Part shown: positions 1 through 64,000 of the stretch, piece by piece | How the letters are laid out: every line of letters begins with the position of its first letter | Position numbering within the stretch: position 1 is the stretch's first letter | Notes under the pieces: model-generated | The model's database searches: none | What the model saw: only the letters and a program-made list of their open reading frames with translations | What the model was told of the DNA's origin: nothing | Program-made: the position numbers and the translations under genes | Origin: a virus | Strand: one strand, 5' to 3' | Virus record (IMG/VR): IMGVR_UViG_3300042549_010246 | Coordinates: 20,706 to 84,705 of that record | Length of the DNA stretch: 64,000 bases

Positions 1-2
1 CT

Positions 3-815
3 GTTCAACCATTTTTAGCAAAAGAATATGGCGAAGAATTTGACCCTGCAATAGCCTTGGCTATATCAAAAGAGTATTCGGGACAAATATATAGAAACGT
101 AATTAAAGAGGCGCAAAGGCACGATTTGGTTGCGGACGCATATCCCACAGGAGGAAATCCTGATTGGCAGGAAATTGATTATAGGGTGGGATTTGAGCGG
201 TATAAAAATAAATATCAAGAGTATGTAAAAGCAGGTATTTTTAAAGGTAAAGAAGTAAAACCTGAGGCTCAAATTTTATTTCACTCGATGTCAATTAAGT
301 ACTATCAATATGAAATTTTTAATGAGGCCCAAAATATTTATAGATTAAATGAGATTGATAGAATTATAGCGAAGTCTCAATATTATGGTAAATTTATCGA
401 GTGGTGGATGAATTTTTGCGCAATGAAATTACGCGATTATATTCTTTTATTGAACACAAAAGAACCGAGAAAAGAAATGGAGTATATCGCTAAAGAAATG
501 AAAAACTTTTTGAGCGAATACGTTTATTACGTTAACAATAAAGCGGTAACAGATGAGGATAAACGATTTCGTGACCAAGCGATTTTCCGCTATATGGGTC
601 CTATATGTTCACAAGAATATTTATCCTTAAACGAACAAGTTTCGGGTGTTGATATCAAAATAAATCCTGATATCAAAGGATATATTAGTAATTTGATTAA
701 TGATGTTGCGATTTATGCTGAAAATGAGCCATTCCCAACACCCGCAGAACAAATTGAAAAAATGGATGCATTGGCAGAGAATTTATATAATGAATTGGAA
801 AGGGTAAACATATGA
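3..815 (+). CDS. hypothetical protein, 5'-truncated by window edge
   Basis: Frame is open from position 3 (VQPFLAKEYGEEFDPAIAL...) into the 57..815 ORF; stop overlaps next ATG. Confidence 0.75.
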   Translation, partial: VQPFLAKEYGEEFDPAIALAISKEYSGQIYRNVIKEAQRHDLVADAYPTGGNPDWQEIDYRVGFERYKNKYQEYVKAGIFKGKEVKPEAQILFHSMSIKYYQYEIFNEAQNIYRLNEIDRIIAKSQYYGKFIEWWMNFCAMKLRDYILLLNTKEPRKEMEYIAKEMKNFLSEYVYYVNNKAVTDEDKRFRDQAIFRYMGPICSQEYLSLNEQVSGVDIKINPDIKGYISNLINDVAIYAENEPFPTPAEQIEKMDALAENLYNELERVNI

Positions 816-1123
816 AAATAAGTCAAAATGCGTTTAAAACGCTACAAGAAATACTGAAAAACTTGCAAATTGCGAGCACGAATGGTGCTAAAGTATTGAA
901 CCTTTTGGTACTACAGAATCCAATTATCCCTGATACATTTTTCATTAAATATGATATTGAATATATGTCAGGGGGTGACAGAAAATTTGAACCACGCTTG
1001 ACCCAAATAACCGACTCAGGTGAGCCAATGGATATTAATGACCAATTCGACAATGTGTATCAGAGATACGCATTTTTAGGGGATTGTATCCCCGTTAATG
1101 TATCTGATTTAAAAATAAAATAA
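812..1123 (+). CDS. hypothetical protein
   Basis: 103-aa ORF, translationally coupled at both ends. Confidence 0.75.
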   Translation: MKISQNAFKTLQEILKNLQIASTNGAKVLNLLVLQNPIIPDTFFIKYDIEYMSGGDRKFEPRLTQITDSGEPMDINDQFDNVYQRYAFLGDCIPVNVSDLKIK

Positions 1124-4032
1124 TGGCTAATCGGGATAAATATAATTTTACACAGAAAACAGACGATTGGGGCTCTATTTACTATCAGAATGTCCCATCA
1201 TATAGCAATACAAGTATTGGAAGTACAGGAAATGCTTATTTAATAAGAAATTTCCTTAAAACTTTTTTTCCATTTTTGGATGTATCTGTTAACAAAACTT
1301 CAGGTGGCTCAGTCAGTGTCAAAATGCTGAATTATGAAGTGAAATTCAAGTTTACTGAAAATGGAGTAAATAAAGAATTTTTACTTAATCCAAGAGCGTT
1401 GGAGGATATTTTGGAACCACTATTCGAAGGTCAAGGATTCGATGGAATGACCGATTCAACATATTCAAAACCATTGCCTAAAATGTTGAATGATTTAGGT
1501 GATGATACGAGTTATGGATACAATTATCTTTTCATTGGAGCCAACAATCTTGATGGAATATATGAGGTAGAGTTAAATGCTAATATTTCCGTATCAGCAG
1601 CGTACCCATTTATTGTTGGACGTAGCAATGGTAAAATGGTTGACAAATATATTAAAATTCCTGAGAAAACTCAGGAGTATATAAGAAAAGTCGCTAATTC
1701 AATCAGCAGTTCACCGTCAACTCAAACCAATAAAAGTGATTTGGTCACTTTGGAAAAAGGGGATGCAAAATTATCATTGACGACTTTAGAACAAGAAATA
1801 ATCGATTTTTTGGCAGAAAATAATTCGGGTGTGGAGTTGATTACAATTCGTAATTTTTTCTTAGCGAATAAAAATTATGTAGACAGTGATGTTAATCGTG
1901 CGATAAGTAATTTGCTTCAAAAAGACTTAGTCGATAATAACCAAGTTAGTAATGTGGGATTACTGTATTATGTCACCACAAAAGGTTTGGATTATGTGAG
2001 TAATCCCGCTGTACAAATATTAGTGGAGGAGGCTACCCGAAATTTAACTGAAGACGAAGAAGATATTTTAAAATTATTAAATCGAGGCCCATCACTTACT
2101 CTAAACCAACTTTACCAATTTTTAACAATACCTGACCTACGAATAAATGATGGTGTAAAAGAGTTATTAAAAGATAATTTTATAGCATTTGTAGACCCCA
2201 CAAAAAAAAGACTCAAATATGAAATCACTCAAAAGGGTAAAAATGCCCTTCTGAATACATCGGCTTCACCCGCTGTACAAGCAGTAGTGGAAGAGGCCAC
2301 ACCCGTATCAAAGCCTATTCCAATGGCTACAGAAGGAGAAATGGCGAGTTTTAAATTTATAAGTCAAAACATCGACACGTTAAAGGATATGGAAAATAAT
2401 GACCCTGAGTTGTTCGATGCGCTGAGTCAAGGTATTAGATTGTTGCAAAAATTGACGGCAAATACGACGGGAGAACTTTTACCTTTCACACCTACAGGAG
2501 ACCAAGAAAAAATTGAATCCGCTTTAATGGATGATGATTTTGATTTGAATGAAGCAGACTTGGCAGAAATTGACTTGTCAGGAATTGAAGAAGATTTAGA
2601 ACTAAGTGATGATGAATTAGCCTTTACAGACCTTGGTGAATTCGAGGAGTTAAAAGATTTTGTAGAAAATGAATTAATGCCGAGTAAACCCCTGACACCT
2701 GAATTATATTCAGTTTTAACTGCAGTTGTAGTAGCAGGTATTGGCAAAGGTGATGAAGCCACAAAAAAAGACATTTTTGATTTAGCATCAAAGGAAAGGT
2801 CAAAAGGTTATCGAATTGACAATGCAGGCTTGAAACCCGAAGAAAACCAAATTAATAATTTGACTTGGGATTTATTCACGTTGGAGGAACAGGGATATGT
2901 AAATAGAAAGGCTGATAAAACTTTTGGTACAGTTTACTACAGTGTCACAGATAAGGGTGGTGAAGCAATATTGAAGTATCCTGAAGAACAAAAACAAGTA
3001 TCAAACGCACCTTTTGACATCGAAAATTTGAGTGCTCTTGAAAAAAATATTTTGCTCATTTTGGATAAGCCACCCGCTGCAGAAAAAGGAACATTGTATA
3101 ATGAAATGACCCTATCTGAAATTTGGGCAGAAGTGGATGAGACAATAGCGTCTCAATATAGTAGAGATTTGGTTGAAATTGCATTACATAATCTCATCGA
3201 CTATCAATTAGTTAATGAATTAAATCGTGTACCTGTAGAATACAGAAATTTTGATGATGCAAGGACAAATTCAACTATATCGGAATTAAAAAAGAAACCC
3301 ACAACTTTAACTCCGACAACATTAAAAATACTTCGAATTTTATACCGTTTTACAGGTAAATTATCCGCTGATAATATTAAAGATGATTTATCATTTGAAA
3401 ATGTTGCATTTCCTCATAAGGCAGTATTTAATCGTTTAATTGAATTGCGAGATATGGGATTAGTTGAAGAAACTAATACATCTTATGGAGGAATCGTGTG
3501 GCAAATTACACAGGCAGGAAATGAATATATCGATAAACTCCCAAAAGAAAAAACAGTAAATCAAATTAGGGAAGAGGAAAAACAACAGAAAGCCAAAAAA
3601 ACAGGCGATGGACTTGATTACGAATATTACTTGATAGCCAAGATTTTAAATGACGATACAGGATATCTCACTGCAGGAAGTGTAACAACAATTCTTCAAC
3701 AGCAATTCAACAAAACCCCAAAGTGGGATGAAAAGGAAATATTACTAAAACTTCAGGTTTTAGCGGCTTTAGGAGTGGTTGCATCATACATTCAGAACTC
3801 GGTTCCCTATTTTGAAATTAATGAATTAGGAGAAGACGTTGTAAAGTATTTAACTGAAAAAGATAATCAAGGTTTATTTAGTGCTACAGAAACGAAAGTT
3901 TCCTCACGACCATCTCCAACGGACAGTGCCACGATGTACAATGTAGGAACTATAAAAGTAGGTAATGACGGTAACAATTGGCAGATAAAAGAAAGTAAAA
4001 CAGGTGTCAAGCGTTGGGTAAAAATGAAATAA
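1123..4032 (+). CDS. multi-winged-helix protein (about 6 MarR/PadR-like wHTH repeats), acidic linker, short C-terminal GNDG module
   Basis: Repeated LTxxExxIL...L...G(L/Y)V...Y.(I/V)T.KG pattern (YYVTTKG, YEITQKG, YSVTDKG, WQITQAG, FEINELG). Confidence 0.7.
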   Translation: MANRDKYNFTQKTDDWGSIYYQNVPSYSNTSIGSTGNAYLIRNFLKTFFPFLDVSVNKTSGGSVSVKMLNYEVKFKFTENGVNKEFLLNPRALEDILEPLFEGQGFDGMTDSTYSKPLPKMLNDLGDDTSYGYNYLFIGANNLDGIYEVELNANISVSAAYPFIVGRSNGKMVDKYIKIPEKTQEYIRKVANSISSSPSTQTNKSDLVTLEKGDAKLSLTTLEQEIIDFLAENNSGVELITIRNFFLANKNYVDSDVNRAISNLLQKDLVDNNQVSNVGLLYYVTTKGLDYVSNPAVQILVEEATRNLTEDEEDILKLLNRGPSLTLNQLYQFLTIPDLRINDGVKELLKDNFIAFVDPTKKRLKYEITQKGKNALLNTSASPAVQAVVEEATPVSKPIPMATEGEMASFKFISQNIDTLKDMENNDPELFDALSQGIRLLQKLTANTTGELLPFTPTGDQEKIESALMDDDFDLNEADLAEIDLSGIEEDLELSDDELAFTDLGEFEELKDFVENELMPSKPLTPELYSVLTAVVVAGIGKGDEATKKDIFDLASKERSKGYRIDNAGLKPEENQINNLTWDLFTLEEQGYVNRKADKTFGTVYYSVTDKGGEAILKYPEEQKQVSNAPFDIENLSALEKNILLILDKPPAAEKGTLYNEMTLSEIWAEVDETIASQYSRDLVEIALHNLIDYQLVNELNRVPVEYRNFDDARTNSTISELKKKPTTLTPTTLKILRILYRFTGKLSADNIKDDLSFENVAFPHKAVFNRLIELRDMGLVEETNTSYGGIVWQITQAGNEYIDKLPKEKTVNQIREEEKQQKAKKTGDGLDYEYYLIAKILNDDTGYLTAGSVTTILQQQFNKTPKWDEKEILLKLQVLAALGVVASYIQNSVPYFEINELGEDVVKYLTEKDNQGLFSATETKVSSRPSPTDSATMYNVGTIKVGNDGNNWQIKESKTGVKRWVKMK

Positions 4033-4051
4033 AAAATAAAGAAATACGAAT

Positions 4052-7000
4052 ATGAATAATCAAGCAAAAATCAAACTTGAGAAGATAAAAAAACTGAAAC
4101 TCCCTGAAAAAGTAAGGGCTACAGCAGACAAAATTGAAAAAGGTTTGTCAAGTGAAGACGCGGCTACTCAAAAGAAGGCTGAAGATGCATTGAATAAACT
4201 TTATGAACAAATCAAAGCAGTTGCGGCTAAACAGCGCGAAGAAAAAACGGAAAAAGAAGTCAATGAAAAGACGATTGTTCCTCAAAACGCTGACATCGCG
4301 GCTCCTGAAGTTAAAAAAGAGTTAACAAAAAAAACCACGGTTGCAGATGAGATTATTGATAAGGCATTAAAAAACGACCCTGAACTTGCGGGATTTGGAA
4401 AATCAGATAAGCGCAGAGACGCGGGTCGTAAAGCACTTCCTGCGGGTAGACGTGTATCTAAAAAAGGATGGAAAAATCAATATGGTAAATCTGATGGTGG
4501 ACGTGTGTATTACGAAAACCGTGAAAACCGTAAAGACCGTAAAAGTCCTGCGTACAAAGCAGGATATCCTTTTTTGGCCAAAGGGGGTAAAATTCACCCT
4601 ATGGATGACGAAGACGGAACTTTTTATGTAAACCTTTACAAAACTAAAGGAGACCAAATTGTTTCAGTGGATGAGCGCGAATACAATTCTAAAGCATCGG
4701 CTATGACTTATGCGATGATGAAACGCGATTTTATGAAAGTTGGTGAAAGCATATTTGTTATGAATGATGACGGTGATGTGTTGTACACTTCAATCGGTAC
4801 CAAAAAAATGGCTATGGGAGGCAAATTCCCTTATCAAAATGCTCAAGTGGGAGATAATGCTCGAGTAATTCTTGACAATAAAATGGGAACTATTATGGTG
4901 GCTTATGGCCGTAGATTCCATTTGAAATTCCCTGATGGAACTGAAAAGACATATTCCGCTGAGGAATTGGAATTTTTTCCGACGGATGAAATGATGGCTG
5001 ATGGTGGTAATATTGGAAATCCAACATTCGTAGTTAAAAACTTAGACGGAAAAGTTGTTTTGAAAACTAAAAGTTTAAATAAAGCATCGGATTATCACGG
5101 TTTACTCGGTAGGGATACTCATACGGTTGAAACTCTTGACGGCAGAATATTGAGTGGTTCAAGTGATGATATGGCCGATGGTGGAATGATGCCTAATAGT
5201 GGTAAAAAATATGATTATTCTGAGTATTTCGACTTTAATGCTAAAGGTAATTTTGCATCTAATTTAAATGGTAAAAATTACGAAATAATTTATCGTGATG
5301 ACAAATCTAAAATGTATGATTTGTTTGAAGATGGGAAAAAGATAAAAAGTAGTATGTATGTTCTAAATTTAATGTTTTTTCCTGATGAGAGGAGGGAGTA
5401 TTTTCAAGGTACTATGAGTGATGATGCTTTAAAAAGTATTTTAGATTATGAATATCCTAATAATAGTTTTTCTGTTGAGTATGATTCAATATCAGGGACA
5501 AAAATTTATGGAGCAAAATCCAACCTTTTAAAGGCACAAGCCAAACTCAAAGATATTTATAAAATGAAAACCACATTGATGGGTGAAAATCAAATAGGTA
5601 AGAATTATTTATCCGTTCCTTCACAATTTGTGTATTTTGCTAAAGGTGGTATGATGGCCAAAGGTGGCTATATGGCGAAAGACGAAAATTATGAGTATGT
5701 AAATACATTCAACTATTATGATAGCAATGTTCCTGTACCTCAGGATGATTTTGAAAAATTGATTGATGCTTATCACAAAAAACTTTCAGGTGATAAACTT
5801 GATGAGGCCAAATACAATGTATTGAAAATTCAAATGGGTAACTATTTGGGCCATAAAACAGTTGACAAAATGGAAGAATACATTGAAAAAACACACAATG
5901 CACACAAAATGGCAAAAGGTGGCTATGTTTCCAAAAGAGATGTTGAAGCAATCACTATCATAAATCCAAATAAAAGTGATTCCGCAAAGAAATATTTGAC
6001 ATTTAAGAGTGGTGAATTCCTTAATGGATTAAATCAGTTTGAGAAAGGTGGAAAATTGATTGATAATTACACTTACATCAAGCGAGGTGATATTTTTGCT
6101 GTTTATTACAAGGACAAAACTAAAAAAGCCTATTTCCAAACTACGATGGAAGATAAACCTAAAAATGGTTTTTGGGTCAGCAAAAAGGCTTTAATTAGAG
6201 AGGGTGGAAAAACGCCAAGTAAGTCAAGTGCAACTTTTGATGCTTACGAATCATATGATGAATTATCCAAGTTGAATGGCAAAATTTGGGACAAATTAAA
6301 AATTGAAAGTGGCAGTCAAATTTATGCTTCGGACTCATTACAAAAGAAATTGGCTATTGAGTATCCAAATTCAGGTATTGATGCCAAATTCAAAAGTTTG
6401 AAAGCCGCTCAAAGAAAAAAAGTTGCTGAAGTTATGACCGATGAAAACGAGCATAGTTTACGTAATTATTTGACACTACGAGGATACCTTGGACCAAAAG
6501 AATATGACAGTTATGAAAGAATATTTGACCCAAAAAGTCGGTATGTATTAAATCCTGATAATTTCAAAAATTATACTGCTGATAAGGTGAAAGTTGGTTC
6601 AATTTTAACTACAAAAACAGGTACAAAAGTAAAGGTAGTTGAATACAATCCTCAATACGGAGTGAAGGCTATACGAATGGATGCGACTGCAGCCGATAAG
6701 CCATCTCAATATATAGAATTGTCAAAATTTAAAGGATTTGAAAAAATGGCTGATGGAGGTTCTATTGGTTTTGAGGCACTTTCCAAAAAAGTTGCATCGA
6801 GGTATGCGGGCAAAAATGTAAAGCCTAAATATCAAAAAGAATATGGAAAGACCTATGACAAGGCTGAAGCAAAAGAAGTCGGTGACAAAGTAGCGGCAAA
6901 AGTGTACCGTATGCAGCAAGGTAAAATGGCCTCAGGTGGTAAAATTGAATTGCCTCATCAATTGGACAAATACTTTACAAAGCCCGCAGGTACAATCGAA

Positions 7001-7336
7001 GTTGAAATGAGTAAATTAATTCCGATTCGTGCACGAAAAAGCGGTATTGAGAATGCAGAAGTGTATATGAAAAAGGCTTACGATGGCGAAATGTCGAAGC
7101 GTAAACCTATTGAAATTTACAAGACGCGCAATAAAAAGTATCGCGTGAACGATGGAAATAGCACTTTTGCCGTTGCTAAAAAGAATGGTTGGGAAACGAT
7201 TTATGCTACCGTAGTTTCCAATCCAAACGTCACAAAACGCGCGGAAAAAAGTACATTTACAATAGCAAAAGAAATAAGAAAAGCAGGTGAAAGTTGGTCG
7301 GATGCAGTTAAAAGAGTAAAGGAAAACAGAAAATGA
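4052..7336 (+). CDS. 1094-aa multi-module protein punctuated by [MF]xxGG motifs; C-terminal ParB/Srx-like domain
   Basis: About 10 xxxGG motifs; RKPIEIY...YRVNDGNSTFAVAKKNGWETIYATV resembles the ParB N-terminal DGxHR core. Confidence 0.65.
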   Translation: MNNQAKIKLEKIKKLKLPEKVRATADKIEKGLSSEDAATQKKAEDALNKLYEQIKAVAAKQREEKTEKEVNEKTIVPQNADIAAPEVKKELTKKTTVADEIIDKALKNDPELAGFGKSDKRRDAGRKALPAGRRVSKKGWKNQYGKSDGGRVYYENRENRKDRKSPAYKAGYPFLAKGGKIHPMDDEDGTFYVNLYKTKGDQIVSVDEREYNSKASAMTYAMMKRDFMKVGESIFVMNDDGDVLYTSIGTKKMAMGGKFPYQNAQVGDNARVILDNKMGTIMVAYGRRFHLKFPDGTEKTYSAEELEFFPTDEMMADGGNIGNPTFVVKNLDGKVVLKTKSLNKASDYHGLLGRDTHTVETLDGRILSGSSDDMADGGMMPNSGKKYDYSEYFDFNAKGNFASNLNGKNYEIIYRDDKSKMYDLFEDGKKIKSSMYVLNLMFFPDERREYFQGTMSDDALKSILDYEYPNNSFSVEYDSISGTKIYGAKSNLLKAQAKLKDIYKMKTTLMGENQIGKNYLSVPSQFVYFAKGGMMAKGGYMAKDENYEYVNTFNYYDSNVPVPQDDFEKLIDAYHKKLSGDKLDEAKYNVLKIQMGNYLGHKTVDKMEEYIEKTHNAHKMAKGGYVSKRDVEAITIINPNKSDSAKKYLTFKSGEFLNGLNQFEKGGKLIDNYTYIKRGDIFAVYYKDKTKKAYFQTTMEDKPKNGFWVSKKALIREGGKTPSKSSATFDAYESYDELSKLNGKIWDKLKIESGSQIYASDSLQKKLAIEYPNSGIDAKFKSLKAAQRKKVAEVMTDENEHSLRNYLTLRGYLGPKEYDSYERIFDPKSRYVLNPDNFKNYTADKVKVGSILTTKTGTKVKVVEYNPQYGVKAIRMDATAADKPSQYIELSKFKGFEKMADGGSIGFEALSKKVASRYAGKNVKPKYQKEYGKTYDKAEAKEVGDKVAAKVYRMQQGKMASGGKIELPHQLDKYFTKPAGTIEVEMSKLIPIRARKSGIENAEVYMKKAYDGEMSKRKPIEIYKTRNKKYRVNDGNSTFAVAKKNGWETIYATVVSNPNVTKRAEKSTFTIAKEIRKAGESWSDAVKRVKENRK

Positions 7337-8448
7337 AACTATTAAAATTAACTAAACAGGAAGTCGCAAAACTTCAAAAGCAATATAAATTTGGTTCTGA
7401 TTTGACCAAACAGGATGTAGTTGTCAAAATTTTTAATCCATATGGTCGCGGCAGATGGTATTTGGTAAACCAAGACCCTGATGACCCTGATTATATTTGG
7501 GCAATCGTAGATATGGGAATGGGACCTGAGGTTGGCTCGGTAAGTTTAAGCGAACTACAAAACTTTCGAATGCCTGTATATGGGTATAAATTTCCTTTGG
7601 AAAAGGACAGGTTTACACAACGGAACGCTGTTGAAGTGATTGAAGGATTACAGCGAGGAAACTATTTTGCAGATGGTGGTGAAATTAAGGTCAAAGTTGC
7701 ATCCAAAGATATTTACAACAAAAATCACTACAGGGGTATTTTTCAAGATTCCGATAAGGATGGTGTTCCTGACATAGATGATTTGCAGCCTAAAAATCCC
7801 AAATTACAGGGTGAAGTTGAAGAGTTAAAGTTTTCTCAAGTCTTTGAACGATTGCTCAGAACAAAAAAGTCTTTGGACAAAATTATGAGGGCGGCCATCG
7901 CAGAACTTGAAGCAATTTCTCCCGCAGGAAGCACAATTTATGCAAGAACTAAAACTCCATACTCAATTGTCAATAAATTGATAAATAAAAAGTCTACAAG
8001 TCTTGAAAGGACGAAGTTAGGCGATGTCGAGGGTTTGACGGATTTAATTGGAACTACGGTAGTTGTGAAAAGTTTGGATGACATTAATGATGTAGCAAAA
8101 GAATTGGATAAGGGAGTATTAGGTGAGATTTTGGAGAAAAAAGATTACTATGAAAAACCAAAAGCGGGATATCGCGCGATTCACTACATTACAATTTTTG
8201 AGGGTGTCGCGATTGAAGTTCAATTAAAAACTTATCGTCAGAAAGAAATAAATGAGGCTTCGCACGAGGCTTATAAATATGAAAATCTTGAAGCGGACCG
8301 TTTATTGTATTTAACCAATTTGGCAAATGAGGCTGACAAAGGAAATAGAAAAGCACAACTTGCAATTGACAAGATATTCCTTGATAAAAAAGCATTGAAG
8401 GAATCTTTGTACAAGGACAAAATCAGACGAAATAAATTACCTTCGTAA
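7333..8448 (+). CDS. DUF2958-like domain fused to RelA/SpoT-type nucleotidyltransferase (small alarmone synthetase-like)
   Basis: N-term VVKIFNPYGRGRWYL...GPEVGSVSLSEL; C-term RTKTPYSIVNKL, DLIG, KDYYEKPKAGYRAIH, EVQLKT, SHEAYK. Confidence 0.8.
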   Translation: MKLLKLTKQEVAKLQKQYKFGSDLTKQDVVVKIFNPYGRGRWYLVNQDPDDPDYIWAIVDMGMGPEVGSVSLSELQNFRMPVYGYKFPLEKDRFTQRNAVEVIEGLQRGNYFADGGEIKVKVASKDIYNKNHYRGIFQDSDKDGVPDIDDLQPKNPKLQGEVEELKFSQVFERLLRTKKSLDKIMRAAIAELEAISPAGSTIYARTKTPYSIVNKLINKKSTSLERTKLGDVEGLTDLIGTTVVVKSLDDINDVAKELDKGVLGEILEKKDYYEKPKAGYRAIHYITIFEGVAIEVQLKTYRQKEINEASHEAYKYENLEADRLLYLTNLANEADKGNRKAQLAIDKIFLDKKALKESLYKDKIRRNKLPS

Positions 8449-8462
8449 TAAAATTTACATAT

Positions 8463-8894
8463 ATGAAAAAAATAACAGTTATCCTTCAGGAGAAAAATGT
8501 GAAATTGAACAGTTTACCTGAGAACATTCAGACAGCAATTGAAAATTCAATTAATTTGTATGATGACATTCAGAATTTGGAAGCAACATTGACCGAAGAG
8601 TCAACTGATGAAGAAAAGGCTGAATTAGTCGAAATGAGAGAGACCCACGATGAATTTAATGAATCTATCGTAGGTGCTATTGAAAATTTTCAGAAAGAAA
8701 CTGAGGCTAAGACAAAAGCCGAACAGAAAAACGACCAACCCCCAACTCCCCCACCTGCGCCAATAAACACACCCGCGCCAATTGGCGAAACTGATGAAAA
8801 GAAAAAAGGTTTTGGAATCGGAACCTTTATTCTCGGAGCGGCTGTATTGATTGCAACAGCGGGTGCAGTTAATATGATGAGAAACAAAAACTAA
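8463..8894 (+). CDS. C-terminally membrane-anchored protein
   Basis: Acidic helical N-term, Pro linker, hydrophobic C-terminal helix. Confidence 0.75.
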   Translation: MKKITVILQEKNVKLNSLPENIQTAIENSINLYDDIQNLEATLTEESTDEEKAELVEMRETHDEFNESIVGAIENFQKETEAKTKAEQKNDQPPTPPPAPINTPAPIGETDEKKKGFGIGTFILGAAVLIATAGAVNMMRNKN

Positions 8895-9103
8895 TGGAAA
8901 AATTACCCCAACACTACTTTGCATTTAATCCACAATCCGTCCGTTGGATGGATATGGTATTTGTAGCACCAATAATGATTTATGCGGGTGTCAAGGGTGA
9001 TTTTAAACCGTATGTTAAATTTTCTTTGATTGCTATTGGGTCTTTGACTTTTCTGTACAACGGCATTAATTATGTAACCAATTTACAAAACGGAGAGAAA
9101 TGA
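8894..9103 (+). CDS. small two-TM membrane protein
   Basis: Two hydrophobic segments; coupled start and stop. Confidence 0.7.
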   Translation: MEKLPQHYFAFNPQSVRWMDMVFVAPIMIYAGVKGDFKPYVKFSLIAIGSLTFLYNGINYVTNLQNGEK

Positions 9104-9393
9104 GTTACCGTATTACGAGATACACTTTTGAACAGGCCAAAAAATTGGGGGTGACGGTGAAGCCGTCTACGGTCCAAGGCAAAAAAATTGATGTGTTCAA
9201 AAACGGAACTAAAGTCGCTTCGGTTGGAGCAGTTGGCTACAATGATTATCCGACATTTATGCGATTAGAGCGCGAAAGAAAAGTTCCCGAAGGAACAGCA
9301 AATTTGCGTAGGAAAGCATATAAAATCAGACATCAAAAAGACAGGACCGTCCGTGGAAGCAATGGATGGTACGCTGATAAACTATTATGGTAA
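9100..9393 (+). CDS. small basic protein, DUF5754-like
   Basis: VGAVGYNDYPT...RRKAYKIRH...GWYADKLLW pattern (recalled family resemblance). Confidence 0.6.
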   Translation: MSYRITRYTFEQAKKLGVTVKPSTVQGKKIDVFKNGTKVASVGAVGYNDYPTFMRLERERKVPEGTANLRRKAYKIRHQKDRTVRGSNGWYADKLLW

Positions 9394-9545
9394 TGGACAA
9401 GAAATTAAAAGTAGTAATCGTAGCATCAATAGGTATTGCCGCAGTTTTGATTGGAGTGTCTTTACTCTTTATTCAAAGGGGTATTGACCGAAAAGCAATT
9501 ACAGAGGAAGACCGAAATGTTTTAAGACAAATTAGAATTTCGTAA
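9393..9545 (+). CDS. 50-aa membrane protein (not in ORF track)
   Basis: MDKKLKVVIVASIGIAAVLIGVSLLFIQRG...; ATG overlaps upstream TAA. Confidence 0.7.
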   Translation: MDKKLKVVIVASIGIAAVLIGVSLLFIQRGIDRKAITEEDRNVLRQIRIS

Positions 9546-9547
9546 TT

Positions 9548-10273
9548 ATGGAAATCAAAATACCCGCAATTCAAAAGGAGTGGAAAGTCCCATCCAATCA
9601 ACCACCTTGGAAAAACCAAGCAATATCTGTAATTAAGAAAATTAAAGCAAATTACAGTGTTCAAATGGCAAAAGCATCACAATATACAGGTGTTCCTGTG
9701 AATATTTTGGTAGCGTTTGCGGCTACGGAGAGTGGAGGTGCTTTGAATCAAACTTTAAATGGACCATCAAAAGGTATTATGCAAGTCAATCCGTCATCGG
9801 CTTGGCAGGCTTTATCTGACCAAATAAAAGTCGATACAATAGGTCGTTTTTATCCTTTGTATCAATTGGCACCAAATGCATTTGTTGTAAAGAAAGCGGT
9901 TGCTGCTAATTCTGTAGGAAAGGCTACTGATTATCTCACTTTGAAGCCTGTTTCTACGGCTGCGCCTTACCTTGGACAAAGAATGGTGGCAGATGCACAA
10001 TTCGCTATTTATATGGGGTCGTTATTGTTGGCTCAGTTAATTGCAGGAACTATTGCAAAAACAGGTCAGATTCGTCTTGACCATATTATTGTAAAGTATA
10101 ATGCGGGCACGGGTCGATTTAAACAGGTTGTAACAAATCGTGGTTTGGAAAGTGCGAGTGTGGATACCACCCAACTATACAGCAAATTAGGGATTCCTGT
10201 TTCTCAAGCGTACATTGTCAAGATGATGGGAATCAATGGATATTTAGATGTGCAAAAACAGGGATTGGCGTGA
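9548..10273 (+). CDS. lytic transglycosylase (SLT family)
   Basis: Catalytic ATESGG, GIMQV, YNAG motifs. Confidence 0.8.
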   Translation: MEIKIPAIQKEWKVPSNQPPWKNQAISVIKKIKANYSVQMAKASQYTGVPVNILVAFAATESGGALNQTLNGPSKGIMQVNPSSAWQALSDQIKVDTIGRFYPLYQLAPNAFVVKKAVAANSVGKATDYLTLKPVSTAAPYLGQRMVADAQFAIYMGSLLLAQLIAGTIAKTGQIRLDHIIVKYNAGTGRFKQVVTNRGLESASVDTTQLYSKLGIPVSQAYIVKMMGINGYLDVQKQGLA

Positions 10274-10309
10274 TAACAATAACGGCATTGAACTGTAGAA
10301 AAAAGTCAC

Positions 10310-10317
10310 TATTTTTG
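10310..10317 (+). promoter_or_regulatory. Bacteroidota-type -7 promoter element
   Basis: TATTTTTG (TAnnTTTG) in the intergenic gap before 10343. Confidence 0.45.
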
Positions 10318-10342
10318 TTTTAACAATTTAATTAATAACGCT

Positions 10343-10462
10343 ATGTCAAACACTAAATCAGGATTCGTACCAATGGCTATTGGAATTGCATTGTCTCTTG
10401 CCACAATTTATGTTATTGCATATTTTGCAGGTAAAGGATGGGAAAAGGCAACCGATAAATAA
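10343..10462 (+). CDS. 39-aa membrane protein (not in ORF track)
   Basis: MSNTKSGFVPMAIGIALSLATIYVIAYFAGKGWEKATDK. Confidence 0.65.
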   Translation: MSNTKSGFVPMAIGIALSLATIYVIAYFAGKGWEKATDK

Positions 10463-10464
10463 TT

Positions 10465-10959
10465 GTGCAAGGAATCTTTAAACAAATATTGGATGCGACG
10501 GAAGGTCGTCACGCAAGTGGAGTTCTCTATGCAGGGGCTGTAGGAATTTTATTGTCTAATATTATACCAACCCCCGCTGAAGCATTATTCTACCATACTG
10601 AAAAGAAACTCAGAAATAAATGGGATAATGATGAAATAACTGCTGAAAAATATTGGCAAAAAACTGCAAGCGCATATTACTTGTATAAACCCGTTTGGTG
10701 GGGACTTGTAATCAGTGCAATGTATTTTACCAAGGGCGATGTGAAAAACAAAGCAAAAATTGGTTTAATAATTGTAACTGCAGGTGCGGTTGTGGGCATA
10801 ATTTACAAAAATTACACAAAAGACATTCGCGATATACGTCGAGAAGTATTGACTTCTATGGAGCCCAAGAAAAATGTTACAGGTCCTACAAAACCTGTAA
10901 AGGTGGGTCAATATAGGTCAGTTCTCAGAAAAGGCAACGTATTGAAGTTTGTCGCTTAA
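10465..10959 (+). CDS. multi-TM membrane protein
   Basis: Three hydrophobic segments. Confidence 0.7.
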   Translation: MQGIFKQILDATEGRHASGVLYAGAVGILLSNIIPTPAEALFYHTEKKLRNKWDNDEITAEKYWQKTASAYYLYKPVWWGLVISAMYFTKGDVKNKAKIGLIIVTAGAVVGIIYKNYTKDIRDIRREVLTSMEPKKNVTGPTKPVKVGQYRSVLRKGNVLKFVA

Positions 10960-10969
10960 TAAATAAAAA

Positions 10970-11329
10970 ATGGAAAATTCAACAGCAACACCTGCAGCAG
11001 CAGCACCCGCAACACCCGCAGCACCTGCGGCACCCGCAGCACCCGCGGCACCATCAGCACCCGCTATGGCACACGGTGGTAGCGTTGCAGACGCAGCACC
11101 ACAAATGATAGAGGGTGGTGATGTATCATCAATAGAAAATAATTGGGGCACTTGGATAGCCATCGGTTTAGTCTCTCTTACGCTTGTTGCATTAATTTTA
11201 CAGATTGCTGTACATCGCAAAAATTTGAAAAAAGTCGATGCAGACGATGAAGCATTGCTTAAAGATGTCAGAGAACTGAAAATGAATGTGAAGAAACAAA
11301 TGGGCGAAAAGTATGAAACCTTGGCTTGA
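10970..11329 (+). CDS. Pro/Ala-rich membrane protein with MAHGG motif
   Basis: (PAA)n N-term, MAHGGSV, one TM, coiled C-term. Confidence 0.75.
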   Translation: MENSTATPAAAAPATPAAPAAPAAPAAPSAPAMAHGGSVADAAPQMIEGGDVSSIENNWGTWIAIGLVSLTLVALILQIAVHRKNLKKVDADDEALLKDVRELKMNVKKQMGEKYETLA

Positions 11330-11960
11330 CGAAGTTACATATGGCAACCCAAATGATGAACTACTTCCTTATTTAGAAAAAGGGGAATTCGATTTCGTTT
11401 ACGAATCCCTAAAAAAATATCCCTTTCCCAAAAACACTTCGGAGACGACGAGGGATGAAATGAGAGAACTGATTTCAATTCAGAACGCTCCCGAACAAAA
11501 AAACGAAGAAATTATGTCGAGGTATCTAAACTACGACGAACACTTCGGAGATGTGATAAAAACCTATTGTAAGGAAAAAATAGGTGTAGATATGGATGAG
11601 GTTATTGACTCAATAACAAAAGATGGGTACTATGTTCTTGTTAAATTAAAATTTTTCTATCAGCGACCACGCCCCTATCAGTTGGCACAATATTTAAGGG
11701 CGCGGCTTTTTCCATATAAGGCCCCTTCTGCACTGACTCCCGCATATCCTTCGGGACATTCATTTGAGTCATATGCGTTAGCGGAATTTATTGGAAGTAA
11801 ATATCCTGAACACTATCAGTTTTTAACTGATTTAGCACACGACATATCAATTAGTCGATTATTTCTTGGATTGCATTTTGCCTCGGATTTGGATTTTGGC
11901 AGATTTGCGGCTAAAAAATATGTCGGCTCAAAACAATTTGCAAGTAAATATGGAATATGA
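11313..11960 (+). CDS. PAP2/haloperoxidase-superfamily phosphatase
   Basis: KxxxxRPRP, YPSGH, SRxxxGxHxxxD signature. Confidence 0.85.
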   Translation: MKPWLDEVTYGNPNDELLPYLEKGEFDFVYESLKKYPFPKNTSETTRDEMRELISIQNAPEQKNEEIMSRYLNYDEHFGDVIKTYCKEKIGVDMDEVIDSITKDGYYVLVKLKFFYQRPRPYQLAQYLRARLFPYKAPSALTPAYPSGHSFESYALAEFIGSKYPEHYQFLTDLAHDISISRLFLGLHFASDLDFGRFAAKKYVGSKQFASKYGI

Positions 11961-12363
11961 ATTTCTTGTAACTCCTATTGGAAAGCCACGAATGACGCAA
12001 AGGGATAAATGGTTGAATCCTCCGCGTAAACCTGTCTTGAATTATAGACTTGCAAAAAATGGTTTGCAATTTTATGCTTGTGAACAAAAATTTACTTTGC
12101 CCGAAATTATTAATGTTATTTTTGTTTTACCTGTTTCACTAACTTGGAGCAAAAAGAAAAAAACATCAATGATTGGGCACCCACATCGTCAAAAACCTGA
12201 TTTAGACAACATCCTCAAATTTTTGATGGATGGTTTGATGCCCAACGGTGGTGATGAAGTTGTACATACCATAAACGCCCGTAAAATTTGGGGTGAAGAA
12301 GGTAAAATATTAATTGAAACAAACAATGACCCGACAACGCAAAATCGAAACGAAACCAATTGA
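11950..12363 (+). CDS. rusA: RusA-like Holliday junction resolvase
   Basis: PIGKPRMTQRDKW and KPDLDNILKFLMDGL motifs; ATG at 11950 preferred to TTG at 11866. Confidence 0.8.
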   Translation: MEYEFLVTPIGKPRMTQRDKWLNPPRKPVLNYRLAKNGLQFYACEQKFTLPEIINVIFVLPVSLTWSKKKKTSMIGHPHRQKPDLDNILKFLMDGLMPNGGDEVVHTINARKIWGEEGKILIETNNDPTTQNRNETN

Positions 12364-12760
12364 ACAACTATTTTCAGCATTAAGTGAAACGCTGAATGAA
12401 ATTGGTTATATGAGAACAATTCACCTTCTGAGGAAGGGGCAAGAAAATGTATGGAATTCTGATTTAAAACTTGCAACGGATGCTGTTTGCAAGGTGTTTA
12501 ATATATCTCCCGACGTAGTATTTGGCAAATCAAGAAAATATCCCCGAAAATATGCTTTTGCAATTTGGGTTTATTTATCATACACTAAATTAAATTATAC
12601 TTTGCCTGACTTAGTGAATTATACACACAAGTCGTTATCCACTATTAGCAAGGCGAAAGGCACAATCGACAATCGAAGAAACACAACGGCATTTGAAAAA
12701 AAGATTAATGACAAACTTGATGAATGCATCACAATCATAAATGAAATTAAACCCGAATAA
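12326..12760 (+). CDS. DnaA C-terminal-like HTH protein
   Basis: VCKVFNISPDVVFGKSRK...WVYL...TLPDL...HKSLSTI resembles DnaA domain IV. Confidence 0.55.
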   Translation: MTRQRKIETKPIEQLFSALSETLNEIGYMRTIHLLRKGQENVWNSDLKLATDAVCKVFNISPDVVFGKSRKYPRKYAFAIWVYLSYTKLNYTLPDLVNYTHKSLSTISKAKGTIDNRRNTTAFEKKINDKLDECITIINEIKPE

Positions 12761-13737
12761 TGATGGAAAATACAGAAAATGTGAATTCAGAAATCTTTGA
12801 AGATTTCTCCCCGCTTACGCAAGACAATGTAATTCAACGTGATTACACAAAACCAAACGTAGACTATTCCCAAGTCAATGCAAGCCCTATTGAAGAGCCC
12901 ATATTTACCGCACCTTCTTTTGAGGATATGGATAAACATTGGAACTCAAAAGGAGTTGAAGAGGCGCAAATCATAGATGAAAAGGCAAGTGCAAATCCAT
13001 ATACTGAAAACCTTGATAAAAAAGACCAACGGAAAGCGTCAGCGGCTTTAGTCGAGGCTTTATTGGATGGGTATTCTCAGTTAAATAAATTTGGTAACAA
13101 ACTTGTTCAATTCAATCCCGAAAAAATTCAAGCGATGATGCGCTCAGGGGAAATAGACCCTGATTTGACCATCCCTATTAATGGTAGGAATATTGGAGTG
13201 CTCGACTATGTAAACGCATACAATGAGGAAACGTCAACGGTTATTTCTGTGGATGATGACTTCAAAGACAAGGTTCGTCCTTTGTTAATTGAAGAATTTA
13301 TGGAGCGGAATATCGGTATGACCCGCCTACAACTTATTGGATATTATTTTGGTACAGATTTGTTGACTAAGGGAACATTAATTTATTCATTAAGAAAGCA
13401 AAATCAAGCAGTATTGGATTCATTGGTGGAAATAAGTAATAATTCACGTCCTGCGCCAACACCACAAGCAAGTCGTGTAGAGAAGACTGAACCTAATACT
13501 GAAGAGAAGCCTGTTAGGGAGCCACAACGCGAATTTGTAGAACCCGAGGAAGAATACGCTGTGATTGAGGATTTCGAACCAATCATTGAAGTGAAAAATG
13601 CAAATGACGACGTGAAGCGTTCAAGAAAACCAACAGCAGGACCAAGGTTCGGTGACAGTGCGATTTTAGAACAAATGGAACAAATTGCCAATGGTGAAAC
13701 CTCGTCCAAGCGTAGAGGAAGACCAAGGAAAAAATAA
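12760..13737 (+). CDS. hypothetical protein with C-terminal AT-hook, immediately upstream of the ATPase
   Basis: Ends KRRGRPRKK; acidic termini. Confidence 0.7.
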   Translation: MMENTENVNSEIFEDFSPLTQDNVIQRDYTKPNVDYSQVNASPIEEPIFTAPSFEDMDKHWNSKGVEEAQIIDEKASANPYTENLDKKDQRKASAALVEALLDGYSQLNKFGNKLVQFNPEKIQAMMRSGEIDPDLTIPINGRNIGVLDYVNAYNEETSTVISVDDDFKDKVRPLLIEEFMERNIGMTRLQLIGYYFGTDLLTKGTLIYSLRKQNQAVLDSLVEISNNSRPAPTPQASRVEKTEPNTEEKPVREPQREFVEPEEEYAVIEDFEPIIEVKNANDDVKRSRKPTAGPRFGDSAILEQMEQIANGETSSKRRGRPRKK

Positions 13738-13746
13738 TTTAAAAAT

Positions 13747-14568
13747 ATGAGAGAACCATTATTGGGCGTAGCCGTCGGAAAGAAAGGGGTAGGGAAAACC
13801 TTTACAACCAATAGGGTGATTAAACAATATGTGATGGGTAATCCCGCTTCGGGAATTATGCCAAGAAAAGTTTTGATTTTAGATGCAAACGATGAATATA
13901 CTGAGTATAAGGCAATTGCATTAAAGGATTTGATGTTGTTTAGTGTACACCCTTTGGTTGAAGCAAGAAGAATTAGACCGATTCACCCCGACGGTAAAAA
14001 AATGACCTTGGATGATTTGGCTGCTACGTTGAATTATATTTTGGAGGTATTTTCAGGGGGCCTATTATTGATTGAAGACATTAATCGATTTACTTCTGAT
14101 TTTATGCCACAAGATTTAATGGGAGCGATTGCGACGAATCGACATCGTGACTTGGACATCATTTTACACTATCAAGGTATAGGTCGTATTGGAACGAAGG
14201 TATGGCAAAATATCAATTGGCTAAGGATGCATAAAATTACGGAGTCCGCAATCAGGCACGCCAAAAAGTTTGAAGATAAATATGAGATAATCCGTATATG
14301 CGAATTGATGGTAAACATTCAGTATTTTTTGGGTAACGAAAGGACTTTTCAGTACATCGATTGTGAGAATATGTGTTTTCAAGGTAAGGTGGATGAAAAA
14401 CTATTTGCAGATGCTTGTAAGCAATATTTGGAGGAAAATTATCGTAGAATTATTTCACCACTTTTACAGATTCGTGGTGTGGGTGATAAAAAGAAATTTA
14501 CTGCAGATACCGCAATGAAGTCTGAGATGGAAAGATTGCGTAAAATGTATTTAAAAAGGCAAGTGTAA
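13747..14568 (+). CDS. FtsK/HerA-superfamily (A32/PRD1-P9-like) genome packaging ATPase
   Basis: Walker A GKKGVGKT near the N-term, Walker B LLLIED, RH...IILHYQ (Arg finger plus Gln sensor); 273 aa with no nuclease domain. Confidence 0.75.
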   Translation: MREPLLGVAVGKKGVGKTFTTNRVIKQYVMGNPASGIMPRKVLILDANDEYTEYKAIALKDLMLFSVHPLVEARRIRPIHPDGKKMTLDDLAATLNYILEVFSGGLLLIEDINRFTSDFMPQDLMGAIATNRHRDLDIILHYQGIGRIGTKVWQNINWLRMHKITESAIRHAKKFEDKYEIIRICELMVNIQYFLGNERTFQYIDCENMCFQGKVDEKLFADACKQYLEENYRRIISPLLQIRGVGDKKKFTADTAMKSEMERLRKMYLKRQV

Positions 14569-14600
14569 GTTACATTAAGTGTACTATACAAATAATCGAT

Positions 14601-14628
14601 AAGCCCCCTTGTAAACAGGGGGTTTTTC
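14601..14628 (+). terminator. intrinsic terminator
   Basis: AAGCCCCCT-TGTAAAC-AGGGGGTTT hairpin plus T tract. Confidence 0.7.
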
Positions 14629-14706
14629 ATTTTATATACTTGTATTTTACCATACAAATATTATTTGCTAAAATAATCAATCGATAATAGTACATTTTAT
14701 CAAAGG

Positions 14707-14714
14707 TATTTTTG
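14707..14714 (+). promoter_or_regulatory. Bacteroidota-type -7 element for capsid-candidate operon
   Basis: TATTTTTG after the terminator, before 14755. Confidence 0.5.
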
Positions 14715-14754
14715 AAACAATAAGCAGTCTGAACGGCTTATAAAACAAAAACTT

Positions 14755-14868
14755 ATGAACGTAGAATCTTTAAAAAAAATCGGAGGACAAGTCCTTTTAA
14801 TTGTAGTCGGTGTTATTGTTGCTAATGAAATTCAAAAGCAAATTGACAAACGTCGCGCAGCAATGTAA
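14755..14868 (+). CDS. 37-aa membrane protein co-transcribed with capsid candidate (not in ORF track)
   Basis: MNVESLKKIGGQVLLIVVGVIVANEIQKQIDKRRAAM. Confidence 0.7.
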   Translation: MNVESLKKIGGQVLLIVVGVIVANEIQKQIDKRRAAM

Positions 14869-14906
14869 ACTCACAAAAAAACAAAAACCTTAAAAAAACA
14901 AAAACT

Positions 14907-15608
14907 ATGAATAATGTCCGTAAATACCTTGCTGACGCACAAAATCGTGCTCACGAGGGCTTCTTGAATGCCGATGGCTTCTTTGATGACGATTTGAACT
15001 TCACCGCAGGTGATGATTTTATGAATGCAAATGGCAACGACGCTATGCCTGCTGCCGCTCCAACCTCACAACCTTACATCATTCAAATTTCTAACACAGG
15101 TTCTGCTGTTGCGAATTTCAGTGTATTGGGTTCTTACGAGCAGTTGGGTGATACTGCAGCATTTACTTCGGGTAACTTTATATCAGGAGACGTGACTATT
15201 TCGTCTGCTATTCCAAACGTAACCTATCAGCAAATGTTGTATCAGTTTATGAACAACCCTTTCAGCACAGGTTTGACTTACATTCAGTCTTCTTCAAACA
15301 CACAGTTGTTGGAAACAATCAGTGTGCAAACTAAAGACGCGAATGGTAACGTGGCCCAAAAGCCTTTGGTGCCTACTATTGACCCATATCAGTTTCAGAC
15401 TACCGTCCTTGCTCTCCGTTTCGGATACAGAATTGACGGTTACACTAAATTGATTTTGAATTCAATTTTGGCTTCAACCACCGTGAAGTTGTATCTGTAC
15501 CCTGCAGACAACATCAACTTGGCTCGTGGATTGTCAGGACGCGCTGTATCAAAAGATTTCAGCAGCCCAGGCATTGTACGTGCTCAAACCGTGAAAATCC
15601 AAGGTTAA
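14907..15608 (+). CDS. putative major capsid protein (single jelly-roll candidate) with acidic N-terminal leader
   Basis: Follows packaging ATPase; own promoter and strong terminator; alternating beta-strand pattern; many C-ending codons; fold is inferred. Confidence 0.55.
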   Translation: MNNVRKYLADAQNRAHEGFLNADGFFDDDLNFTAGDDFMNANGNDAMPAAAPTSQPYIIQISNTGSAVANFSVLGSYEQLGDTAAFTSGNFISGDVTISSAIPNVTYQQMLYQFMNNPFSTGLTYIQSSSNTQLLETISVQTKDANGNVAQKPLVPTIDPYQFQTTVLALRFGYRIDGYTKLILNSILASTTVKLYLYPADNINLARGLSGRAVSKDFSSPGIVRAQTVKIQG

Positions 15609-15629
15609 TCCCTTTTTTACGATTTATAG

Positions 15630-15668
15630 AAAAGGGGCGATGGCACACAGCCTCGCCCCTTTTTTTTT
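15630..15668 (+). terminator. strong intrinsic terminator
   Basis: AAAAGGGGCGATGGC-ACACA-GCCTCGCCCC followed by T9. Confidence 0.85.
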
Positions 15669-15690
15669 AATAGGCTAAAATCAAATAATT

Positions 15691-15861
15691 ATGGCATATA
15701 AAGTCAAATTGGGTAACAAGGATTACTTCTCAGAAGAATTTTCTTCAGAGACGGAAGCAAAAAAAGCAAAGTATTTCGCCATTGTAGGTGCAAAAACTTT
15801 TCGCAGTGCATCGAAATCGATGGACACAAAAATTGTAAAAGTTGTAAAAAAGAAAAAATAA
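15691..15861 (+). CDS. 56-aa basic protein (not in ORF track)
   Basis: MAYKVKLGNKDYFSEEF...KVVKKKK; stop overlaps next ATG. Confidence 0.6.
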   Translation: MAYKVKLGNKDYFSEEFSSETEAKKAKYFAIVGAKTFRSASKSMDTKIVKVVKKKK

Positions 15862-16244
15862 TGACAATCTACGAGTATATCGCAAGAAACAATCCGATGG
15901 GTGCTAAAAGAGTAATTGAATCTTTTGGCTATGTGGTAACACAACCTAAAAAAATGGGCGATAACCTTCGTATGTTGGTTGCGCAAGAAGGAGAGCCCGC
16001 TTTAAAAGCAGTCGTTGATTTACATCCTGATAAAGACTTAATTTTAGAAGTTTTCGGGAATAGTCAAAGTGTTAAAGCAACGGGTGAAAATTTCTTTGGA
16101 GCCGATGGTCTACTTCAAAGCGCAGTTTTAAATAACAACCAACAGCAAAATGACAGCAACAATAAAATGGTGCTTCAAACAAACACATTAATTGTGGCCT
16201 TATCACTCCTTGTAGTTGCAGGGTTAATATTAAAGAATCGATGA
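15861..16244 (+). CDS. C-terminal TM protein, putative virion membrane protein
   Basis: Terminal hydrophobic helix; FFGADG motif. Confidence 0.7.
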   Translation: MTIYEYIARNNPMGAKRVIESFGYVVTQPKKMGDNLRMLVAQEGEPALKAVVDLHPDKDLILEVFGNSQSVKATGENFFGADGLLQSAVLNNNQQQNDSNNKMVLQTNTLIVALSLLVVAGLILKNR

Positions 16245-16843
16245 AAAATTTGAAACCTAACGAAATTTACGCTGTATCAGCGATGACAATTGACAACAAT
16301 ACTGAAGGGGTAAAAACCCTGATTACAAAGTATGGTGTCATTTTGCCAAACAATGCAAGTCGAAGTGATATTGACAAAGCATTTGCAGCCCTTTTAAGAA
16401 AGAGTAAATCTTTCCGCAACGATTTTGCTGTATTGGCGGCAAATGAAAGTCAGAAGAGCGAAAACTTCTCAAATTTTATGGAATTTTTAGGTATGTCAGG
16501 AAGAGGTATTGGAACAGCAAGTGCTCCTTTAAAAACTCCCGACCCAATTCCTGTAAAAACAAGTTTACCGAACACAACTGCAAAAAAACCAAGTGCATTT
16601 GCGGAAGCATTTGATGCTGACACAATTAGAAACGTCATCAATACGGGATTAAATATTTGGGCTACCCGCTCAGGTACTACAGCCTCAACTACAAATGATT
16701 TACAATCAGGTAGGGAATCTTTGAATTTACAACCCCAAAGTCAACAAACACGTGGTATTGGAACGACGGGAATCGTTTTGATTTCAATTGGTGCACTTGC
16801 AGCGGTAGGTGTTTTGATTTATTACCTATCTAAAAACAAATGA
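16241..16843 (+). CDS. C-terminal TM protein
   Basis: Terminal GIVLISIGALAAVGVLIYYL-KNK. Confidence 0.7.
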   Translation: MKNLKPNEIYAVSAMTIDNNTEGVKTLITKYGVILPNNASRSDIDKAFAALLRKSKSFRNDFAVLAANESQKSENFSNFMEFLGMSGRGIGTASAPLKTPDPIPVKTSLPNTTAKKPSAFAEAFDADTIRNVINTGLNIWATRSGTTASTTNDLQSGRESLNLQPQSQQTRGIGTTGIVLISIGALAAVGVLIYYLSKNK

Positions 16844-16844
16844 T

Positions 16845-17018
16845 ATGGAAAATAAAGATTATACCAAAGTCGTTGGATACTCTCAAATAGGTGGTGCCAT
16901 AGGTATCATTTATGCATTTTCAACAAAATCAGGATTCTTCAAAGGGGTCGGCTATTATTTAGTTGGGTCTTTTGTTGCAGGACTGATTGCATCAGGTGTG
17001 ACCGCAGTAAAGAAATAA
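16845..17018 (+). CDS. 57-aa two-TM glycine-rich membrane protein (not in ORF track)
   Basis: MENKDYTKVVGYSQIGGAIGIIYAF... Confidence 0.65.
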   Translation: MENKDYTKVVGYSQIGGAIGIIYAFSTKSGFFKGVGYYLVGSFVAGLIASGVTAVKK

Positions 17019-17242
17019 TGGCAAACGAATTTCAAGACGCTTTAGACAATGTTAAAGAACTGAGTGGACAATCTACTCACGATACCTTTTTGAAGCAAAG
17101 CAAGCGCATTATGAAGGGCAGTGCTACAGGTCTTGTTGTTGGTTTGATGTATGGATGGTACACGAAAAAAAATATTTATGTAACTGCAATACTTGGAGTA
17201 ATTGCAGGAGGCGCGGTTAATTACTTTATTTTCTCAGAATAA
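17018..17242 (+). CDS. two-TM membrane protein
   Basis: Gly-rich hydrophobic hairpin. Confidence 0.7.
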   Translation: MANEFQDALDNVKELSGQSTHDTFLKQSKRIMKGSATGLVVGLMYGWYTKKNIYVTAILGVIAGGAVNYFIFSE

Positions 17243-17246
17243 AATT

Positions 17247-17654
17247 ATGACTTTAGATTCAGCGATAAAATATAAAGATTTTTCGAACCCAAATATAGTT
17301 CGTGCAAGGCCAATTAATATACAAATGGCCAATGATGACTATTTTTCTGTAGCGGGTCCTGCGGGCGCAACACAATTAAAACTCACCAAGGTTTTGACTG
17401 TAAAAAATGCTCAGGGTAAAAATACGAATTATGAGGTGGGTTCAGTTGTTTGGGCGTTCCCTATTCAAACCATCGCCAAATCAAATAGTTATGTTTTTAC
17501 AACGGAAGGTCAAGGGTATATTTTGACTGTAGGTGTTAACGCTGAAATTTATAATCAAAAAGAGTCTAAAGAGACAAAAAAAGGTTTTCCTTTTTCTTTA
17601 GTCGGATTAGCCTTAATCGGAATAGTAATAATTTATACAATGAAAAAATTATGA
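17247..17654 (+). CDS. C-terminal TM protein
   Basis: ATG at 17247 preferred; terminal TM; YFSVAG motif. Confidence 0.65.
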   Translation: MTLDSAIKYKDFSNPNIVRARPINIQMANDDYFSVAGPAGATQLKLTKVLTVKNAQGKNTNYEVGSVVWAFPIQTIAKSNSYVFTTEGQGYILTVGVNAEIYNQKESKETKKGFPFSLVGLALIGIVIIYTMKKL

Positions 17655-17752
17655 AAACAGCGAATGATGAAAAGAAAAAAGGTGGTGCGTTGATGCTTGT
17701 AGGTTTTGCGATGCTCGCCTATGTTGTTTATAAAATAATCGAAAGTAAATGA
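17651..17752 (+). CDS. 33-aa membrane peptide (not in ORF track)
   Basis: MKTANDEKKKGGALMLVGFAMLAYVVYKIIESK, coupled on both sides. Confidence 0.6.
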   Translation: MKTANDEKKKGGALMLVGFAMLAYVVYKIIESK

Positions 17753-17973
17753 AAAAAGAATATATTGAAGCCCTCGTTTTAATTGGAGCCATTGGATTGG
17801 CTATTTACTTAGCAAGTTCTAAGGACTCCGTATTGAAAAGTGCAAAATCAAATTCTCCAACACCGACAGGACCAAAAGGCGGTTTTGAGAATTTCACTGC
17901 AGACGAATTAACTTATGACGACCATTTGTATGGAAATGCAGATGGAGGATTAAAAGGTTTAACATTTAAATAA
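17749..17973 (+). CDS. N-terminal TM protein
   Basis: N-terminal anchor; YGNADG motif. Confidence 0.7.
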   Translation: MKKEYIEALVLIGAIGLAIYLASSKDSVLKSAKSNSPTPTGPKGGFENFTADELTYDDHLYGNADGGLKGLTFK

Positions 17974-17981
17974 ATAAAACT

Positions 17982-18071
17982 ATGACAAAAAACACAAAAA
18001 CAATCTTGACTTTAGCCGCTGTTGCTGCGGTATTGTTCTTCGTTTTCAAGAAGCCAAAAACAGACGCTTAA
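17982..18071 (+). CDS. 29-aa membrane peptide (not in ORF track)
   Basis: MTKNTKTILTLAAVAAVLFFVFKKPKTDA. Confidence 0.55.
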   Translation: MTKNTKTILTLAAVAAVLFFVFKKPKTDA

Positions 18072-18082
18072 TTGTAATTGAA

Positions 18083-18577
18083 ATGAATCGTGACGTATTA
18101 TTAGGCGCGGGGGTCGTTTTGGCCTTCATCGTCCTTGTTAATCGAGCCAAAAAAAACCAAGTAACTGACACCCAAGGTGGCGGTGGTGGTGGTGGCGGTG
18201 GTTTTGGTGGTGGTCCCTTTGTAGGGGGCGTACCCGCAGGACCAATGACTGTCAATACTATTGTTCAACCCGCAGCGCGTCCTGCAAATCAAGGACGCTC
18301 TTACAACGCTGCTGATGTGACTAAAAGTAAAGACACCACTCCAACTGCAGCAGTTACAAGTTCCGCTCAAGCAAAAGCGATAGAAACAGCCACCAACACG
18401 GGTGGAATCGTTCCTATCGGTCAAGGGGGAAGCAGTACACCTACCTACAGCACAGGGACAGTGACTCAAGCAGATTTAGCGAAAGGTGTTGCAGGTAACA
18501 CTGTATTCAAACCTTTCAGCGGAGATGCTAAATTCTTGGGATTTGTAGGTTCAAGACCTAAATTTGAATTTAATTAA
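18083..18577 (+). CDS. N-terminal TM protein with poly-Gly linker
   Basis: Anchor, G9 run, low-complexity T/A/G body. Confidence 0.7.
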   Translation: MNRDVLLGAGVVLAFIVLVNRAKKNQVTDTQGGGGGGGGGFGGGPFVGGVPAGPMTVNTIVQPAARPANQGRSYNAADVTKSKDTTPTAAVTSSAQAKAIETATNTGGIVPIGQGGSSTPTYSTGTVTQADLAKGVAGNTVFKPFSGDAKFLGFVGSRPKFEFN

Positions 18578-18578
18578 T

Positions 18579-18860
18579 ATGTTGTCAGCAAATAAACTAT
18601 ACAAGGAATCAGGTACCACTTTGTCTTTCAAAGAATGGTTGGAGCGTGAAAAGGCAAAAGGCAAATTCATTCCCAACGTGGAAGCGATGGAAGAGTTTGT
18701 GAATGCCGATGGTGGAACTTCAGAGCAAGCCTCTGAGCAACCCGAAATCACAGCGAAATCAGTTGAGAATAAACAGATGTTTACCTCGATTGCTCGAGTA
18801 GGTTTAATTGTTGTATTGACATACTTCGTTTATCGAACTATCAAAAATGAAATTAAGTAA
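18579..18860 (+). CDS. C-terminal TM protein
   Basis: ATG 18579; FVNADG motif; terminal TM. Confidence 0.7.
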   Translation: MLSANKLYKESGTTLSFKEWLEREKAKGKFIPNVEAMEEFVNADGGTSEQASEQPEITAKSVENKQMFTSIARVGLIVVLTYFVYRTIKNEIK

Positions 18861-19071
18861 TACTCAAATAAAGCGCATCATTATTGCAGGGGGATTTTTC
18901 TTCCTGCTTTTGCGCTTTAGAGGATACTTAAATCCCTCAAAAGAAACATTGTCGGCAAAAGACGATAGTGTTTCTGCAAATGGTACCAAATCGGTAATCG
19001 ACAGAGCGATTCACAAAGTAAAAAGTGGCGCGGTAAAAGTTGCAAGCACACCATCTGAAATAAAAAACTGA
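18847..19071 (+). CDS. N-terminal TM protein
   Basis: Hydrophobic N-term. Confidence 0.6.
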   Translation: MKLSNTQIKRIIIAGGFFFLLLRFRGYLNPSKETLSAKDDSVSANGTKSVIDRAIHKVKSGAVKVASTPSEIKN

Positions 19072-19853
19072 TGAAAGAACAAAGAATTGCAACAAAATAT
19101 GCTCCACTTACGCTGTGTGTGGTTTTGAAAACTGAATTCCCTACCAAATTAAACTTGGTGGTGTTTGATGCAAAAAATCCGAAGAGGAAGTTTACTGAGC
19201 GTTACAAAACAGTAACAGGGGAAGAAACGCTGTTTGTTCGAATGCCGTTATCTCCTGACACCGCTGTTGTTCAGGTGTTTGGAGGCGCGGGGATTACAAA
19301 AAAGAATGATTCCAATTTTACTATTGTAAGAGTTTACAAAAAAGGGTTGGAGCGTCGATTTGATTTGAATGATATTGGGAACCCCCAAATACGTTCATTC
19401 GTCAAATTCGCGCAGAAATTTTGTTTTAATGTGAGTGAATTAGAGCCTGAAGAAACTTATCGAAGTGATGACGGAGAATATTTCATTCAGTTAAAGCAAC
19501 AAATCAGAGATGCAAATGGAAAAGTGTTGGGTACTCCCGCACGTATTGGCCGTCAGACGGGGGTTATTCAAGTGAGTAAAACACAATTTGAAGCCTTTAC
19601 AATTCCTATGCGAATGGCAATATTGCTCCACGAATTTTCACATTTTTACTTAAATGAAAAAATGGATGATGAAATGGAGGCAGACTTAAATGGATTGTTG
19701 ATTTATCTCGGACTTGGATATCCAAGGATTGAGGCTTATCAAGCGTTTCTTGAAACATTCAAAAATGCACCAAGCAACTTGAATAAAAAACGCTATGATA
19801 TGATTAATAACTTCATCAACAATTTTGAAAAAATGGACATTGTAATAAAATAG
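19071..19853 (+). CDS. zincin-type metallopeptidase, candidate maturation protease
   Basis: ILLHEFSH (HExxH) followed by EMEAD third-ligand motif. Confidence 0.7.
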   Translation: MKEQRIATKYAPLTLCVVLKTEFPTKLNLVVFDAKNPKRKFTERYKTVTGEETLFVRMPLSPDTAVVQVFGGAGITKKNDSNFTIVRVYKKGLERRFDLNDIGNPQIRSFVKFAQKFCFNVSELEPEETYRSDDGEYFIQLKQQIRDANGKVLGTPARIGRQTGVIQVSKTQFEAFTIPMRMAILLHEFSHFYLNEKMDDEMEADLNGLLIYLGLGYPRIEAYQAFLETFKNAPSNLNKKRYDMINNFINNFEKMDIVIK

Positions 19854-19855
19854 AG

Positions 19856-20278
19856 ATGGCAGTTACAACTTGGAATACAGCACCTAATTATGATGAATGG
19901 GGTCCTGATGACTCTTGGAGTTGCGAGGATTGGATACAATGGCACAAATTGCTAAAATTAAAGTTTGGCAAGGAAAAGGCTAATTATGTTTGGAATTATG
20001 CTTACGCTCAAGGTACGCAAGGAGCATCCCATTGGAGTTGCAGGACAAGCAATACTGCGTTTCGTAATTATACATCCAAAGAAGGATTGAATCCGTATGA
20101 GAGTGCGGGGGCATTCGCTCCAATTTTGAATGTTATTGGAGGAGTGGGCGACGTTGTTAGTGGCACAGGAGATGTATTGTCCAATTTGGGAAAAAATTTG
20201 AAAATAATCACATATATAGCCGTTTTAGGTGTGGCTATTTATGTAGGTGTAACCGTTTATAAAAAGACGAAACAATGA
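19856..20278 (+). CDS. C-terminal TM protein with Trp/Cys-rich N-domain
   Basis: WSCEDWIQWH...WSC; terminal TM. Confidence 0.7.
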   Translation: MAVTTWNTAPNYDEWGPDDSWSCEDWIQWHKLLKLKFGKEKANYVWNYAYAQGTQGASHWSCRTSNTAFRNYTSKEGLNPYESAGAFAPILNVIGGVGDVVSGTGDVLSNLGKNLKIITYIAVLGVAIYVGVTVYKKTKQ

Positions 20279-20433
20279 AAAAAGAATTTATCTATATCGG
20301 TGGTATATTGATTTCGTTAGGTGCAATTTATTATATTTTTAATCAATACAAAAAAAATAAGGATGGTTCAGCCGCTTTAGAAGATAAAGAAATCATAGCG
20401 TTGTTTAAAAAAATTGATTCAGCAAAAAAATGA
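20275..20433 (+). CDS. 52-aa N-terminal TM protein (not in ORF track)
   Basis: MKKEFIYIGGILISLGAIYYIF...; coupled on both sides. Confidence 0.65.
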   Translation: MKKEFIYIGGILISLGAIYYIFNQYKKNKDGSAALEDKEIIALFKKIDSAKK

Positions 20434-20975
20434 GCGCAGAAAAAGGATTGAAATATGGGTTTTTTGCCTTGGCAGGGATTGCAGTAATTCTTGGTGTAGT
20501 ATTATTGGGCAAAAAGAAACCCGATGACGACGGGGGCGGGGGAGATGAAGTTGAACCTGTAAAACCAAATCAGCCCGTAATTGACCCAAGGCAAGCGGCA
20601 GTACCGTTGGATTTAAAAGCAATTCTTGCAAGCAAAGACCCTATGTCACTATTGAAAGGTCGAAAACTTTATGCAAAAATTAACAAAGCAAAAGGTAGAA
20701 ACGAAGCAAGAGTAAATGATGGTTGGGGATTAGGTAGTAATGTAATTTTCGAAAGTACGCCCGAAGGGGAATTTCTTGGGTATGCACAATTTGTTTCAAA
20801 TGATAGAAATTCCGCTAAAGATGCTAAGGGTAAAGTGTATAAATGGATTCGCATTACTTTAGACGATAAGGCTTGGAATCGATACAATGACACCAAATCT
20901 TTCTTGACTCGACAGTTAGTAAAAAATAAAAATAATGATTGGGCTTACTTCAGAGAAGATGTAATTAGATTTTAA
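20430..20975 (+). CDS. N-terminal TM protein with possible SH3-like C-domain
   Basis: Anchor, linker, beta-rich domain ending WAYFREDVI. Confidence 0.6.
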   Translation: MSAEKGLKYGFFALAGIAVILGVVLLGKKKPDDDGGGGDEVEPVKPNQPVIDPRQAAVPLDLKAILASKDPMSLLKGRKLYAKINKAKGRNEARVNDGWGLGSNVIFESTPEGEFLGYAQFVSNDRNSAKDAKGKVYKWIRITLDDKAWNRYNDTKSFLTRQLVKNKNNDWAYFREDVIRF

Positions 20976-20976
20976 T

Positions 20977-21525
20977 ATGAAAAAAATAGTACTGAATAAA
21001 AATTTACAATATGGCCTTTACGTAGTAGCGGCTATAATTGGTGGTTTTGCAATAGTAAAAATTGTCAAAGCAATTAAAGACAATGCGGATAAAGGTGATG
21101 ATGATGACAAAAAGCCTGAACCTGAAACCAAAACGGTTTATGTAGATGCATACTTGTCGAAGTTACCTTTAGGAGTAGATAATTTGACTTGGGGTTCACG
21201 AATCCCCGCGAAGTATTTACCGTCTTTTAATGCTATTTCAGCAGCCAATTCAGATGCTACATTTAAAGCGAATGCTATCAGAGTTCAAACTTTGTTGAAT
21301 CAAAGACTTGCCGCGATTGGTGGTGCTTACCCAAAAATAACAGTTGATGGAAAAATTGGTGAAGAAACAACCAAAGCGATGTTGGCAGTTGCAAGCCAAT
21401 ATGGTAGATTGAACTTATTACCTTTAACGAAAAAAGAAGACCTGAACAATTGGTTGACTTTTTTCAATGTAAAATCAACTTCGGATTCTTCTCCAAAGAA
21501 TGAATTCCCATTTTTCAACAAATAA
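20977..21525 (+). CDS. N-terminal TM protein with peptidoglycan-binding-like motif
   Basis: VQTLLN...VDGKIGEETTKAM resembles PG_binding_1. Confidence 0.6.
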   Translation: MKKIVLNKNLQYGLYVVAAIIGGFAIVKIVKAIKDNADKGDDDDKKPEPETKTVYVDAYLSKLPLGVDNLTWGSRIPAKYLPSFNAISAANSDATFKANAIRVQTLLNQRLAAIGGAYPKITVDGKIGEETTKAMLAVASQYGRLNLLPLTKKEDLNNWLTFFNVKSTSDSSPKNEFPFFNK

Positions 21526-21537
21526 TACGATAAGAAT

Positions 21538-22098
21538 ATGGACATAGATTCTTTTTTCACAGATGGCGACCTAAGTTTCGGAATGGACGGTGCAAGCCCT
21601 AAATTCAAAAACTTTGCAGGAACAGGTCAAAATGTTTCGAGGGGACCTAAATATGGTGAATTTCAATTCAATAAATACCCCGAGTATGGGTTTACTGATG
21701 ATATTTATTCAAACGCTACGGGCGGTTCAAGGTTAAATCAGCCAACGGAATGGTATGTTTCAAAACTTTCCGAAGCCGATAAAAAAGACTGTAAAAAATT
21801 GCAGGGTATTATGGATAATATTTCCATAGATATTGATAAGAACAACAAAAAAATAAGCACTGCAAAAAGAGGTGAAAGAAGAGTTCTTGAAGAGTATAAC
21901 AAGGGCTTGGAATTGGCAGGCAAAAGAGTATTGGAATTAATGAACGCTGCAAATTGCACTCTCGTTCAGCAGGAAGAATTTAATAAAGCGTTAGGCGCGG
22001 CAGGTGCACCATCAAAATCATCGAAAGTTGTTTTGTATGTTGGCATTGGAGTTGCAGCCTTGGCTCTTGGAGTTGTACTTTACAAAAAATTTAAGTAA
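21538..22098 (+). CDS. C-terminal TM protein
   Basis: FKNFAG and YSNATG motifs; terminal TM. Confidence 0.7.
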   Translation: MDIDSFFTDGDLSFGMDGASPKFKNFAGTGQNVSRGPKYGEFQFNKYPEYGFTDDIYSNATGGSRLNQPTEWYVSKLSEADKKDCKKLQGIMDNISIDIDKNNKKISTAKRGERRVLEEYNKGLELAGKRVLELMNAANCTLVQQEEFNKALGAAGAPSKSSKVVLYVGIGVAALALGVVLYKKFK

Positions 22099-22865
22099 TG
22101 AGAACAAACATCAGTAAACAATTGGGATTACCCATCGCTCCCCCACAGCCTAAAGCACCGTCTATAGAGGCTCAATTGGGTTTTGTAGCAGAATATGATA
22201 ATTCTTTGAATAAAAGTAATTTTAATTTCGTAGCAGAATATGATAAGTCTTTAAACACCAAAAATAATGGTGGCTATTTTGACGCTACAGGAGAAGAAAA
22301 GAACTTCAAAGAATATTACAAAGGAAATGTTGCAAACGTTCGCGCTTTGTTGGCACAGGAGAAAATTTCTACCTCAGAGGATTTAGATTTTCTTGAAGCC
22401 AAGAAAAAGTTTTATCAAGAAGGAAAGAAATCTTTGGAAAAAGATATCAATGGTATCAAAATAAATCAAGCACAAAAAGCATTTGGGACGCAAGCCTATA
22501 CACAGCGCGGAAAATATGTTTCTCAATTATGGAGCGTAGATAAAACAATCGAATTGATTGATGAAAGAATTGCGGATGTAAAAGTCATTTTGGAGAAAAG
22601 AGCGGCAAAGGCGAAGGCTGATGCAGATGCGGCAGCAGCAAAAATGAAAGCAGAAGCAGAAGCCGCCAAACAAGCAAAAATCAATGCATTAAAAAAACAA
22701 ATTGCAGAATCTAATGACCCGAATGCCAAAAAACAACTGAAGGACCAATTGAATGATTTATTGCAGGAAGGAACTGAAGGAGTGAAATCAAACAAATTTA
22801 TTTTGATTGGTGGAGCGGTAGCCGTCATTGGAATTTTGTATTACTTTTTTAGAAACAAGGAATAA
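22098..22865 (+). CDS. coiled-coil C-terminal TM protein
   Basis: FVAEYDxSLN duplicated, YFDATG motif, Ala/Lys coiled coil, terminal TM. Confidence 0.7.
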   Translation: MRTNISKQLGLPIAPPQPKAPSIEAQLGFVAEYDNSLNKSNFNFVAEYDKSLNTKNNGGYFDATGEEKNFKEYYKGNVANVRALLAQEKISTSEDLDFLEAKKKFYQEGKKSLEKDINGIKINQAQKAFGTQAYTQRGKYVSQLWSVDKTIELIDERIADVKVILEKRAAKAKADADAAAAKMKAEAEAAKQAKINALKKQIAESNDPNAKKQLKDQLNDLLQEGTEGVKSNKFILIGGAVAVIGILYYFFRNKE

Positions 22866-22867
22866 TT

Positions 22868-23164
22868 ATGTCAATTCAATATCAAGGTGCAGGTTATAGT
22901 TCATTTGAAGAATTTATGAATGATACGGGCGTAGACAAAGATAATTTTGCCGATGCTAAAAAATCAGCAAATCAATTTGGAACCAAGTTTCAAGAAACAT
23001 TCAATAAAGAATTTAAAAACCAATATACGGAGGCTAAAGAAAGGGCCAAAAGATTGGATTCGCAACCAAAAGTGTTGAATCCCATTCCCAACAGTTTATT
23101 GTATTTTGGATTGGTGACGGCAGGTATTTATTTGGCATATTCGTTTATTTTCAAATCAGAATGA
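22868..23164 (+). CDS. C-terminal TM protein
   Basis: FMNDTG motif; terminal TM. Confidence 0.7.
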   Translation: MSIQYQGAGYSSFEEFMNDTGVDKDNFADAKKSANQFGTKFQETFNKEFKNQYTEAKERAKRLDSQPKVLNPIPNSLLYFGLVTAGIYLAYSFIFKSE

Positions 23165-23673
23165 AGAAAAAATTATTAATCATTGGAGGTGCTACAATTG
23201 TAGCCGCGATAGCGTTCAGGACGTTATATAAGAACTTGTATTTAGCAGGTCAATGGGATTTTAATATGGGTACTTTCGGCATAAAATCTTTAAAGCCCCT
23301 TATAGTAACCCAAACTATTGATTTTATCAACAAAAGCAATTTAAAGTTAACTGTGAAAAACATCAAAATTGGTGTTTATAGCAATGATATCAGAATCGGT
23401 CAAATCGATAGGGCTAATGAGCAAACTATCGGCCCAAAAGGTATCAGTAAGTTCACTTTAGAGTATGCTTTAACTCCAACTTTAGGGAATCAAGCCGCTA
23501 AAGATGCAATTACAAAAGTCGCGTCTACCTATTTGCAGACAAAAGACTTACCTGTGGACTTTGTTGGTTCCCTTGACGTAAAAACTCCATTTGGTTTTGT
23601 GACCGTTCCCGTAAGATATTCATCCACGGGGAAAAATTTATACAAATTGTGGTATGAATATATGAACGGATAA
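23161..23673 (+). CDS. membrane-anchored LEA_2/WHy-like protein
   Basis: N-anchor plus INKSNLKLTVKNIKIGVYSNDIRIG...TIGPKGIS pattern. Confidence 0.6.
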   Translation: MKKKLLIIGGATIVAAIAFRTLYKNLYLAGQWDFNMGTFGIKSLKPLIVTQTIDFINKSNLKLTVKNIKIGVYSNDIRIGQIDRANEQTIGPKGISKFTLEYALTPTLGNQAAKDAITKVASTYLQTKDLPVDFVGSLDVKTPFGFVTVPVRYSSTGKNLYKLWYEYMNG

Positions 23674-23705
23674 TTGCTATATTTGAGCAATAGTTGTGTA
23701 CATAT

Positions 23706-24083
23706 ATGAATATTAAAAAAGATTTTTTTAAAGGAGTCAGTCTTTATGCTACCGAATCTTCGGTTCAAGAAACAGAAGTGCAGGTTAGATTGACTATTGG
23801 TCAGACCGAATCTGAGCCTATTAATTATCAGTGGTGCATTAATTGGCAGCCCAATCGTGTTACTAATTATAACGAAGTAATGGGGCGCAAAATTATCAAT
23901 ATCACTGAGGCTTTAGTGGTTCCTATGTTGCATCAAGCAATGGTCAAGTGGGCAAGAACGCTTGACATTTCATTTGAAGATTTCAGTGGTTTTTTGTTCA
24001 AAAAAGACGATGTTATTGGTGTTGCTATCTACGATAAGACAACTCCAAAAAAATTATGTCCAATTGAAGAATTACTTGGATGA
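23706..24083 (+). CDS. hypothetical protein
   Basis: ATG 23706 downstream of TATATTTG (23678-23685). Confidence 0.65.
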   Translation: MNIKKDFFKGVSLYATESSVQETEVQVRLTIGQTESEPINYQWCINWQPNRVTNYNEVMGRKIINITEALVVPMLHQAMVKWARTLDISFEDFSGFLFKKDDVIGVAIYDKTTPKKLCPIEELLG

Positions 24084-24964
24084 GCATCAAAGTAGCACGA
24101 AGTTCACATTGGGTGATTCGAACTCTTGAAGGGAATGGTTTAGCCGTTTACTTAGGAGAAGATGAGCAAATTTATGTCAAAGACCAAAATGGGACCATTC
24201 AATTATTAAAAGAACTTCTCGGGTCGCTATCCTTAGATATTCCCGAAGGTGGTTTTCAAAGTGGAACTTCAGGAACATCGGGTAAAACAAACGGAACATC
24301 GGGCTCATCGGGAACGAGCGGTTCGAATGGTCAAGACGGAACATCAGGTCAAAACGGAGTCGATGGAACTTCAGGGTCATCAGGCTCATCAGGGAGTGCG
24401 GGTACGAGCGGGGTGGATGGAAGTTCAGGCTCTTCGGGTATTAGTGGTGTGGATGGAAGTTCAGGCTCTTCAGGAATTTCAGGTTTCAATGGTGTAGATG
24501 GTTCTTCGGGAACAAGCGGTAATGGTGGAACGAATGGTACGAGTGGTATTAATGGTACCTCAGGTTCTTCGGGAAAAGATGGAGATATTGGGGTTAAAGG
24601 AAGTAATGGAACATCGGGTTCTTCGGGTATTTGCGGTTCCTCAGGTACAAGCGGTAAAGGATATTCTTTTGAAGAAATTGAAAGTCGTTCTAAGACAATA
24701 TTGGATTTTACAAAAAGTCAAATACTTTCCTTAAATTTGAATAATAACACGACCCTAAATTTTGCAGGTTTTCCTGTCGGAATATTTTATCTGATTGTGA
24801 AGCAAGGTATTGGTAATTACAGTGTTAATTTGCCTTACGTTGTCAAACAACCAAAAGGTTTTGAATATGTTCCAAGCATTTACCCAAATGCTGTAGATGT
24901 GTTACAATTTATGTGCGATGGCACATCATTTTATGTGATTGACTGTAAAAAAGAATTGCAATGA
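24080..24964 (+). CDS. short Gly-X-Y (Ser/Thr) repeat fibre protein
   Basis: About 130-aa GTS/GSS/GxN repeat between globular ends. Confidence 0.75.
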   Translation: MSIKVARSSHWVIRTLEGNGLAVYLGEDEQIYVKDQNGTIQLLKELLGSLSLDIPEGGFQSGTSGTSGKTNGTSGSSGTSGSNGQDGTSGQNGVDGTSGSSGSSGSAGTSGVDGSSGSSGISGVDGSSGSSGISGFNGVDGSSGTSGNGGTNGTSGINGTSGSSGKDGDIGVKGSNGTSGSSGICGSSGTSGKGYSFEEIESRSKTILDFTKSQILSLNLNNNTTLNFAGFPVGIFYLIVKQGIGNYSVNLPYVVKQPKGFEYVPSIYPNAVDVLQFMCDGTSFYVIDCKKELQ

Positions 24965-25728
24965 CCAATATTTTAACCACGAGTTTAGGAAGAAACATTA
25001 ATACCGTAGAGGGTAATGGTCTTGCTATATTCGTTGACGACACGGATTTCGTGTTGAAGTTAAAAGACGTTGATGGCAATATACAACCTGTAACAGACTT
25101 CACAGGTAGCGGTGGAACGAGCGGTGGTGGAATACAATCCATCAATGCCTTGACAGCACCCGCGCAATTTTTGGTGACAGGTACTTCAGGAAATGATTTT
25201 GCGGTACAGTCTTCAGGCAATACACATACCTTTAATTTGCCAAATGCGAGTACAAGCGCACGAGGTGTAGTTAGCACGGGCCCACAAACAATCAAAGGGA
25301 TAAAAACATTTACAGACAATGCATTTTTTCAAGGCGATGTTGATATTTTAGGTACGCTTACAGCGGAAGCAAAATCGTTCTTGATTCCACACCCCGACCC
25401 TGACAAACAAGGGTGGGATTTACAACACGGAAACTTGGAGGGTGGCGAACACGGTATTTATCACCGTGGCCGTCTTCAGGGGACAAATATGATATATCTA
25501 CCTTCATATTGGAAGTTTTTGGTGAGTCAGCATACCATTACGGTACACTTGACAAGTGCCAAAGGCAACTTCAATTATTTCGTAGAAGATGTGACTTTAG
25601 AAACTATTAGAATTGCAAAATCCGAGGGTGATTGGTACTCTTATGATTGCTATTTTATAATTCACGCTGAAAGACGAGATATTGGCAAATTGAAGGTGGA
25701 AATTACACCTCAAGAAAAGCAATATTGA
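24961..25728 (+). CDS. fibre/spike-like protein
   Basis: N-term paralogous to previous gene (EGNGLA..); ASTSARGVV..QTIKGIKTF fibre motif; C-term KSFLIPHP...LEGGEHGIYHRG. Confidence 0.65.
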   Translation: MTNILTTSLGRNINTVEGNGLAIFVDDTDFVLKLKDVDGNIQPVTDFTGSGGTSGGGIQSINALTAPAQFLVTGTSGNDFAVQSSGNTHTFNLPNASTSARGVVSTGPQTIKGIKTFTDNAFFQGDVDILGTLTAEAKSFLIPHPDPDKQGWDLQHGNLEGGEHGIYHRGRLQGTNMIYLPSYWKFLVSQHTITVHLTSAKGNFNYFVEDVTLETIRIAKSEGDWYSYDCYFIIHAERRDIGKLKVEITPQEKQY

Positions 25729-27704
25729 TGAAAAAAATACTCCATTTAATTCCTCACCTGAGCACGGGTGGGTGCCCCCAATTCGCTTACGATTTATTAA
25801 GAAAAACCAAAGATACCACAGATGCTTATGTGGTTGAATATGCATTTATTGCTTGGGACTATGTTGTGCAAAGAAATCGAATTATCGATTTGATGCAAGA
25901 CAGATTTTTTTCTTTAGGAGAGCAGAAGGAGCAACTCTTTGACATTATTGATACGATTAAGCCCGATGTCATTCATATTCAAGAATTCCCTGAATATTTT
26001 ATGGACGATGAAATCGCGCGTAAATTGTACAATAAGAATCGAGAATATGTAATTGTAGAAACGAGTCACGACAGTGGATTTAATCCCGCGAATAAGCGGT
26101 TTTTCTCAGACCATTTAGCATTGATAAGCCAATGGCAAATTGATAAATTCAAGGATTATGAAATACCGATTACTCTGTTAGAAAGTGACATTGAATACAA
26201 AACCAAAATTCCCAATCAGAGGGAACAAGGGTTATTAAAACTTGGATTGGACCCCAATAAAAAACACGTTTTGAACGTGGGTCTTTGGACAAGTAGAAAA
26301 AACCAAGCGGAAGCCTTACAGTATGCGAAAGAACTTGAATGGTGTTCTGATATCCAATTTCATTTTATTGGGAATCAGGCTCCTAATTTTGAGAATTATT
26401 GGGCTCCGTTGATGCACGACTTACCATCAAATGTGCAAGTTTGGGGTGAGAGGAGCGATGTGCATTCATTTTATGAGTGTATGGACCTGTTCCTCTTCAC
26501 ATCGCGAGGCACAAATGGCGATATGGAAACAAGTCCGTTGGTTCTCAGAGAGGCAACAGGACATCAAATGCCGATACTGATGTACAACCTCCCTGTGTAT
26601 CTGAATTACTATGATAGGTTTTCGAACGTTAATTACCTCAGCGATTTCACAACCAACAAAAATTTAATTTTGTCACTATTGAAAATTGAAGAAGAATCTT
26701 CAAGCGAATTATTCAAATTTGATTACGCAATTGCTGATAATAAAATTTTCATCAACTATCAAAAAGACAGCAAAATCGAGGTTTGGTTTTCAATATGCGA
26801 TACTGATACCAAACACGCAATTTATGCTTTCAAAGGGCAATTTGAATACAAATCTTCGATGTGGGTAATCCCTATCCCAAAAGATACTTTTGACACTATA
26901 TACAACTCCAAAGGCAATTTCAGAGGTTTTGAAATATCTGTTTGGGACAGTTTGCAAGAGAACAAATTAGACAGCGAAATTATTTGGTTCAATCAGACTT
27001 TACCCATCCCAAATTTTAGAGTATTTGAAACAAATCCTTGGAATTTTACTTGGTCTAATTACAATGAAATGTTCATTGATAAATATTATGAAAAAACCAA
27101 CATTGTAGTTGGTAAGGTTTGCTTAGATATTGGGGCAAATGATGGTTTATTTACTGAATGGTTAATTAGTCAAGGTGTTGAGAAAATTTATGCGATTGAA
27201 TGCGACCCAAGGTGTATAAAATTTTTAAATAAAAAATTCAACTCAAATAAAAATGTGACTGTAATAAACAAGGCTCTATGGAAAGAAAATCAAAGTGAAA
27301 TGAAACTTTATTATGTTGATGACACCTCGGTTTTTAGTAGTTTGAAAGAAGAAGGTAATTGTAAGGGTAAGAATTATTATGATGTTTGTTCTTGGGATTT
27401 TGAAACATTAATTAGTAAACACAACATCAATCAAATAGACTTATTTAAAATAGATATCGAGGGTGCGGAATATGAAGTATTTGAATCGATGACTGATGAG
27501 CAAATTAGTAAAATAAATTCGTTTTTGATTGAAATCCATTTAAATACAAATGGTCAAGTTTATAAAATAACTGATAGATTCAAAATGTTAGGTTATGAAA
27601 TACAGTTCAGAGAGCATAAAAATAACAGTTTGATAAATAATGAATTGGAATGGAAAAATTATGAATGGGCTTATTTAACAGCAACCAAAAAAGTAAATTA
27701 TTAA
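25728..27704 (+). CDS. GT-B (GT4-like) glycosyltransferase fused to FkbM-family methyltransferase
   Basis: HLSTGGCPQ, NVGLWTSRKNQ, ETSPLVLREA; C-term LDIGANDG and KIDIEGAEY. Confidence 0.85.
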   Translation: MKKILHLIPHLSTGGCPQFAYDLLRKTKDTTDAYVVEYAFIAWDYVVQRNRIIDLMQDRFFSLGEQKEQLFDIIDTIKPDVIHIQEFPEYFMDDEIARKLYNKNREYVIVETSHDSGFNPANKRFFSDHLALISQWQIDKFKDYEIPITLLESDIEYKTKIPNQREQGLLKLGLDPNKKHVLNVGLWTSRKNQAEALQYAKELEWCSDIQFHFIGNQAPNFENYWAPLMHDLPSNVQVWGERSDVHSFYECMDLFLFTSRGTNGDMETSPLVLREATGHQMPILMYNLPVYLNYYDRFSNVNYLSDFTTNKNLILSLLKIEEESSSELFKFDYAIADNKIFINYQKDSKIEVWFSICDTDTKHAIYAFKGQFEYKSSMWVIPIPKDTFDTIYNSKGNFRGFEISVWDSLQENKLDSEIIWFNQTLPIPNFRVFETNPWNFTWSNYNEMFIDKYYEKTNIVVGKVCLDIGANDGLFTEWLISQGVEKIYAIECDPRCIKFLNKKFNSNKNVTVINKALWKENQSEMKLYYVDDTSVFSSLKEEGNCKGKNYYDVCSWDFETLISKHNINQIDLFKIDIEGAEYEVFESMTDEQISKINSFLIEIHLNTNGQVYKITDRFKMLGYEIQFREHKNNSLINNELEWKNYEWAYLTATKKVNY

Positions 27705-27714
27705 AATTAAATAT

Positions 27715-29478
27715 ATGACAAACATAGCAACCCCTTTATTTAGAGTAGAGTATGAAAAAGACGGCAACAAAATTTTTGTTTACTATCAAAATGAAAAACC
27801 AATTGATGTAAGTATATCCGTAGCAGACATCGATTCAAAACACGCGATTTATGCATTTGACTCTCATTTTAGAGATTATTCAGGCTGTTGGAATGTTCCT
27901 GTACCTGTAGCCGCTTTGAATCATTACAATCGGACAGGATACTTTAGGGGATATGAGGTTTCGATTTACACTTCGGATAGACTTACTCTGTTGGAACAAC
28001 ATACGATTTGGTATAATGAAAACGCTCCAAAATTTGATAGAGTATTATTCCCTACTGACCCTTGGAATTTGACTTGGATTAATTACACGGAAATGTTTGT
28101 TGAAGACTTCTACAACCCGCTTCAAATGAACATCAATGGAGTTTGTTTGGATATTGGCGCAAATGATGGTCTATACACAGAATATTTGCTTCGTAATGGA
28201 GCAGAACGGGTTTATGCAGTAGAATGTGACCCCCGTAGTATAAAGTTCCTTAACAAGCGTTTTAATGGCGATAAAAGGGTAGTTGTGGTTGACAAAGGAT
28301 TATGGAATGCAAACCAAAATGGTGTAAAGTTGGCTTACAAAGAGGACACGAGCACAGTTTCATCTATCAAGACTGAAGTTCATCACTTTGATGAAAACAA
28401 TTATTTTTACATTGATACTTGGGATTATGCGACTTTGAAGAGCAAAATGAATATCAGTAAAGTTGATTTTTTCAAGATTGATATTGAAGGTGCTGAATAT
28501 GAAGTTTTCGAATCAATGACCGATGATGACATTTGTGAAATTGAAGGTTTTATGGTCGAGATTCATTGGAATTCAAATGGCCGTATTTATGGTATCACTG
28601 ATAGACTTGAGAAATTAGGTTATTCAATTGAACTTCGCAGACATACGGTGGACAATGCCGTAGTAGAGAACCGTGACGAATGGAAAGATTACGACCTATG
28701 CACATTCTACGCTTCAAAAAAAAAAGAGCCACGGAAGTTTAGTTTAAGCATCCATCATTTGCAAACGAGTCTTTTTACTGATGTTGAAAGGCAAAGTCGT
28801 GACAAAATTGATTATTTAATTCATTTGTTGAAGAAAGATTCTCGTTTTAGTGAGGTCTATTGGAGTCGTCATATCAATACTCCTTGGAAGGAATTACCAA
28901 CTAAAGAGAATTGTAAAAGACCAAATGCGTTGTCGATGGAAAAATTTCCAAATGGCATAAATGAATATGGAGAAACTGCGCTGACACCCGCTCACTATGG
29001 CTGCTTTAGAGCATTTAATGATGCTATTCAGATGCATTTCAACAAGGACTATTCAGCGACGTTGATATTTGAGGGTGACGCGGATATTCGAGATGTGTAT
29101 TCGTTTATTGAATGCCTATACCTTGCCCTGTGTGAGGCAGACAAAAATGAAATAGATTTCATTTCATTTGGAGGAGCGTATCATTTGGAGACAGGCGAAT
29201 TATTAGCACATCCCGTGGAGAGAATTGATTCCTTAAATTTTGGGTGGATTTCAAAACACGTTCCATTTGCACATTCGATAATTATTCCTCAGAGATACAT
29301 CAAACAGATGATGCACGCCTTTGCAACTGAGCCTTGGGATGTTGCTGATTTATTTTTTATGAATCATTTTAATATGCATCCAAACAGGAGACAATTTGTA
29401 AGCGAAATTCAACTGAGTCATCAAATTGATGGATATTCATTAATCGATAAAAAAGTCAAAAATTACTTAATCAAATGA
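27715..29478 (+). CDS. FkbM-family methyltransferase fused to GT25-like glycosyltransferase
   Basis: LDIGANDG, KIDIEGAEY; C-term LTPAHYGCF and LIFEGDA. Confidence 0.8.
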   Translation: MTNIATPLFRVEYEKDGNKIFVYYQNEKPIDVSISVADIDSKHAIYAFDSHFRDYSGCWNVPVPVAALNHYNRTGYFRGYEVSIYTSDRLTLLEQHTIWYNENAPKFDRVLFPTDPWNLTWINYTEMFVEDFYNPLQMNINGVCLDIGANDGLYTEYLLRNGAERVYAVECDPRSIKFLNKRFNGDKRVVVVDKGLWNANQNGVKLAYKEDTSTVSSIKTEVHHFDENNYFYIDTWDYATLKSKMNISKVDFFKIDIEGAEYEVFESMTDDDICEIEGFMVEIHWNSNGRIYGITDRLEKLGYSIELRRHTVDNAVVENRDEWKDYDLCTFYASKKKEPRKFSLSIHHLQTSLFTDVERQSRDKIDYLIHLLKKDSRFSEVYWSRHINTPWKELPTKENCKRPNALSMEKFPNGINEYGETALTPAHYGCFRAFNDAIQMHFNKDYSATLIFEGDADIRDVYSFIECLYLALCEADKNEIDFISFGGAYHLETGELLAHPVERIDSLNFGWISKHVPFAHSIIIPQRYIKQMMHAFATEPWDVADLFFMNHFNMHPNRRQFVSEIQLSHQIDGYSLIDKKVKNYLIK

Positions 29479-31625
29479 GAATAGCACATATTCAACCAAG
29501 CGTAATTTCAGTCCCCCCTAACGGATGGGGGGCAATTGAAAAAATCATTTGGGAATACAAAATGGTTTTGAATCAGTTAGGACACGTCTGCGAAGTAGTC
29601 AATTTGCAGGATTTGAAGGCTGAAGAATGGGATATCATCCATTGCCATATGTTTGACCAAGCATTATGGTTGGCTGAACAAAAAGTTCCATATTTTTATT
29701 CGCACCACGACCATCATTCGATGGTTTGGGGTGAAGAAAGTGCTAATTATCAATTAAATCTAAAAGCAATGAGACTTGCTGAGATTGCCTTTGTTCACGC
29801 ACAAAGTAGTATTGAGATGTTTAAAAATATCCCTTATTATTTGAGTCACGGTGTGAATACTGAATTCTTTGATTTTATAAGGCCGAAAAATATTGATGAA
29901 CCGAATATTATTATTGTCGGGAACAATGGTTTGGCGGGAACTGAGCAAGTCTTTGACCGAAAAGGTTTCAGGTATGCAATTGAGGCCGCACGTGAATTAA
30001 AATGGACAATTACTATGGTTGGTCCCAAAGCAACCCAAGAACAGTTTCTGAAGGAAAATCCCGATTTGCAGTATGAAAAACTAAGGTTGGTTTTTGATGC
30101 GGACGAGGAGCGGTTGAAGAAAGAATTACAGAATGCTCATTTAATGATTCACGCTACGTTTGTAGAGGCAGGTCATCCACCTTTAACACCTTTGGAAGCA
30201 ATGTCTTGCGGGGTCCCTGTAATTGGTACACCAATGGGTATTGATGTGCCTCAAATAATATGTGAAAGAACTACCGAAAGCGTAGTAGAAGGAATTAAAC
30301 AATTCGTATTTCAAAGAAATTCATTAATTGCAGAAGCACGCCTAATTGCTGAAAATTACGATTGGAAAATTATTGTTGAAAATAATTTATTGAAATGGTA
30401 TTTTCAGGTCTTGGACCGAAACAATATGGCTAATACGGCCCGTAGAATTTACCATCAATCGACCATAAATAAAGTGCAAGACACTATGATGTTCAAGTAC
30501 TTAGATGGTGCGAGAGTGGATTTGGTTGGTAGTAGCGATAAAACGTATAAGGCCGAACTTTCGGTTCGGGATGAGCACTTAGGAATTATTTTCAGTGCAG
30601 ATTTAAAATGCGGTATGTATGCTCAGGGTGCAATGAAATATCATAGATATTGGGAATGGAAAATTACGGATGAAAAAGGGAACGAATTTTTACATCCATA
30701 TGATGCGACGGACAAACGTGTTTATGTGGCGATTGAAAGTTCAAGTTTAGGAGACTCTTTGGCTTGGGTCCCAATAGTTGATGAGTTTAGAAAGGTGCAC
30801 AATTGCAAAATGATTATCAGCACTTTTTGGAACGATATGTTCAGGGATGCATACCCTGAAATGGAATTTATCAGGGCGGGAACACCCGTTAATAATATTT
30901 ATGCAATGTACAGGATTGGTTGGTATTACGAGAACGACGGTTTAGAGGTACATTATGGACATCACTCACGCGATTTCCGCAAATTTTCTTTGCAAGGTAC
31001 AGCCTGTGATATTTTAGGTCTTCCTGACATCGAAATAAAACCAAAATTAAAGGAAATTGAAGGGCAAAAAAATGATAAAAAATATGTAGTTATTGCACCT
31101 CACGCTTCGAGCCATTGTAAATATTGGCACAACGAAGAAGGATGGTCTAAAGTTGTCGAATTTTTAAACGAGTTAGGTTATGAGGTTTGGAACATCTCAA
31201 AGGAGTCTGCATCAAGCGATTGGGAGAATTCTAAGTTGCCAAAAAATGCATTAAAAAACGTAATTGATAAGACGGGAGACATACATATAGACGAAAGGAT
31301 TTCTCAAATAAAATCCTCATCTTTGTTTATTGGATTAGGAAGCGGACTTTCTTGGTTGGCTTGGGCCTGTGATACACCTGTTGTTCTGATAAGTGGTTTC
31401 TCACGGCCTATAAGCGAATTTAGTGATTGCACCCGCGTTTTTAATCAAAATGTGTGTAATGGATGCTTTAACGATTACAGGCTTGACGCGGGTAATTGGA
31501 ATTGGTGCCCTAAATATGAAAATACTGACAAAATGTATGAATGCAGTAAGTCAATTACACCTGAACAGGTAATTGACGCAATTAGGAAAACACTAAACAA
31601 GCACCAAACAGCACCCGATGGCTAA
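29475..31625 (+). CDS. GT4-like glycosyltransferase fused to TibC/AAH-like (autotransporter O-heptosyltransferase family) domain
   Basis: N: PPNGWGAIEK, EAGHPPLTPLEAMSCGVPVI; C: SLGDSLAW, FIGLGSGLSWLAWA, VVLISGFS, CNGC...WCP...ECSKSIT. Confidence 0.8.
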   Translation: MRIAHIQPSVISVPPNGWGAIEKIIWEYKMVLNQLGHVCEVVNLQDLKAEEWDIIHCHMFDQALWLAEQKVPYFYSHHDHHSMVWGEESANYQLNLKAMRLAEIAFVHAQSSIEMFKNIPYYLSHGVNTEFFDFIRPKNIDEPNIIIVGNNGLAGTEQVFDRKGFRYAIEAARELKWTITMVGPKATQEQFLKENPDLQYEKLRLVFDADEERLKKELQNAHLMIHATFVEAGHPPLTPLEAMSCGVPVIGTPMGIDVPQIICERTTESVVEGIKQFVFQRNSLIAEARLIAENYDWKIIVENNLLKWYFQVLDRNNMANTARRIYHQSTINKVQDTMMFKYLDGARVDLVGSSDKTYKAELSVRDEHLGIIFSADLKCGMYAQGAMKYHRYWEWKITDEKGNEFLHPYDATDKRVYVAIESSSLGDSLAWVPIVDEFRKVHNCKMIISTFWNDMFRDAYPEMEFIRAGTPVNNIYAMYRIGWYYENDGLEVHYGHHSRDFRKFSLQGTACDILGLPDIEIKPKLKEIEGQKNDKKYVVIAPHASSHCKYWHNEEGWSKVVEFLNELGYEVWNISKESASSDWENSKLPKNALKNVIDKTGDIHIDERISQIKSSSLFIGLGSGLSWLAWACDTPVVLISGFSRPISEFSDCTRVFNQNVCNGCFNDYRLDAGNWNWCPKYENTDKMYECSKSITPEQVIDAIRKTLNKHQTAPDG

Positions 31626-34600
31626 AAACATTTTAATAACACCCTATAGGAATTCCACGAATCCTTTAGAGTTGCCGAAAATAGACTTTATTAATGGCTC
31701 GACTGCCATTACACTTCAAGTTGAAGAAACCTCACAGTCGTTAACTTTTGTTGGTTCTGCAGGCACACTGTTGCAAATCAATAATGATTTAACAGGCACG
31801 ACAATATCAACCAAAAACATTGCAATTACAGGTGTAATTAAAAACACAGGTATAACCTCGAATTCGGGGCTCAATGATTTTGTGGTAGTTGATATTGCTA
31901 CGGGTCAGTTTTATTACCGTAGTGCACCAACGGGCACTTCAGGTAGTTCAGGTCAAAGTGGAACAAGCGGAACCTCGGGAGCAAACGGCTCTTCGGGCAC
32001 CTCGGGAGCAAGCGGTTCAAGTGGTACTTCAGGAGCAAATGGCTCATCAGGTACTTCGGGAGCAAACGGCTCAAGTGGTACTTCAGGAGTGAACGGTACA
32101 TCGGGAACATCGGCATCAAGTGGTACATCAGGAGCAAATGGCTCTTCGGGTACTTCAGGTGATTCAGGTAGTTCAGGTACGTCAGGAGCAAATGGCTCAT
32201 CAGGCACTTCGGGAGCAAACGGTTCATCGGGAACATCGGGCGCAAACGGCTCAAGTGGAACATCGGGTAACTCGGGTTCATCGGGAACATCGGGTGCAAA
32301 TGGTTCATCAGGTACGTCAGGTGAAAGTGGTTCTTCAGGTACTTCAGGGTCGAATGGTTCATCAGGAACTTCGGGTTCAAGCGGAACTTCAGGGAACTCA
32401 GGCTCTTCAGGTACGTCGGGTGACTCAGGTTCTTCGGGTACTTCAGGTGCTAACGGCACTTCAGGAACTTCGGGTGAAAGTGGCTCAAGTGGAACATCGG
32501 GTAATTCAGGTTCGTCAGGAACATCGGGTAACTCAGGTTCATCAGGCACATCAGGAGCAAACGGTTCTTCGGGAACATCAGGTGCAAGTGGTGCAGAAAT
32601 TACAGATGGTTGGGATTGGGGAACTCCTGTTAACAGTACGAAAATGTATTCAAGTAATGGAAACTTGGATTCATCAACTGTATTATTAAATATTTCGGAA
32701 ACCTCTTTATCATTGACCGATTATGCAAGTCAATTTGCATTGATGGGAGTTGGGTCTCGAATCACTACAAGAGGGGGCCTTTTTGCGGCAAATGTTACAA
32801 ATTGGGAAGTTACCTCAGTTACAGATGCGGGAACGTATTACGAATTCGGAGTTGTATATCTTTCAGGTACACAATGGACTCCAACTTCAGGAGATGATAT
32901 TTTATGTGATTTTGCAATTGCAGGTAAATCGGGTTCAAGTGGAACAGCGGGTACCTCAGGGCAAAATGGCTCTTCGGGTACTTCAGGAGCGAATGGTACA
33001 TCAGGTACTGCAGGAACAACGGGTTCATCAGGTACTTCAGGTGCAGGTGTAGCAAACTATTATGCTCAATATAGCAGTAGCCAATCACAACCATTATTGG
33101 CTGTAAATACACCTCAGGTAGTTACTTATGACACGGTTGAAATTGAAAATGGTATTTCGTTTTCAGGTGGACAAATCACTGTTCAATACTCGGGTATTTA
33201 CGAATTTACTTTTTCTCCTCAAGTAGAAAAAACGCAAGGTGGTACAGCAGTAAACGTCGACTTTTTTATAAGGAAAAATGGCTTTGATGTTATTCGAACG
33301 GATTCAATACTCGGATTAGTATCTAATAGTTCGACACAACTTCCGTTTGTTGCATTGACGTTGGAATTATTGCAAAATGATTTTATTGAATTATTATTTG
33401 CATCAACCACCACCTTTGTACAGTTAACTGCGGTTGGCGCAAAGACAACACCATTTATTGCGCCCGCAGCACCATCAATTATTGTTTCATTGAAAAATAT
33501 TGGTGTAGCCGCAGTTGCATATACATCAACATCAGGTACTTCGGGTCAAAGTGGTACTGCGGGAGTTTCGGGGTCTTCAGGAACATCAGGTTCTACAGGT
33601 TCAAGCGGAACGTCAGGAGAAAGCGGCACAAGTGGTACATCAGGTTCTACAGGTTCAAGTGGTACATCGGGAGAAAATGGTTCAAGTGGAACTTCGGGTT
33701 CTACAGGTTCAAGCGGTACATCGGGAGAATCAGGTTCAAGCGGAACTTCAGGAGAAAACGGTTCAAGCGGAACTTCGGGTTCTGCAGGTTCAAGTGGAAC
33801 ATCAGGTTCTACAGGTTCAAGCGGAACTTCAGGAGAAAGCGGCTCAAGCGGTACATCAGGGTCTTCAGGAACATCGGCATCAAGTGGCACATCAGGTTCT
33901 ACAGGTTCGAGCGGTACATCGGGTTCTGCAGGTTCAAGTGGAACTTCAGGTTCTACAGGTTCATCAGGAACTTCAGGAGAAAGCGGCTCAAGTGGAACTT
34001 CAGGTTCTACAGGTTCATCAGGAACTTCAGGAGAAAGCGGCTCAAGCGGTACATCAGGTGAAAGTGGTTCAAGCGGTACATCAGGTGATAGCGGTTCAAG
34101 CGGAACTTCAGGAGAAAGCGGTTCAAGCGGAACTTCAGGAGAAAGCGGTTCAAGTGGAACTTCAGGAGAATCAGGTTCAAGTGGAACTTCAGGTACATCG
34201 GCATCGAGTGGAACGTCAGGTTCTACAGGTAGTTCGGGCACTTCGGGAGAAAATGGTTCAAGTGGAACGTCAGGTTCTACAGGGACTTCGGGTTCTTCAG
34301 GAAGTTCAGGTACTTCAGGAGAAAATGGCTCATCAGGTACAAGCGGTGAATCAGGAACCTCGGGAACTTCAGGTTCGAGCGGTAGTACGGGTACATCAGG
34401 TTCTGCGGGCACAAGTGGCAGCACAGGAACCTCAGGTTCTACAGGTTCATCAGGAACAAGCGGTTCTTCAGGTACTTCGGGCGAAAATGGCTCAAGCGGT
34501 ACTTCAGGTTCAGCGGGCTCAAGCGGCACTTCGGGCGAAAATGGCTCAAGTGGTACGTCAGGTTCATCAGGGACTTCGGGTTCTACAGGGACAAGCGGTG

Positions 34601-37600
34601 AATCAGGAACGTCGGGAACTGCGGGTTCAAGCGGTAGTACAGGTACATCAGGTTCTGCGGGCACAAGTGGTAGCACAGGTACTTCGGGTTCTGCGGGTTC
34701 AAGCGGAACAAGCGGCTCTTCAGGCACTTCGGGCGAAAATGGCTCAAGCGGTACTTCAGGTTCAACGGGCTCAAGCGGAACAAGCGGTAGCACAGGAACT
34801 TCAGGTTCTACGGGTACAAGTGGTTCAAGCGGTAGCACAGGCTCAAGTGGGTCTTCGGGCGAATCAGGAACTTCAGGTTCTACGGGCACTTCGGGTTCTA
34901 CAGGTTCTTCAGGAACAAGTGGTGAATCAGGAACATCAGGCACTACGGGTTCAAGCGGTTCGACAGGTTCTTCAGGAACGTCGGGCTCAAGTGGTACATC
35001 GGCATCAAGTGGAACGAGCGGCTCATCAGGTATAAATGGTTCTTCAGGAACTTCAGGAAGCACAGGTACTTCGGGTTCTGCAGGAACTTCAGGTGCAAAT
35101 GGCTCTTCAGGAACAAGCGGAAGCGCAGGTTCAAGTGGAACAAGTGGTTCTACGGGTTCTTCAGGCACTTCGGGTAGTTCAGGAACGTCCGCATCAAGCG
35201 GTTCAAGTGGTTCAAGCGGCTCTACGGGGTCAAGCGGAACTTCAGGTTCATCAGGAACTTCAGGCGCAAATGGCTCTTCAGGAACAAGCGGAAGTGCGGG
35301 TTCAAGTGGAACAAGCGGTTCAACAGGTTCTTCAGGGACATCAGGTTCAAGTGGTACATCCGCATCAAGCGGCTCAAGCGGTTCAACAGGTTCTTCAGGA
35401 ACATCAGGAAGCGCAGGCTCATCAGGAACTTCAGGCGCGAATGGTTCTTCAGGAACAAGCGGTTCATCAGCAACATCGGGTTCAGCAGGTTCAAGTGGTT
35501 CTGCGGGTACTTCAGGTAGTTCAGCAACATCAGGTTCTTCAGGGTCTTCAGGCACTTCAGGTAGTTCAGGTACCTCAGGGGCTAACGGTTCATCGGGAAC
35601 AAGTGGCTCATCAGGAACGAGTGGTTCTACAGGTTCAAGCGGCACATCGGGTGCCAATGGTTCATCGGGAACATCGGGTTCTTCAGGAACAAGCGGTTCT
35701 GCGGGTTCAAGTGGCTCTACAGGCTCATCGGGAACATCAGGCTCTTCAGGAACAAGTGGTTCTGCGGGGTCAAGTGGCTCTACGGGCTCTTCGGGAACAA
35801 GCGGCTCTTCGGGTTCAAGTGGAACATCAGGTGCAAATGGTTCGAGCGGAACTGCAGGTTCAAGTGGTACATCAGGTTCTTCAGGAACAAGCGGAAGCGC
35901 GGGTTCAAGTGGAACATCAGGTGCAAATGGCTCTTCAGGTACTGCAGGTTCGTCAGGAACAAGCGGAAGCGCAGGCTCAAGTGGTTCTGCAGGTACGTCG
36001 GGAGCAAATGGCTCTTCAGGGACTTCGGGTAGTTCAGGTTCAAGTGGCTCCACAGGTTCAAGTGGAACATCGGGAAGTTCAGGTTCTACAGGAACTTCAG
36101 GGTCTTCAGGAACATCGGCATCAAGTGGAACTTCAGGTTCTTCAGGAAGTGCAGGAACGTCAGGAGCAAATGGTTCTTCAGGAACATCAGGGTCAAGCGG
36201 TAGTTCGGGTTCAACAGGTTCGTCAGGAACATCGGGTGCAAATGGCTCATCGGGAACAAGTGGTTCTGCGGGTTCAAGTGGCTCTACAGGTTCTTCAGGA
36301 ACATCAGGGTCTTCAGGAACTTCAGGTTCTACAGGTTCAAGCGGTTCTGCAGGTACATCAGGTAGTTCGGCAACTTCAGGCTCTTCAGGTTCTTCAGGAA
36401 CAAGCGGAAGTGCAGGAACATCAGGTGCAAATGGCTCTTCAGGGACTTCGGGTTCATCAGGAACAAGCGGAAGCACGGGTTCAAGCGGTTCTGCGGGTAC
36501 ATCAGGTGCAAACGGCTCTTCGGGCACTTCAGGCTCCACAGGTTCAAGCGGAACTTCAGGTTCTGCAGGTTCAAGTGGTTCTACAGGCTCTTCAGGAACA
36601 TCGGGTTCTACAGGTTCAAGTGGTTCAACGGGCTCTTCAGGGACTTCGGGTTCATCAGGAACAAGCGGAAGCGCGGGTTCAAGCGGTTCTGCGGGCACTT
36701 CAGGTGCCAACGGCTCTTCAGGAACTTCAGGCTCTTCAGGTACAAGCGGAAACGCAGGCTCTTCAGGTACATCAGGTTCATCAGGCTCAAGTGGTTCTGC
36801 AGGGACAAGCGGTTCTACAGGTTCATCAGGAACAAGTGGCTCTGCAGGTTCAAGTGGAACATCAGGTTCAGCGGGTTCAAGTGGTTCAACAGGTTCCTCA
36901 GGTACTTCAGGCGCAAATGGCTCTTCAGGTACTTCAGGCTCTTCAGGAACTTCGGGAAGCACAGGTTCAAGTGGCTCTTCAGGGTCTACAGGCTCATCAG
37001 GAACTTCAGGTTCATCAGGAACGAGTGGTTCTACGGGTTCAAGCGGTTCTACAGGTTCTTCAGGAACAAGCGGTAGCGCAGGTTCATCGGGAACATCGGG
37101 CGCAAATGGTTCGAGCGGAACATCGGGCTCATCAGGAACTTCAGGGTCTACAGGTTCTTCAGGAACTGCAGGCTCATCAGGTACTTCAGGAACAAGAGGT
37201 TCTTCAGGTACAAGCGGAAGTACGGGTTCAAGTGGTTCTACAGGTTCTTCAGGTACTTCAGGCTCAAGCGGCACAAGTGGAAGCGCAGGCTCTTCGGGCT
37301 CTGCAGGTACTTCAGGTGCAAACGGGTCATCAGGAACGTCAGGTTCAAGCGGTACAAGTGGTAGCACGGGCTCAAGTGGTTCTTCAGGTTCTACAGGCAC
37401 TTCAGGAACGGCAGGCTCTTCAGGAACAAGTGGAAGCGCGGGTTCAAGCGGTTCAACAGGTTCTTCAGGGTCAAGCGGAACAGCAGGCTCGTCAGGAACA
37501 TCAGGAGCGAATGGGTCCTCAGGCACTTCAGGTTCAAGTGGTTCTTCAGGTTCAACAGGTTCTTCGGGAACATCAGGGTCTTCAGGAACAAGCGGAAGCG

Positions 37601-40600
37601 CAGGTTCAAGCGGTTCTACAGGTTCTTCGGGCTCAAGTGGTACTGCAGGTTCTTCAGGAACATCGGCATCAAGTGGTAGCGCAGGAACTTCAGGTTCATC
37701 AGGAACTTCGGGTGCAAACGGTTCAAGCGGAACGAGCGGAAGCGCAGGTTCATCAGGAACCTCGGGCTCTTCAGGTTCTGCAGGAACTTCAGGTATAAAT
37801 GGTTCTTCAGGAACATCGGGGTCTTCAGGGACATCGGGTTCTTCAGGTTCAAGTGGTTCAACAGGCTCAAGTGGAACAAGCGGTAGCGCGGGTTCAAGCG
37901 GTTCTACAGGTTCATCGGGCTCAAGCGGAACTGCGGGTTCATCAGGAACTTCAGGCGCAAATGGTTCTTCAGGAACGAGCGGAAGCGCAGGTTCATCAGG
38001 AACATCAGGTTCAAGCGGAACATCAGGAACTGCAGGTTCAAGCGGAACGTCGGGTACAAGAGGTTCAAGTGGAACGAGTGGCAGCACAGGTTCAAGCGGT
38101 TCTACGGGTTCTTCAGGCACCTCAGGTTCTTCAGGAACTTCAGGAGCAAACGGTTCATCAGGGACTTCAGGTTCAAGCGGAACAAGTGGTTCTGCGGGCT
38201 CTTCAGGCACTTCGGGTTCAAGCGGAACAAGCGGTAGCACAGGGTCAAGTGGGTCAACAGGTTCAAGTGGCACAAGCGGTAGCGCAGGTTCTTCAGGAAC
38301 ATCAGGTTCTGCAGGTTCCTCAGGTACTTCAGGCGCAAATGGTTCAAGCGGAACAAGCGGAAGCGCAGGTTCTTCGGGTTCTACGGGCTCATCAGGTACC
38401 TCAGGTTCAAGCGGAACAAGCGGTAGCGCAGGCTCAAGCGGTTCTACAGGTTCAAGTGGAACATCAGGCTCGGCAGGTTCAAGTGGCTCAACAGGTTCAT
38501 CAGGTTCTTCAGGAACTGCAGGCTCTTCAGGAACATCAGGAGCAAACGGCTCAAGTGGCACATCGGGCTCTTCAGGAAGCGCGGGCTCTTCGGGTTCTAC
38601 AGGAAGTTCAGGAACCTCAGGTTCAAGTGGAACGAGCGGTAGCACAGGTTCTTCGGGTTCTACGGGCTCTTCAGGCACATCAGGCTCAAGCGGAACATCC
38701 GCGTCAAGTGGTTCTTCGGGTACATCGGGTTCCGCAGGTTCTTCAGGAACTTCGGGAGCAAATGGCTCTTCAGGAACTTCGGGCTCTGCAGGAAGTGCGG
38801 GCTCAAGCGGTTCAACAGGCTCTTCAGGCACATCAGGCTCAAGCGGAACATCAGGAAGTACGGGTTCAAGTGGCTCTACGGGTTCGTCAGGAACTTCGGG
38901 TTCTTCAGCAACATCAGGCTCTGCGGGTTCTTCGGGAACAGCAGGCTCGTCAGGTTCTTCGGGAACTTCGGGCGCAAACGGCTCAAGTGGTACTTCAGGT
39001 TCTGCAGGTTCTACAGGCTCAAGTGGTACTTCGGGCTCCTCAGGAACTTCGGGCACAGCGGGTTCAAGTGGTACTTCGGGCACAGCGGGTTCAAGTGGTA
39101 CTTCAGGCACAAGGGGTTCGAGCGGTACTTCAGGAAGTACAGGCTCAAGCGGTTCTACGGGTTCATCAGGAACGAGTGGTTCTTCAGGCACCTCGGGTGC
39201 AAACGGTTCAAGCGGAACTTCGGGTTCTTCAGGTAGTGCGGGGTCAAGTGGCTCTACAGGCTCATCAGGAACTTCAGGTTCAAGCGGTACAAGTGGTAGT
39301 ACAGGTTCTTCAGGCTCTACGGGTTCTTCAGGGACATCAGGTTCATCAGCAACTTCGGGCTCTGCAGGTTCGTCAGGGACTTCAGGAAGTGCGGGTTCAT
39401 CAGGTACTTCGGGGGCAAATGGGTCGAGCGGAACAAGCGGTAGCGCAGGTTCTTCGGGTTCTACAGGTTCATCAGGAACCTCAGGTTCAAGCGGAACAAG
39501 CGGAAGTGCAGGCTCAAGCGGTTCAACGGGTTCAAGCGGAACATCAGGCTCTGCAGGTTCAAGTGGAACGAGCGGTTCTGCAGGTTCTTCAGGAAGTGCG
39601 GGCTCATCAGGTACATCAGGTGCAAATGGTTCAAGCGGAACAAGCGGAAGCGCGGGTTCTTCAGGAAGCACAGGTTCATCAGGAACATCGGGTTCTTCAG
39701 GAACAAGCGGTAGCACGGGTTCTTCGGGGTCTACAGGCTCAAGCGGAACAAGCGGTAGCGCAGGTTCTTCAGGAACATCGGCATCAAGTGGAAGTTCAGG
39801 AAGCGCAGGTACATCAGGAAGTTCAGGAACATCGGGGGCCAACGGCTCAAGCGGTACTTCAGGTTCTGCAGGTAGTGCGGGCTCAAGTGGTTCTACAGGG
39901 TCAAGTGGTACTTCGGGTTCATCAGGAACAAGTGGTAGCACGGGTTCAAGTGGTTCTACAGGCTCATCAGGAACTTCAGGTTCGAGTGGAACAAGTGGTA
40001 GTGCAGGTTCAAGCGGAACTTCAGGTTCTTCGGGAACTTCGGGCACAGCGGGGTCAAGCGGTACTTCAGGAACAAGAGGTTCGTCAGGAACTTCAGGTTC
40101 GACAGGTTCATCAGGTTCTACGGGCTCATCAGGTTCTACAGGAACTTCAGGCTCAAGCGGTTCGTCAGGAACTTCAGGAGCAAACGGTTCAAGTGGTACA
40201 AGCGGTAGTGCGGGCTCATCAGGTTCTACAGGTTCTTCAGGCACATCAGGCTCAAGCGGTACATCAGGAAGCGCGGGTTCAAGCGGCTCTACGGGGTCAT
40301 CAGGAACATCAGGTTCTTCAGCAACTTCGGGTTCTGCAGGTTCATCAGGAACTGCAGGCTCTTCAGGTTCTTCGGGAACTTCAGGTGCAAATGGCTCAAG
40401 CGGTTCAAGCGGAACAAGTGGTAGTTCAGGTTCATCAGGCTCTACAGGTTCTTCAGGAACATCAGGTTCAAGCGGAACAAGCGGAAGCGCGGGTTCTTCG
40501 GGTTCAACGGGTTCAAGCGGTACAAGCGGCTCTTCAGGAACATCGGCATCAAGCGGAAGTTCAGGAAGCGCAGGCACATCAGGTAGTTCGGGTACTTCAG

Positions 40601-43600
40601 GAGCAAATGGTTCAAGTGGCTCAAGTGGAACAAGTGGTTCTTCAGGAAGCGCAGGTTCAACAGGGTCATCAGGTTCATCAGGAACTTCGGGTTCGAGCGG
40701 TACAAGTGGTTCAACAGGTTCAAGCGGCTCTACGGGCTCAAGTGGGTCTACGGGTACATCGGGTTCAAGCGGTTCAAGCGGAACTTCGGGAGTAAATGGT
40801 TCAAGTGGTTCATCAGGAACAAGTGGTAGTGCAGGTTCAAGTGGAACAAGTGGTTCTGCGGGTTCATCAGGAACATCAGGCTCTGCAGGCTCTTCGGGAA
40901 CTTCAGGCACAGCGGGTTCAAGTGGAACATCAGGAACACGTGGTTCTTCAGGTTCATCAGGCTCTACAGGTTCTTCAGGTACTTCGGGTTCATCAGGAAC
41001 AAGTGGTAGCACGGGTTCATCAGGCTCTACAGGTTCAAGCGGAACGTCGGGCTCATCAGGAACATCAGCATCAAGCGGAAGTTCAGGAAGCGCGGGTACA
41101 TCGGGCTCAAGCGGAACTTCAGGAGCAAATGGCTCGTCAGGTACTTCGGGCTCTTCAGGAAGTGCGGGCTCAAGCGGTTCAACAGGTTCTTCGGGCACAT
41201 CAGGCTCAAGCGGTACATCAGGAAGCGCGGGTTCAAGTGGTTCTACAGGTTCTTCGGGAACAAGCGGTAGCGCAGGTTCTTCAGGCACATCGGGTTCTGC
41301 AGGCTCGTCAGGCACGTCAGGTGCAAATGGCTCAAGTGGTACTTCGGGGTCTGCGGGTAGTGCGGGTTCATCGGGCTCTACGGGTTCATCAGGGACATCA
41401 GGTTCAAGCGGTACATCAGGAAGCGCAGGTTCTTCAGGCTCTACAGGTTCTTCAGGAACGAGTGGTAGCGCGGGTTCTTCAGGTACATCAGGTTCTGCGG
41501 GCTCTTCAGGCACATCAGGTGCAAACGGTTCAAGTGGTACAAGCGGAAGCGCAGGTTCAAGCGGTTCTACGGGTTCGAGCGGTACGAGCGGGTCAAGCGG
41601 AACAAGTGGTAGTACAGGTTCAAGCGGTTCAACAGGCTCAAGTGGAACAAGCGGAAGCACAGGCTCTTCAGGCACATCGGGCTCGGCAGGTTCTTCAGGA
41701 ACATCAGGCTCGGCAGGTTCTTCAGGAACATCAGGCACAGCAGGTTCGAGTGGTACTTCAGGAACACGTGGTTCTTCAGGTTCATCAGGTTCTACAGGAA
41801 CGAGCGGTTCAAGCGGAACAAGCGGTAGCACAGGTTCAAGCGGTTCAACGGGTTCGAGCGGAACAAGTGGAAGTACAGGTTCTTCAGGCTCTACAGGCTC
41901 AAGTGGAACATCAGGTTCAAGCGGAACAAGTGGAAGCACAGGTTCAAGCGGCTCAACGGGTTCAAGTGGTACTTCGGGTTCATCAGGAACATCAGCATCA
42001 AGCGGAAGTTCAGGAAGTGCGGGTACCTCAGGTAGTTCAGGCACTTCAGGGGCAAATGGGTCGAGTGGCTCAAGCGGAACAGCAGGTTCTTCAGGAAGCG
42101 CAGGTTCTTCGGGTTCTACAGGTTCTTCAGGAACAAGCGGTTCATCAGGAACAAGTGGTAGCGCAGGTTCTTCAGGCTCTACAGGCTCAAGCGGAACAAG
42201 CGGTAGCGCAGGTTCATCAGGCACATCGGGTTCTGCAGGCTCTTCAGGCACATCAGGTGCAAATGGTTCAAGTGGCACAAGCGGTTCAAGCGGAAGCGCA
42301 GGTTCTTCGGGTTCTACAGGAAGTTCAGGAACCTCAGGTTCAAGTGGCACAAGTGGTAGCACAGGTTCAAGCGGGTCAACAGGTTCAAGCGGAACGAGCG
42401 GTAGCGCAGGTTCTTCAGGAACATCAGGCTCGGCAGGTTCTTCAGGAACATCAGGCACAGCGGGCTCTTCAGGCACGTCAGGCACAGCAGGTTCAAGTGG
42501 TACTTCGGGAACACGTGGTTCTTCAGGTTCATCAGGTTCTACAGGAACAAGCGGTTCAAGCGGAACAAGTGGAAGCACAGGCTCAAGCGGCTCTACAGGC
42601 TCAAGTGGTACTTCGGGTTCGTCAGGAACATCGGCATCAAGTGGAAGTTCAGGAAGTGCGGGTACCTCAGGTAGTTCAGGCACTTCAGGGGCAAATGGCT
42701 CGAGTGGCTCAAGCGGAACATCAGGGTCTTCAGGAAGCGCAGGTTCTTCAGGTTCTACAGGTTCTTCGGGAACAAGCGGTTCATCAGGAACAAGTGGTAG
42801 CACGGGCTCAAGCGGTTCTACAGGCTCAAGTGGGTCTACGGGAACATCGGGCTCAAGCGGAACTTCAGGGGTAAATGGGTCAAGTGGTTCTTCAGGAACT
42901 TCGGGTTCTGCGGGCTCATCAGGAACGTCAGGTTCTGCGGGCTCTTCGGGAACGAGCGGAAGCGCAGGTTCAAGCGGAAGCACAGGTTCATCAGGTTCTA
43001 CAGGCTCATCAGGAACGTCGGGTTCTGCGGGCTCATCAGGAACGTCAGGTTCTGCGGGCTCTTCGGGAACTTCAGGCACAGCAGGTTCAAGTGGAACATC
43101 AGGAACTCGAGGTTCTTCAGGTTCATCAGGTTCTACAGGCACTTCAGGCTCAAGCGGAACAAGTGGAAGCACAGGTTCAAGCGGGTCAACGGGCTCAAGC
43201 GGAACAAGTGGAAGTACAGGTTCAAGCGGTTCGACAGGTTCAAGTGGAACAAGTGGAAGTACAGGTTCATCGGGTTCTACGGGTTCAAGCGGTACGAGTG
43301 GCTCATCAGGAACATCGGCATCAAGCGGAAGTTCAGGAAGTGCAGGTACGTCAGGTAGTTCAGGAACATCAGGAGCAAACGGCTCATCAGGCTCATCAGG
43401 AACTGCAGGTTCGTCAGGTAGCGCAGGTTCTACAGGTTCTTCAGGTTCCTCAGGAACTTCGGGTTCATCAGGAACAAGCGGAAGCGCGGGTTCAACAGGT
43501 TCATCGGGCTCAAGTGGGTCTACGGGAACATCGGGCTCAAGTGGCTCAAGCGGTACATCAGGTGCAAATGGCTCGAGCGGCTCAAGCGGAACAAGCGGTA

Positions 43601-46600
43601 GTGCGGGCTCATCAGGAACTTCGGGTTCTGCAGGCTCATCAGGAACGTCAGGTTCTGCAGGCTCTTCGGGAACTTCAGGTACAGCGGGGTCAAGTGGAAC
43701 GTCAGGAACGCGCGGTTCGTCAGGTTCATCAGGTTCAACGGGTTCTTCAGGAACTTCAGGCTCAAGCGGAACAAGTGGAAGTACAGGTTCATCAGGTTCA
43801 ACGGGTTCAAGCGGAACCTCAGGCTCATCAGGAACATCGGCATCAAGCGGAAGTTCAGGAAGCGCGGGAACATCGGGCTCAAGCGGAACTTCAGGGGCTA
43901 ATGGCTCGAGTGGAACAAGCGGTTCGAGCGGAAGCGCGGGTTCTTCAGGTAGCACAGGTTCATCGGGAACATCAGGCTCATCGGGTACGAGCGGAAGCAC
44001 GGGTTCTTCAGGTTCTACGGGTTCAAGCGGAACAGCGGGTTCAAGCGGTACTTCGGGTTCTTCAGGCTCAAGTGGCTCTGCAGGTACATCGGGCGCAAAT
44101 GGTTCTTCAGGAACTTCAGGTTCAAGTGGAAGCGCAGGCTCATCAGGGTCTACGGGCTCAAGCGGAACGAGTGGCTCTGCGGGTTCATCAGGAACAGCAG
44201 GAACTTCGGGGTCTTCGGGTACTTCAGGTACAGCAGGTTCAAGTGGTACTTCGGGTACACGGGGTTCATCAGGTTCTTCAGGGTCTACAGGAACTTCGGG
44301 TTCAAGCGGAACTTCAGGGGCAAATGGCTCAAGTGGAACGAGTGGCTCAAGTGGAAGCGCGGGCTCATCAGGCTCTACGGGCTCAAGCGGAACAAGTGGT
44401 AGCACGGGTTCTTCGGGCTCTACAGGGTCATCAGGAACAAGTGGTTCTTCAGGTACATCAGGCTCAAGCGGTAGCGCGGGTTCAAGCGGTAGCGCAGGAA
44501 CATCAGGAGCAAATGGCTCAAGTGGAACGAGTGGTTCTGCAGGAAGCGCAGGTTCTTCGGGTAGCACAGGTTCATCAGGAACTGCAGGTTCAAGTGGTAC
44601 GGCAGGTTCTTCGGGTAGTGCAGGCTCAAGCGGGTCTACGGGTTCAAGCGGAACTTCGGGTTCAAGTGGCTCATCAGGAACATCAGGAGCGAATGGCTCA
44701 AGCGGTTCAAGCGGAACAAGTGGTTCTGCGGGCTCTTCAGGCACATCAGGAACTGCAGGCTCAAGCGGAACATCAGGAACTCGAGGTTCTTCAGGTTCAT
44801 CAGGTTCTACAGGCTCAAGTGGGTCTACGGGTACGTCAGGCTCGAGCGGCTCAAGCGGAAGCGCGGGTACCTCAGGGGCAAACGGCTCAAGTGGTACAAG
44901 TGGGTCTTCAGGAAGTGCAGGTTCTACAGGGTCTTCGGGTTCATCAGGAACATCGGGTTCAAGCGGAACAAGCGGAAGTGCAGGTTCAAGCGGCTCTACA
45001 GGCTCAAGTGGCTCTACGGGCACTTCAGGCTCAAGTGGCTCGAGCGGAAGTGCAGGCACATCGGGTGCAAATGGCTCAAGTGGTACAAGTGGTTCTGCAG
45101 GAAGTGCGGGTTCAAGTGGGTCTACGGGTTCGTCAGGAACTGCAGGTTCCTCAGGAACGAGCGGTAGTGCGGGCTCAAGCGGCTCTACAGGCTCAAGTGG
45201 GTCTACAGGTACGTCAGGTTCCTCAGGCTCTTCAGGCACATCAGGAACTGCAGGTTCAAGCGGAACATCAGGAACTCGAGGTTCTTCAGGTTCTTCAGGT
45301 TCTACAGGCTCAAGTGGCTCTACGGGTACTTCAGGTTCAAGCGGAAGCGCGGGTACATCGGGTGCAAACGGTTCTTCAGGAACATCAGGCTCAAGCGGAA
45401 GTACAGGTTCAAGTGGCTCTACAGGGTCAAGTGGAACATCAGGTTCTTCAGGAAGTGCGGGTTCTACAGGTTCTTCAGGGTCTTCAGGAACAGCGGGTTC
45501 ATCAGGAACATCGGCATCAAGCGGAAGTTCAGGAAGCGCAGGTACTTCAGGGGCCAACGGTTCTTCGGGTACTTCGGGCTCATCAGGAAGCGCGGGTTCT
45601 ACGGGTTCATCAGGCTCAAGCGGAACAGCGGGCTCATCAGGAAGCGCAGGTTCAAGTGGTTCTACGGGTTCAAGCGGCACCGCAGGTTCAAGCGGAACTT
45701 CAGGTACACGCGGTTCATCAGGCTCAAGCGGTTCAGCGGGTACTTCAGGTGCGAATGGTTCAAGTGGTTCAAGCGGAACGAGTGGCTCTTCAGGAAGTGC
45801 AGGTTCAACAGGTTCGAGCGGTTCTACGGGTACATCAGGCTCAAGCGGCTCAAGTGGAACGAGCGGCTCTTCAGGAAGTGCAGGTTCAACAGGTTCGAGC
45901 GGTTCTACGGGTACATCAGGCTCAAGTGGCTCAAGTGGAAACACGGGTGCTGCGGGTTCATCAGGAACTTCGGGTTCTTCAGGAAGCGCAGGGTCAAGTG
46001 GTTCTACGGGTTCAAGCGGAACGAGCGGCTCATCAGGTAGCGCAGGCTCTACGGGTTCAAGCGGGTCTACGGGTACTTCAGGCTCAAGCGGCTCAAGCGG
46101 AAATACGGGTGCGGCAGGTTCTTCAGGAACGAGCGGCTCATCAGGTAGCGCAGGCTCTACGGGTTCTTCGGGTTCATCAGGAACTGCGGGTTCTTCAGGT
46201 ACGTCAGGTACAAGAGGTTCATCAGGCTCAAGTGGTTCTACGGGTTCAAGCGGCTCTACAGGTACGTCAGGCTCAAGCGGTTCAAGTGGAAACACGGGTG
46301 CGGCAGGTTCTTCAGGAACGAGCGGCTCATCAGGAAGCGCGGGTTCTACGGGTTCTTCAGGTTCTACGGGAACTTCGGGTTCGAGCGGTTCAAGTGGAAA
46401 CACGGGTGCGGCAGGTTCTTCAGGAACATCGGGCTCAAGCGGTTCGAGCGGTTCAAGTGGAAACACAGGTGCGGCAGGTTCTTCAGGAACATCGGGCTCA
46501 AGCGGGTCAAGCGGAAACACGGGTGCAGCGGGTTCTTCAGGTACTTCGGGCTCAAGCGGTTCAAGTGGAAACACAGGTGCGGCAGGTTCTTCAGGAACTT

Positions 46601-47634
46601 CGGGTTCGAGTGGAAACACAGGTGCAGCAGGTTCATCAGGAACATCGGGCTCAAGTGGAAACACGGGTGCTGCAGGTTCTTCAGGTACTTCGGGCTCAAG
46701 TGGAAACACAGGTGCAGCAGGTTCTTCAGGCACAAGTGGTGTTAGTGGTGCAGCGGGTTCTTCAGGCACAAGCGGTGTCAATGGTGCGGCAGGTTCTTCA
46801 GGAACTTCGGGCGCGAATGGTGCGGCAGGGTCATCGGGTACGTCAGGAACAAGAGGTTCTTCAGGAACATCAGGTGCAAACGGTGCGAACGGTTCATCGG
46901 GTACAAGCGGTGTCAATGGTGCGGCAGGTTCTTCAGGAACTTCGGGCGCGAATGGTGCGGCAGGGTCATCGGGTACGTCAGGAACAAGAGGTTCTTCAGG
47001 AACATCAGGTGCAAACGGTGCGAACGGTTCATCGGGTACAAGCGGTGCAAACGGTGCAGCGGGTTCTTCAGGAACGTCAGGCTCAAGTGGTAATACAGGT
47101 GCTGCAGGTTCTTCAGGTACGAGCGGTACGAGCGTAGCCGTGAGCGGTACAACAAACAGAATCGTTAAGTTTACGGCATCTACGACCATAGGTAACGCAA
47201 ACGCGTCCGACGATGGAACGACATTCGAAGTCTTGAATACAGTTGGATTTAAGGCGGCCAAGTCGTTAGCAGTAGGTGCTTTGTCACCGTCAGCAACCAC
47301 AGGTCGAATTGATGCTTCAAACGACATCGTAGCGTTCTCTACATCAGACAAACGCTTCAAAGAAAACGTGAAGCGAATTGAAAACGCCCTCGAGAAAATC
47401 AAGACAATCGGTGGATACTCATTCGATTGGCGCGAGGAAGGCTTCGAGGCTCACGGATTCAAGGGAAGTGATGTCGGAGTAATCGCGCAAGAAATCGAGT
47501 CAGTGTTGCCCGAAATCGTGAAGGTAAAAGCAAACGGATTCAAGGGTGTACGTTATGAAAAAATCATCGCCTTGGTAATTGAAGCAATCAAGGAGTTGGA
47601 TGATAAAGTGGAAAAACTAAAAAACAATCAATAA
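31618..47634 (+). CDS. giant 5338-aa Gly-X-Y (Ser/Thr) fibre with internal C1q/BclA-like domain and C-terminal peptidase S74 chaperone
   Basis: Gly at nearly every third residue; TYDTV..NGIS...QITVQYSGIYEFTFS domain; SDKRFKENV...GVIAQEIE..LPEIV...VRYEKII..IEAIKEL. Confidence 0.85.
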   Translation: MAKNILITPYRNSTNPLELPKIDFINGSTAITLQVEETSQSLTFVGSAGTLLQINNDLTGTTISTKNIAITGVIKNTGITSNSGLNDFVVVDIATGQFYYRSAPTGTSGSSGQSGTSGTSGANGSSGTSGASGSSGTSGANGSSGTSGANGSSGTSGVNGTSGTSASSGTSGANGSSGTSGDSGSSGTSGANGSSGTSGANGSSGTSGANGSSGTSGNSGSSGTSGANGSSGTSGESGSSGTSGSNGSSGTSGSSGTSGNSGSSGTSGDSGSSGTSGANGTSGTSGESGSSGTSGNSGSSGTSGNSGSSGTSGANGSSGTSGASGAEITDGWDWGTPVNSTKMYSSNGNLDSSTVLLNISETSLSLTDYASQFALMGVGSRITTRGGLFAANVTNWEVTSVTDAGTYYEFGVVYLSGTQWTPTSGDDILCDFAIAGKSGSSGTAGTSGQNGSSGTSGANGTSGTAGTTGSSGTSGAGVANYYAQYSSSQSQPLLAVNTPQVVTYDTVEIENGISFSGGQITVQYSGIYEFTFSPQVEKTQGGTAVNVDFFIRKNGFDVIRTDSILGLVSNSSTQLPFVALTLELLQNDFIELLFASTTTFVQLTAVGAKTTPFIAPAAPSIIVSLKNIGVAAVAYTSTSGTSGQSGTAGVSGSSGTSGSTGSSGTSGESGTSGTSGSTGSSGTSGENGSSGTSGSTGSSGTSGESGSSGTSGENGSSGTSGSAGSSGTSGSTGSSGTSGESGSSGTSGSSGTSASSGTSGSTGSSGTSGSAGSSGTSGSTGSSGTSGESGSSGTSGSTGSSGTSGESGSSGTSGESGSSGTSGDSGSSGTSGESGSSGTSGESGSSGTSGESGSSGTSGTSASSGTSGSTGSSGTSGENGSSGTSGSTGTSGSSGSSGTSGENGSSGTSGESGTSGTSGSSGSTGTSGSAGTSGSTGTSGSTGSSGTSGSSGTSGENGSSGTSGSAGSSGTSGENGSSGTSGSSGTSGSTGTSGESGTSGTAGSSGSTGTSGSAGTSGSTGTSGSAGSSGTSGSSGTSGENGSSGTSGSTGSSGTSGSTGTSGSTGTSGSSGSTGSSGSSGESGTSGSTGTSGSTGSSGTSGESGTSGTTGSSGSTGSSGTSGSSGTSASSGTSGSSGINGSSGTSGSTGTSGSAGTSGANGSSGTSGSAGSSGTSGSTGSSGTSGSSGTSASSGSSGSSGSTGSSGTSGSSGTSGANGSSGTSGSAGSSGTSGSTGSSGTSGSSGTSASSGSSGSTGSSGTSGSAGSSGTSGANGSSGTSGSSATSGSAGSSGSAGTSGSSATSGSSGSSGTSGSSGTSGANGSSGTSGSSGTSGSTGSSGTSGANGSSGTSGSSGTSGSAGSSGSTGSSGTSGSSGTSGSAGSSGSTGSSGTSGSSGSSGTSGANGSSGTAGSSGTSGSSGTSGSAGSSGTSGANGSSGTAGSSGTSGSAGSSGSAGTSGANGSSGTSGSSGSSGSTGSSGTSGSSGSTGTSGSSGTSASSGTSGSSGSAGTSGANGSSGTSGSSGSSGSTGSSGTSGANGSSGTSGSAGSSGSTGSSGTSGSSGTSGSTGSSGSAGTSGSSATSGSSGSSGTSGSAGTSGANGSSGTSGSSGTSGSTGSSGSAGTSGANGSSGTSGSTGSSGTSGSAGSSGSTGSSGTSGSTGSSGSTGSSGTSGSSGTSGSAGSSGSAGTSGANGSSGTSGSSGTSGNAGSSGTSGSSGSSGSAGTSGSTGSSGTSGSAGSSGTSGSAGSSGSTGSSGTSGANGSSGTSGSSGTSGSTGSSGSSGSTGSSGTSGSSGTSGSTGSSGSTGSSGTSGSAGSSGTSGANGSSGTSGSSGTSGSTGSSGTAGSSGTSGTRGSSGTSGSTGSSGSTGSSGTSGSSGTSGSAGSSGSAGTSGANGSSGTSGSSGTSGSTGSSGSSGSTGTSGTAGSSGTSGSAGSSGSTGSSGSSGTAGSSGTSGANGSSGTSGSSGSSGSTGSSGTSGSSGTSGSAGSSGSTGSSGSSGTAGSSGTSASSGSAGTSGSSGTSGANGSSGTSGSAGSSGTSGSSGSAGTSGINGSSGTSGSSGTSGSSGSSGSTGSSGTSGSAGSSGSTGSSGSSGTAGSSGTSGANGSSGTSGSAGSSGTSGSSGTSGTAGSSGTSGTRGSSGTSGSTGSSGSTGSSGTSGSSGTSGANGSSGTSGSSGTSGSAGSSGTSGSSGTSGSTGSSGSTGSSGTSGSAGSSGTSGSAGSSGTSGANGSSGTSGSAGSSGSTGSSGTSGSSGTSGSAGSSGSTGSSGTSGSAGSSGSTGSSGSSGTAGSSGTSGANGSSGTSGSSGSAGSSGSTGSSGTSGSSGTSGSTGSSGSTGSSGTSGSSGTSASSGSSGTSGSAGSSGTSGANGSSGTSGSAGSAGSSGSTGSSGTSGSSGTSGSTGSSGSTGSSGTSGSSATSGSAGSSGTAGSSGSSGTSGANGSSGTSGSAGSTGSSGTSGSSGTSGTAGSSGTSGTAGSSGTSGTRGSSGTSGSTGSSGSTGSSGTSGSSGTSGANGSSGTSGSSGSAGSSGSTGSSGTSGSSGTSGSTGSSGSTGSSGTSGSSATSGSAGSSGTSGSAGSSGTSGANGSSGTSGSAGSSGSTGSSGTSGSSGTSGSAGSSGSTGSSGTSGSAGSSGTSGSAGSSGSAGSSGTSGANGSSGTSGSAGSSGSTGSSGTSGSSGTSGSTGSSGSTGSSGTSGSAGSSGTSASSGSSGSAGTSGSSGTSGANGSSGTSGSAGSAGSSGSTGSSGTSGSSGTSGSTGSSGSTGSSGTSGSSGTSGSAGSSGTSGSSGTSGTAGSSGTSGTRGSSGTSGSTGSSGSTGSSGSTGTSGSSGSSGTSGANGSSGTSGSAGSSGSTGSSGTSGSSGTSGSAGSSGSTGSSGTSGSSATSGSAGSSGTAGSSGSSGTSGANGSSGSSGTSGSSGSSGSTGSSGTSGSSGTSGSAGSSGSTGSSGTSGSSGTSASSGSSGSAGTSGSSGTSGANGSSGSSGTSGSSGSAGSTGSSGSSGTSGSSGTSGSTGSSGSTGSSGSTGTSGSSGSSGTSGVNGSSGSSGTSGSAGSSGTSGSAGSSGTSGSAGSSGTSGTAGSSGTSGTRGSSGSSGSTGSSGTSGSSGTSGSTGSSGSTGSSGTSGSSGTSASSGSSGSAGTSGSSGTSGANGSSGTSGSSGSAGSSGSTGSSGTSGSSGTSGSAGSSGSTGSSGTSGSAGSSGTSGSAGSSGTSGANGSSGTSGSAGSAGSSGSTGSSGTSGSSGTSGSAGSSGSTGSSGTSGSAGSSGTSGSAGSSGTSGANGSSGTSGSAGSSGSTGSSGTSGSSGTSGSTGSSGSTGSSGTSGSTGSSGTSGSAGSSGTSGSAGSSGTSGTAGSSGTSGTRGSSGSSGSTGTSGSSGTSGSTGSSGSTGSSGTSGSTGSSGSTGSSGTSGSSGTSGSTGSSGSTGSSGTSGSSGTSASSGSSGSAGTSGSSGTSGANGSSGSSGTAGSSGSAGSSGSTGSSGTSGSSGTSGSAGSSGSTGSSGTSGSAGSSGTSGSAGSSGTSGANGSSGTSGSSGSAGSSGSTGSSGTSGSSGTSGSTGSSGSTGSSGTSGSAGSSGTSGSAGSSGTSGTAGSSGTSGTAGSSGTSGTRGSSGSSGSTGTSGSSGTSGSTGSSGSTGSSGTSGSSGTSASSGSSGSAGTSGSSGTSGANGSSGSSGTSGSSGSAGSSGSTGSSGTSGSSGTSGSTGSSGSTGSSGSTGTSGSSGTSGVNGSSGSSGTSGSAGSSGTSGSAGSSGTSGSAGSSGSTGSSGSTGSSGTSGSAGSSGTSGSAGSSGTSGTAGSSGTSGTRGSSGSSGSTGTSGSSGTSGSTGSSGSTGSSGTSGSTGSSGSTGSSGTSGSTGSSGSTGSSGTSGSSGTSASSGSSGSAGTSGSSGTSGANGSSGSSGTAGSSGSAGSTGSSGSSGTSGSSGTSGSAGSTGSSGSSGSTGTSGSSGSSGTSGANGSSGSSGTSGSAGSSGTSGSAGSSGTSGSAGSSGTSGTAGSSGTSGTRGSSGSSGSTGSSGTSGSSGTSGSTGSSGSTGSSGTSGSSGTSASSGSSGSAGTSGSSGTSGANGSSGTSGSSGSAGSSGSTGSSGTSGSSGTSGSTGSSGSTGSSGTAGSSGTSGSSGSSGSAGTSGANGSSGTSGSSGSAGSSGSTGSSGTSGSAGSSGTAGTSGSSGTSGTAGSSGTSGTRGSSGSSGSTGTSGSSGTSGANGSSGTSGSSGSAGSSGSTGSSGTSGSTGSSGSTGSSGTSGSSGTSGSSGSAGSSGSAGTSGANGSSGTSGSAGSAGSSGSTGSSGTAGSSGTAGSSGSAGSSGSTGSSGTSGSSGSSGTSGANGSSGSSGTSGSAGSSGTSGTAGSSGTSGTRGSSGSSGSTGSSGSTGTSGSSGSSGSAGTSGANGSSGTSGSSGSAGSTGSSGSSGTSGSSGTSGSAGSSGSTGSSGSTGTSGSSGSSGSAGTSGANGSSGTSGSAGSAGSSGSTGSSGTAGSSGTSGSAGSSGSTGSSGSTGTSGSSGSSGTSGTAGSSGTSGTRGSSGSSGSTGSSGSTGTSGSSGSAGTSGANGSSGTSGSSGSTGSSGSTGSSGTSGSSGSAGSTGSSGSSGTAGSSGTSASSGSSGSAGTSGANGSSGTSGSSGSAGSTGSSGSSGTAGSSGSAGSSGSTGSSGTAGSSGTSGTRGSSGSSGSAGTSGANGSSGSSGTSGSSGSAGSTGSSGSTGTSGSSGSSGTSGSSGSAGSTGSSGSTGTSGSSGSSGNTGAAGSSGTSGSSGSAGSSGSTGSSGTSGSSGSAGSTGSSGSTGTSGSSGSSGNTGAAGSSGTSGSSGSAGSTGSSGSSGTAGSSGTSGTRGSSGSSGSTGSSGSTGTSGSSGSSGNTGAAGSSGTSGSSGSAGSTGSSGSTGTSGSSGSSGNTGAAGSSGTSGSSGSSGSSGNTGAAGSSGTSGSSGSSGNTGAAGSSGTSGSSGSSGNTGAAGSSGTSGSSGNTGAAGSSGTSGSSGNTGAAGSSGTSGSSGNTGAAGSSGTSGVSGAAGSSGTSGVNGAAGSSGTSGANGAAGSSGTSGTRGSSGTSGANGANGSSGTSGVNGAAGSSGTSGANGAAGSSGTSGTRGSSGTSGANGANGSSGTSGANGAAGSSGTSGSSGNTGAAGSSGTSGTSVAVSGTTNRIVKFTASTTIGNANASDDGTTFEVLNTVGFKAAKSLAVGALSPSATTGRIDASNDIVAFSTSDKRFKENVKRIENALEKIKTIGGYSFDWREEGFEAHGFKGSDVGVIAQEIESVLPEIVKVKANGFKGVRYEKIIALVIEAIKELDDKVEKLKNNQ
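33529..47133 (+). repeat. about 13.6 kb of degenerate 9-nt (Gly-X-Y) coding repeat
   Basis: GSS/GTS/GST/GSA/GAN triplets with synonymous scrambling. Confidence 0.95.
46768..47047 (+). repeat. exact 135-bp tandem duplication
   Basis: 46768-46902 identical to 46903-47037. Confidence 0.85.
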
Positions 47635-48311
47635 TGGCAGTTCCATCATCAAACATAAGTATGACGGCTATCTATCAGGAGGCGAACGCAGGTTCGCCTC
47701 CATCAGATTTAGCGGTGAGCGACTTATTCAAAAAATCATATTTTGAAAGTAATGCATTTGGTGGCTCCCTTACATTTAATGCTTGGGGACAATATGGGAA
47801 TGCGAGTGGAGCAGATAGGATTTATGGATTAAGTGCAAGTGATACCAATAACAATTTCAATCAGTTTGCGTCAAAAGTTTATTATATGGATAATTCAACT
47901 TATGCAAACTATGTAGATATTATTAATAATTTGAGTCCCCCCGCTCCCCCCGCGCCTCCTTTTGATAATGACATTGATGTATTTTGTAGATTATATGATT
48001 CTACAGGTACACATATTTATAGTTCATTTTTCCAAAGCGTATTTGCAGGTGGAAGTGTATCGCAAATATTCAGTAATACCACTGAACCGATTTTGGCAGT
48101 AGCATATTGGGAGGTTCAGTTTCAGCCTGTCAGTGGAAGTTTTGGTGGTACAACTTGTAATATTGGCATCAATAATACAAGTGTAGTAAGTGGTGGAACT
48201 ATTAATGCAACAGGTATTACAACTTTTGATTTCAGCACTTTAGGAAGCGTAGCAGTAGGCTCAAGTTCGTCAGGGTATATTGGTACTTACTTTGATATTA
48301 GTATTGGTTGA
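47634..48311 (+). CDS. putative structural protein downstream of fibre
   Basis: MAVPSSNISMTAIYQE N-term of the kind often seen after fibre genes; S/T/G-rich beta C-domain. Confidence 0.6.
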   Translation: MAVPSSNISMTAIYQEANAGSPPSDLAVSDLFKKSYFESNAFGGSLTFNAWGQYGNASGADRIYGLSASDTNNNFNQFASKVYYMDNSTYANYVDIINNLSPPAPPAPPFDNDIDVFCRLYDSTGTHIYSSFFQSVFAGGSVSQIFSNTTEPILAVAYWEVQFQPVSGSFGGTTCNIGINNTSVVSGGTINATGITTFDFSTLGSVAVGSSSSGYIGTYFDISIG

Positions 48312-48341
48312 TTAAATTTGTACAAAATTAAATATGTAATT

Positions 48342-48599
48342 ATGGAAAAAATATTATTAACCGAAGAGGAATTAAATGAAAGCAGAATCATTAGCCAAAT
48401 TCAGACCGATTTGAATTCACACGTAACAAAGTTTACAAGAGAAATAGAATCGCTAAAATTGAAACGTAAATACGCCCTTGAAGAATTGAATGAATTGGAT
48501 GAAAAAAACAAAGTCTTTTTTAAGGGAATCACCAACAAATATGGGTATGTTAAAATAAACCTTGAAACAGGCGAAGTAACCCCAATAGATGAAAAATGA
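48342..48599 (+). CDS. coiled-coil hypothetical protein
   Basis: Coiled coil ending KYGYVKINLETGE; TAAATTTG at 48313. Confidence 0.65.
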   Translation: MEKILLTEEELNESRIISQIQTDLNSHVTKFTREIESLKLKRKYALEELNELDEKNKVFFKGITNKYGYVKINLETGEVTPIDEK

Positions 48600-49069
48600 T
48601 AGTTGTTTTTTATGGTAAAAGAAACTCAGGAAAGACAACACTGTGTCGTGAGTTTTACGGTTGGGTGAAGCAAAATTTACCTCTTAGGTGTCACTATTTA
48701 GATGCAGATAAACTGCGATTTGTTTATGGGTTAAAAGGGTTTTCAGAACAGACGGAAAGGGCTTTAATACAAAAAGCGATGGAAATATCGCGTTATGAGG
48801 AAAGTTTAAATGACGTTGTTTTGATTAGTATTTCTTTTGCATATAAAGACCAAAGAGCAATATTCGAAGAAAACAAAGGGATTTTATGGGTTCCGTTAAC
48901 ACACGATGAGTCTAAAAGACCTACCAATAAAAAAGAATTTGAAAATCCTGAATTTGAAAAATTAGAGAATGAAATTAACACATCTGAAAATGATGTTAAA
49001 TCGGCATTGAATATGGTAATTCAACGCTACAAAGATTTTTGTGTAACTTCGCAATATAAGGGGAAATGA
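48596..49069 (+). CDS. adenylylsulfate kinase (CysC)-like P-loop kinase
   Basis: FYGKRNSGKTT, LDADKLR, GFS, ISISFAYKDQR. Confidence 0.6.
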   Translation: MIVVFYGKRNSGKTTLCREFYGWVKQNLPLRCHYLDADKLRFVYGLKGFSEQTERALIQKAMEISRYEESLNDVVLISISFAYKDQRAIFEENKGILWVPLTHDESKRPTNKKEFENPEFEKLENEINTSENDVKSALNMVIQRYKDFCVTSQYKGK

Positions 49070-49287
49070 CAACTCAACAGCAACAAAGCGCAATGATTGA
49101 AAAATGGGTAAATCGCATACTTCTTGGAATATGCGCATTTTTCTGTGCTCAATTATTTGCGGATATGAAAACTCAACGTCAGGACATAGAAGAAGTGAAA
49201 TTGAGTAATGCGAGAATTGAAACGGAAATAAAGTACATCAGAGAAATGGTGGAGCCGTATCGAAATAATAAAATAGTTAACAATTAA
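49066..49287 (+). CDS. TM plus coiled-coil protein
   Basis: One TM then heptads. Confidence 0.65.
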   Translation: MTTQQQQSAMIEKWVNRILLGICAFFCAQLFADMKTQRQDIEEVKLSNARIETEIKYIREMVEPYRNNKIVNN

Positions 49288-49293
49288 AAAATT

Positions 49294-49596
49294 ATGCCAA
49301 TACCTGTAGCAATAGCGGCAGCATTAATCACAACGGCAGGTAGTACGGCTGTAGGTGGTTTAGATGTTGTCTCAAAACGAAAACTTGAAAAAAACCTTGC
49401 TAAATTAAACGCTGCGGAGGCAGAGGCTCTTCAAAAGCAATTAGCAAAAGAAAAGGACGCTCAAACCAAATTGATTTTATTGCAGGATGCTGCGGATAAA
49501 GCGCAAAAAAGGAGCACGACGAATATAATTATTGGCTCTACAATAGGTTTAATCGGCCTCATTGCTGCAATTATCGTGTTTAAAAAGAAAAAATGA
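49294..49596 (+). CDS. membrane protein with hydrophobic N- and C-termini
   Basis: Terminal hydrophobic helices, KKKK tail. Confidence 0.7.
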   Translation: MPIPVAIAAALITTAGSTAVGGLDVVSKRKLEKNLAKLNAAEAEALQKQLAKEKDAQTKLILLQDAADKAQKRSTTNIIIGSTIGLIGLIAAIIVFKKKK

Positions 49597-49913
49597 TGGA
49601 GTTTTCAAAAGAAGTAAAAAACGCTGTAATTATTGCAGTTGCGACAATTACTTTATATATGTTGTTAAAACCTAAAAAGAATGGTATAAGTAAGCCTATG
49701 AAGGCTACTAAAGATGAATTGAGTCAAAAACAAAACGCCCGAACTATTTTGGATGCTTACTTAAACGCGGTTGATGCAAAAGAATCACCAACAGCATTGC
49801 AGAAGTTGAATTCAATTTTTGCAGATGAATATTCGATGAAGGTATTTAAAACCAAAAGTGGTAGTTATGTTGCAAGGACTTTAGATGGTAAAGATGTATT
49901 GGTAGCAAAATAA
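49593..49913 (+). CDS. N-terminal TM protein
   Basis: Anchor plus soluble domain. Confidence 0.7.
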   Translation: MMEFSKEVKNAVIIAVATITLYMLLKPKKNGISKPMKATKDELSQKQNARTILDAYLNAVDAKESPTALQKLNSIFADEYSMKVFKTKSGSYVARTLDGKDVLVAK

Positions 49914-50362
49914 TGGCCACGTTCTCTCCAATCATAACGGTTTATCCTAATGACGCAGTAAGAGTTACGAGCGTTTCGGATTTGACTTATGAAACGGTGA
50001 ACGCAAGTGTTGGAACAGGATACTATTACGATTTTAAAAATTTTTATCAGTATTCAACATCCTTAGAACAATTAATTGAACCAATCTACTTGCTCAAATT
50101 TAGTAAACAGGGGGACCGAAATGTTTACTATTTGAATAATACGATTGACCCATATCAAAAATCATCGGCATTGTCTGTAGATGCTGAATATCTTGATTAT
50201 AGATTTGACTCTAACAATGCATTCATACCACGAATACTTGCAAACACATCATTATTTTACCGCTTTGATATTCAAGAACTTAGTAATGAAGATTTTTTGA
50301 CTAAAGGTGAAAGTAATTTTGGATTGATTGATTTTTACGAAAACTACGAAATAGACTTCTGA
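49913..50362 (+). CDS. paralogue of capsid-candidate core (minor capsid protein?)
   Basis: Shares TY, SxSxxQLxExI, TIDPYQ, YRxD, ILAxT in order with 14907-15608. Confidence 0.65.
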   Translation: MATFSPIITVYPNDAVRVTSVSDLTYETVNASVGTGYYYDFKNFYQYSTSLEQLIEPIYLLKFSKQGDRNVYYLNNTIDPYQKSSALSVDAEYLDYRFDSNNAFIPRILANTSLFYRFDIQELSNEDFLTKGESNFGLIDFYENYEIDF

Positions 50363-50724
50363 TGCCCGCCAAAAAAATCATATTGAACATAGAAAATCAT
50401 ACGCCCTATCCTGCGTTAATTTCTATTTTAGGTGGACTTCAAGACCCAAACCAATATAATGTGAATTCCGCAACGGAATACTTATATGATATTGGAAACT
50501 TTAATTGGAATAACTCAAGTACTTGGACAATACAGTTTAAACGAGTTGGAGCAGCAAACTTCAGTATCAAACAAGGTTCTACAGGTGGTAATCCACAACA
50601 ATTTTTAATAGCCCTTAATCTTTCGTCTTTGGGTTTATTTAACTATATCAAAATCAGTGCAAACATTTCGTTGATTTACACTTTCAACGATTATTACGAG
50701 TTTGGTCAACTTACATTAAACTAA
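50362..50724 (+). CDS. protein whose N-term matches the first strands of the capsid candidate
   Basis: KIILNIENHTPYPALISILGG vs PYIIQISNTGSAVANFSVLGS. Confidence 0.55.
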   Translation: MPAKKIILNIENHTPYPALISILGGLQDPNQYNVNSATEYLYDIGNFNWNNSSTWTIQFKRVGAANFSIKQGSTGGNPQQFLIALNLSSLGLFNYIKISANISLIYTFNDYYEFGQLTLN

Positions 50725-50746
50725 AAACCACCCCGAAAGGTGGTTT
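50725..50746. terminator. hairpin between convergent gene blocks
   Basis: AAACCACC-CCGAAA-GGTGGTTT. Confidence 0.6.
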
Positions 50747-50840
50747 ACAGTCTGAAGGAACAGTCACTTCTCAATAGAATCTTTAAAATCGTCGAATTCA
50801 AAATACTTTTATATTTTGCAACAACGACACGAATTTAAAC

Positions 50841-51626
50841 TCAATCCTCTGTATATGCAAGTTTTGCATATAGTCCCTTTTTCGTAGGCTTTTTGTCATT
50901 TACAATAATAACCCTTTCTTCATCATCGAGAGTCAAAACTGCACCACCCTCAACTTGGTCATCAAAACTTAACGCTCTTGAACCTAAGGAATCTTTTGGC
51001 AACAGTTTCGACAATTGTTTCAGGACGATTTTTTTAAGCATCCAAAATTGACTGTCTTTTGCATCATTGAAATACAATTCATTCCTGTTTGGTAAATTGG
51101 CAACAATAGTTTCTAATTCTTTTTTTGACATCACCTTAAAAACCTTTTCTTCATCGCGGGTTTTTACCATTGCGTAAATGTGAGTAAGCGAAATGGATGT
51201 TCTCAAATCGTCTTTGGGTTTATGTCGTAAAATTGGCTCAAGTCCAAGTTCATAATCAAATTCATCCGCTTCGTGCACAGACTCGCACCAAATCGTTTTT
51301 ACGCCATTATTTCGCATCAGGAGTGTAATCACACCTTTGTATCCCAAAATAGGCTTAATATGCCCCTTATAAGGCAAAAAGAAGAACTCTCCAACAGAAG
51401 GATTGGGACTCAATCCTAATTCTGCGCAATGAATGATTGCCGCAAATAGGTTGCGTGGATTTTTTTGGAAGGCAAAGAGCATTTCTTCATTTCTTCTGAC
51501 TTCAGTTAAAACGACCTGTTTAAATTGCGCAGGTGAAATCGAATGACTTTTTAACAAATCAACCAACACCTTTTGTTCAAAGGTGTCAAGTTGTATGCTG
51601 AATTTAGTTAGTAGTGCGTTATCCAT
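50841..51626 (-). CDS. recT: RecT-family single-strand annealing protein
   Basis: AELGLSPN...FFLPYK....ILGYKG, V.EADEFDY.LG, MLKKIVLKQLSKLLP. Confidence 0.85.
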   Translation of the reverse strand: MDNALLTKFSIQLDTFEQKVLVDLLKSHSISPAQFKQVVLTEVRRNEEMLFAFQKNPRNLFAAIIHCAELGLSPNPSVGEFFFLPYKGHIKPILGYKGVITLLMRNNGVKTIWCESVHEADEFDYELGLEPILRHKPKDDLRTSISLTHIYAMVKTRDEEKVFKVMSKKELETIVANLPNRNELYFNDAKDSQFWMLKKIVLKQLSKLLPKDSLGSRALSFDDQVEGGAVLTLDDEERVIIVNDKKPTKKGLYAKLAYTED

Positions 51627-51633
51627 TTTTATA

Positions 51634-51849
51634 TTATTGCGATTGTAAAATACTAAGAGCCTCTTTCATTAGTCTGACTTTCTTTAAGTCATCCTGTGTG
51701 TACCCGTGAATGTCAAGGATGCGATTAAATGTTGTCATTTTTTGCTTCAGAATGTCAATTGAATCGGACAATGATTCATTTACAAGCAACTCATTTACAA
51801 TTTGTGTGGCTTCTTTACAATCAGGGAAAGGAATAAAATTTTCGTTCAT
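51634..51849 (-). CDS. hypothetical protein
   Basis: 71-aa ORF in minus-strand operon. Confidence 0.6.
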   Translation of the reverse strand: MNENFIPFPDCKEATQIVNELLVNESLSDSIDILKQKMTTFNRILDIHGYTQDDLKKVRLMKEALSILQSQ

Positions 51850-53066
51850 TATGGCTTGGGATTAATATCAATGAGTGATTTTTGACCGATGTGAATGAAT
51901 AAATTGTCTTTGGTTAAAATCTGTTGCCTGTTTGGATATTCATCCGCAAATGTCAATTCCCATCCGTGGTCTTTGTGAAATATTTTATTCTCGAAAACAC
52001 GTCTGCGAAAAATTGAAGGATTGTTACCATAGTTGTTCATTTTAACTTCTTGCCATTTTAAAAATCCATTTTGCATTTCGTAAAAGTGCCTGTAATCTTT
52101 AGGGAAAGGGTTTTTCCAATAATATTCGTTCACAGAAGTTTCGGCTTTAATTTCATCCGTCTGAATATCAAATACCTGTGAAAACATAATTTGGTCAAAT
52201 GCGGAATGCTTTTTCAAATAGTTAATGTGTTTACCCAAATCAAGAGGTCTTACGGATTCCCAATCATCTTCAAGTAAAAATACAAACTCACTTGGACCCA
52301 TCAAATGTTTAATCATATTGAATTTGTCAACGTAATCAAATTGACCATTATTGTTGAAAGTAATCAAATGGGCTTTTTCACCAAACAAGGCATCCAAATA
52401 TAATTCCATTTTATATCGCTCTTCAGAAGTACTTCGGTCATCTAAAACCCAAACTTCATTGAACATTGTACGGTAGTTTGGATTGTGTTTTTGTAGCGAT
52501 TTGAGAGTCCGCATAAAGTAATCAAAACGTCTCCCTGAAGAAATTATCAAGTTAGGGGCAACGTGAGGCTCATAATTAATGTAATAGCCATATTCGTCAT
52601 CTCCGAATAATAACTTCAAATTTGGGTATCGGCTTGCCATTATTTCGGGTGTTAAATCGGGCTGATGGTGTGTCTCATAAATATTGCCTTCATATTCACC
52701 TTGTTCATCTAAATAAGGAACAGCAACTAAACATTTGATGTTGTACGTCTCGATTTGACCCATCAATAATGTTGCATCAGATGGCGTAAGATGTTCAAGT
52801 ACATCTCCCAAAATAAGATAATCATACATTAAAATATTGACTGTCATAATGTTTTGCTGATAAATGGTATTATATTTAGAAGCAAGGTTAAATTGAGCAA
52901 TGTAAGGGTCCCAAATTTCAACAGCATCCATTGGGATTTTTAAAAGGTCTGCATAAGTCCCTGAACCCGCTCCAACATCAAGGACGCGGGGATTTGAGGT
53001 GTTTTGGAGTTCTAAGAGGATGTGCTCTCGAACATTGTGCTTGAATTTATTGTATGAGTATGGCAT
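51849..53066 (-). CDS. class I SAM methyltransferase fused to GT-A (GT2-like) glycosyltransferase
   Basis: VLDVGAGSG, GDVLEHL; VLDDRS, FLLEDDW. Confidence 0.8.
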   Translation of the reverse strand: MPYSYNKFKHNVREHILLELQNTSNPRVLDVGAGSGTYADLLKIPMDAVEIWDPYIAQFNLASKYNTIYQQNIMTVNILMYDYLILGDVLEHLTPSDATLLMGQIETYNIKCLVAVPYLDEQGEYEGNIYETHHQPDLTPEIMASRYPNLKLLFGDDEYGYYINYEPHVAPNLIISSGRRFDYFMRTLKSLQKHNPNYRTMFNEVWVLDDRSTSEERYKMELYLDALFGEKAHLITFNNNGQFDYVDKFNMIKHLMGPSEFVFLLEDDWESVRPLDLGKHINYLKKHSAFDQIMFSQVFDIQTDEIKAETSVNEYYWKNPFPKDYRHFYEMQNGFLKWQEVKMNNYGNNPSIFRRRVFENKIFHKDHGWELTFADEYPNRQQILTKDNLFIHIGQKSLIDINPKP

Positions 53067-53067
53067 A

Positions 53068-53862
53068 TTAGTAAAACACTTGTTTAATTTTGGGTAACAG
53101 GGCGCGTTGAGGGCAAGTCTCGTTTAAATGACATTTGTTGCATCTTTTCATCTCAGGATATGCTTTCCATCCATTTGCTGATTTGATTTCTCTTTTAAGT
53201 GCTTGAGAGACATTTTTCACCCCTTCTAAATGCTCCATCTCCTTGCTTGGGTCTACCAACACTTCAAAAATGCGAACATCCATTGGGTCTTTGGTATTGA
53301 ATACAAAAAAGTAAAAAGGCACATCCGTGGTTTTAAATTTTTCTTTAGCAATAATTTTGTAATGAACTGCCTGAGTCAAAATCTTTTCCTTTTGCTCAAG
53401 GAAGTCTTCGTGCCAACCCATTTCATTCCATTTGTCATCTACCAAGCCCGAATATTTCAAATCGATGATACACTTCTTTCCATTCCACTTTGCAATAATA
53501 TCGGTTGTGCAAGACATATTCAATTTTGAACTCACCAATTTCTTTCCAAAACTGAGAATTTTGATGTTCATCGCTTTGAAAATTGCTTTGCAAAAAATCG
53601 AACTTTGAAATGCTCTTTCGTAATCTTCTGAAAGTTTTTCTTTTGCGGTTCCTTTGTACACTTTATCGGGCTCAGGCGGTGTTCCATCACCATAAGCGGG
53701 AAGTCCTCCCGTGGCCATATATTCGAAATATTGACCAAGTTTCATTGCTTTAGTGGGTGTAGATTGAATACCGTCGAGGTATTTTGCTTTCACAACTAAG
53801 CCACACTCTTCCTTTACCTTGTATTCGGCAAAAGATTTCATAAAGGATTGACTAATTTTCAT
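53068..53862 (-). CDS. PD-(D/E)xK Cas4-like exonuclease
   Basis: TTDII...IIDLKYS, QAVHY, N-terminal Cys plus C-terminal CNKC.....C. Confidence 0.7.
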   Translation of the reverse strand: MKISQSFMKSFAEYKVKEECGLVVKAKYLDGIQSTPTKAMKLGQYFEYMATGGLPAYGDGTPPEPDKVYKGTAKEKLSEDYERAFQSSIFCKAIFKAMNIKILSFGKKLVSSKLNMSCTTDIIAKWNGKKCIIDLKYSGLVDDKWNEMGWHEDFLEQKEKILTQAVHYKIIAKEKFKTTDVPFYFFVFNTKDPMDVRIFEVLVDPSKEMEHLEGVKNVSQALKREIKSANGWKAYPEMKRCNKCHLNETCPQRALLPKIKQVFY

Positions 53863-54067
53863 TTGGGTTATGTTTTAAAAAATAAGTTTTGAAAAATGAA
53901 TCGCTTACGCTCATTTGTACTAAAATCAGATTGCTCCAATTAATTGCAGCGTAGAATTTGCCGTCTTTTTTTCGGAGCAGTACATCAAAACGTCGGCATA
54001 CAAAATATTTGTTCTCTTCTGTCGCTGACAGGGCTTTGGTAAAATACTCTTCTACGGTGTTTTCCAT
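53852..54067 (-). CDS. hypothetical protein
   Basis: Overlap-coupled ORF. Confidence 0.55.
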   Translation of the reverse strand: MENTVEEYFTKALSATEENKYFVCRRFDVLLRKKDGKFYAAINWSNLILVQMSVSDSFFKTYFLKHNPNEN

Positions 54068-54540
54068 AAGGGTAAAATATCAATTAGGGTTTGCCCCTGA
54101 TTCAATACATAGCAATTTGATTCCCGTTGACGTTCAATCAACCAATCGTCCCAATTGTCCATTACAAGTGTTATCAAACTTTGGGGTGATTCACGTTGTT
54201 GCATTCTTTTGTAATATTCTTTTTTACAATTCAATGCAGGAATTACAATTGTAAAATCTATGTAGTTTTGCTGCATACACTCACGAACATTTTCGTGACT
54301 ACTCACAAACACGAAATCAAGAAAATCGTGCTTAATTTGAAATTTAATGTGGTCAATATAGTTTTGTGGGAAAGCAGGATTTGGTATTCTTGCCCCATTA
54401 TCCGTTTTAAGGAAATCGCCATTAGGGTCCGTAAGCCAATTCCATTGACTTGAATCACAGTCAACACACATAAAATTGGAATTGCGAGCCGCATAGGTCT
54501 TTCCAATCGCGGGAAATCCTGATATTATTTTTGTAGCCAT
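54052..54540 (-). CDS. small P-loop NTP-binding protein
   Basis: IISGFPAIGKT, FPQNYIDHIK, VFVSSH. Confidence 0.7.
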   Translation of the reverse strand: MATKIISGFPAIGKTYAARNSNFMCVDCDSSQWNWLTDPNGDFLKTDNGARIPNPAFPQNYIDHIKFQIKHDFLDFVFVSSHENVRECMQQNYIDFTIVIPALNCKKEYYKRMQQRESPQSLITLVMDNWDDWLIERQRESNCYVLNQGQTLIDILPLWKTP

Positions 54541-54794
54541 AAAAAATTACGGGTGTTAAAACCGATTTGATAATTTACTTCTTGATTAAATTTTGGGCGA
54601 TTTTGCTCAATAAATTCAACTTCAAGTTGTTTGACATACACATCAAGCCATTCGCGTGCTTGAGAAGGAGTCTCAAAACTGCGGGATGGCTGTTTAATAA
54701 GAGGCAACCATAACAGATTAAAAATTCTTCTGTCAATCACGTACCCCCCTTGCGAAAATTCGCGAATTCGGAATTGTAGTTTTTTTGTTTTCAT
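54525..54794 (-). CDS. hypothetical protein
   Basis: Overlap-coupled ORF. Confidence 0.55.
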   Translation of the reverse strand: MKTKKLQFRIREFSQGGYVIDRRIFNLLWLPLIKQPSRSFETPSQAREWLDVYVKQLEVEFIEQNRPKFNQEVNYQIGFNTRNFLWLQK

Positions 54795-55045
54795 ATGTTA
54801 GTTGTTTTTTTGGACCAACCCCTTCCATTCCACATCACTTGACCCGTTTTTGTTTCTTTAACGCTCACATCAATCACAAGAGTCTCAGAAGTCTCTCTAA
54901 CCAAATTTGTCAATATATAACCTTTGTCTTTAAAATGGTCATCGTTACATACTTTTTCAAGGACCGCTCTTGCACTGTGCTTATTATGCGCCTCTACGCT
55001 TATTGGCTTGTCGATGTCAAGGAAATAATACTTGTAGATTTTCAT
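54791..55045 (-). CDS. hypothetical protein
   Basis: Overlap-coupled ORF. Confidence 0.6.
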   Translation of the reverse strand: MKIYKYYFLDIDKPISVEAHNKHSARAVLEKVCNDDHFKDKGYILTNLVRETSETLVIDVSVKETKTGQVMWNGRGWSKKTTNI

Positions 55046-55083
55046 TAACTTCGAAGTGATTTACTGTAATGGTAAGTCGTGTG

Positions 55084-55117
55084 AAAAGGGGGAGTTTTGC
55101 CAACTTACTCCCCTTTT
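55084..55117 (-). terminator. intrinsic terminator
   Basis: AAAAGGGG(G)GAGT...ACTCCCCTTTT just after the stop at 55119. Confidence 0.55.
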
Positions 55118-55118
55118 A

Positions 55119-55457
55119 TTATTTTCCGTAACCCAAATCTTTTTTTACCACCCTTGTGTGTTTTTGACGCGATAACCATTGCTCTCCGCGCAAATTAGGA
55201 TTCTCTTCTTGAACCTTTTGCCATTGGCGGGCAATAGATGCTTGGTGGTCAAATTTTCCATCAGCATAATGAGTAAAAAACTCGGTTGCGCTTAATGTCT
55301 TAAAATCAATTTGATTGGTGGGGCCATTAATATGAAACCAATAGTTGCATATTGTTCGAAGTAAATTGTCACGGAGGGTTGCGTCCGATTCCAATAGAAG
55401 TTTTACATTGTGTTTTACGTCACCACGTTTTCCGTTTATTTTAAATGCTTGTGTCAT
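55119..55457 (-). CDS. conserved-type phage hypothetical protein
   Basis: LRDN...SIARQWQKVQEENPNLRG. Confidence 0.65.
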   Translation of the reverse strand: MTQAFKINGKRGDVKHNVKLLLESDATLRDNLLRTICNYWFHINGPTNQIDFKTLSATEFFTHYADGKFDHQASIARQWQKVQEENPNLRGEQWLSRQKHTRVVKKDLGYGK

Positions 55458-55837
55458 AAGTCAAATGAATCAATATCAAAAAATTGAATATGGTCTTTAA
55501 TGTTGTCAAAAATTTGTCGGTGGGCTACAGACTCACCGTCTTTGTCACAACCGATTATTAAACCGTTGTTAAAAAATGGTCCATAGACGTTGTCTTTAGC
55601 GGCTTGGAATGCAAACGCACCTTTAATATAGCCGTCGCCTTTGACAAGACTTTCCTCGTCAACAAAACAAGTGTCTATATGCGATTTAGATTCAACAGCA
55701 GAAACAATTGGTAGGTAAAAACCTTTTTCAATCATTTCGCATTCAAGACCTAACGCATCATACATAGATTGTAGGCCACCTTCGATTTCGATTTCGTAAA
55801 CCTCTTTGCTTACTACGTCAATTTTGATACATTTCAT
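55454..55837 (-). CDS. DUF3846-like protein
   Basis: GLQSMYDALG...FVDEESL...GLIIGCDKDGES. Confidence 0.55.
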   Translation of the reverse strand: MKCIKIDVVSKEVYEIEIEGGLQSMYDALGLECEMIEKGFYLPIVSAVESKSHIDTCFVDEESLVKGDGYIKGAFAFQAAKDNVYGPFFNNGLIIGCDKDGESVAHRQIFDNIKDHIQFFDIDSFDL

Positions 55838-55841
55838 ATTT

Positions 55842-56012
55842 TTATCTTTTGGGTTTTAAGTTGTTCATCAATATTGAAATCCTTGCAGGTATGACAAATT
55901 CCATATTGCAGGAATCGCAACACTTGCCTAATACGTTTAATGGAAACGAATTGTTTCCGTGGCCCACAAATAGCACGTGGCAAATAGGGCATTTTTTTAG
56001 AGAGTTTCCCAT
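55842..56012 (-). CDS. 56-aa Zn-finger protein (not in ORF track)
   Basis: MGNSLKKCPICHVLFVGHGNNSFPLNVLGKCCDSCNMEFVIPAR. Confidence 0.7.
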   Translation of the reverse strand: MGNSLKKCPICHVLFVGHGNNSFPLNVLGKCCDSCNMEFVIPARISILMNNLKPKR

Positions 56013-56081
56013 TGTTTTCGATTTTTACAATTCAATATTACAAACAAAAACTTATTTTGCAAAATAATTTTTGTGAATGGA

Positions 56082-56489
56082 TTAAAATTTTATTGAAAAG
56101 GGTAAAAAGTCGGGTTGAGGCTCCAAATACTTTTTCAATTCGTTGTAAATAACGATTGCCGTAAGTCTATCAGAGGCCATTTTTTTGCCTTTGAAAAATA
56201 ACGATGCTTCTTCTTTTACGGTGTCGATGCATCCAAAACAATAAGTTCTTTTAGATACAGGTGATGCATTCAATTGATAAGGTTGCAGTACAGCAAACTC
56301 TTGTCCACTTTCTTCGTATTTGTAGTAATTAAAGAAATACCCATTCAATCTTATTTCCTTCGCAACTGAGTCATTAAATATCAGTCGGTTTCTCTCTACT
56401 ACATTCTTACCATCATTTGTAAGGTAGTCCAACATTGTTGCTCGGTCCAAAACCTTTTCGAAACGCATAGGTGTAAGTTGTAAATTCAT
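56082..56489 (-). CDS. hypothetical protein
   Basis: 135-aa ORF downstream of polymerase-like gene. Confidence 0.65.
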   Translation of the reverse strand: MNLQLTPMRFEKVLDRATMLDYLTNDGKNVVERNRLIFNDSVAKEIRLNGYFFNYYKYEESGQEFAVLQPYQLNASPVSKRTYCFGCIDTVKEEASLFFKGKKMASDRLTAIVIYNELKKYLEPQPDFLPFSIKF

Positions 56490-56494
56490 ATTTT

Positions 56495-57226
56495 TTAATA
56501 TTCTAACTGTTTATAAGAAAATTGCTCGGCATCCAAGTACTCGTACACTTTACGACGATTATCTGCGGTGTCTCGGTAATAAATGCAATCAGTTCGGTAA
56601 GCCTCAAAATCATTACCAAGTATTTCTGCAATCGATGACATCATTTCAAAGCATTTGTACCTGATACCACGGTACAGCAGATTAATTCTTGGGTCTTCAC
56701 ATTCAATAATAATAGGTTTGTTTTGCTTGACACCATTTTGAAATTCCTGATAAGCAACGCTTCTGCCTAAAACTGCAAGTGCAGCCAATCGAATTACTTT
56801 CCAATCGTTTCCTTGCGCTTTATTAAAAGTGTTGTCGCTGATGATTCCAAGTTTATGTGCAATTACCCAATATGCACTATTGATATCGGTCCCCGTGATA
56901 ACCCCATAGGAAGCATCGTAATCATAATTGGTTTGGTTTACAGGATATTTATCGGGAACCGTCCAATTTGGATTTTGCTTCAAAAACTTTATAGCATCAT
57001 TTTTCACCAACTTGAATATGAACAACTTGTTTGCAGGGAAACTTTTTGTGTCTCGACTTTTGTAAATCGTTTCAACACCCTGATAAACAATCTGAGTCAT
57101 AAACTTAGTTTCGCGGTAAATGAAATTTTCACCCATTTTTACCAAACGATTCATCACCGATTTGGGATTTGCACTTGGTTGAAAACGACTTTCAATAATG
57201 CCAAAGGTTTCGCTCTTTTTTGCCAT
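56495..57226 (-). CDS. miniature B-family DNA polymerase-like protein (palm/fingers only)
   Basis: Motif A TDINSAYW, B-like KVIRLAALAVLG, C-like YRTDCIYY. Confidence 0.55.
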   Translation of the reverse strand: MAKKSETFGIIESRFQPSANPKSVMNRLVKMGENFIYRETKFMTQIVYQGVETIYKSRDTKSFPANKLFIFKLVKNDAIKFLKQNPNWTVPDKYPVNQTNYDYDASYGVITGTDINSAYWVIAHKLGIISDNTFNKAQGNDWKVIRLAALAVLGRSVAYQEFQNGVKQNKPIIIECEDPRINLLYRGIRYKCFEMMSSIAEILGNDFEAYRTDCIYYRDTADNRRKVYEYLDAEQFSYKQLEY

Positions 57227-57275
57227 TGTGATTTACGAAATTAAGCAAACAAATATTATTTTCAAAAATAATTTA

Positions 57276-58319
57276 TCAAACTTGTCCACCACGTTTGAAT
57301 TTTTCAATAGCGGCTGTTGTTTGAGCAATAATTGTTGCCCGTTCTGCCAAGAATTCTTTCTTGGTCAAAACCTTCGAATCAAAAAGTGCTTTTGAATCAG
57401 CCAACAAACGCTCTTGACGGTCAAGTGCTTTTTGAATATTTTCCGCACGACGCTTGTCAAATTTAGGTTCGGCTTTTACCTTAGGTTCTTTTTTGACTTC
57501 CTCCTCTTTTGGAGCAACTTTTTTTGTCGGTCTCTCTCTTCCACGAATGTCCTTTTTACGAGCCTTTTCCCTTTTTTGTTTTCCAAGTTCTTTTCTACGT
57601 TTGACAATCTCCCTACGTCGCGCCCTACGTTCTTCCAAAGTTTCTTCAGACAAAACCATTGGTTGCGCCTCTTCAAAAGTCTCAGAAGGCGGTACCTGTT
57701 GTCCACCGACAAAAAGAGTGAATTGAATGAAATAAGAATCGGGCCGTCCATCGTCTTGCATATTTGGCCTAACCCGAACTTCTCCCTCCCAATATGGCTC
57801 CGACTCATTCTCGGGCATTTCCCCCTGAATATAATCGCGAACACTTTCAATGATGTCATTTAACCCACTACCCTCATATGTGTATTCGCTTAATTCTATA
57901 ATACCTGTGCTACCGTACTCTCCCGCATTGACTTCAAATCGTAAATTTTTACCTCCTGTTTCAGCGGTTAAATCCACGTCAATAAAATTGTCCAAATCAA
58001 ACCAAAACACACCACTCAAAAGAGTGACGGGAATACTCAATGGATTGACAAAATCACCGACGTTAATTACACCTGAACCTGTTAAGGCACGGTCAACTGA
58101 TTCACGGATGTCGGCAACTTTAACTTCACGGCTACTAAGCCCTTTATACTCGGGATAGATTTTTTCTTTAATAAAGGCGGTCAGGTCTTTTCCCTTTAAA
58201 GGTTTTTCCTGTTTTTCAAGTTCTTTAGAAACTGTTTTTCGAACCTTTTGATAAAGTCTCGAGGCCCGCGCAATCTTTTTGCGAGTTGCTTGGGTTACTT
58301 TTTTTTTCTTGTTAGCCAT
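57276..58319 (-). CDS. basic/acidic/basic protein ending in FKRGGQV
   Basis: Lys/Arg-rich ends, acidic core; GG motif at extreme C-terminus. Confidence 0.7.
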   Translation of the reverse strand: MANKKKKVTQATRKKIARASRLYQKVRKTVSKELEKQEKPLKGKDLTAFIKEKIYPEYKGLSSREVKVADIRESVDRALTGSGVINVGDFVNPLSIPVTLLSGVFWFDLDNFIDVDLTAETGGKNLRFEVNAGEYGSTGIIELSEYTYEGSGLNDIIESVRDYIQGEMPENESEPYWEGEVRVRPNMQDDGRPDSYFIQFTLFVGGQQVPPSETFEEAQPMVLSEETLEERRARRREIVKRRKELGKQKREKARKKDIRGRERPTKKVAPKEEEVKKEPKVKAEPKFDKRRAENIQKALDRQERLLADSKALFDSKVLTKKEFLAERATIIAQTTAAIEKFKRGGQV

Positions 58320-58397
58320 TGGTGAAGGGATGCGAAGTTATAGTTTGTTGTATATGCGAGCAAATAATTTTTTACACCATCGTGTTATACCCTGTGT

Positions 58398-58631
58398 TTA
58401 TGAGGGTTTGTGCTCTAATATACCTTGCTCATTTATATCGACATCAACAAGCATTATTACCAATCGTTTTGCAGGGTTTTCCGTGTCTTGAAATACTACG
58501 GGCCTGTTTTTGGAAAACAATAAACTGACTGACATATCCTTTGGATTGCTTATCGTGTCCGTCCAAGGGTTTGACATTACTTCGAAAAATTCTTCGTTAC
58601 CAAGTGTGATTTTAAATGCGGTGTGTTTCAT
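58398..58631 (-). CDS. hypothetical protein
   Basis: 77-aa ORF heading the minus block. Confidence 0.5.
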   Translation of the reverse strand: MKHTAFKITLGNEEFFEVMSNPWTDTISNPKDMSVSLLFSKNRPVVFQDTENPAKRLVIMLVDVDINEQGILEHKPS

Positions 58632-58774
58632 ATTATGTATTTTTGCGTGTTATCCATTGTGATTAAGGGGTGGCCTTCGCTCAATTTGGCTGCCCCTTTT
58701 CGATACAAAGATGTATTGAATTTCAAATCATCACCCGCACATTTTAGCCAACGCATACTTTTCTTTGTAAATGT

Positions 58775-58782
58775 TATATTTG
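58775..58782 (+). promoter_or_regulatory. Bacteroidota-type -7 element
   Basis: TATATTTG 7 nt before ATG 58790. Confidence 0.55.
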
Positions 58783-58789
58783 TAAGTAA

Positions 58790-59428
58790 ATGAAAGTGAA
58801 TAAATTTACCCTCATTCTGATTTCTGCCTTTACGGTAGGGATTCTTTATGCTTTGGGGAAAAGCCCTAAAAAATTCAATCCGCTTGGTAAAAAGGCGGTT
58901 TTTGTAGGGGATTCACATACTGCAGGTTATGGATGGGGATGGCAAGACTCTCTTGCAAAAAAATATGGTTTTACCATTCAACAGAATCTTAGTAAAGGTG
59001 GTTTAAGAACTGACCAATTGTTGCCCATTTTAGAAAAGTATTTGAAGGAGACCAAATCAACTCCTGATATTTTATTCATCTACGCAGGTGCTAATGACAA
59101 TTTCAGTTTGGTTCAAAATCAGAAAGCAACTGAAAACATACAAAAAATGGTGGGTGCAGGACGTGATGCAGGCATTGACAATATTTATGTGATTTCAGGA
59201 TACAGGTCGAGCAAAGTCATTTATGATTTGAAACGGTATGGGGATTACATCCAAAAGAGTGATGCGTTTAAAGAAGGTCTGAGTAAAAATATCAAAAAGG
59301 CTGTTGTAGTTCCAATTTGGGAAGAAGCAGATTTTAAAATGAGCACTGATTCCTTGCATTTAATTCAATCGGCCCAAACCAAATTTGCAGATTACATTGG
59401 GACCCAAATTTTTAAAAATACAAAATGA
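58790..59428 (+). CDS. membrane-anchored SGNH/GDSL hydrolase
   Basis: FVGDSHT, GG, GANDN, DSLH blocks; N-terminal TM. Confidence 0.85.
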   Translation: MKVNKFTLILISAFTVGILYALGKSPKKFNPLGKKAVFVGDSHTAGYGWGWQDSLAKKYGFTIQQNLSKGGLRTDQLLPILEKYLKETKSTPDILFIYAGANDNFSLVQNQKATENIQKMVGAGRDAGIDNIYVISGYRSSKVIYDLKRYGDYIQKSDAFKEGLSKNIKKAVVVPIWEEADFKMSTDSLHLIQSAQTKFADYIGTQIFKNTK

Positions 59429-60120
59429 AATTGACCGAGACCCAAAAGAAAATTATTTTGATTGTAGCCGCTCTGTTTGGGGTGGTTATTGCCGTAAATC
59501 TCACAGCGGCTCCATCGAATAAAAAGGCAAAAAGCAAGTGGAGGTTTTCAAAGTATCCTTTGCTTTGGGATATAGTTTTACGTGGTGAAGCAAAAACGTG
59601 GAATGATTATAATTTTTACAATAGCAAAGGTTTAAACTCACGTGTCAATGCTAAAAACACACAACCTTTCACAGATAAATTATTGACGCAAATGACAATT
59701 GGAAAGGTTATTCAATATCAGTCTATGTCAAGGTCAGGAATAGGTCAATTATGGGCAACAGGACACTTTCAAATTATACCAACAACCCTTAAAGGTTATT
59801 ATGGTAAGGCGGGTTTAAATTTAGATTCCATTTATAACGAGGCCAATCAGACTAAAATTGCAGATGCATTGATTGATGCAGAATCCACATTGCCAAAATA
59901 TTTGAATGGAAAAATTGCTGATACGGATGCTAATTTGAAAAAAGCCGCGGTTGATATAGCGACGGTATGGTCAAGTTTAGGTGTGCCTTATGGACTGACA
60001 AACTATAAAGGGGTTTATCGTCCATATAATGCCTCGTATTATGCGGGAGATAAAGCAAGCGTAGATACTGAGTTGGTTCAAAAAGTTTTACGCGAACAGA
60101 GAAAAGCGATAGTAAAATAA
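59425..60120 (+). CDS. membrane-anchored lysozyme-fold muramidase
   Basis: GEA...YN, LTQMTIGKV, ATGHFQIIPTTL, NQTKIA, ATVWSSL. Confidence 0.75.
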   Translation: MKLTETQKKIILIVAALFGVVIAVNLTAAPSNKKAKSKWRFSKYPLLWDIVLRGEAKTWNDYNFYNSKGLNSRVNAKNTQPFTDKLLTQMTIGKVIQYQSMSRSGIGQLWATGHFQIIPTTLKGYYGKAGLNLDSIYNEANQTKIADALIDAESTLPKYLNGKIADTDANLKKAAVDIATVWSSLGVPYGLTNYKGVYRPYNASYYAGDKASVDTELVQKVLREQRKAIVK

Positions 60121-60169
60121 AATTACGTTCTCGGTGGCGGTTCCGAAGGATGGGTTTAGTATATAAGAA

Positions 60170-60191
60170 GGGCAACATTAATTTGTTGCCC
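60170..60191. terminator. hairpin between convergent genes
   Basis: GGGCAACA-TTAATT-TGTTGCCC. Confidence 0.6.
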
Positions 60192-60197
60192 ATTTTG

Positions 60198-60458
60198 TTA
60201 ATCGAAATCAGTCATAATAAATATTGGATAATCAATATCATCCCTTAAAGAGCCCAATACGTTGAAATCAAAGTGTTCAACAGCCTCCTCTTCGGTCATA
60301 CCATCATCTTCAATTAATACTTTAATTGCTAAGTAGTAATCATAAATCAAACGATAATTTTTTACGTCAACTCCAATGACAGCCTTGTCAAAACCATCGG
60401 CCTTGAGGAATTCCACATCGGGATACATCTCAAGAATTTGTTCTAATTTGTTTTCCAT
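60198..60458 (-). CDS. conserved-type phage hypothetical protein
   Basis: ADGFDKAVIG...EEAVEHFDFNVLGS. Confidence 0.75.
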   Translation of the reverse strand: MENKLEQILEMYPDVEFLKADGFDKAVIGVDVKNYRLIYDYYLAIKVLIEDDGMTEEEAVEHFDFNVLGSLRDDIDYPIFIMTDFD

Positions 60459-60510
60459 ACAGCGTAATTTTGATGTAAATTAAATGAAAATAAATGATTA
60501 ATTCATTAAT

Positions 60511-60518
60511 TATATTTG
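60511..60518 (+). promoter_or_regulatory. Bacteroidota-type -7 element (leaderless transcript?)
   Basis: TATATTTG 4 nt before ATG 60523. Confidence 0.5.
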
Positions 60519-60522
60519 TATT

Positions 60523-61035
60523 ATGAACAAAAAACAAATCATACTCTTGGCAGCAACTGCTACAGGATTGTACTTGGTACTAAGAGGATTGAAAAAAAAT
60601 ACACCAAAAGGCGCGGGTGAAGAATTCAAAAATGCAGTAGGCGATATGCTTAATAATGCAAAATCTTTCGGTCAGAGAGCAAATGCTACGCGATGTGAAA
60701 CCAATCTTGAGCGTTTAGGCCGATTATTTCCCAATACAGACCAATACAATGAACAAGTAGGTTTGGCATATCAGAGACAGGGTTCTAATTTTACGAATTG
60801 GGCACAATCGGATGCGAAGCCTTGTTTTGTAGTTGGTGCAGACCAAGGTGGACTGCAAAGCGGTTTAAAGGGAGTTGCTCCTAAATCACCGTTATTTGGA
60901 AATGCAGGTAAATTACAAAAATTTAAAAAATCATCGTACAATAATTACATCGGTTCCGATGGTCAGGGGGTATATTTCAATGCAAATGGACCAATGTCAT
61001 TAGAAAATCTTGTGCGTTCATATAAAAGACCATAA
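60523..61035 (+). CDS. N-terminal TM protein carrying three [FY]xxxxG motifs
   Basis: FKNAVG, YIGSDG, YFNANG. Confidence 0.7.
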   Translation: MNKKQIILLAATATGLYLVLRGLKKNTPKGAGEEFKNAVGDMLNNAKSFGQRANATRCETNLERLGRLFPNTDQYNEQVGLAYQRQGSNFTNWAQSDAKPCFVVGADQGGLQSGLKGVAPKSPLFGNAGKLQKFKKSSYNNYIGSDGQGVYFNANGPMSLENLVRSYKRP

Positions 61036-61037
61036 TT

Positions 61038-61253
61038 ATGAGTTTCGACAATTTAAAAAAGAACACAACAGCAATAGTTGCAATAATTATTCTAACACTG
61101 AGTTATGCTATTTTGTTTAGCATAATTTTTTGGGATTTCCCAACAGACCAAAAAGATATTTACTTCACCATTGCAGGTGGGGTAACTTCAATTGTTACTA
61201 TGGTGGTTTCCTTTTACTTTGGAGCCTCTAAAAATCAAAACGAAGAAAATTAA
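61038..61253 (+). CDS. two-TM holin-like protein
   Basis: Two TMs, VVSFYFGAS, directly upstream of endolysin candidate. Confidence 0.6.
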   Translation: MSFDNLKKNTTAIVAIIILTLSYAILFSIIFWDFPTDQKDIYFTIAGGVTSIVTMVVSFYFGASKNQNEEN

Positions 61254-61266
61254 ATCATAATATATT

Positions 61267-61848
61267 ATGGTATTTAGTAAAGAAAAAATAGAAAAAACTT
61301 TAAAAAGTAAAGATTACGTTTTTTTTGAAAACGGAGAGTTAAATATCAATATCGTCGGTATTAGAAATTCGGCAACGGGTAAAAGAGTCACCAATTTATT
61401 TGATGATTGGATGACCATTTCATATCAAGAAAATGGAGAATGGAAATATTTTGAATGGCCTTGTACTGTAGACAATGGCGATGGTAGTGCGCGTCTCGTA
61501 GAGGGACAATATCGTGGTTGCTTTACAATCGGTCTACATCAGGGTAAATACACGGCATTAAAGCAATGTAAACCTTTAAAAGTCTATCGTGATTGGAATT
61601 TGAAAGACGGTACGTATGACGAGAGTAAAATTTACAACGATGTTGCAGGATTAAATATCCATAAGGCAGGTTTAAACAGTCAGCAAGTCAACAATTGGAG
61701 TGAAGGTTGCCAAGTTTTCAAAATGTCACCCGATTTTGATGCGTTTATGAAAATTGTGTTACAATCTTCCTCAATACACGGGAAAATTTTTACTTACACC
61801 CTTATCAATAGCAATGATATTGCAACTGCAAACCCTCCAATAGTTTAA
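61267..61848 (+). CDS. putative endolysin with YkuD/L,D-transpeptidase-like His-Cys motif
   Basis: NIVGIRN, NLFDD, GLNIHKAG...NWSEGCQV. Confidence 0.6.
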   Translation: MVFSKEKIEKTLKSKDYVFFENGELNINIVGIRNSATGKRVTNLFDDWMTISYQENGEWKYFEWPCTVDNGDGSARLVEGQYRGCFTIGLHQGKYTALKQCKPLKVYRDWNLKDGTYDESKIYNDVAGLNIHKAGLNSQQVNNWSEGCQVFKMSPDFDAFMKIVLQSSSIHGKIFTYTLINSNDIATANPPIV

Positions 61849-61851
61849 ATT

Positions 61852-62136
61852 ATGACAGCGGCAAAAAAAGTAAGTGCTAACACCTTGCCTGTTAGTTTTG
61901 ACCAATTTAGAAAAAATCCTGTGGCTGCGGTAGCATTTTGTATGCTTGCGGCAGTGGGTTATCTTTATTATGATTTGAGAGATGGTTATAAAGACCAAAT
62001 TGACTCTTCAAACAAGAAAATTGATAATTTGGATGTAAAAATTGACAAATTAGGAAACGCATTAAAGAAATCTGATTCTGCATTAAGTGCAGCAATCACG
62101 GAATTAAGAATTATTAATACAATGAAAAAATTATGA
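61852..62136 (+). CDS. TM plus coiled-coil protein (lysis cassette)
   Basis: One TM plus heptads. Confidence 0.65.
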   Translation: MTAAKKVSANTLPVSFDQFRKNPVAAVAFCMLAAVGYLYYDLRDGYKDQIDSSNKKIDNLDVKIDKLGNALKKSDSALSAAITELRIINTMKKL

Positions 62137-62543
62137 AAAAACCATTATTGATTTTTGCAATATTATTCATATTGTTGGAAATAGTTACACCTTTAGGGGC
62201 CATCAATCAGCCTAATGTTGATGATATTGAGTTGATGCTTAAAAAAATTGAAAACAATTTAAAAAGTGCGTCTCAAGTCACTTCTTTGGCTAAAGCAAAT
62301 GGTGAAAAATTGGTTGAGAGTAAAGTCCAAGAAAAAAATGAATTGAAACAAAGTGTTCAGGCATTATCTGAGAAAGTAGAAATATTTGCGGTCAAAATGA
62401 CTGAGGCGGGTATTGATACTTCTGTAAATACCGATAAATCCGATGATTTTCATTATGAAGGGCCATTATATGAGGAATGGCTTGAATATCAGAAGAATGG
62501 TGGTGAATCAGATTTTGAATACTACAGATTATACAAGAAATGA
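62133..62543 (+). CDS. signal-anchored coiled-coil protein (spanin-like?)
   Basis: N-terminal hydrophobic helix, coiled coil. Confidence 0.55.
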   Translation: MKKPLLIFAILFILLEIVTPLGAINQPNVDDIELMLKKIENNLKSASQVTSLAKANGEKLVESKVQEKNELKQSVQALSEKVEIFAVKMTEAGIDTSVNTDKSDDFHYEGPLYEEWLEYQKNGGESDFEYYRLYKK

Positions 62544-62959
62544 GATTTATTAAAGCAATCTTTATCGTATTAGTGTTAACGGGTTGCTCCGCTAAATGGC
62601 ATTTAAATCAAGCAATCAAAAAGAATCCCGCTATGGCGCAAATTAGCGTTTACGGGATTGATACTATTTTTGTTAGAGACAGTGTTGTAATGACGGATAC
62701 TTTTACAACGAAAGAAGTTGATACTTTAACTTTGACCAAAGATGGAGTTACAACCATTATTTATCGAGACCACGATGTTATTCGTGTTAAAACCATTGTA
62801 AAGGCTGATACCATTCGTTATACCAAGACTATTACTCTTCCTCCACAAATAAAATTCGTAGAGAGAAAAAAAGGAATGGAAAAGTATGCTCCTTACTTGG
62901 GCATTTTACTGCTCATTCTTTTGATGATATCAATATTAAAAAATTCAAGGAGAGGTTAA
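62540..62959 (+). CDS. lipoprotein with C-terminal TM (unimolecular-spanin-like architecture)
   Basis: Lipobox VLTGC, beta-rich DT repeats, C-terminal TM. Confidence 0.55.
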   Translation: MRFIKAIFIVLVLTGCSAKWHLNQAIKKNPAMAQISVYGIDTIFVRDSVVMTDTFTTKEVDTLTLTKDGVTTIIYRDHDVIRVKTIVKADTIRYTKTITLPPQIKFVERKKGMEKYAPYLGILLLILLMISILKNSRRG

Positions 62960-62961
62960 AT

Positions 62962-63147
62962 ATGGCTTTGATAAAAGGAAAAGATTATTTTGTCATTGGA
63001 AATTTGGGCAAGTTTCAAAGGGAACCTGTTAGACAATGGATGAAAGAAAATAACAAAGTCAGCCCTGTAGTTGCTGAGGAGGCTATTTCCGCAAATGATT
63101 ACAGGACGTGGATAAAGACTCAAATATGGCCAATTGGACCAAAGTAA
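62962..63147 (+). CDS. hypothetical protein
   Basis: 61-aa ORF. Confidence 0.5.
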   Translation: MALIKGKDYFVIGNLGKFQREPVRQWMKENNKVSPVVAEEAISANDYRTWIKTQIWPIGPK

Positions 63148-63173
63148 ACCTATAGGTTAATAATTTTTGTTCG

Positions 63174-63201
63174 TTTGCAACTCAAAGGTTTATTAAATTT
63201 G
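63174..63201 (+). promoter_or_regulatory. Bacteroidota-type promoter for tRNA
   Basis: TTTG (63174) and TAAATTTG (63194-63201), 5 nt before tRNA. Confidence 0.55.
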
Positions 63202-63206
63202 CAGAT

Positions 63207-63278
63207 AGCGGGGAAGTGTAGTGGTTGCATTCTTGGCTCATAACCAAGAGGAAGTAGGTTCGATTCCTACCCCCGCTC
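63207..63278 (+). tRNA. tRNA-Met (CAT anticodon; Ile2 not excluded)
   Basis: Acceptor AGCGGGG/CCCCGCT, anticodon arm CTTGG-CTCATAA-CCAAG, T arm GTAGG-TTCGATT-CCTAC; no encoded CCA. Confidence 0.9.
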
Positions 63279-63291
63279 CTAAATTACAAAT

Positions 63292-63933
63292 ATGGAACTT
63301 GAAAAATATGTGTATCCCGAAAATCACGGTGAATTGGCAGAATCTTTTTATGATGAAATTTATCACGGACACGAGTACGACAGGTACTTCAAAATAAATA
63401 AATACGACACGATTATTGATTGCGGAGCGTTCATAGGAATGTTTACCAATTATGCTATCACGCAAGGCGCGATGCGTATTATCACCGTTGAATGTGAAAC
63501 CCCATATTACAATTGCTTAATTAAAAACGTCAGCAACATCAGAGTTGAAACTCTTTTTGCAAAAGTGTCTCAAGAAAATATACCAAGTGATAATCCCAAG
63601 GTTCCACCTTCAATTACAATTGAAGAAATTATGAATCAAAAGAACTTACCTAAAGTCGATATGGTAAAAATGGATATTGAGGGTGCAGAATGGGGTGTTT
63701 TAATTAATATGGACGATGATGTTATGAAGAGGGTGGATAAGTGGGCTATTGAAGTTCATTTGGATTGGAGTCAAAACGATACAGTTTGGGCAGGTCACGG
63801 TAGAGACTTTGATGGGCACCTTTTAAGCAAACTTGTATTCGTGATGGAAAAGTTCTCTAAGAATGGCTTTAAAGTCAATTACGAGCAGATACACAAAGAT
63901 TGCAGGCTTGCAATGTTGTATGCGTACAAATAG
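63292..63933 (+). CDS. FkbM-family methyltransferase
   Basis: IIDCGAFIG, VKMDIEGAEW, IEVH. Confidence 0.85.
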   Translation: MELEKYVYPENHGELAESFYDEIYHGHEYDRYFKINKYDTIIDCGAFIGMFTNYAITQGAMRIITVECETPYYNCLIKNVSNIRVETLFAKVSQENIPSDNPKVPPSITIEEIMNQKNLPKVDMVKMDIEGAEWGVLINMDDDVMKRVDKWAIEVHLDWSQNDTVWAGHGRDFDGHLLSKLVFVMEKFSKNGFKVNYEQIHKDCRLAMLYAYK

Positions 63934-63958
63934 GGTTAGTATTTGTTTCGCGAAAATG

Positions 63959-63981
63959 GAGCCCTGAGGGGCTCTTTTTTT
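63959..63981 (+). terminator. intrinsic terminator
   Basis: GAGCCC-TGAG-GGGCTC followed by T7. Confidence 0.8.
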
Positions 63982-64000
63982 GTTTAAGGGGTACTTGTAC

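Follow-up and report, generated by a model that had tools for sequence, protein, structure and literature searches.

The window analysed here is a 64,000-nt stretch (positions 20,706 to 84,705) of the 84,705-bp IMG/VR virus record IMGVR_UViG_3300042549_010246, and it contains the candidate particle-building gene block of an uncultured 85-kb bacterial virus from lake water. This block encodes a DNA-packaging-type ATPase, a coat candidate with a predicted jelly-roll-type fold and many small membrane proteins, as in tailless, membrane-lined viruses, while no terminase, portal or HK97 capsid match was found anywhere in the 84.7 kb. The record is estimated by CheckV as 100% complete, and its genome is about twice the size of that of the largest such cultured phage compared here. 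A literature search found no description of this lineage.

Organization of the putative morphogenesis module

The first-pass annotation, made from sequence alone, had described a stand-alone 273-aa ATPase with FtsK/HerA-A32 features, a separately promoted and terminated unit of a 37-aa membrane peptide and a 233-aa beta-rich protein, and about 20 consecutive membrane-anchored genes (12760-23673), without any recognisable terminase, portal, HK97 capsid, tail tube or tape measure in 64 kb. This observation is confirmed, although the promoter is less certain and the run of membrane genes is near-consecutive rather than strictly consecutive. The three ORFs, all on the + strand, lie at 13747..14568 (273 aa), 14755..14868 (37 aa) and 14907..15608 (233 aa). 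The peptide and 233-aa genes are bracketed by two hairpin terminators, the first at 14598..14628 (+), after the ATPase gene (dG -15.8 kcal/mol, z -3.58), and the second, after the coat candidate, at 15628-15665 followed by U9 (annotated as 15628..15668, +; dG -25.6 kcal/mol, z -6.58), for which 0 of 200 shuffles fold as well. A TATTTTTG motif at 14707..14714 (+), 48 nt before the peptide start codon, matches the Bacteroidota -7 promoter element TAnnTTTG. However, this is a single motif and the full two-part pattern is not enriched in the window (5 matches against 3.56 expected). RNA-library contigs from four studies lie on the peptide and coat unit and, in two runs, bridge the two genes, once with no difference, but such assembled contigs may derive from DNA contained in the RNA libraries.

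The 37-aa single-pass membrane peptide (TM segment at residues 5-23) occupies the position held by the small membrane proteins gpi/P20 between the ATPase and coat genes of PRD1. Downstream, 20 co-directional small genes (15691..23673, +) were examined by a Kyte-Doolittle scan (19-residue window, threshold 1.6), and 17 of them encode proteins with a single N- or C-terminal TM segment, which are candidate virion membrane proteins. The exceptions are a 56-aa basic protein, a 74-aa protein that is borderline at 1.41, and a 260-aa HExxH protein. In the 22 genes from the peptide gene to 23673, 18 have a TM segment, against 20 of the 91 other genes of the record (Fisher p 2.9e-7). Several of the small proteins (127, 74 and 93 aa) are conserved in distant relatives.

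The 260-aa soluble protein (19071..19853, +) is a candidate zinc metalloprotease of the module, with an HExxH...ExExD motif in which H187, E188, H191, E201, E203 and D205 are invariant in 14 of 14 sequences down to 37% identity. It has no Pfam or PHROG match, and an Atlas match to DUF4344/M48 metallopeptidases (score 0.87) is a lead only. Just upstream of the ATPase, at 12760..13737 (+), always lies a gene encoding a 325-aa protein with an acidic N-terminal half and a basic C-terminal tail (RRGRPRKK), inferred to be a candidate DNA-binding packaging accessory. It has no Pfam or PHROG match, but homologues occur in 18 of 24 fetched loci at 28-89% identity. Further upstream, a 215-aa PAP2-superfamily phosphatase (11313..11960, +; Pfam PAP2 E 9.9e-11), with BLASTP homologues in 17 of the 24 loci, may modify lipids or lipid carriers. 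A 241-aa protein (9548..10273, +) with an SLT lytic transglycosylase domain (Pfam E 2.7e-6) and one predicted TM segment (residues 152-170) lies outside the 12760-23673 region but belongs to the same membrane-protein block. It is a candidate virion-associated wall-degrading enzyme, and PRD1 P7 and P23-77 ORF31 are annotated transglycosylases in the same kind of module.

The ATPase is closest to A32/B204-type packaging NTPases

The 273-aa protein carries the Walker A motif GKKGVGKT and the Walker B motif LLLIED, and residues G11, K13, G16, K17, E110 and D111 are invariant in 40 homologues, 33 of which have a DUF87/HerA Pfam match while 4 give weak Zot matches. It was modelled confidently by AF2 (pLDDT 89.6). 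In a Foldseek search of the PDB, the 12 best rows shown are all B204, the genome-packaging NTPase of the Sulfolobus turreted icosahedral viruses STIV/STIV2 (Turriviridae), the best being STIV2 B204 (E 1.1e-10, TM 0.69 on the target), four orders of magnitude better than the next family, followed by Zot (2.8e-6) and HerA (8.7e-6). Similarly, VIA ranked B204 first (Z 18.7, with 187 residues aligned to the 204-residue chain at rmsd 2.7), followed by HerA (16.1), VirB4 (14.7), TrwB (12.5) and FtsK (10.4). No other member of the A32-like branch of the FtsK-HerA superfamily is known to have a solved structure. Both proteins are small stand-alone P-loop proteins encoded in a capsid gene block. However, they share only 16-17% identity, there is no sequence-level PDB match, and the lake virus protein has about 60 extra C-terminal helical residues. 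In addition, STIV infects a thermophilic archaeon and has a genome of about 17 kb, whereas the host here would be a lake bacterium and the genome is 84.7 kb.

The 233-aa protein is a candidate major capsid protein

The 233-aa protein is the most conserved of the lineage, with 1382 homologues forming 579 clusters at 50% identity. The AF2 model (pLDDT 87.4, pTM 0.79) predicts an N-terminal arm (helix 3-16, disordered 17-49, two [FY]xNAxG motifs) and a beta-sandwich core of jelly-roll type at residues 50-233. About 20 of the 50 best non-redundant VIA rows are virus coat proteins, as are 30 of 50 in a second comparison, which includes the second barrel of PRD1 P3 at Z 5.6. However, these matches are weak. 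No PDB match reaches Foldseek E<=0.001 (best 3.5e-3), and the VIA Z score is at most 6.3, a range that may reflect only a common arrangement. Non-viral beta-sandwiches rank equally, with the AlgX CBM at Z 6.1, plus TNF/C1q and podovirus tail proteins, and there is no profile similarity to any known coat protein, nor any sequence link to the coat proteins of PRD1, P23-77 or SSIP-1.

A 149-aa partial paralogue of the coat candidate (49913..50362, +), consisting of the core only without the N-arm, was identified by a profile match (E 5.8e-6 to positions 98-192) and by BLASTP (35% identity over 71 aa). It is present in 10 of the 11 records searched with the profile, with counterparts in the relatives numbered G001-G009 but not in G010, and it may, speculatively, be a vertex or minor capsid protein. 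The same domain occurs as extra paralogues far from the module, with up to six matches in one 102-kb relative including a tandem form. Hence the fold alone does not imply a coat role. No penton, second major coat protein or lipid-synthesis gene was identified in this genome.

Tailed-phage functions and genomes of the relatives

Every ORF of 180 aa or more in the whole record except the 5338-aa ORF, 68 ORFs in all, was scanned against Pfam and/or PHROGs, and none gave a terminase, portal, HK97 capsid, tail tube or tape-measure match, with two qualifications. The ATPase itself has a weak P-loop-region match to phrog_2666 'terminase large subunit' (E 0.0011), and collagen-repeat proteins match 'tail fiber' PHROGs. 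Six-frame searches of the record with PF03237 and PF05065 found nothing at E<=1, while the same TerL search was positive in 8 of 14 control genomes, and the same holds for HK97. The record nevertheless encodes fibre, lysis and recombination functions known from tailed phages, including RecT (phrog_148, E 2.4e-44), RusA, SLT and collagen fibres.

Relatives are 70-132 kb, and records estimated at 86-100% complete are 70-102 kb. The ATPase always precedes the coat candidate, an order that holds in 16 other fetched loci and in 7 whole records. One complete relative has an exact 123-bp inverted terminal repeat.

The interpretation given in the first-pass annotation, a lineage of >64-kb single-jelly-roll membrane viruses of Bacteroidota that also uses fibre, lysis and recombination genes typical of tailed phages, is only partly supported. 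Two findings had been named in advance as able to overturn it, a coat candidate lacking a jelly-roll fold and a terminase, portal and HK97 capsid in the rest of the genome, and neither was observed. The A32-type reading of the ATPase is strongly supported by structure, and the use of tailed-phage-type genes is confirmed. However, the jelly-roll assignment rests on weak matches, and the tailless icosahedral shape and internal membrane are inferred from gene content alone. A Bacteroidota host is likewise an inference, because relatives appear only in MAG bins labelled with eight unrelated groups, bacterial and archaeal, the promoter pattern is not enriched, and only the lack of Shine-Dalgarno motifs and one bin fit that host.

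Comparison with known membrane-containing viruses

In PRD1 (Tectiviridae), the order P9 ATPase, gpi/P20 small membrane proteins, P3 coat, P22 and many small membrane proteins plus a transglycosylase mirrors this module. However, the ATPase profile matches P9 only at the P-loop (probability 6.4%), the coat core has room for one jelly roll and not two, no protein-primed DNA polymerase or terminal protein family was found in the scans, and the PRD1 genome is 14,927 bp. The inverted terminal repeats of one relative are a further point in common with PRD1.

The Thermus phage P23-77 (Matshushitaviridae) and the sphaerolipovirus-type viruses have two single-jelly-roll coat proteins. The ATPase profile weakly matches the putative packaging ATPase of P23-77 (hhalign probability 85.9%, E 5.3e-6, 151 columns), the order ATPase, small ORF, coat, then small structural or membrane proteins is shared, and the coat core is the size of a single jelly roll. 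One relative, G005, has two coat-type genes flanking the ATPase, whereas the present genome has only one full-length coat gene. The coat family has no profile similarity to VP16 or VP17 (probability 0.1% and 0.6%), and the P23-77 genome is 17,036 bp.

SSIP-1 is a large tailless membrane phage with a giant structural protein, gp43, encoded by a 6,960-nt gene, compared with the 5338-aa fibre here, and a review describes it as having a PRD1-adenovirus-type architecture and two coat protein types (PMC6356626). However, no HMM or BLASTP similarity was found for any protein, and its P-loop protein gp40 matches only at the P-loop (probability 5.1%). Its genome is circular and 43,788 bp, against 84.7 kb here with a likely linear form in the lineage.

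Alternative interpretations

A membrane-containing virus of another shape (pleomorphic, enveloped, spindle or filamentous) remains possible but unlikely. In this view, the 233-aa protein would be a matrix, nucleocapsid or spike protein rather than an icosahedral coat, and the ATPase would act in DNA transfer into a vesicle-like particle. The low scores of the coat fold matches (Z 4.5-6.3), the TNF/C1q-type and fibre-knob proteins among them, the lack of an identified penton, the unusual number of membrane proteins and the paralogues in accessory regions speak for this reading. However, B204/A32-type ATPases are known from viruses that package DNA into preformed icosahedral membrane-lined capsids, and B204 is the clear top match. 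Furthermore, the gene order matches that of PRD1 and P23-77, and the most conserved protein of the lineage has an N-terminal arm, as many coat proteins do.

It is more doubtful that the record represents a head-tail phage with terminase, portal, HK97 capsid and tail genes diverged beyond detection and hidden among four large proteins without informative family match (764, 550, 969 and 1094 aa), the ATPase serving another function. The 'tail fiber' and terminase PHROG matches could point in this direction, and the published 'tailless' cyanophage PA-SR01 turned out to encode terminase and a capsid protein (PMC7431792), such that claims of this kind can mislead. Against this, the profile scans of 68 ORFs and the six-frame searches at E<=1 gave no TerL or HK97 match, the fibre matches are to collagen repeats, and the 273-aa ATPase has no nuclease domain and a predicted fold closest to B204 rather than to a terminase. 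Finally, a HerA-like ATPase with a transglycosylase and many membrane proteins also resembles a secretion or conjugation apparatus of a large mobile element, as suggested by the VirB4 and TrwB structural matches. This reading is very unlikely, since B204 outranks both, the protein is a third the size of VirB4, and no relaxase, VirB4-size ATPase, pilin or integrase family was found in the scans, nor any integrase on the 132-kb relative. In addition, the records are free 70-102-kb contigs in a virus collection, with RecT, RusA, fibres and a phage replication-initiator domain.

A model for virion assembly

The best explanation, held with moderate confidence, is that this is the morphogenesis module of a large, uncultured freshwater phage lineage that builds a tailless virion lined or wrapped by a lipid membrane. 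The analysis itself shows that the 273-aa protein is a B204/A32-type packaging NTPase by structure, that it always sits just upstream of the lineage's most conserved gene, encoding the predicted jelly-roll-type protein, that this gene and the peptide gene lie between two strong terminators, that the block is flanked by about 25 genes for single-pass membrane proteins, a lytic transglycosylase, a PAP2 phosphatase and a conserved HExxH protein, and that no terminase, portal or HK97 gene is detectable in the estimated-complete record. The roles of these proteins in a particle are inferred. The 233-aa protein would form the shell, standing on a lipid vesicle by its N-terminal amphipathic arm, and the small membrane proteins would populate that vesicle. 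The ATPase would dock at one vertex and pump the probably linear dsDNA into a preformed membrane-lined procapsid, with the 37-aa peptide as its membrane anchor or conduit, by positional analogy with PRD1 P20, and the 325-aa protein handling DNA. The putative zincin may trim N-arms and ectodomains at shared [FY]xNAxG motifs, while collagen-like fibres would act as vertex spikes. In this view, the lineage would follow the PRD1/sphaerolipovirus strategy rather than the head-tail strategy.

Genome context and gene content

The window occupies bases 20706-84705 of a single 84,705-bp IMG/VR virus record, which is classed as linear and has a CheckV completeness estimate of 100. Exact comparison of the ends of this record revealed no direct or inverted terminal repeat. 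The stretch 12760-16300 is found almost entirely (share 0.86-1.00) in 14 sequencing runs from 13 studies, 12 of them labelled lake-water metagenome and two simply metagenome, although nine of these runs may be the sample of origin.

The observation made in the first-pass annotation, namely a stand-alone 273-aa ATPase followed by a separate unit of a 37-aa membrane peptide and a 233-aa beta-rich protein, about 20 membrane-anchored genes and no recognizable head-tail gene, was confirmed. The three ORFs are as described. The peptide and the 233-aa protein are encoded between two hairpin terminators, the first at 14598-14628 (dG -15.8, z -3.58) and the second, which is very strong, at 15628-15665 followed by nine U (dG -25.6, z -6.58). 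A Kyte-Doolittle scan identified one transmembrane segment in 17 of the 20 genes between 15691 and 23673. Counting from the peptide gene, 18 of 22 genes encode a transmembrane segment, against 20 of the 91 other genes (Fisher p 2.9e-7). Membrane proteins also continue upstream of the ATPase (8463-11329), together with an SLT transglycosylase and a PAP2 phosphatase.

Every ORF of 180 aa or more in the whole record except the 5338-aa one, 68 ORFs in all, was scanned against Pfam and/or PHROGs. The recognizable functions are RusA, RecT, a Cas4-like exonuclease, a Phg_2220_C replication-initiator domain, SLT, PAP2, RelA/SpoT fused to DUF2958, a MoxR-type AAA ATPase, glycosyltransferases, FkbM methyltransferases and collagen-repeat fibres. 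The only terminase hit is a weak P-loop match of the 273-aa ATPase itself to phrog_2666 (E 0.0011), while the tail fiber hits correspond to collagen repeats. Six-frame searches for Terminase_6N and for the HK97 Phage_capsid family (PF05065) found nothing at E<=1, whereas the same searches were positive in 8 and 4 of 14 known control genomes, respectively. Similarly, no capsid or portal match to PHROGs or Pfam was obtained among the 68 ORFs, although very divergent forms in four large unassigned proteins cannot be excluded in the absence of structures. The features expected of Caudoviricetes (large terminase subunit, HK97-fold capsid protein and portal protein) were therefore not found. No family corresponding to a VirB4-size ATPase, a coupling protein or a relaxase was found in the Pfam scans, which does not fit a type IV secretion or conjugation system. 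No polymerase family was found in the Pfam or PHROG scans of all large ORFs, and the lack of terminal repeats in this record likewise differs from the protein-primed family B DNA polymerase, terminal protein and inverted terminal repeats of Tectiviridae.

The 5338-aa ORF spans 31618-47634. GC content jumps from about 0.35 to 0.53-0.56 across it and long ORFs are open on both strands, as expected for Gly-X-Y repeats. Multi-domain glycosyltransferase/FkbM methyltransferase genes (25725-31625) lie just upstream. Further upstream, the 1094-aa protein (4052-7336) contains 11 copies of [MFIL]xxGG, mostly MA[DK]GG, and the next gene (7333-8448) fuses DUF2958 to a RelA/SpoT domain, with FADGG between them. 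However, the loose motif [MFIL]xxGG is not enriched genome-wide (33 observed against 30.06 in shuffles). A tRNA-Met (CAT) gene at 63207-63279 is the only tRNA in the window.

The ATPase

The 273-aa protein carries the Walker A (GKKGVGKT) and Walker B (LLLIED) motifs of P-loop NTPases, in which G11, K13, G16, K17, E110 and D111 are invariant in 40 sequences. A structure model built on 40 homologues is confident (pLDDT 89.6, pTM 0.86). Foldseek against the PDB returned B204, the genome-packaging NTPase of STIV2 and STIV, in all of the 12 best rows examined (best E 1.1e-10, TM 0.69 on the target, 17% identity), followed by the Zot N-domain at 2.8e-6 and HerA at 8.7e-6. A VIA search over 48,161 chains, which is independent of Foldseek, also placed B204 first, with Z 18.7 and 187 residues aligned to the 204-residue chain at rmsd 2.7, followed by HerA 16.1, DndH 15.8, VirB4 14.7, TrwB 12.5 and FtsK 10.4. 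The predicted fold is thus closer to a solved packaging NTPase of the A32/B204 branch than to other FtsK-HerA members, and the protein is small, stand-alone and encoded next to the coat candidate.

At the sequence level, 33 of 40 family members match Pfam DUF87 (HerA central domain) and 4 match Zot. The family profile aligns with the putative packaging ATPase of Thermus phage P23-77 over 151 columns (hhalign probability 85.9%, E 5.3e-6), but with PRD1 P9 only at the P-loop (6.4%), these two being the only reference ATPases compared. Phmmer and profile searches of the PDB with the ATPase and the coat candidate gave only P-loop or chance matches. In addition, tblastn of the coat candidate, the ATPase and a paralogue against 50,697 phage records, from which this record or close ones may be missing, found no match.

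The coat protein candidate

The 233-aa protein has no Pfam or PHROG match and no PDB sequence match below E 0.4, but it belongs to a very large family, with 1382 proteins at E<=0.001 among 1782 candidates in the 90% clusters and 579 representatives at 50% identity, 292 of them at E<=1e-10. A model based on 124 diverse members is confident (pLDDT 87.4, pTM 0.79) and shows an N-terminal helix (3-16), a disordered linker and a beta-rich core over residues 50-233 with pLDDT mostly above 90. Fold searches gave only modest scores: the best Foldseek E against the PDB was 3.5e-3, with no match at 0.001 or better, and the best VIA Z was 6.3, within a range of 4.5-6.3. What matches is nevertheless telling. 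About 20 of the 50 best non-redundant rows are virus coat proteins, including those of nepovirus and comovirus, dicistrovirus and iflavirus, the PBCV-1, EhV-201 and faustovirus major capsid proteins, adenovirus hexon, and virion proteins of PR772, PM2 and phiCjT23. In a second VIA search, 30 of 50 rows are coat proteins, with the second barrel of PRD1 P3, which was compared by structure only, at Z 5.6 and 5.4. However, non-viral sandwiches rank alongside them, such as the AlgX CBM at Z 6.1, together with TNF/C1q, endospore appendage subunits and podovirus tail proteins. Foldseek against BFVD gave 9 matches at E<=0.001, all with TM 0.17-0.26 and mostly unnamed, and an ESM Atlas search was uninformative (best score 0.76).

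The family profile shows no similarity to P23-77 VP16 or VP17 (hhalign 0.1% and 0.6%), and no match to SSIP-1 was found. VP16 and VP17 did not appear among the 50 rows examined in either VIA search, which does not exclude a relationship. Hence, the model suggests a fold of jelly-roll type with room for one barrel, but these matches are weak and membership of any known coat family is not shown. The record also lacks both the two coat proteins of the sphaerolipovirus type and the two barrels in one chain of the PRD1 type, as it contains one full-length copy plus a weak 149-aa paralogue.

Several lines of evidence still favour a role as the coat. The 233-aa protein and the ATPase are the two most conserved proteins across relatives. 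A full-length copy lies downstream of the ATPase in 16 other loci, and the three loci with an ATPase only are cut by a contig end. The same pair occurs in every searched record of at least 68% estimated completeness, that is, in the relatives numbered G001, G004, G005 and G007-G010. The order ATPase, tiny membrane protein, coat and many small membrane proteins is the annotated order in PRD1 (P9, gpi, P20, P3, P22, P18 and onward) and resembles that of P23-77 (ATPase, ORF14, VP15, VP16, VP17 and onward). The gene also lies in a terminator-bracketed unit, as expected for a gene needed in large amounts.

In four metatranscriptome runs from four studies, contigs 85-100% alike lie on 14757-15763. 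One 223-nt contig is identical over 14769-14991 and bridges the peptide and coat genes, as do two contigs of another run. Because these are contigs assembled from RNA libraries, they are a hint of expression and co-transcription, not proof. In two runs, contigs of close relatives continue past the coat stop codon into the next gene and replace 56-57 nt, which include the terminator hairpin, with 7-10 other letters (15618-15676), so the terminator region differs between strains. No contig lay on 12760-14660 apart from one 34-nt piece, an absence which is not evidence about expression of the ATPase.

Two alternative coats were considered and rejected. The 325-aa protein encoded upstream of the ATPase was considered as a double-jelly-roll coat, but its sequence has an acidic N-terminal half and a basic C-terminal tail. 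Tandem jelly-roll-type proteins were considered as the coat in their own genomes, but in the 102-kb relative G007 the tandem gene (G007:C1:17375-18409) lies about 38 kb from the ATPase, while a canonical full-length copy sits beside the ATPase.

Paralogues of the coat candidate

The coat-family profile also identified a 149-aa core-only paralogue in this record (49913-50362, E 5.8e-6; BLASTP 35% identity over 71 aa). Counterparts occur in G001-G009, hence in 10 of the 11 records searched, while G010 has none. Relative G005, a complete 70-kb genome, has a second 217-aa coat-type copy directly beside the ATPase (G005:C1:28573-29070; locus L013 6784-7437; E 2.6e-49), a two-coat arrangement like that of sphaerolipovirus-type viruses, which was found only in this relative. 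Two natural proteins of the sequence library carry two tandem copies of the predicted jelly-roll core, P0129 (397 aa, domains of 149 and 151 bits) and P0203 (411 aa), but the tandem forms lie away from the module. G007 has six matches to the family in all. The domain has therefore been duplicated repeatedly, which weakens the argument from fold to coat function but singles out the canonical copy, which bears the N-terminal arm and is linked to the ATPase.

A candidate metalloprotease and a shared motif

Inside the membrane-protein block, the conserved soluble 260-aa protein at 19071-19853 contains an HExxH motif. H187, E188 and H191, and the three acidic residues E201, E203 and D205 located 10-14 positions downstream, are invariant in 14 of 14 sequences down to 37% identity. 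An ESM Atlas search gave a lead, and no more than a lead, to DUF4344/M48 metallopeptidases (score 0.87). The motif [FYM]x[ND]A[DNTQ]G occurs 7 times in the proteins of the record, against 0.24 in shuffles (maximum 2 in 300). Six of the seven fall within proteins of the module (14907-22865), in the coat N-terminal arm (twice) and in four membrane proteins, although the pattern was defined after seeing the data. The looser form [FYM]x[ND]xxG is present within the first 70 residues in the N-terminal arm of 55 of 124 coat-family members. A zincin-based maturation step is a reasonable hypothesis, but it rests on sequence alone.

Lineage and host

Records estimated at 86-100% complete measure 70,173, 72,545, 72,652, 74,717, 79,724, 84,705 and 102,228 bp. 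A 132,486-bp contig (G006:C9), binned with a Sediminibacterium MAG, is colinear with this genome over about 100 kb. It has a uniform GC content of 0.30-0.35, lacks an integrase and appears wholly viral, so it is a larger relative rather than a prophage and extends the size range of the lineage to at least 132 kb. No polymerase or terminal-protein family was recognized in the 84.7-kb genome. The ends of the 72,545-bp relative G001, estimated to be complete, carry an exact 123-bp inverted terminal repeat. No record is flagged with direct repeats. This fits a linear genome whose ends are usually lost in assembly, but it is a single observation.

The Bacteroidota host proposed in the first-pass annotation is not demonstrated. 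The Bacteroidota promoter pattern TTTG-N17-21-TAnnTTTG is not enriched, with 5 matches against 3.56 expected and 28 of 100 shuffles reaching 5. Among 185,579 species genomes, ATPase relatives were found only on 9 MAG contigs, labelled Bathyarchaeia, Ignavibacteria, Gammaproteobacteria, Opitutia, Chlamydiae, Bacteroidetes, Sediminibacterium, Planktophila and one uncultured bacterium, which were interpreted as mis-binned free virus contigs. Shine-Dalgarno 4-mers occur upstream of only 7 of 105 genes, against 10.45 +/- 3.1 at random, and leaders are 47% A, which fits Bacteroidota but also other phyla. The absence of Shine-Dalgarno motifs with A-rich leaders, a TATTTTTG element before the peptide gene and the Sediminibacterium and Bacteroidetes bins are compatible with Bacteroidota.

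Comparison with known viruses

SSIP-1 has a circular genome of 43,788 bp and infects a Salisaeta host. It encodes one giant structural protein (gp43, a 6,960-nt gene at 26863-33822), which parallels the giant fibre of this virus without sequence similarity, and no detectable protein similarity is shared between the two genomes. SSIP-1 is described as having PRD1-adenovirus-type architecture with two coat types (PMC6356626). [quoted passage not shown] The 137-kb cyanophage PA-SR01, reported as tailless, encodes terminase and a capsid protein, and is therefore not a precedent (PMC7431792). No description of the present lineage was found in the literature, although subscription journals and supplementary files were outside this search.

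Interpretation and significance

The interpretation proposed in the first-pass annotation, a large single-jelly-roll virus with an internal membrane, is partly supported. The analysis supports its core, as it establishes the genome size, the membrane-protein block and the lack of detectable head-tail genes, gives good support to the A32/B204-type assignment of the ATPase and provides a coat candidate whose jelly-roll-type fold is predicted from weak matches. In contrast, the role of the ATPase in packaging, which would be ATP-driven and occur at a unique vertex, is inferred from its family, and the coat role of the 233-aa protein, as the most abundant virion protein forming capsomers over a lipid membrane, is likewise inferred, as are the host, the lipid content and the shape of the particle. 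The virus would thus follow the packaging motor and module layout of known tailless membrane-containing phages, but with a larger genome and a coat candidate without detectable sequence relationship to the coat families compared.

A more far-reaching possibility, which remains doubtful, is that this virus is a founding member of a deep, undescribed lineage (family level at least, possibly far higher) of tailless membrane-containing phages with 70-132-kb genomes that is abundant in lakes. Its shell would be built from one single-jelly-roll protein family unrelated in sequence to known coat proteins. As this family is seen within the lineage as one gene, as two genes flanking the ATPase and as tandem fusions, it would provide a living series for how double-jelly-roll proteins could arise. 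In this view, the virion would mature through a zincin acting at [FY]xNAxG motifs shared by the coat arm and membrane proteins, a kind of maturation code that is not known to have been reported for tailless phages.

Tailless membrane-containing phages are regarded as small, and the genomes of PRD1, P23-77 and SSIP-1 compared here measure 14.9, 17.0 and 43.8 kb, respectively. The present lineage is diverse and widespread. It has 579 coat clusters at 50% identity, and lake-water metagenome runs from 13 studies contain this exact stretch, although nine of these runs may be the sample of origin. Standard marker-based tools that look for terminase or HK97 capsids would miss it. It also offers a testable case for coat-protein duplication and for protease-based maturation in this kind of virus. 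A lineage of 70-132 kb with the same packaging motor and module layout, carrying glycosylation enzymes, a 5338-aa fibre and phage-type recombination genes, would extend this building plan in bacteria toward the size range seen in eukaryotic viruses.

Follow-up and report, generated by a model that had tools for sequence, protein, structure and literature searches.

The prohead-protease motifs of T4 and phiKZ end in Glu, adenovirus protease sites follow (M/I/L)XGG-X, and peptidases of the M48/M56 type act on membrane or membrane-associated proteins. In the phages with an internal membrane and a jelly-roll capsid, PRD1, PM2, FLiP and phiCjT23, we know of no maturation protease or shared peptide motif, and a literature search found none. 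The giant phage SPN3US is described, in the part of the source available to us, as cutting 14 sites in 9 substrates with gp245 at a shared motif, several copies of which lie inside propeptides (PMC10052503). According to excerpts of two reports, the propeptides of T4-like and giant phages serve targeting as well, and one short motif is found in the N-terminal propeptide of the major capsid protein and in unrelated head proteins, sometimes in several copies, as in the locus described here (PMC10052503, PMC3012670). In vaccinia virus, the accessible part of the source has I7 removing the N-terminus of the membrane protein A17 at sites cut after AG, which are used in core proteins too (PMC6336343).

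Here we analysed a window of 64,000 nucleotides, positions 20,706 to 84,705 of the virus record IMGVR_UViG_3300042549_010246, from a widespread, uncultured and unstudied lineage whose host is probably bacterial. Coordinates are those of the window and all features given lie on the plus strand. The data support a genuine short linear motif that is common to the leader of a capsid candidate and to membrane proteins.

Results

The original prediction was that capsid and membrane proteins around a HExxH protease gene share the motif [FY]-x-[NGDS]-x-x-G, and every peptide that it listed is present at the gene named for it. As a pattern, this loose form is at background frequency: over the whole genome (84,705 bases, 113 called ORFs), it was observed 47 times against 43.0 ± 6.2 expected from 1000 per-protein shuffles keeping composition, and 283 of the 1000 shuffles reach 47. 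The enrichment is carried by a tight core, [FY]-x-[NGD]-A-[DNTS]-G, usually with acidic residues before it; this pattern, which was set post hoc from data already inspected, occurs 9 times in the genome against 0.54 expected (∼17-fold), a count reached by none of the 1000 shuffles. The tight core was then run unchanged on other contigs. In the near relatives (L002-L012) it is found 1-6 times per locus against 0.03-0.22 expected, with enrichment in each of L002-L010 and L012, and a single match in L011 (0.04 expected) that is reached by 11 of 300 shuffles. Across 49 loci centred on homologues of the zincin described below, of 35-95% identity, 152 matches were observed against 6.6 expected (∼23-fold), although the instances share phylogeny and 152 is not an independent count. 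Exact-word enumeration in the single genome did not pick out the motif, which was not significant after correction; the best motif-related word, ADGG, was at rank 5 of 15,403 patterns (p 8e-6).

The full consensus reads [DE]-x-[FY]-x-[NG]-[A, rarely V/M/F]-x-G. Among 44 instances the first position is F in 31, Y in 10, L in 2 and M in 1, the Asn is replaced in 16, by Gly in 10, and Ser or Thr is found at the third sequon position in 9, with N-A-[ST]-G forms being common in more distant relatives.

The capsid candidate (14907..15608, 233 aa) has a beta-sandwich core behind an acidic leader that spans residues 1-51. In the predicted model residues 1-54 have a pLDDT below 50, as for an unstructured leader, and the core is beta-rich with weak jelly-roll fold matches (Z up to 6.1); the product is a likely capsid protein, on a model of low confidence, and its 2182 homologue clusters in the protein collection are all unnamed. 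The leader carries two copies of the motif, FLNADG at residues 19-24 (14961..14978) and FMNANG at residues 38-43 (15018..15035), the latter being F-[FM]-x-A-x-G in relatives. The tight pattern is found at residue 18-20 of the capsid-candidate homologue in 40 of the 49 related loci. When the top-residue frequency of the motif columns was compared with that of their flanks, copy 1 gave 0.76 against 0.65 and copy 2 gave 0.66 against 0.63; strong conservation extends to the leader segment ahead of the motif, so the leader is not simply a disposable peptide. A paralogue of 149 aa (49913..50362) lacks the motif-bearing leader, as had been noted: it matches a profile of leaderless homologues at E 6.6e-32 and the capsid-candidate profile at E 3.7e-5 (hmmsearch), with residues 20-114 covering positions 99-191 of the latter. 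The gene adjoining the capsid candidate upstream encodes a P-loop ATPase (13747..14568, 273 aa), a candidate packaging ATPase with weak Pfam AAA_22 and DUF87/HerA matches, under the curated cut-offs, and a weak terminase-ATPase PHROG match.

Families were built by single linkage with relatives included, and carriers were counted with a relaxed pattern. The motif is present in 49 of 61 members of the capsid-candidate family, 34 of 49 in the 15861 family, all 7 in the 22098 family, 14 of 48 in the 18564 family, 28 of 140 in the joint 21538/16241 family, 8 of 36 in the 20430 family and 4 of 8 in the 17749 family, as well as in 27 of 55 members of a ∼90-aa family not represented in the window. No carrier was found for the zincin (0/50), the ATPase (0/48), the 17018 family (0/47) or the 23161 family (0/35). 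The motif proteins had been called otherwise unrelated, and all-against-all BLAST at E 1e-3 agrees with this except that 21538 and 16241 are joined into one family through relatives.

At least seven unrelated families of single-pass membrane proteins have the motif in a variable linker, where it either separates a soluble domain from a C-terminal anchor or directly follows an N-terminal one. In the tail-anchored 15861..16244 (127 aa), FFGADG (residues 78-83, nt 16092-16109) has a conserved N-domain on one side and a variable linker and the C-terminal helix on the other, and its final Gly reaches a top-residue frequency of 0.98 in 44 distinct members. The tail-anchored 18564..18860 (98 aa) has FVNADG at residues 45-50 (nt 18696-18713), right behind a conserved N-domain, and some family members outside the relaxed pattern show shifted F-[AS]-[ND]-V-x-G forms. 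Also tail-anchored are 21538..22098 (186 aa), with YSNATG at residues 57-62 (nt 21706-21723) and a weaker FKNFAG at residues 23-28, and the coiled-coil protein 22098..22865 (255 aa), with YFDATG at residues 60-65 (nt 22275-22292), whereas 17749..17973 (74 aa) is anchored N-terminally and carries YGNADG at residues 61-66 (nt 17929-17946). One expanded small-protein family has the motif ∼10 residues past the N-terminal anchor, before hypervariable Cys-rich tails.

Both copies in 14907 and the instances in 15861, 18564, 21538 (YSNATG), 22098 and 17749 (4 of 8 members) are strong and kept in orthologues; FKNFAG and YIGSDG are weak, and FLGFVG in 18083 showed no conservation in orthologues. Conservation islands, motif against flanks, were found in the 15861 family (0.65 against 0.30), the 22098 family (0.71 against 0.51) and the 21538 family (0.30 against 0.15, from 126 distinct members); in the 18564 family (0.39 against 0.39) and the 17749 family (0.54 against 0.60) the motif did not stand out from its flanks. 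A recognisable motif is missing from many orthologues, and its gains and losses fall at non-homologous positions, in the manner of linear motifs. The tail-anchored 16241..16843 (200 aa) has only FLGMSG in the window, where its orthologues have FSNANG or YSNAVG. The tail-anchored 17202..17654 (150 aa), for which a single BLAST orthologue was found, has a degenerate YFSVAG (residues 47-52, nt 17340-17357), and an 84-aa protein of L003 whose upstream segment matches 17202, though not as a BLAST hit, has FIGADG. In the tail-anchored 22868..23164 (98 aa) the variant FMNDTG (residues 16-21, nt 22913-22930) is without the Ala; its orthologues retain F-[MF]-x-x-T-G, and 0 of 15 members match the relaxed pattern. 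Further away, the N-terminally anchored 60523..61035 (170 aa) has FKNAVG directly past its helix (residues 35-40, nt 60625-60642) and YFNANG (residues 151-156, nt 60973-60990), which are retained in the sole relative with the gene, an uninformative comparison at 75% identity. Membership of 47634..48311 (225 aa, no membrane helix predicted) in the motif set is uncertain, as its YGNASG (residues 54-59, nt 47793-47810) was seen in one close relative only, 79% identical. Flanking charges did not settle the membrane side of the motifs.

The zincin (19071..19853, 260 aa) lies inside the gene cluster, as originally noted, and has an N-terminal beta-sandwich (residues 1-93) followed by a helical catalytic domain. 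Its catalytic residues are HEFSH at 187-191 and E201-x-E203-A-D205, and 49 of 50 homologues keep the HExxH...ExEAD signature intact; the zincin, which has 2130 homologue clusters in the protein collection, is a conserved core gene of the lineage and apparently an active peptidase. The model (pLDDT 88) aligns over residues 108-255 with BepA (6sar_A; Z 8.0, rmsd 4.3, 121 aligned), 3c37_B (Z 6.7) and Ste24 (4il3_B; Z 6.1). Profile searches gave no M48 membership, the sole match being Peptidase_M56 at E 0.2-0.3, and sequence searches gave no PDB match. Neither a membrane helix nor a signal sequence is present in the zincin, and no other protease was found among 40 proteins scanned against Pfam and PHROGs. 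As the sole direct test of cleavage at the motif, the zincin was modelled together with residues 1-60 of the leader; this pairing scored 0.52 against 0.11 for the best of three controls, which we grade as weak support. Of 80 solved complexes 58 pass the mark for such scores, as do 2 of 110 mismatched pairs; at scores of 0.60 or less it is passed by only 7 of the 80 and by both passing mismatches. At least 35% of contacts agree between runs, with a partner pLDDT of 45-48 and no contact list given.

A GG motif of the soluble proteins had been proposed as a possible second address code. In the form hydrophobic-A-x-G-G it is real (13 observed against 2.0 expected) and kept in orthologues, but it is also present in 10970, a protein with a membrane helix, and is not confined to soluble proteins. 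As both motifs share A-x-G, they may or may not be two separate codes, and the protease could just as well have its site at hydrophobic-A-x-G-G.

Discussion

Enrichment, conservation in orthologues and turnover between families agree with the suggestion that the motif is functional, as a cleavage site or docking signal; cleavage itself is what we infer. With a rough probability of 0.4, we propose that it is a recognition signal for the zinc peptidase of the block in virion maturation. The M48-like peptidase gene is co-inherited within the motif-bearing morphogenesis block, and the motif, placed in flexible segments of the proteins of this block, could be a common recognition element for the zincin, which would trim the capsid leader during particle maturation and release domains from the anchors that hold them in the membrane. 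As the residue that follows a zincin cut is usually hydrophobic, cleavage would probably occur just N-terminal of the motif aromatic. T4 gp21, giant-phage gp245, the adenovirus protease and poxvirus I7 offer an analogy, each cutting at a shared motif.

Docking without cleavage, although doubtful in its own right, is nearly as likely as the cleavage reading. The motif would then be an incorporation signal comparable with the capsid targeting sequence (CTS) of the T4 internal proteins: one partner, perhaps the shell of the capsid, a scaffold for assembly or the N-terminal beta-sandwich of the zincin, would bind it and so bring capsid subunits and membrane proteins together where particles assemble. 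The same enrichment, family restriction and turnover data suit it, as does the conservation of the capsid leader as a whole; the position of the motif close to the anchor in the expanded small-protein family fits an anchoring cassette, and the weak zincin-leader prediction suits binding as well as cutting. In the part of the source available, the T4 CTS is described as a conserved sequence by which diverse proteins enter the scaffolding core (PMC3012670). The capsid candidate is, however, an awkward receptor as it bears the motif itself, the partner is only hypothetical, and an intact, conserved protease of the block would be left with no proposed substrate.

It is improbable that the motif is a self-contained structural element that evolved repeatedly with no common reader, a tight turn or hairpin (N-x-D-G) or a metal-binding loop. 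N-A-D-G and D-G do favour turns, and the G-x-[FI]-D-[DN] extension seen in the capsid leader and some 18564 relatives recalls positions 6-9 of an EF-hand-like loop, but the acid of position 12 is mostly missing, Gly often takes the place of Asn, and the residue in the place of the first calcium ligand is nearly always aromatic. Its restriction to one gene block and certain families over a wide lineage argues for a shared reader. A modification site, for example for Asn glycosylation by a viral glycosyltransferase, is very unlikely: the genome encodes many glycosyltransferases and FkbM-type methyltransferases and the N-A-[ST]-G forms are frequent in distant relatives, but few instances complete the sequon, Asn is often replaced, and the capsid-leader copies read N-A-D-G or G-A-D-G. 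Chance from Asn/Asp/Gly-rich linkers, which would account for the background frequency of the loose pattern and the exact-word result, is largely refuted by the excess of the tight core over composition-keeping shuffles and by column conservation of up to 0.98.

The proposed recognition signal for the zincin can be set against several known systems. Like PRD1, PM2, FLiP and phiCjT23, this virus has a beta-sandwich capsid candidate encoded next to a P-loop ATPase, several small membrane proteins encoded in a row, and a transglycosylase anchored in the membrane; its genome is larger, 85 kb against 9-15 kb, and the fold matches are weak. The T4 gp21 and SPN3US gp245 systems belong to tailed phages with HK97-fold capsids and serine proteases, whereas here the candidate is a zinc peptidase, with putative cleavage, and most would-be substrates are membrane proteins. 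With the M48/M56 peptidases (BepA/YfgC, Ste24 and the BlaR1 sensor domain) the zincin shares HExxH and a downstream Glu on the next helix, but its spacing to this Glu is very short (10-12 residues), no profile match is significant, and it is a soluble, virus-encoded protein with an N-terminal beta-sandwich in place of the membrane or TPR parts. The hydrophobic-A-x-G-G of the window looks similar to the AG-X sites of vaccinia I7 and the (M/I/L)XGG-X sites of adenovirus, although these enzymes are cysteine proteases of eukaryotic viruses, none of which was found among the 40 proteins scanned. As far as the available part of the source goes, I7 offers a comparable arrangement, in which small-residue motifs common to core proteins and a membrane protein are cut as a membrane-containing, jelly-roll-built particle matures (PMC6336343).

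Enrichment and anatomy of the motif

The original prediction proposed that capsid and membrane proteins around a HExxH protease gene share the pattern [FY]-x-[NGDS]-x-x-G, and every peptide that it listed was found in the sequence. As an enriched motif, this loose pattern did not stand, since 47 matches were observed against 43.0 ± 6.2 expected and 283 of 1000 shuffles reached 47, which is background. A tight core, [FY]-x-[NGD]-A-[DNTS]-G, has nine matches in the genome against 0.54 expected, a count reached by none of 1000 shuffles; this core was picked after the data had been seen and was then applied unchanged to other contigs. Eleven near relatives, in which the capsid candidate is 61-91% identical, carry one to six matches each (0.03-0.22 expected), and 49 loci centred on homologues of the zincin (19071-19853; 35-95% identity) carry 152 matches against 6.6 expected. 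Because the matches share descent, we give weight to conservation of the motif at 40-50% protein identity and treat the raw count as secondary. Exact enumeration of gapped words in the single genome did not single out the motif, which was not significant after correction.

The consensus of 44 instances from seven genomes consists of D or E at position -2, F or Y (41 of 44), any residue, N (28) or G (10), A, one of D, N, S or T (38) and G, where the A and the final G are fixed by the search pattern. The family of gene 15861 also tolerates V, M or F at the fourth position; in its 44 distinct sequences the frequency of the final Gly is 0.98. The motif sits in gap-rich, variable segments, and its conservation exceeds that of the flanks in the families of 15861 (0.65 vs 0.30), 22098 (0.71 vs 0.51) and 21538 (0.30 vs 0.15); the contrast is absent in those of 18564 (0.39 vs 0.39) and 17749 (0.54 vs 0.60), and in the leader of the capsid candidate the flanks are conserved too (motif 0.76 vs flanks 0.65, and 0.66 vs 0.63).

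With a relaxed pattern, matches were counted in 49 of 61 members of the capsid candidate family, 34 of 49 of the 15861 family, 27 of 55 of a family of ~90-aa proteins that is absent from the window, 14 of 48 of the 18564 family, 28 of 140 of the 21538/16241 family, 8 of 36 of the 20430 family, all seven of the 22098 family and four of eight of the 17749 family. The pattern is absent from the families of the zincin (0/50), the ATPase (0/48), 17018 (0/47), 23161 (0/35), 11313 (0/34), 12314 (0/33) and 19856 (0/32). Across relatives it is gained and lost at non-homologous positions: the window copy of 16241 is without the motif and its orthologues carry FSNANG, and the homologue of 22098 in the near relative L009 has two copies.

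Two architectures could be recognised among the motif-bearing proteins. One starts with a soluble N-terminal domain and runs through the motif and a linker to a C-terminal helix. The other begins with an N-terminal helix and a basic stretch, after which come the motif and a variable tail; this second arrangement stands out in a family of small proteins that has undergone expansion and has hypervariable, Cys-rich tails. Tandem arrays of such small paralogues lie in related loci L031-L036, L039 and L049 (at about 7-8.4 kb in each locus), sharing the N-terminal helix, the basic stretch and NSEG-FFGA[SN]G, with hypervariable, Cys-rich tails. As judged from flanking charges, membrane topology is ambiguous, both flanks being basic. 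The C-terminus of the product of 60523-61035, LENLVRSYKRP, resembles LENLVRSFNRP, with which the orthologues of 18083-18577 in L005 and L006 end, and this likeness between the sequences suggests a hidden paralogy of 60523 and 18083.

The same short motif is found in several otherwise unrelated proteins of the virion module, as in systems with shared cleavage motifs, and we consider it very probable that it acts as a linear functional element recognised by one common reader.

Genomic context

The window spans bases 20706-84705 of the source virus record, which has 84,705 bases and is rated complete. Pfam and PHROGs scans of 40 proteins showed none of the tailed-phage hallmarks (terminase, portal, HK97 capsid), and in the proteins so scanned we recognised no DNA polymerase, primase or helicase. 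The ATPase and the capsid candidate were also compared by tblastn with 50,697 GenBank phage records, and neither gave a match. The region 14907-23164 holds 19 plus-strand ORFs, of which 15 encode a single hydrophobic stretch of 19 residues, in most cases at the very C-terminus with basic residues after it. Upstream of it lie a P-loop ATPase gene (13747-14568, plus strand), a gene for a lipid phosphatase of the PAP2 superfamily (11313-11960, plus strand; E 9.9e-11) and one for a membrane-anchored SLT transglycosylase (9548-10273). The ATPase has weak HerA/AAA matches, with Pfam values below the curated cut-offs (DUF87/HerA, E 0.0038; AAA_22, E 0.0015) and nothing meaningful in the PDB profile search (HerA, E 0.4; ClpB, E 0.027). 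The PAP2 phosphatase is kept in 34 related loci amid structural genes, a position that is unusual for a phage and that fits a role in membrane biogenesis. By analogy, the layout of ATPase, PAP2 phosphatase, transglycosylase and predicted small membrane proteins would resemble the morphogenesis block of internal-membrane phages, and it may reflect a Varidnaviria-like module that pairs a jelly-roll capsid with an ATPase of the FtsK/HerA type.

Across the window, G+C is ~35% except in the 33-47 kb stretch, where it reaches 53-56%. A single plus-strand ORF at 31618-47634 (5338 aa), itself of 53-56% G+C against ~35% elsewhere, contains ~4,400 residues of Gly-X-Y triplets with Ser, Thr or Ala at nearly all X and Y positions (GSSGTS...), and as read from its sequence the predicted product is a giant collagen-like, Ser/Thr-rich fibre. 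Three large glycosyltransferase/FkbM-methyltransferase genes (25725-31625) stand ahead of it, and shorter collagen-like genes are found at 24080-24964 and upstream of the window. The plus-strand gene 1123-4032 encodes a 969-aa protein with serial winged-helix segments (PadR, MarR, FUR-like), and on the minus strand 50841-53862 holds a RecT annealing protein, which forms a recombination pair with a PD-(D/E)XK exonuclease.

The capsid candidate and its leader

The capsid candidate (14907-15608) has 233 aa and 2182 homologue clusters, all unnamed. Its predicted structure is poor (pLDDT 52), with residues 1-54 unstructured and a beta-rich core. Its best fold matches include jelly-roll capsid proteins of viruses (GFLV, EhV-201, Faustovirus, FLiP, phiCjT23 and PRD1), at Z 5.4-6.1, within the noise level, and a sequence-profile search against the PDB gave nothing meaningful. 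Across 47 distinct homologues the acidic leader keeps the form F-x-N-A-D-G-F-[FI]-D-D-D-L-S-F-T-G-D-D-F-F-x-A-x-G, followed by TSQPY. We also considered the N-terminal helix of the leader as an amphipathic membrane tether and rejected it, as its hydrophobic moment of 0.38-0.51 is not above the shuffled maxima (mean 0.44).

A paralogue of the capsid candidate whose similarity begins only after the leader had been predicted; a leaderless copy is indeed encoded at 49913-50362 and relatives also have one, so that this remark was correct. Another candidate for the paralogue, 48596-49069, was rejected.

The zincin

The zincin (19071-19853) was modelled with confidence (pLDDT 88); residues 1-93 make up an N-terminal beta-sandwich, the other part being a helical domain. 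The HExxH signature, in the form HEF[SA]H, is invariant in nine aligned sequences and present in all 50 homologues listed, 49 of which also have E-x-E-A-D intact. In the model this second element, E201-x-E203-A-D205, lies on helix 201-214, adjoining helix 178-193; one or other of its conserved glutamates would be the third zinc ligand. The helical domain matches BepA (6sar_A; Z 8.0, rmsd 4.3, 121 aligned residues, 16% identity), an M48-like protein (3c37_B; Z 6.7) and Ste24 (4il3_B; Z 6.1), bearing in mind that a Z near 8 can reflect a common arrangement. A Foldseek search of the PDB with the model gave nothing at E <= 0.001, its list consisting mostly of beta-sandwich matches, and the sequence-profile search of the PDB gave no match. 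Sequence profiles assign it to no family: none was found in the Pfam scan at E <= 0.1, and the sole hit was Peptidase_M56 in two of nine members (E 0.2-0.3). The protein atlas gave only unnamed viral clusters, the rows for DUF4344 (0.87) and M48 (0.80) being leads only. Longer, fused forms of the zincin were not found. Its 2130 clusters nearly equal the 2182 of the capsid candidate, as expected for two co-inherited core genes. The protease is virus-encoded and conserved within the morphogenesis genes, as in maturation systems.

A predicted complex between the zincin and residues 1-60 of the leader weakly favours a contact, with a score of 0.52 against 0.11 for the best of three controls. For comparison, solved complexes passed the mark in 58 of 80 cases and mismatched pairs in two of 110, and scores of 0.60 or under accounted for only seven of those 80 and for both passing mismatches. 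At least 35% of contacts are shared between the runs, and the partner has a pLDDT of at least 45.

A second motif

The pattern hydrophobic-A-x-G-G has 13 matches where 2.0 are expected. A 1094-aa protein (4052-7336) has nine of them, spaced like polyprotein junctions, and one is found in each of 10970-11329, 53068-53862 and a 764-aa protein upstream. Another falls in the product of 7333-8448 (plus strand), in the linker between its DUF2958 and RelA/SpoT domains; this virus-encoded protein is a fusion of DUF2958 with a RelA/SpoT-type nucleotide pyrophosphokinase domain. The pattern is conserved amid variable flanks in both orthologue sets examined (10970 and 7333). It had been proposed that the virus uses two address codes, this one for soluble proteins; the two are distinct in form, but they do not divide cleanly between soluble and membrane proteins, because A-x-G is common to both and 10970 encodes a membrane protein.

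Possible host of a related contig

A 132,486-base contig binned in a Sediminibacterium MAG (loci L069 and L073-L076) carries the zincin, the capsid candidate and a paralogue. Both GC (0.31) and gene density (32-39 small ORFs in each 16 kb) give its ends a viral look, and the contig probably represents a 132 kb relative that was binned with a Bacteroidota genome; the assignment of a Bacteroidota host is for this reason downgraded to a lead.

Possible roles of the motif

By analogy with known maturation systems, the most economical reader of the motif would be the conserved peptidase of the same block. We put the probability that the zincin cleaves at the motif at roughly 0.4. Docking through the motif, with the protein left uncleaved, is a somewhat less probable alternative; were it correct, the motif would offer a transferable tag with which to load such particles with proteins. 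A turn or metal loop, a modification site and chance share what probability remains. An EF-hand-like calcium loop would place an acidic ligand at position 1, where every one of the 44 instances has F, Y, L or M, and Glu or Asp at position 12, which in the leader of the capsid candidate is a non-acidic residue. Against an N-x-S/T sequon, Asn occurs in 28 of 44 instances and Ser or Thr two residues on in 9 of 44.

If the zincin does read the motif, it would predict virion components, cut positions and the coupling of capsid and membrane, and give a handle on an unstudied and very common lineage, in which the capsid candidate and the zincin each have more than 2000 protein clusters. A wider picture, which we regard as improbable, is that of abundant uncultured bacterial viruses of ~70-130 kb with membrane-containing particles, small jelly-roll proteins and maturation by a zinc metalloprotease reading both motifs, where [FY]-x-N-A-x-G would mark the leader and membrane proteins and hydrophobic-A-x-G-G the large polyprotein-like proteins.

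The concept has clear precedents, and the virus group is unstudied and abundant; searches of open-access text found no description of the lineage, of metalloprotease maturation in membrane-containing phages or of the motif. In T4, gp21 cleavage sites are shared among the head proteins. It is established that gp245 of a giant phage cuts at motifs that recur in capsid propeptides and in further virion proteins (PMC10052503), and that vaccinia I7 cuts AG| sites of membrane and core proteins (PMC6336343); the targeting sequence of T4 is described in PMC3012670. Reading of the motif by the zincin would mean that a third, unrelated kind of virus had come to shared-code proteolytic maturation by way of a metalloprotease. 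Were the wider picture to hold as well, non-tailed prokaryotic viruses would gain their first example of a maturation-protease system, one convergent with the processing of adenoviruses and poxviruses.

Follow-up and report, generated by a model that had tools for sequence, protein, structure and literature searches.

The window that we analysed is the whole 64,000-nt stretch of DNA (positions 20,706 to 84,705 of IMG/VR record IMGVR_UViG_3300042549_010246), and it derives from an uncultured lake-water bacterial virus that carries a fibre gene. The gene occupies 31618-47634 on the plus strand as a single frame of 5338 aa, which amounts to 25.0% of the window, as an earlier note on this DNA had put it, and to 18.9% of the 84,705-bp genome. 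Overlapping stops and starts chain the genes of a co-directional block, 24080-48311, that contains the fibre gene. The fibre block sits downstream of candidate particle genes. The features of the block are as follows.

24080-24964, plus strand: small second collagen-like protein, 294 aa, with ~41 proline-free triplets (Pfam Collagen E 2.7e-17)
24961-25728, plus strand: 255-aa cassette companion (phrog_28536 and phrog_17490, both families of unknown function)
25725-27704, plus strand: 659-aa protein predicted to join a GT1/GT4-type glycosyltransferase to an FkbM methyltransferase (Glycos_transf_1 4.8e-8; Methyltransf_21 6.2e-13)
27715-29478, plus strand: FkbM-family methyltransferase protein, 587 aa (Methyltransf_21 9.9e-14; TIGR01444 67.1 bits against a cut-off of 37.7)
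29475-31625, plus strand: fusion of GT1 and a predicted TibC/Aah-family protein O-heptosyltransferase, 716 aa, with an 8-nt overlap between its stop and the fibre start
31618-31932, plus strand: N-terminal domain of the fibre, presumed virion anchor, residues 1-105, without a Pfam family
31933-32598, plus strand: Gly-X-Y segment 1, residues 106-327, 74 triplets (73 Gly, 1 Ala; Pfam Collagen 117.6 bits)
32599-32922, plus strand: globular knot 1, residues 328-435, without a Pfam family
32923-33048, plus strand: Gly-X-Y segment 2, residues 436-477, 14 triplets
33049-33534, plus strand: TNF/C1q/BclA-like jelly-roll knot, residues 478-639, modelled as a trimer
33535-47133, plus strand: main Gly-X-Y array, residues 640-5172, 1511 contiguous triplets (1489 Gly, 22 Ala)
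47134-47346, plus strand: distal tip, residues 5173-5243, between the array and the S74 motif S5243-DKRFK; predicted mature C-terminus
47347-47631, plus strand: S74 intramolecular chaperone, residues 5244-5338 (PF13884 E 1.1e-16, 61.2 bits against 22)
47634-48311, plus strand: 225-aa protein downstream of the fibre, without a Pfam or PHROG family; its start overlaps the fibre stop (TAATG)

The three segments hold 1599 Gly-X-Y triplets in total. Pfam Collagen (PF01391, cut-off 27.2 bits) matched all four segments tested at 117.6-469.6 bits, and three 1000-aa pieces of the main array scored 451-470. The main array, 4533 residues long, contains no proline, no lysine, no indel and no register shift; its run of 1511 triplets with Gly or Ala at every third residue compares with a longest run of 8.3 on average, and 14 at most, when the same protein was shuffled 200 times. 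The X and Y positions of the 1599 triplets are filled by Ser (65%), Thr (22%), Ala (9%) and Asn (3%), so that Ser and Thr make up 87%, and proline (0.0%) is found at none of the 3198 positions; the 15 prolines of the protein all lie outside the repeats. At each of the 23 triplets, over all segments, that do not begin with Gly, the first residue is Ala, in an ASS or ATS triplet. The proposal of the earlier note, a 5338-aa proline-free collagen-like open reading frame with about 1500 Gly-X-Y triplets in which Ala replaces Gly without shifting the register, was thus upheld with respect to the frame, the repeat (117-470 bits against 27.2 in four of four segments) and the in-register alanines.

The stabilisers usual in collagen are absent from the main array, which has no Pro/Hyp-type positions, no Lys and no [KR]G[DE] pairs, and Ser is a poor triple-helix former. 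The few charged residues keep a collagen-like habit, Arg being at Y in 16 of 16 cases and Glu at X in 20 of 20, a habit that the repeat unit may have brought with it. Gly is encoded in the array by all four of its codons (GGT 711, GGA 406, GGC 296, GGG 76). An antisense frame at 33546-47402 (4618 aa), which reads as a Pro/Glu-rich string, and the open reading frames in the +2 frame within the array were rejected as mirror artefacts of the repeat; the synonymous-dominated divergence from the orthologue described below fits frame 1. A foreign origin suggested by the rise in GC to 53-56% was also rejected, since Gly, Ser, Thr and Ala codons account for the GC.

The N-terminal domain, which would dock the fibre to the virion, is identical at 98 of 105 residues in the orthologue from a second assembly (G001), and its identity is 58% in a third clade member (G006) and 46% in a fourth genome (G009). 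Knot 1 is identical at 86 of 108 residues in G001 and shows 74% identity in G009. In the Protein Atlas, the nearest clusters to these two domains were viral hypothetical proteins only; in one cluster 33% carries a T4_gp9_10_N label (score 0.89), which is no more than a lead. The earlier note had also placed a C1q/BclA-like domain at about 33050-33525, and this was confirmed at the level of the fold, below the Pfam cut-off: PF00386 gave E 0.044 and 14.4 bits against 23.7, and BclA_C (PF18573) was reached by 2 of 10 sampled members of the knot family, both under the 38-bit cut-off. The AF2 model of the knot (mean pLDDT 82.7) had as its top Foldseek matches a cyanophage tail fibre, BxpB/ExsFA, 4-1BBL, Cbln1 C1q and BclA (E 1e-7 to 1e-5), with a probability of 1.00 and TMq of 0.48-0.68 against TNF, C1q, BclA and phage fibre domains, which points to a TNF/C1q fold, a ten-strand jelly-roll. 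The only matches of a PDB profile search with the knot, designed 'Pizza' propellers, were discarded as spurious sums of weak repeats. The knot domain recurs in 12 viral loci at 54-88% identity and in 5803 representatives at E<=1e-3. A search among shorter proteins gave 8 knot matches, and a large-protein database covering 2935-9342 aa gave no knot-bearing relative, a result of little weight because that collection holds neither this protein nor its 4183-aa orthologue.

We modelled three copies of residues 433-720, and the model reached an ipSAE of 0.91, whereas none of the 3 controls exceeded 0.00; that mark was attained by 21 of 30 proteins solved as same-chain pairs and by none of 23 solved single chains. 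Contact agreement between the runs was at least 58% and the partner pLDDT at least 62. Confident contacts were confined to residues 480-628 plus 441, and the Gly-X-Y flanks received no confident placement. The trimer pass may reflect only likeness, because C1q/TNF trimers have already been solved. At the other end of the protein, an S74 chaperone had been claimed at about 47340-47630, and PF13884 well above its cut-off agrees. The best solved match of the S74 domain is PDB 6f45_A, the distal subunit of the phage S16 long tail fibre (E 4e-12), in which SDRRIK aligns to S5243-DKRFK, both of the conserved form Ser-Asp-x-Arg-x-Lys; self-cleavage would presumably take place after Ser5243, at the position described for endosialidases. 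The distal tip aligns with the pre-chaperone part of PDB 8jov_1, and 163 of the C-terminal 166 residues are identical in G001.

The 716-aa enzyme encoded directly upstream matched TIGR04414 at 302.5 bits (cut-off 200) over model positions 7-373 of 374, and its residues 337-705 aligned to residues 23-385 of the 406 in PDB 4rap_A (TibC) at E 4.5e-54. By alignment count, it has identical residues at all the equivalents of the catalytic Asp110 and the iron-finger Cys339/342/358/370 of TibC, as given in the residue list of PMC4358343. The end of this upstream gene therefore encodes a true TibC/Aah-family member, a predicted protein O-heptosyltransferase. The same source names beta-helix adhesins, not collagen repeats, as the known TibC substrates. 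The TibC-like half had no close relative among bacterial genome contigs in a search that reaches close relatives only. The 659-aa fusion matched TIGR01444 (fkbM_fam) at 81.4 bits against a cut-off of 37.7, and the FkbM match in the 587-aa protein excludes the C-terminal half of that protein. The small collagen-like protein, the first gene of the block, falls in PHROG tail-fibre and collagen-like families and is 90% identical in G001. The 255-aa protein has homologues immediately ahead of the cassette, at 91% in G001, 72% in G006 (where the start of the locus truncates it) and 55% in G009. Downstream of the fibre, the 225-aa protein has a counterpart of 79% identity at the corresponding position in G001. 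The upstream enzymes most likely coat the fibre with sugars. The inference of glycosylation in the earlier note gains from a putative protein O-glycosyltransferase of TIGR04414 grade that overlaps the fibre start codon and co-occurs with such fibres. A precedent for stabilisation by sugar is (Gly-Pro-Thr)10, which is described in PMC11923368 as a coil unless galactosylated.

Within the clade defined by the coat protein, each of the four fibre-bearing genomes (G000, G001, G006 and G009) has the cassette directly upstream of the fibre, and the cassette is absent from all three clade genomes without Gly-X-Y runs or collagen matches (G007, G008 and G010). The completeness of these fibre-less relatives is 100% for G010 and 86% for G007. 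The absence of the fibre from close relatives indicates that it is not needed for basic infectivity, and its absence from complete or near-complete ones that it is not an essential receptor-binding device; the fibre is an accessory module within the clade. Two other virus lineages have a TibC-like gene at 36-38% identity; at 4 of 4 assessable loci there, a Ser/Thr-type Gly-X-Y protein is encoded upstream on the same strand.

The orthologue in G001 is 4183 aa long and carries the N-terminal domain, the knots, the array and S74 in one frame there too; in G006 the open fibre frame is at least 4412 aa and reaches near the contig end. Over 1142 aligned codons, the array and its G001 orthologue differ by 265 synonymous and 20 non-synonymous changes, distributed as 94/0 at Gly, 90/4 at X and 81/16 at Y. 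Apart from one R>A, the replacements are within S/T/A. The alignment falls into 14 colinear blocks, and each of the 13 non-zero offsets between them is a multiple of 9 nt. The array is under purifying selection, and the strong selection that had been supposed from the size of the gene is seen most plainly in the Gly codons. The fibre is hence a real and constrained gene.

We consider it somewhat probable that the product is an accessory fibre of the virion, a collagen-like trimer stabilised by sugars whose folding starts from a cleavable chaperone at the C-terminus. Three 438-kDa chains would be gathered by the S74 chaperone, and the triple helix would zip from the C- to the N-terminal end through 1511 triplets until the TNF/C1q-like knot near the N-terminal end locks the trimer. 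Beyond this knot would follow two shorter helices and the second knot, and then the 105-residue N-terminal domain that docks on the particle. The chaperone would cleave itself off after Ser5243, leaving the 71-residue tip. A stabiliser would be needed because the helix has neither proline nor salt bridges, and O-linked sugars, partly methylated, on ~2630 Ser/Thr per chain could supply stability, stiffness and protease resistance. Attaching them would fall to the three enzymes whose genes lie directly upstream, chiefly the TibC/Aah-type protein O-heptosyltransferase. The stricter proposal, that the array forms one continuous micrometre-scale triple helix without proline or salt bridges, held by dense TibC-type O-glycosylation and folding fast from a throw-away chaperone, is tentative and on the doubtful side; fast folding would follow from the fact that no prolyl isomerisation is needed. 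The most likely function is to make the first contact, at long range, with host cells that are scarce or with their appendages; a glycan cloak is the second choice. The average reach of a flexible 1.3 micrometre helix would probably be far below 1.3 micrometre.

The length of the array might be an artefact in which strain mixtures or repeat mis-joins have inflated a much shorter one. We aligned Logan contigs from four public runs (X1-X4) over 31000-48500, and none of them spanned the array, the flanking contig ending at 32394. Unit order and copy number in the array therefore rest on one assembly, and its exact length on that assembly plus the two giant relatives. The fibre frame also meets the contig end in 6 of 12 related loci, and the G006 frame shifts near its contig end. 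Hundreds of contig 'joints' within the array could be read in the same sense, and we set them aside as repeat-induced noise, their sides being just 19-28 letters. Against an artefact, the fibre gene contains no exact repeat of 150 nt or more and at one place only a repeat of 125 nt or more. Unique internal pieces of the array showed 0 differences in up to four runs, at a depth in X1 of 38.0-43.3 against 34.8 in the flank; summed contig depths within the array are not readable as copy number. The frame is 4183 aa long in one other assembly and at least 4412 aa in another, and the 265 synonymous differences from the orthologue fall in colinear blocks. An inflated array is, we think, improbable. 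Near-identical sequence recurs in lake-water runs: of 22 runs listed, 20 contained 48-83% of the words sampled from 38000-47900. It is very improbable, too, that the protein stays out of the particle and that the infected cell makes it for some other use, for example a cell-surface or matrix coat, or a decoy. Its accessory status in the clade would suit such a role; however, S74 chaperones are known on phage and polinton-like virus fibres and spikes (according to PMC12220804 and the PDB matches), the best structural matches of the knot include phage tail-fibre domains, and the gene stands in the co-directional block downstream of candidate particle genes.

Two further alternatives concern the state of the chains. 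Chains joined at the knots and the C-terminal end might form no continuous triple helix, the array being a drawn-out, mucin-like bottle-brush, densely O-glycosylated, that serves as glycan hair or shield on the particle. This is what an X/Y content of 87% Ser/Thr without proline or salt bridges, a hyper-glycosylating enzyme family next to the fibre gene, and Gly-X-Y flanks that find no confident place in the three-copy model would lead one to expect, and a glycan shield on mycobacteriophage capsids has been reported (PMC11256854, citing Freeman 2023). Disorder, however, needs no Gly at every third residue, yet of the changes at Gly codons 94 are synonymous and none is non-synonymous, the 1511 triplets contain no register-breaking indel, the replacements of Gly are Ala in 22 of 22 cases, and length changes come in whole triplets. 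We regard this arrangement as rather unlikely. The array could also fold into a compact polyglycine-II bundle of the snow-flea antifreeze protein or phage S16 gp38 type, a short thick body instead of a micrometre thread. A Gly in every third position and small side chains in the others suit polyglycine-II helices as well, and the best solved match of the S74 domain, 6f45, is an S16 fibre-tip entry. In polyglycine-II bundle proteins, short Gly-rich helices are joined by regularly spaced turns, and no regular turn signal was found here: in a weak test for folding back, the autocorrelation of Thr, Ala and Asn had no period above 3 (weak values, 0.20 at most), and none of the 4533 array residues forms a Gly-Gly or Pro turn. 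Three-fold devices at both ends of the array likewise speak against such a bundle, which we hold to be quite improbable.

The trimeric, sugar-stabilised virion fibre that we prefer shares its plan with the BclA-type exosporium filament of Bacillus (partners BxpB/ExsFA), namely an anchor at the N-terminus, a filament of Gly-X-Y repeats and a trimeric knob of the TNF/C1q type, the plan being predicted here from sequence and model. In BclA the knob is at the C-terminal end of the collagen region, whereas here it is internal (residues 478-639 of 5338), with 4533 repeat residues and S74 behind it. BclA repeats contain proline (GPT) and run to tens of triplets; the present protein has 1511 triplets, no proline, a cleavable-type S74 C-terminus and TibC-type enzymes. 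The Gly-X-Y filament of BclA is glycosylated on Thr (PMC8968730). With endosialidase-type S74 fibres and spikes and with phage S16 gp37 (PDB 6f45), the fibre has in common a C-terminal PF13884 and the SD(K/R)R motif. In solved S74 cases the chaperone folds a triple beta-helix, and here 4533 residues of Gly-X-Y and the 71-residue tip precede it. PMC12220804 describes polinton-like virus fibres of up to 3.9k aa in which S74 is joined to collagen repeats, a figure that the 5338 aa of the present fibre exceed.

TibC-TibA and Aah-AIDA-I of E. coli (TIGR04414, PDB 4RAP/4RB4) belong to the same enzyme family, and both lie next to the gene of a serine-rich repetitive protein, as the present enzyme does; TibC and Aah hyper-glycosylate the neighbouring surface protein. 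Enzymes of this family, assembled as a dodecameric ring, move heptose from ADP-heptose onto Ser of that neighbour. The present system differs in being viral and GT1-fused, in having two FkbM methyltransferase proteins alongside, and in a presumed substrate that is a collagen-type repeat, not a beta-helix. The cuticle collagen of Riftia, 1.5 micrometre in length, has proline and is ER-secreted, whereas in the present fibre proline is absent and Ser dominates Thr. In that collagen, glycosylated Thr stands at the stabilising positions instead of hydroxyproline (PMC11923368, referring to Mann 1996). PMC11923368 also puts prokaryotic collagen-like proteins on record at up to about 2000 triplets, describes Thr-rich triplets as common in bacteria and viruses, and proposes a KGE/KGD salt-bridge folding code as universal for collagen; an array with no Lys and 0 [KR]G[DE] pairs is outside that mechanism. 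Similar proteins may figure in the supplementary tables of the same paper.

We view the fibre as an extreme example of the collagen-like type. If its triple helix is stabilised by sugars, collagen would fold without proline, hydroxyproline or the Lys-Asp/Glu clamps discussed in PMC11923368. If the continuous helix is true, sugar alone would be a third means of stabilising collagen, and the helix would be among the longest uninterrupted ones known, as an optional add-on of a virus in which tailed-phage hallmark genes were not found. With a sugar-stabilised triple helix, lake phages would be spending up to a fifth of the genome on an optional appendage, and a simple, genetically encoded set of fibre, chaperone and three enzymes might allow very long glycosylated collagen-like threads to be made in bacteria. 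Glycosyltransferases of phage fibre regions, so far read as acting on host LPS or DNA in PMC7029224 and PMC10202952, would be virion-modifying enzymes. The openly available main texts searched included no paper that brings together a heptosyltransferase, a collagen-like protein and a phage, and none on fibres of this kind.

Searches of the surroundings bear on the type of virus. Terminase_6N and HK97-capsid Pfam families had no match in the genome, and tail, portal and terminase PHROG families had none among the 30 ORFs scanned. The model of a 233-aa coat candidate was poor (pLDDT 57.3), and Foldseek matched it to nothing at E<=0.001, with only weak jelly-roll-like matches beyond that threshold. 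These results would be compatible with a tailless virus. A PDB sequence search with a 273-aa ATPase candidate returned no match. Blastn of 25000-31600 against a phage collection had no match either, and promoter and terminator scans gave counts not above those of shuffles. The tRNA scan detected tRNA-Met only, and no Gly or Ser tRNA. A PHROG scan of the fibre neighbours at two related loci (L003 and L005) returned families of unknown function only. More glycosyltransferases are encoded elsewhere in the genome.

The fibre gene (31618-47634, plus strand) is one open frame of 5338 codons that takes up 18.9% of the 84,705-bp virus record, which CheckV rates as 100% complete, and 25.0% of the window, the share previously claimed for it. 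The GC content climbs to 53-56% over the gene because of its Gly, Ser, Thr and Ala codons. The encoded protein has the following Gly-X-Y stretches.

Gly-X-Y stretches of the fibre protein
Residues 106-327: segment 1, 74 triplets, one Ala at a Gly position
Residues 436-477: segment 2, 14 triplets
Residues 640-5172: main array, 1511 contiguous triplets (1489 Gly, 22 Ala), no register-shifting indels

The earlier note had described about 1500 triplets without proline, with X and Y almost only Ser, Thr, Ala and Asn and with Ala replacing Gly without a shift of register, and our counts bear out each of these points. The X position of the main array holds S 926, T 470, A 73, E 20, N 12, V 6, I 2, Q 1 and D 1, and the Y position S 1046, A 192, T 188, N 69 and R 16. 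Proline occupies none of the 3198 X/Y positions, all 15 prolines of the protein being located in its globular parts. The charged residues of the main array amount to 16 Arg and 21 acidic residues with no Lys, and a search across it for [KR]-Gly-[DE] pairs recovered none. The longest run with Gly or Ala at every third residue was 1511, compared to a mean of 8.3 and a maximum of 14 in 200 shuffles of the protein, and the Pfam Collagen model scored 117.6-469.6 bits on the four segments tested (cut-off 27.2). Sixteen GTR triplets recur through the main array (residues 1860-5124 of the fibre) at a spacing that mostly shrinks: early in the series it is 288-351 residues, and closer to the C-terminus 144-213, with a single interval of 45. 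Triplets with Ala for Gly occupy many, not all, of the GTR intervals. This pattern suggests a higher-order repeat with units that shorten towards the tip.

We compared the gene with its orthologue in G001, a virus about 90% identical that comes from a different assembly and was reached through the related locus L002. The orthologue encodes 4183 aa organised in the same way, with 1141 contiguous triplets and Ala at 17 Gly positions. Identical residues number 98/105 in the N-terminal domain, 86/108 in knot 1 (residues 328-435), 143/162 in knot 2 (residues 478-639) and 163/166 at the C-terminus. The two genes align in 14 colinear blocks at 74-97% nucleotide identity, and each of the 13 non-zero offsets from one block to the next is a multiple of 9 nt. 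Over 1142 aligned codons of the array, 265 differences are synonymous and 20 non-synonymous (94 and 0 at Gly, 90 and 4 at X, 81 and 16 at Y), the replacements staying within Ser/Thr/Ala except for one Arg to Ala. The predominance of synonymous differences demonstrates strong purifying selection on the frame-1 protein, as had been supposed, and an array that is old and diverged rather than a recent run-away expansion. The antisense frame at 33546-47402 (minus strand, 4618 aa) reads as a Pro/Glu/Ala-rich string and was rejected as a by-product of the repeat, as were the second-frame ORFs 33515-35035, 35036-37798, 37799-40795, 40796-42874 and 42875-47137 (plus strand), mirror products of a codon-level repeat. 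Such ORFs within the array could mislead gene callers.

An array length inflated by the assembly is unlikely. No exact repeat inside the gene reaches 150 nt, and only one place has a repeat of at least 125 nt. Unique internal pieces (e.g. 35331-35839, 36994-37554, 41208-41568 and 44785-45285) were found with 0 differences in Logan contigs of four public lake-water runs, and in run X1 they were at a depth of 38.0-43.3 compared to 34.8 for the flank. Giant fibres also occur in G001 and in G006, another genome of the clade, where the same enzyme cassette is followed by an open frame of at least 4412 aa that extends nearly to the contig end. The Logan contigs of the four runs yielded no contig spanning the array, and the flanking 35,049-b contig terminates at 32394. 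These results support the pieces of the array and its giant scale, the exact unit count being that of this one assembly. The G006 frame (L050, G006:C1:22000-41805, near 19402) closes in a short non-repeat string while the Gly-X-Y repeat continues in another frame up to the contig end, which reflects a frameshift or else an error of assembly. Of 12 related loci, 6 (L004, L008, L009, L010, L011 and L013) have a fibre frame that hits the contig end. Public assemblies seem to break inside such repeats, so that protein databases probably under-count and truncate fibres of this type.

The array had been described as bracketed by a C1q/BclA-like domain and an S74 chaperone. The chaperone was recovered with Pfam: the C-terminal 95 residues match Peptidase_S74 (PF13884, 61.2 bits, cut-off 22), with the distal long-tail-fibre subunit of phage S16 (6f45_A, E 4e-12) and the tail fibre protein 8jov_1 as best solved relatives. 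The conserved motif Ser-Asp-Lys-Arg-Phe-Lys begins at Ser5243. In endosialidases cleavage is reported to follow this Ser; here such a cut would leave a 71-residue tip. The C1q-like domain failed at the Pfam level (14.4 bits on residues 478-639, cut-off 23.7) but held at the level of fold. A model of these residues (pLDDT 82.7, from an alignment of nine viral homologues) matched TNF/C1q-type jelly rolls with a Foldseek probability of 1.00, the matches including a cyanophage tail fibre (9k09_A), BxpB/ExsFA, 4-1BBL, cerebellin C1q domains and BclA. A three-copy model of residues 433-720 scored 0.91, compared to 0.00 for the best of three controls; this mark was reached by 21/30 proteins solved as pairs of one chain and 0/23 solved as single chains. 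The runs agreed in at least 58% of contacts with a partner pLDDT of at least 62, and the confident contacts lay at residues 480-628 plus 441. The model favours a trimeric knot, possibly only through likeness to solved C1q/TNF trimers, and does not bear on the Gly-X-Y flanks. The knot is widespread, with 5803 cluster representatives at E<=1e-3 (2901 at E<=1e-10); among the best 150 matches many are C-terminal in their protein, and the longest protein is at most 2545 aa. P0006, P0007 and P0008, fibre proteins of 1900-2700 aa, carry the knot too; they lack collagen repeats, and instead contain numerous repeats of the 'SHAEG' type, matched in P0008 by Pfam PF05658. The presence of the knot in such collagen-free fibres indicates that it is a mobile fibre module.

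The fibre gene is one of seven head-to-tail genes with overlapping stops and starts at 24080-48311.

Genes of the block, in order
24080-24964: 294-aa Pro-free collagen-like protein, about 41 GTS/GSS-type triplets, some Asp/Lys
24961-25728: 255-aa protein
Third gene: GT1+FkbM fusion
Fourth gene: FkbM protein
Fifth gene: GT1 domain fused to a TibC-like domain
Sixth gene: the fibre
Seventh gene: 225-aa protein

The TibC-like half aligns over nearly its whole length with the solved E. coli enzyme (4rap_A, E 4.5e-54) and clears the cut-off of the curated equivalog model TIGR04414 (302.5 bits, cut-off 200). In the alignment to TibC, the catalytic Asp110 and the four iron-finger Cys (339, 342, 358 and 370) are all kept. 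PMC4358343 names these residues as essential and describes hyper-heptosylation by TibC of serines of the adhesin encoded by the neighbouring gene. Outside the window, the complete genome (G000, region L018) has further glycosyltransferase genes at 3141-3851 (minus strand), 10974-11609 and 12555-13781 (both plus strand), a weak one at 501-1265 (minus strand) and an additional FkbM methyltransferase gene at 4429-5262 (minus strand). With these four glycosyltransferase-like genes and the FkbM gene in the first 21 kb, sugar-handling genes are unusually dense in this virus. The same region (G000:C1:17020-18450) encodes another Pro-free collagen-like protein, 476 aa long, in which (Gly-Ser-Gln)n continues for at least 41 triplets.

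The 233-aa coat candidate, at 47-91% identity, marks out a clade of which we examined seven genomes. In four of them (G000, G001, G006 and G009) a TIGR04414 gene directly precedes the gene of a Gly-X-Y fibre, and the N-terminal domain of this fibre is the same in all four. S74, Pfam Collagen and TIGR04414 gave no match in G007 (86% complete), G008 (47%) or G010 (100%), and a six-frame scan of G007 and G010 for Gly-X-Y runs of at least 8 triplets found none. Fibre and enzyme were thus together in 4/4 genomes and both absent in 3/3, G008 being too incomplete to weigh much. Against viral contigs, the TibC-like half matched seven loci, one of them G001; the six others are 36-38% identical and represent two lineages judging by ORF layout. 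L021 and L025, cut too close to the match, were left out of the count; in L022, L023, L024 and L026 (4/4) the strand that carries the enzyme also encodes a Ser/Thr Gly-X-Y protein upstream of it. In L023 and L024 the enzyme is the same GT1+TibC-like fusion, and the Gly-X-Y frame spans at least 1697 aa and contains 430 triplets; of the 860 X/Y positions counted in L023, 2 are Pro. All eight related fibres examined among the knot matches, as well as two database proteins, have 0.0% Pro at X/Y and 70-90% Ser plus Thr. Within about 13951-19377 of L059 (G007:C1:38001-58000), G007, which lacks the fibre module, has a 603-aa ORF, and the homologue of window 48596-49069 follows about 5 kb downstream of it. 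The first 45 or so residues of the ORF share 52% identity with the start of the 255-aa protein at window 24961-25728, and this common N-terminus may be a docking piece with exchangeable bodies.

The selection on Gly periodicity, Ala as the sole replacement (22/22 in the main array), the whole-triplet length changes and the three-fold devices at both ends together argue for a structure with Gly packed into a tight core. In the favoured reading this would be a collagen-type triple helix. A mucin-like glycosylated brush with no continuous helix would account for the Ser/Thr richness and for the enzymes, but leaves the selection on Gly unexplained; a folded polyglycine-II bundle has a low probability, and no regular turn signal was found in the array. 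In collagen helices, nucleation at the C-terminus is followed by zipping towards the N-terminus, according to PMC11923368. The C-terminal chaperone would start the helix and then be discarded, which fits that direction. Prolyl isomerisation is the slow step, and a Pro-free sequence would remove it. Both known stabilisers, Pro and salt-bridge pairs, are missing from the array. The same source reports that (Gly-Pro-Thr)10 is a coil unless its Thr is galactosylated, and cites the glycosylated-Thr collagen of a vent worm. With the stabilisers lacking and this precedent, the protein O-glycosyltransferase cassette is the natural candidate to supply the missing one. At 0.286 nm per residue the three helices, if helical, would have contour lengths of 64, 12 and 1296 nm. 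The proposed figure of about 1.3 um is thus a contour length: on the basis of collagen persistence lengths, any collagen-like flexibility would bring the mean reach to a few hundred nanometres.

The observation of the fibre is confirmed and its first reading supported. All kinds of component are already known: collagen-like phage/exosporium filaments, TNF/C1q knobs, S74 chaperones and TibC-type hyper-glycosylation. Polinton-like virus fibres of up to 3.9k aa bear collagen and S74 chaperones (PMC12220804), bacterial collagen-like chains reach about 2000 triplets (PMC11923368) and mycobacteriophage capsids are glycosylated (PMC11256854, citing Freeman 2023). It is the combination and the extreme that are unusual, not the parts: 1511 uninterrupted triplets free of Pro and of salt bridges, a knob that is internal rather than terminal, a collagen repeat presumably modified by a TibC-type enzyme, and an optional 24-kb module in an 85-kb virus. 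Glycosyltransferases in the fibre regions of aquatic phages have been interpreted as acting on host LPS or DNA (PMC7029224 and PMC10202952). In the literature searched we found no publication joining heptosyltransferase, collagen-like and phage or describing such fibres; the supplementary tables of PMC11923368 and PMC12220804 may list similar proteins.

Terminase_6N and HK97-capsid matches were sought in the genome and tail, portal and terminase PHROGs among 30 scanned ORFs, in both cases with none found, and the coat candidate gave a poor model (pLDDT 57.3) with weak jelly-roll-like matches. Because there were no tail-type matches and the coat candidate modelled poorly, we refer to the product as a putative virion fibre rather than a tail fibre; it is possible that the product is not part of the virion. 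The fibre module is an optional appendage and not a core entry device, since G010 and G007 lack it. Long-range first contact with sparse hosts would be its most likely role, and a glycan cloak the second. Outside the module, a DUF2958 + RelA/SpoT-domain protein (window 7333-8448), a RecT-like annealing protein (window 50841-51626) and a tRNA-Met gene (window 63207-63279) fit a bacterial host.
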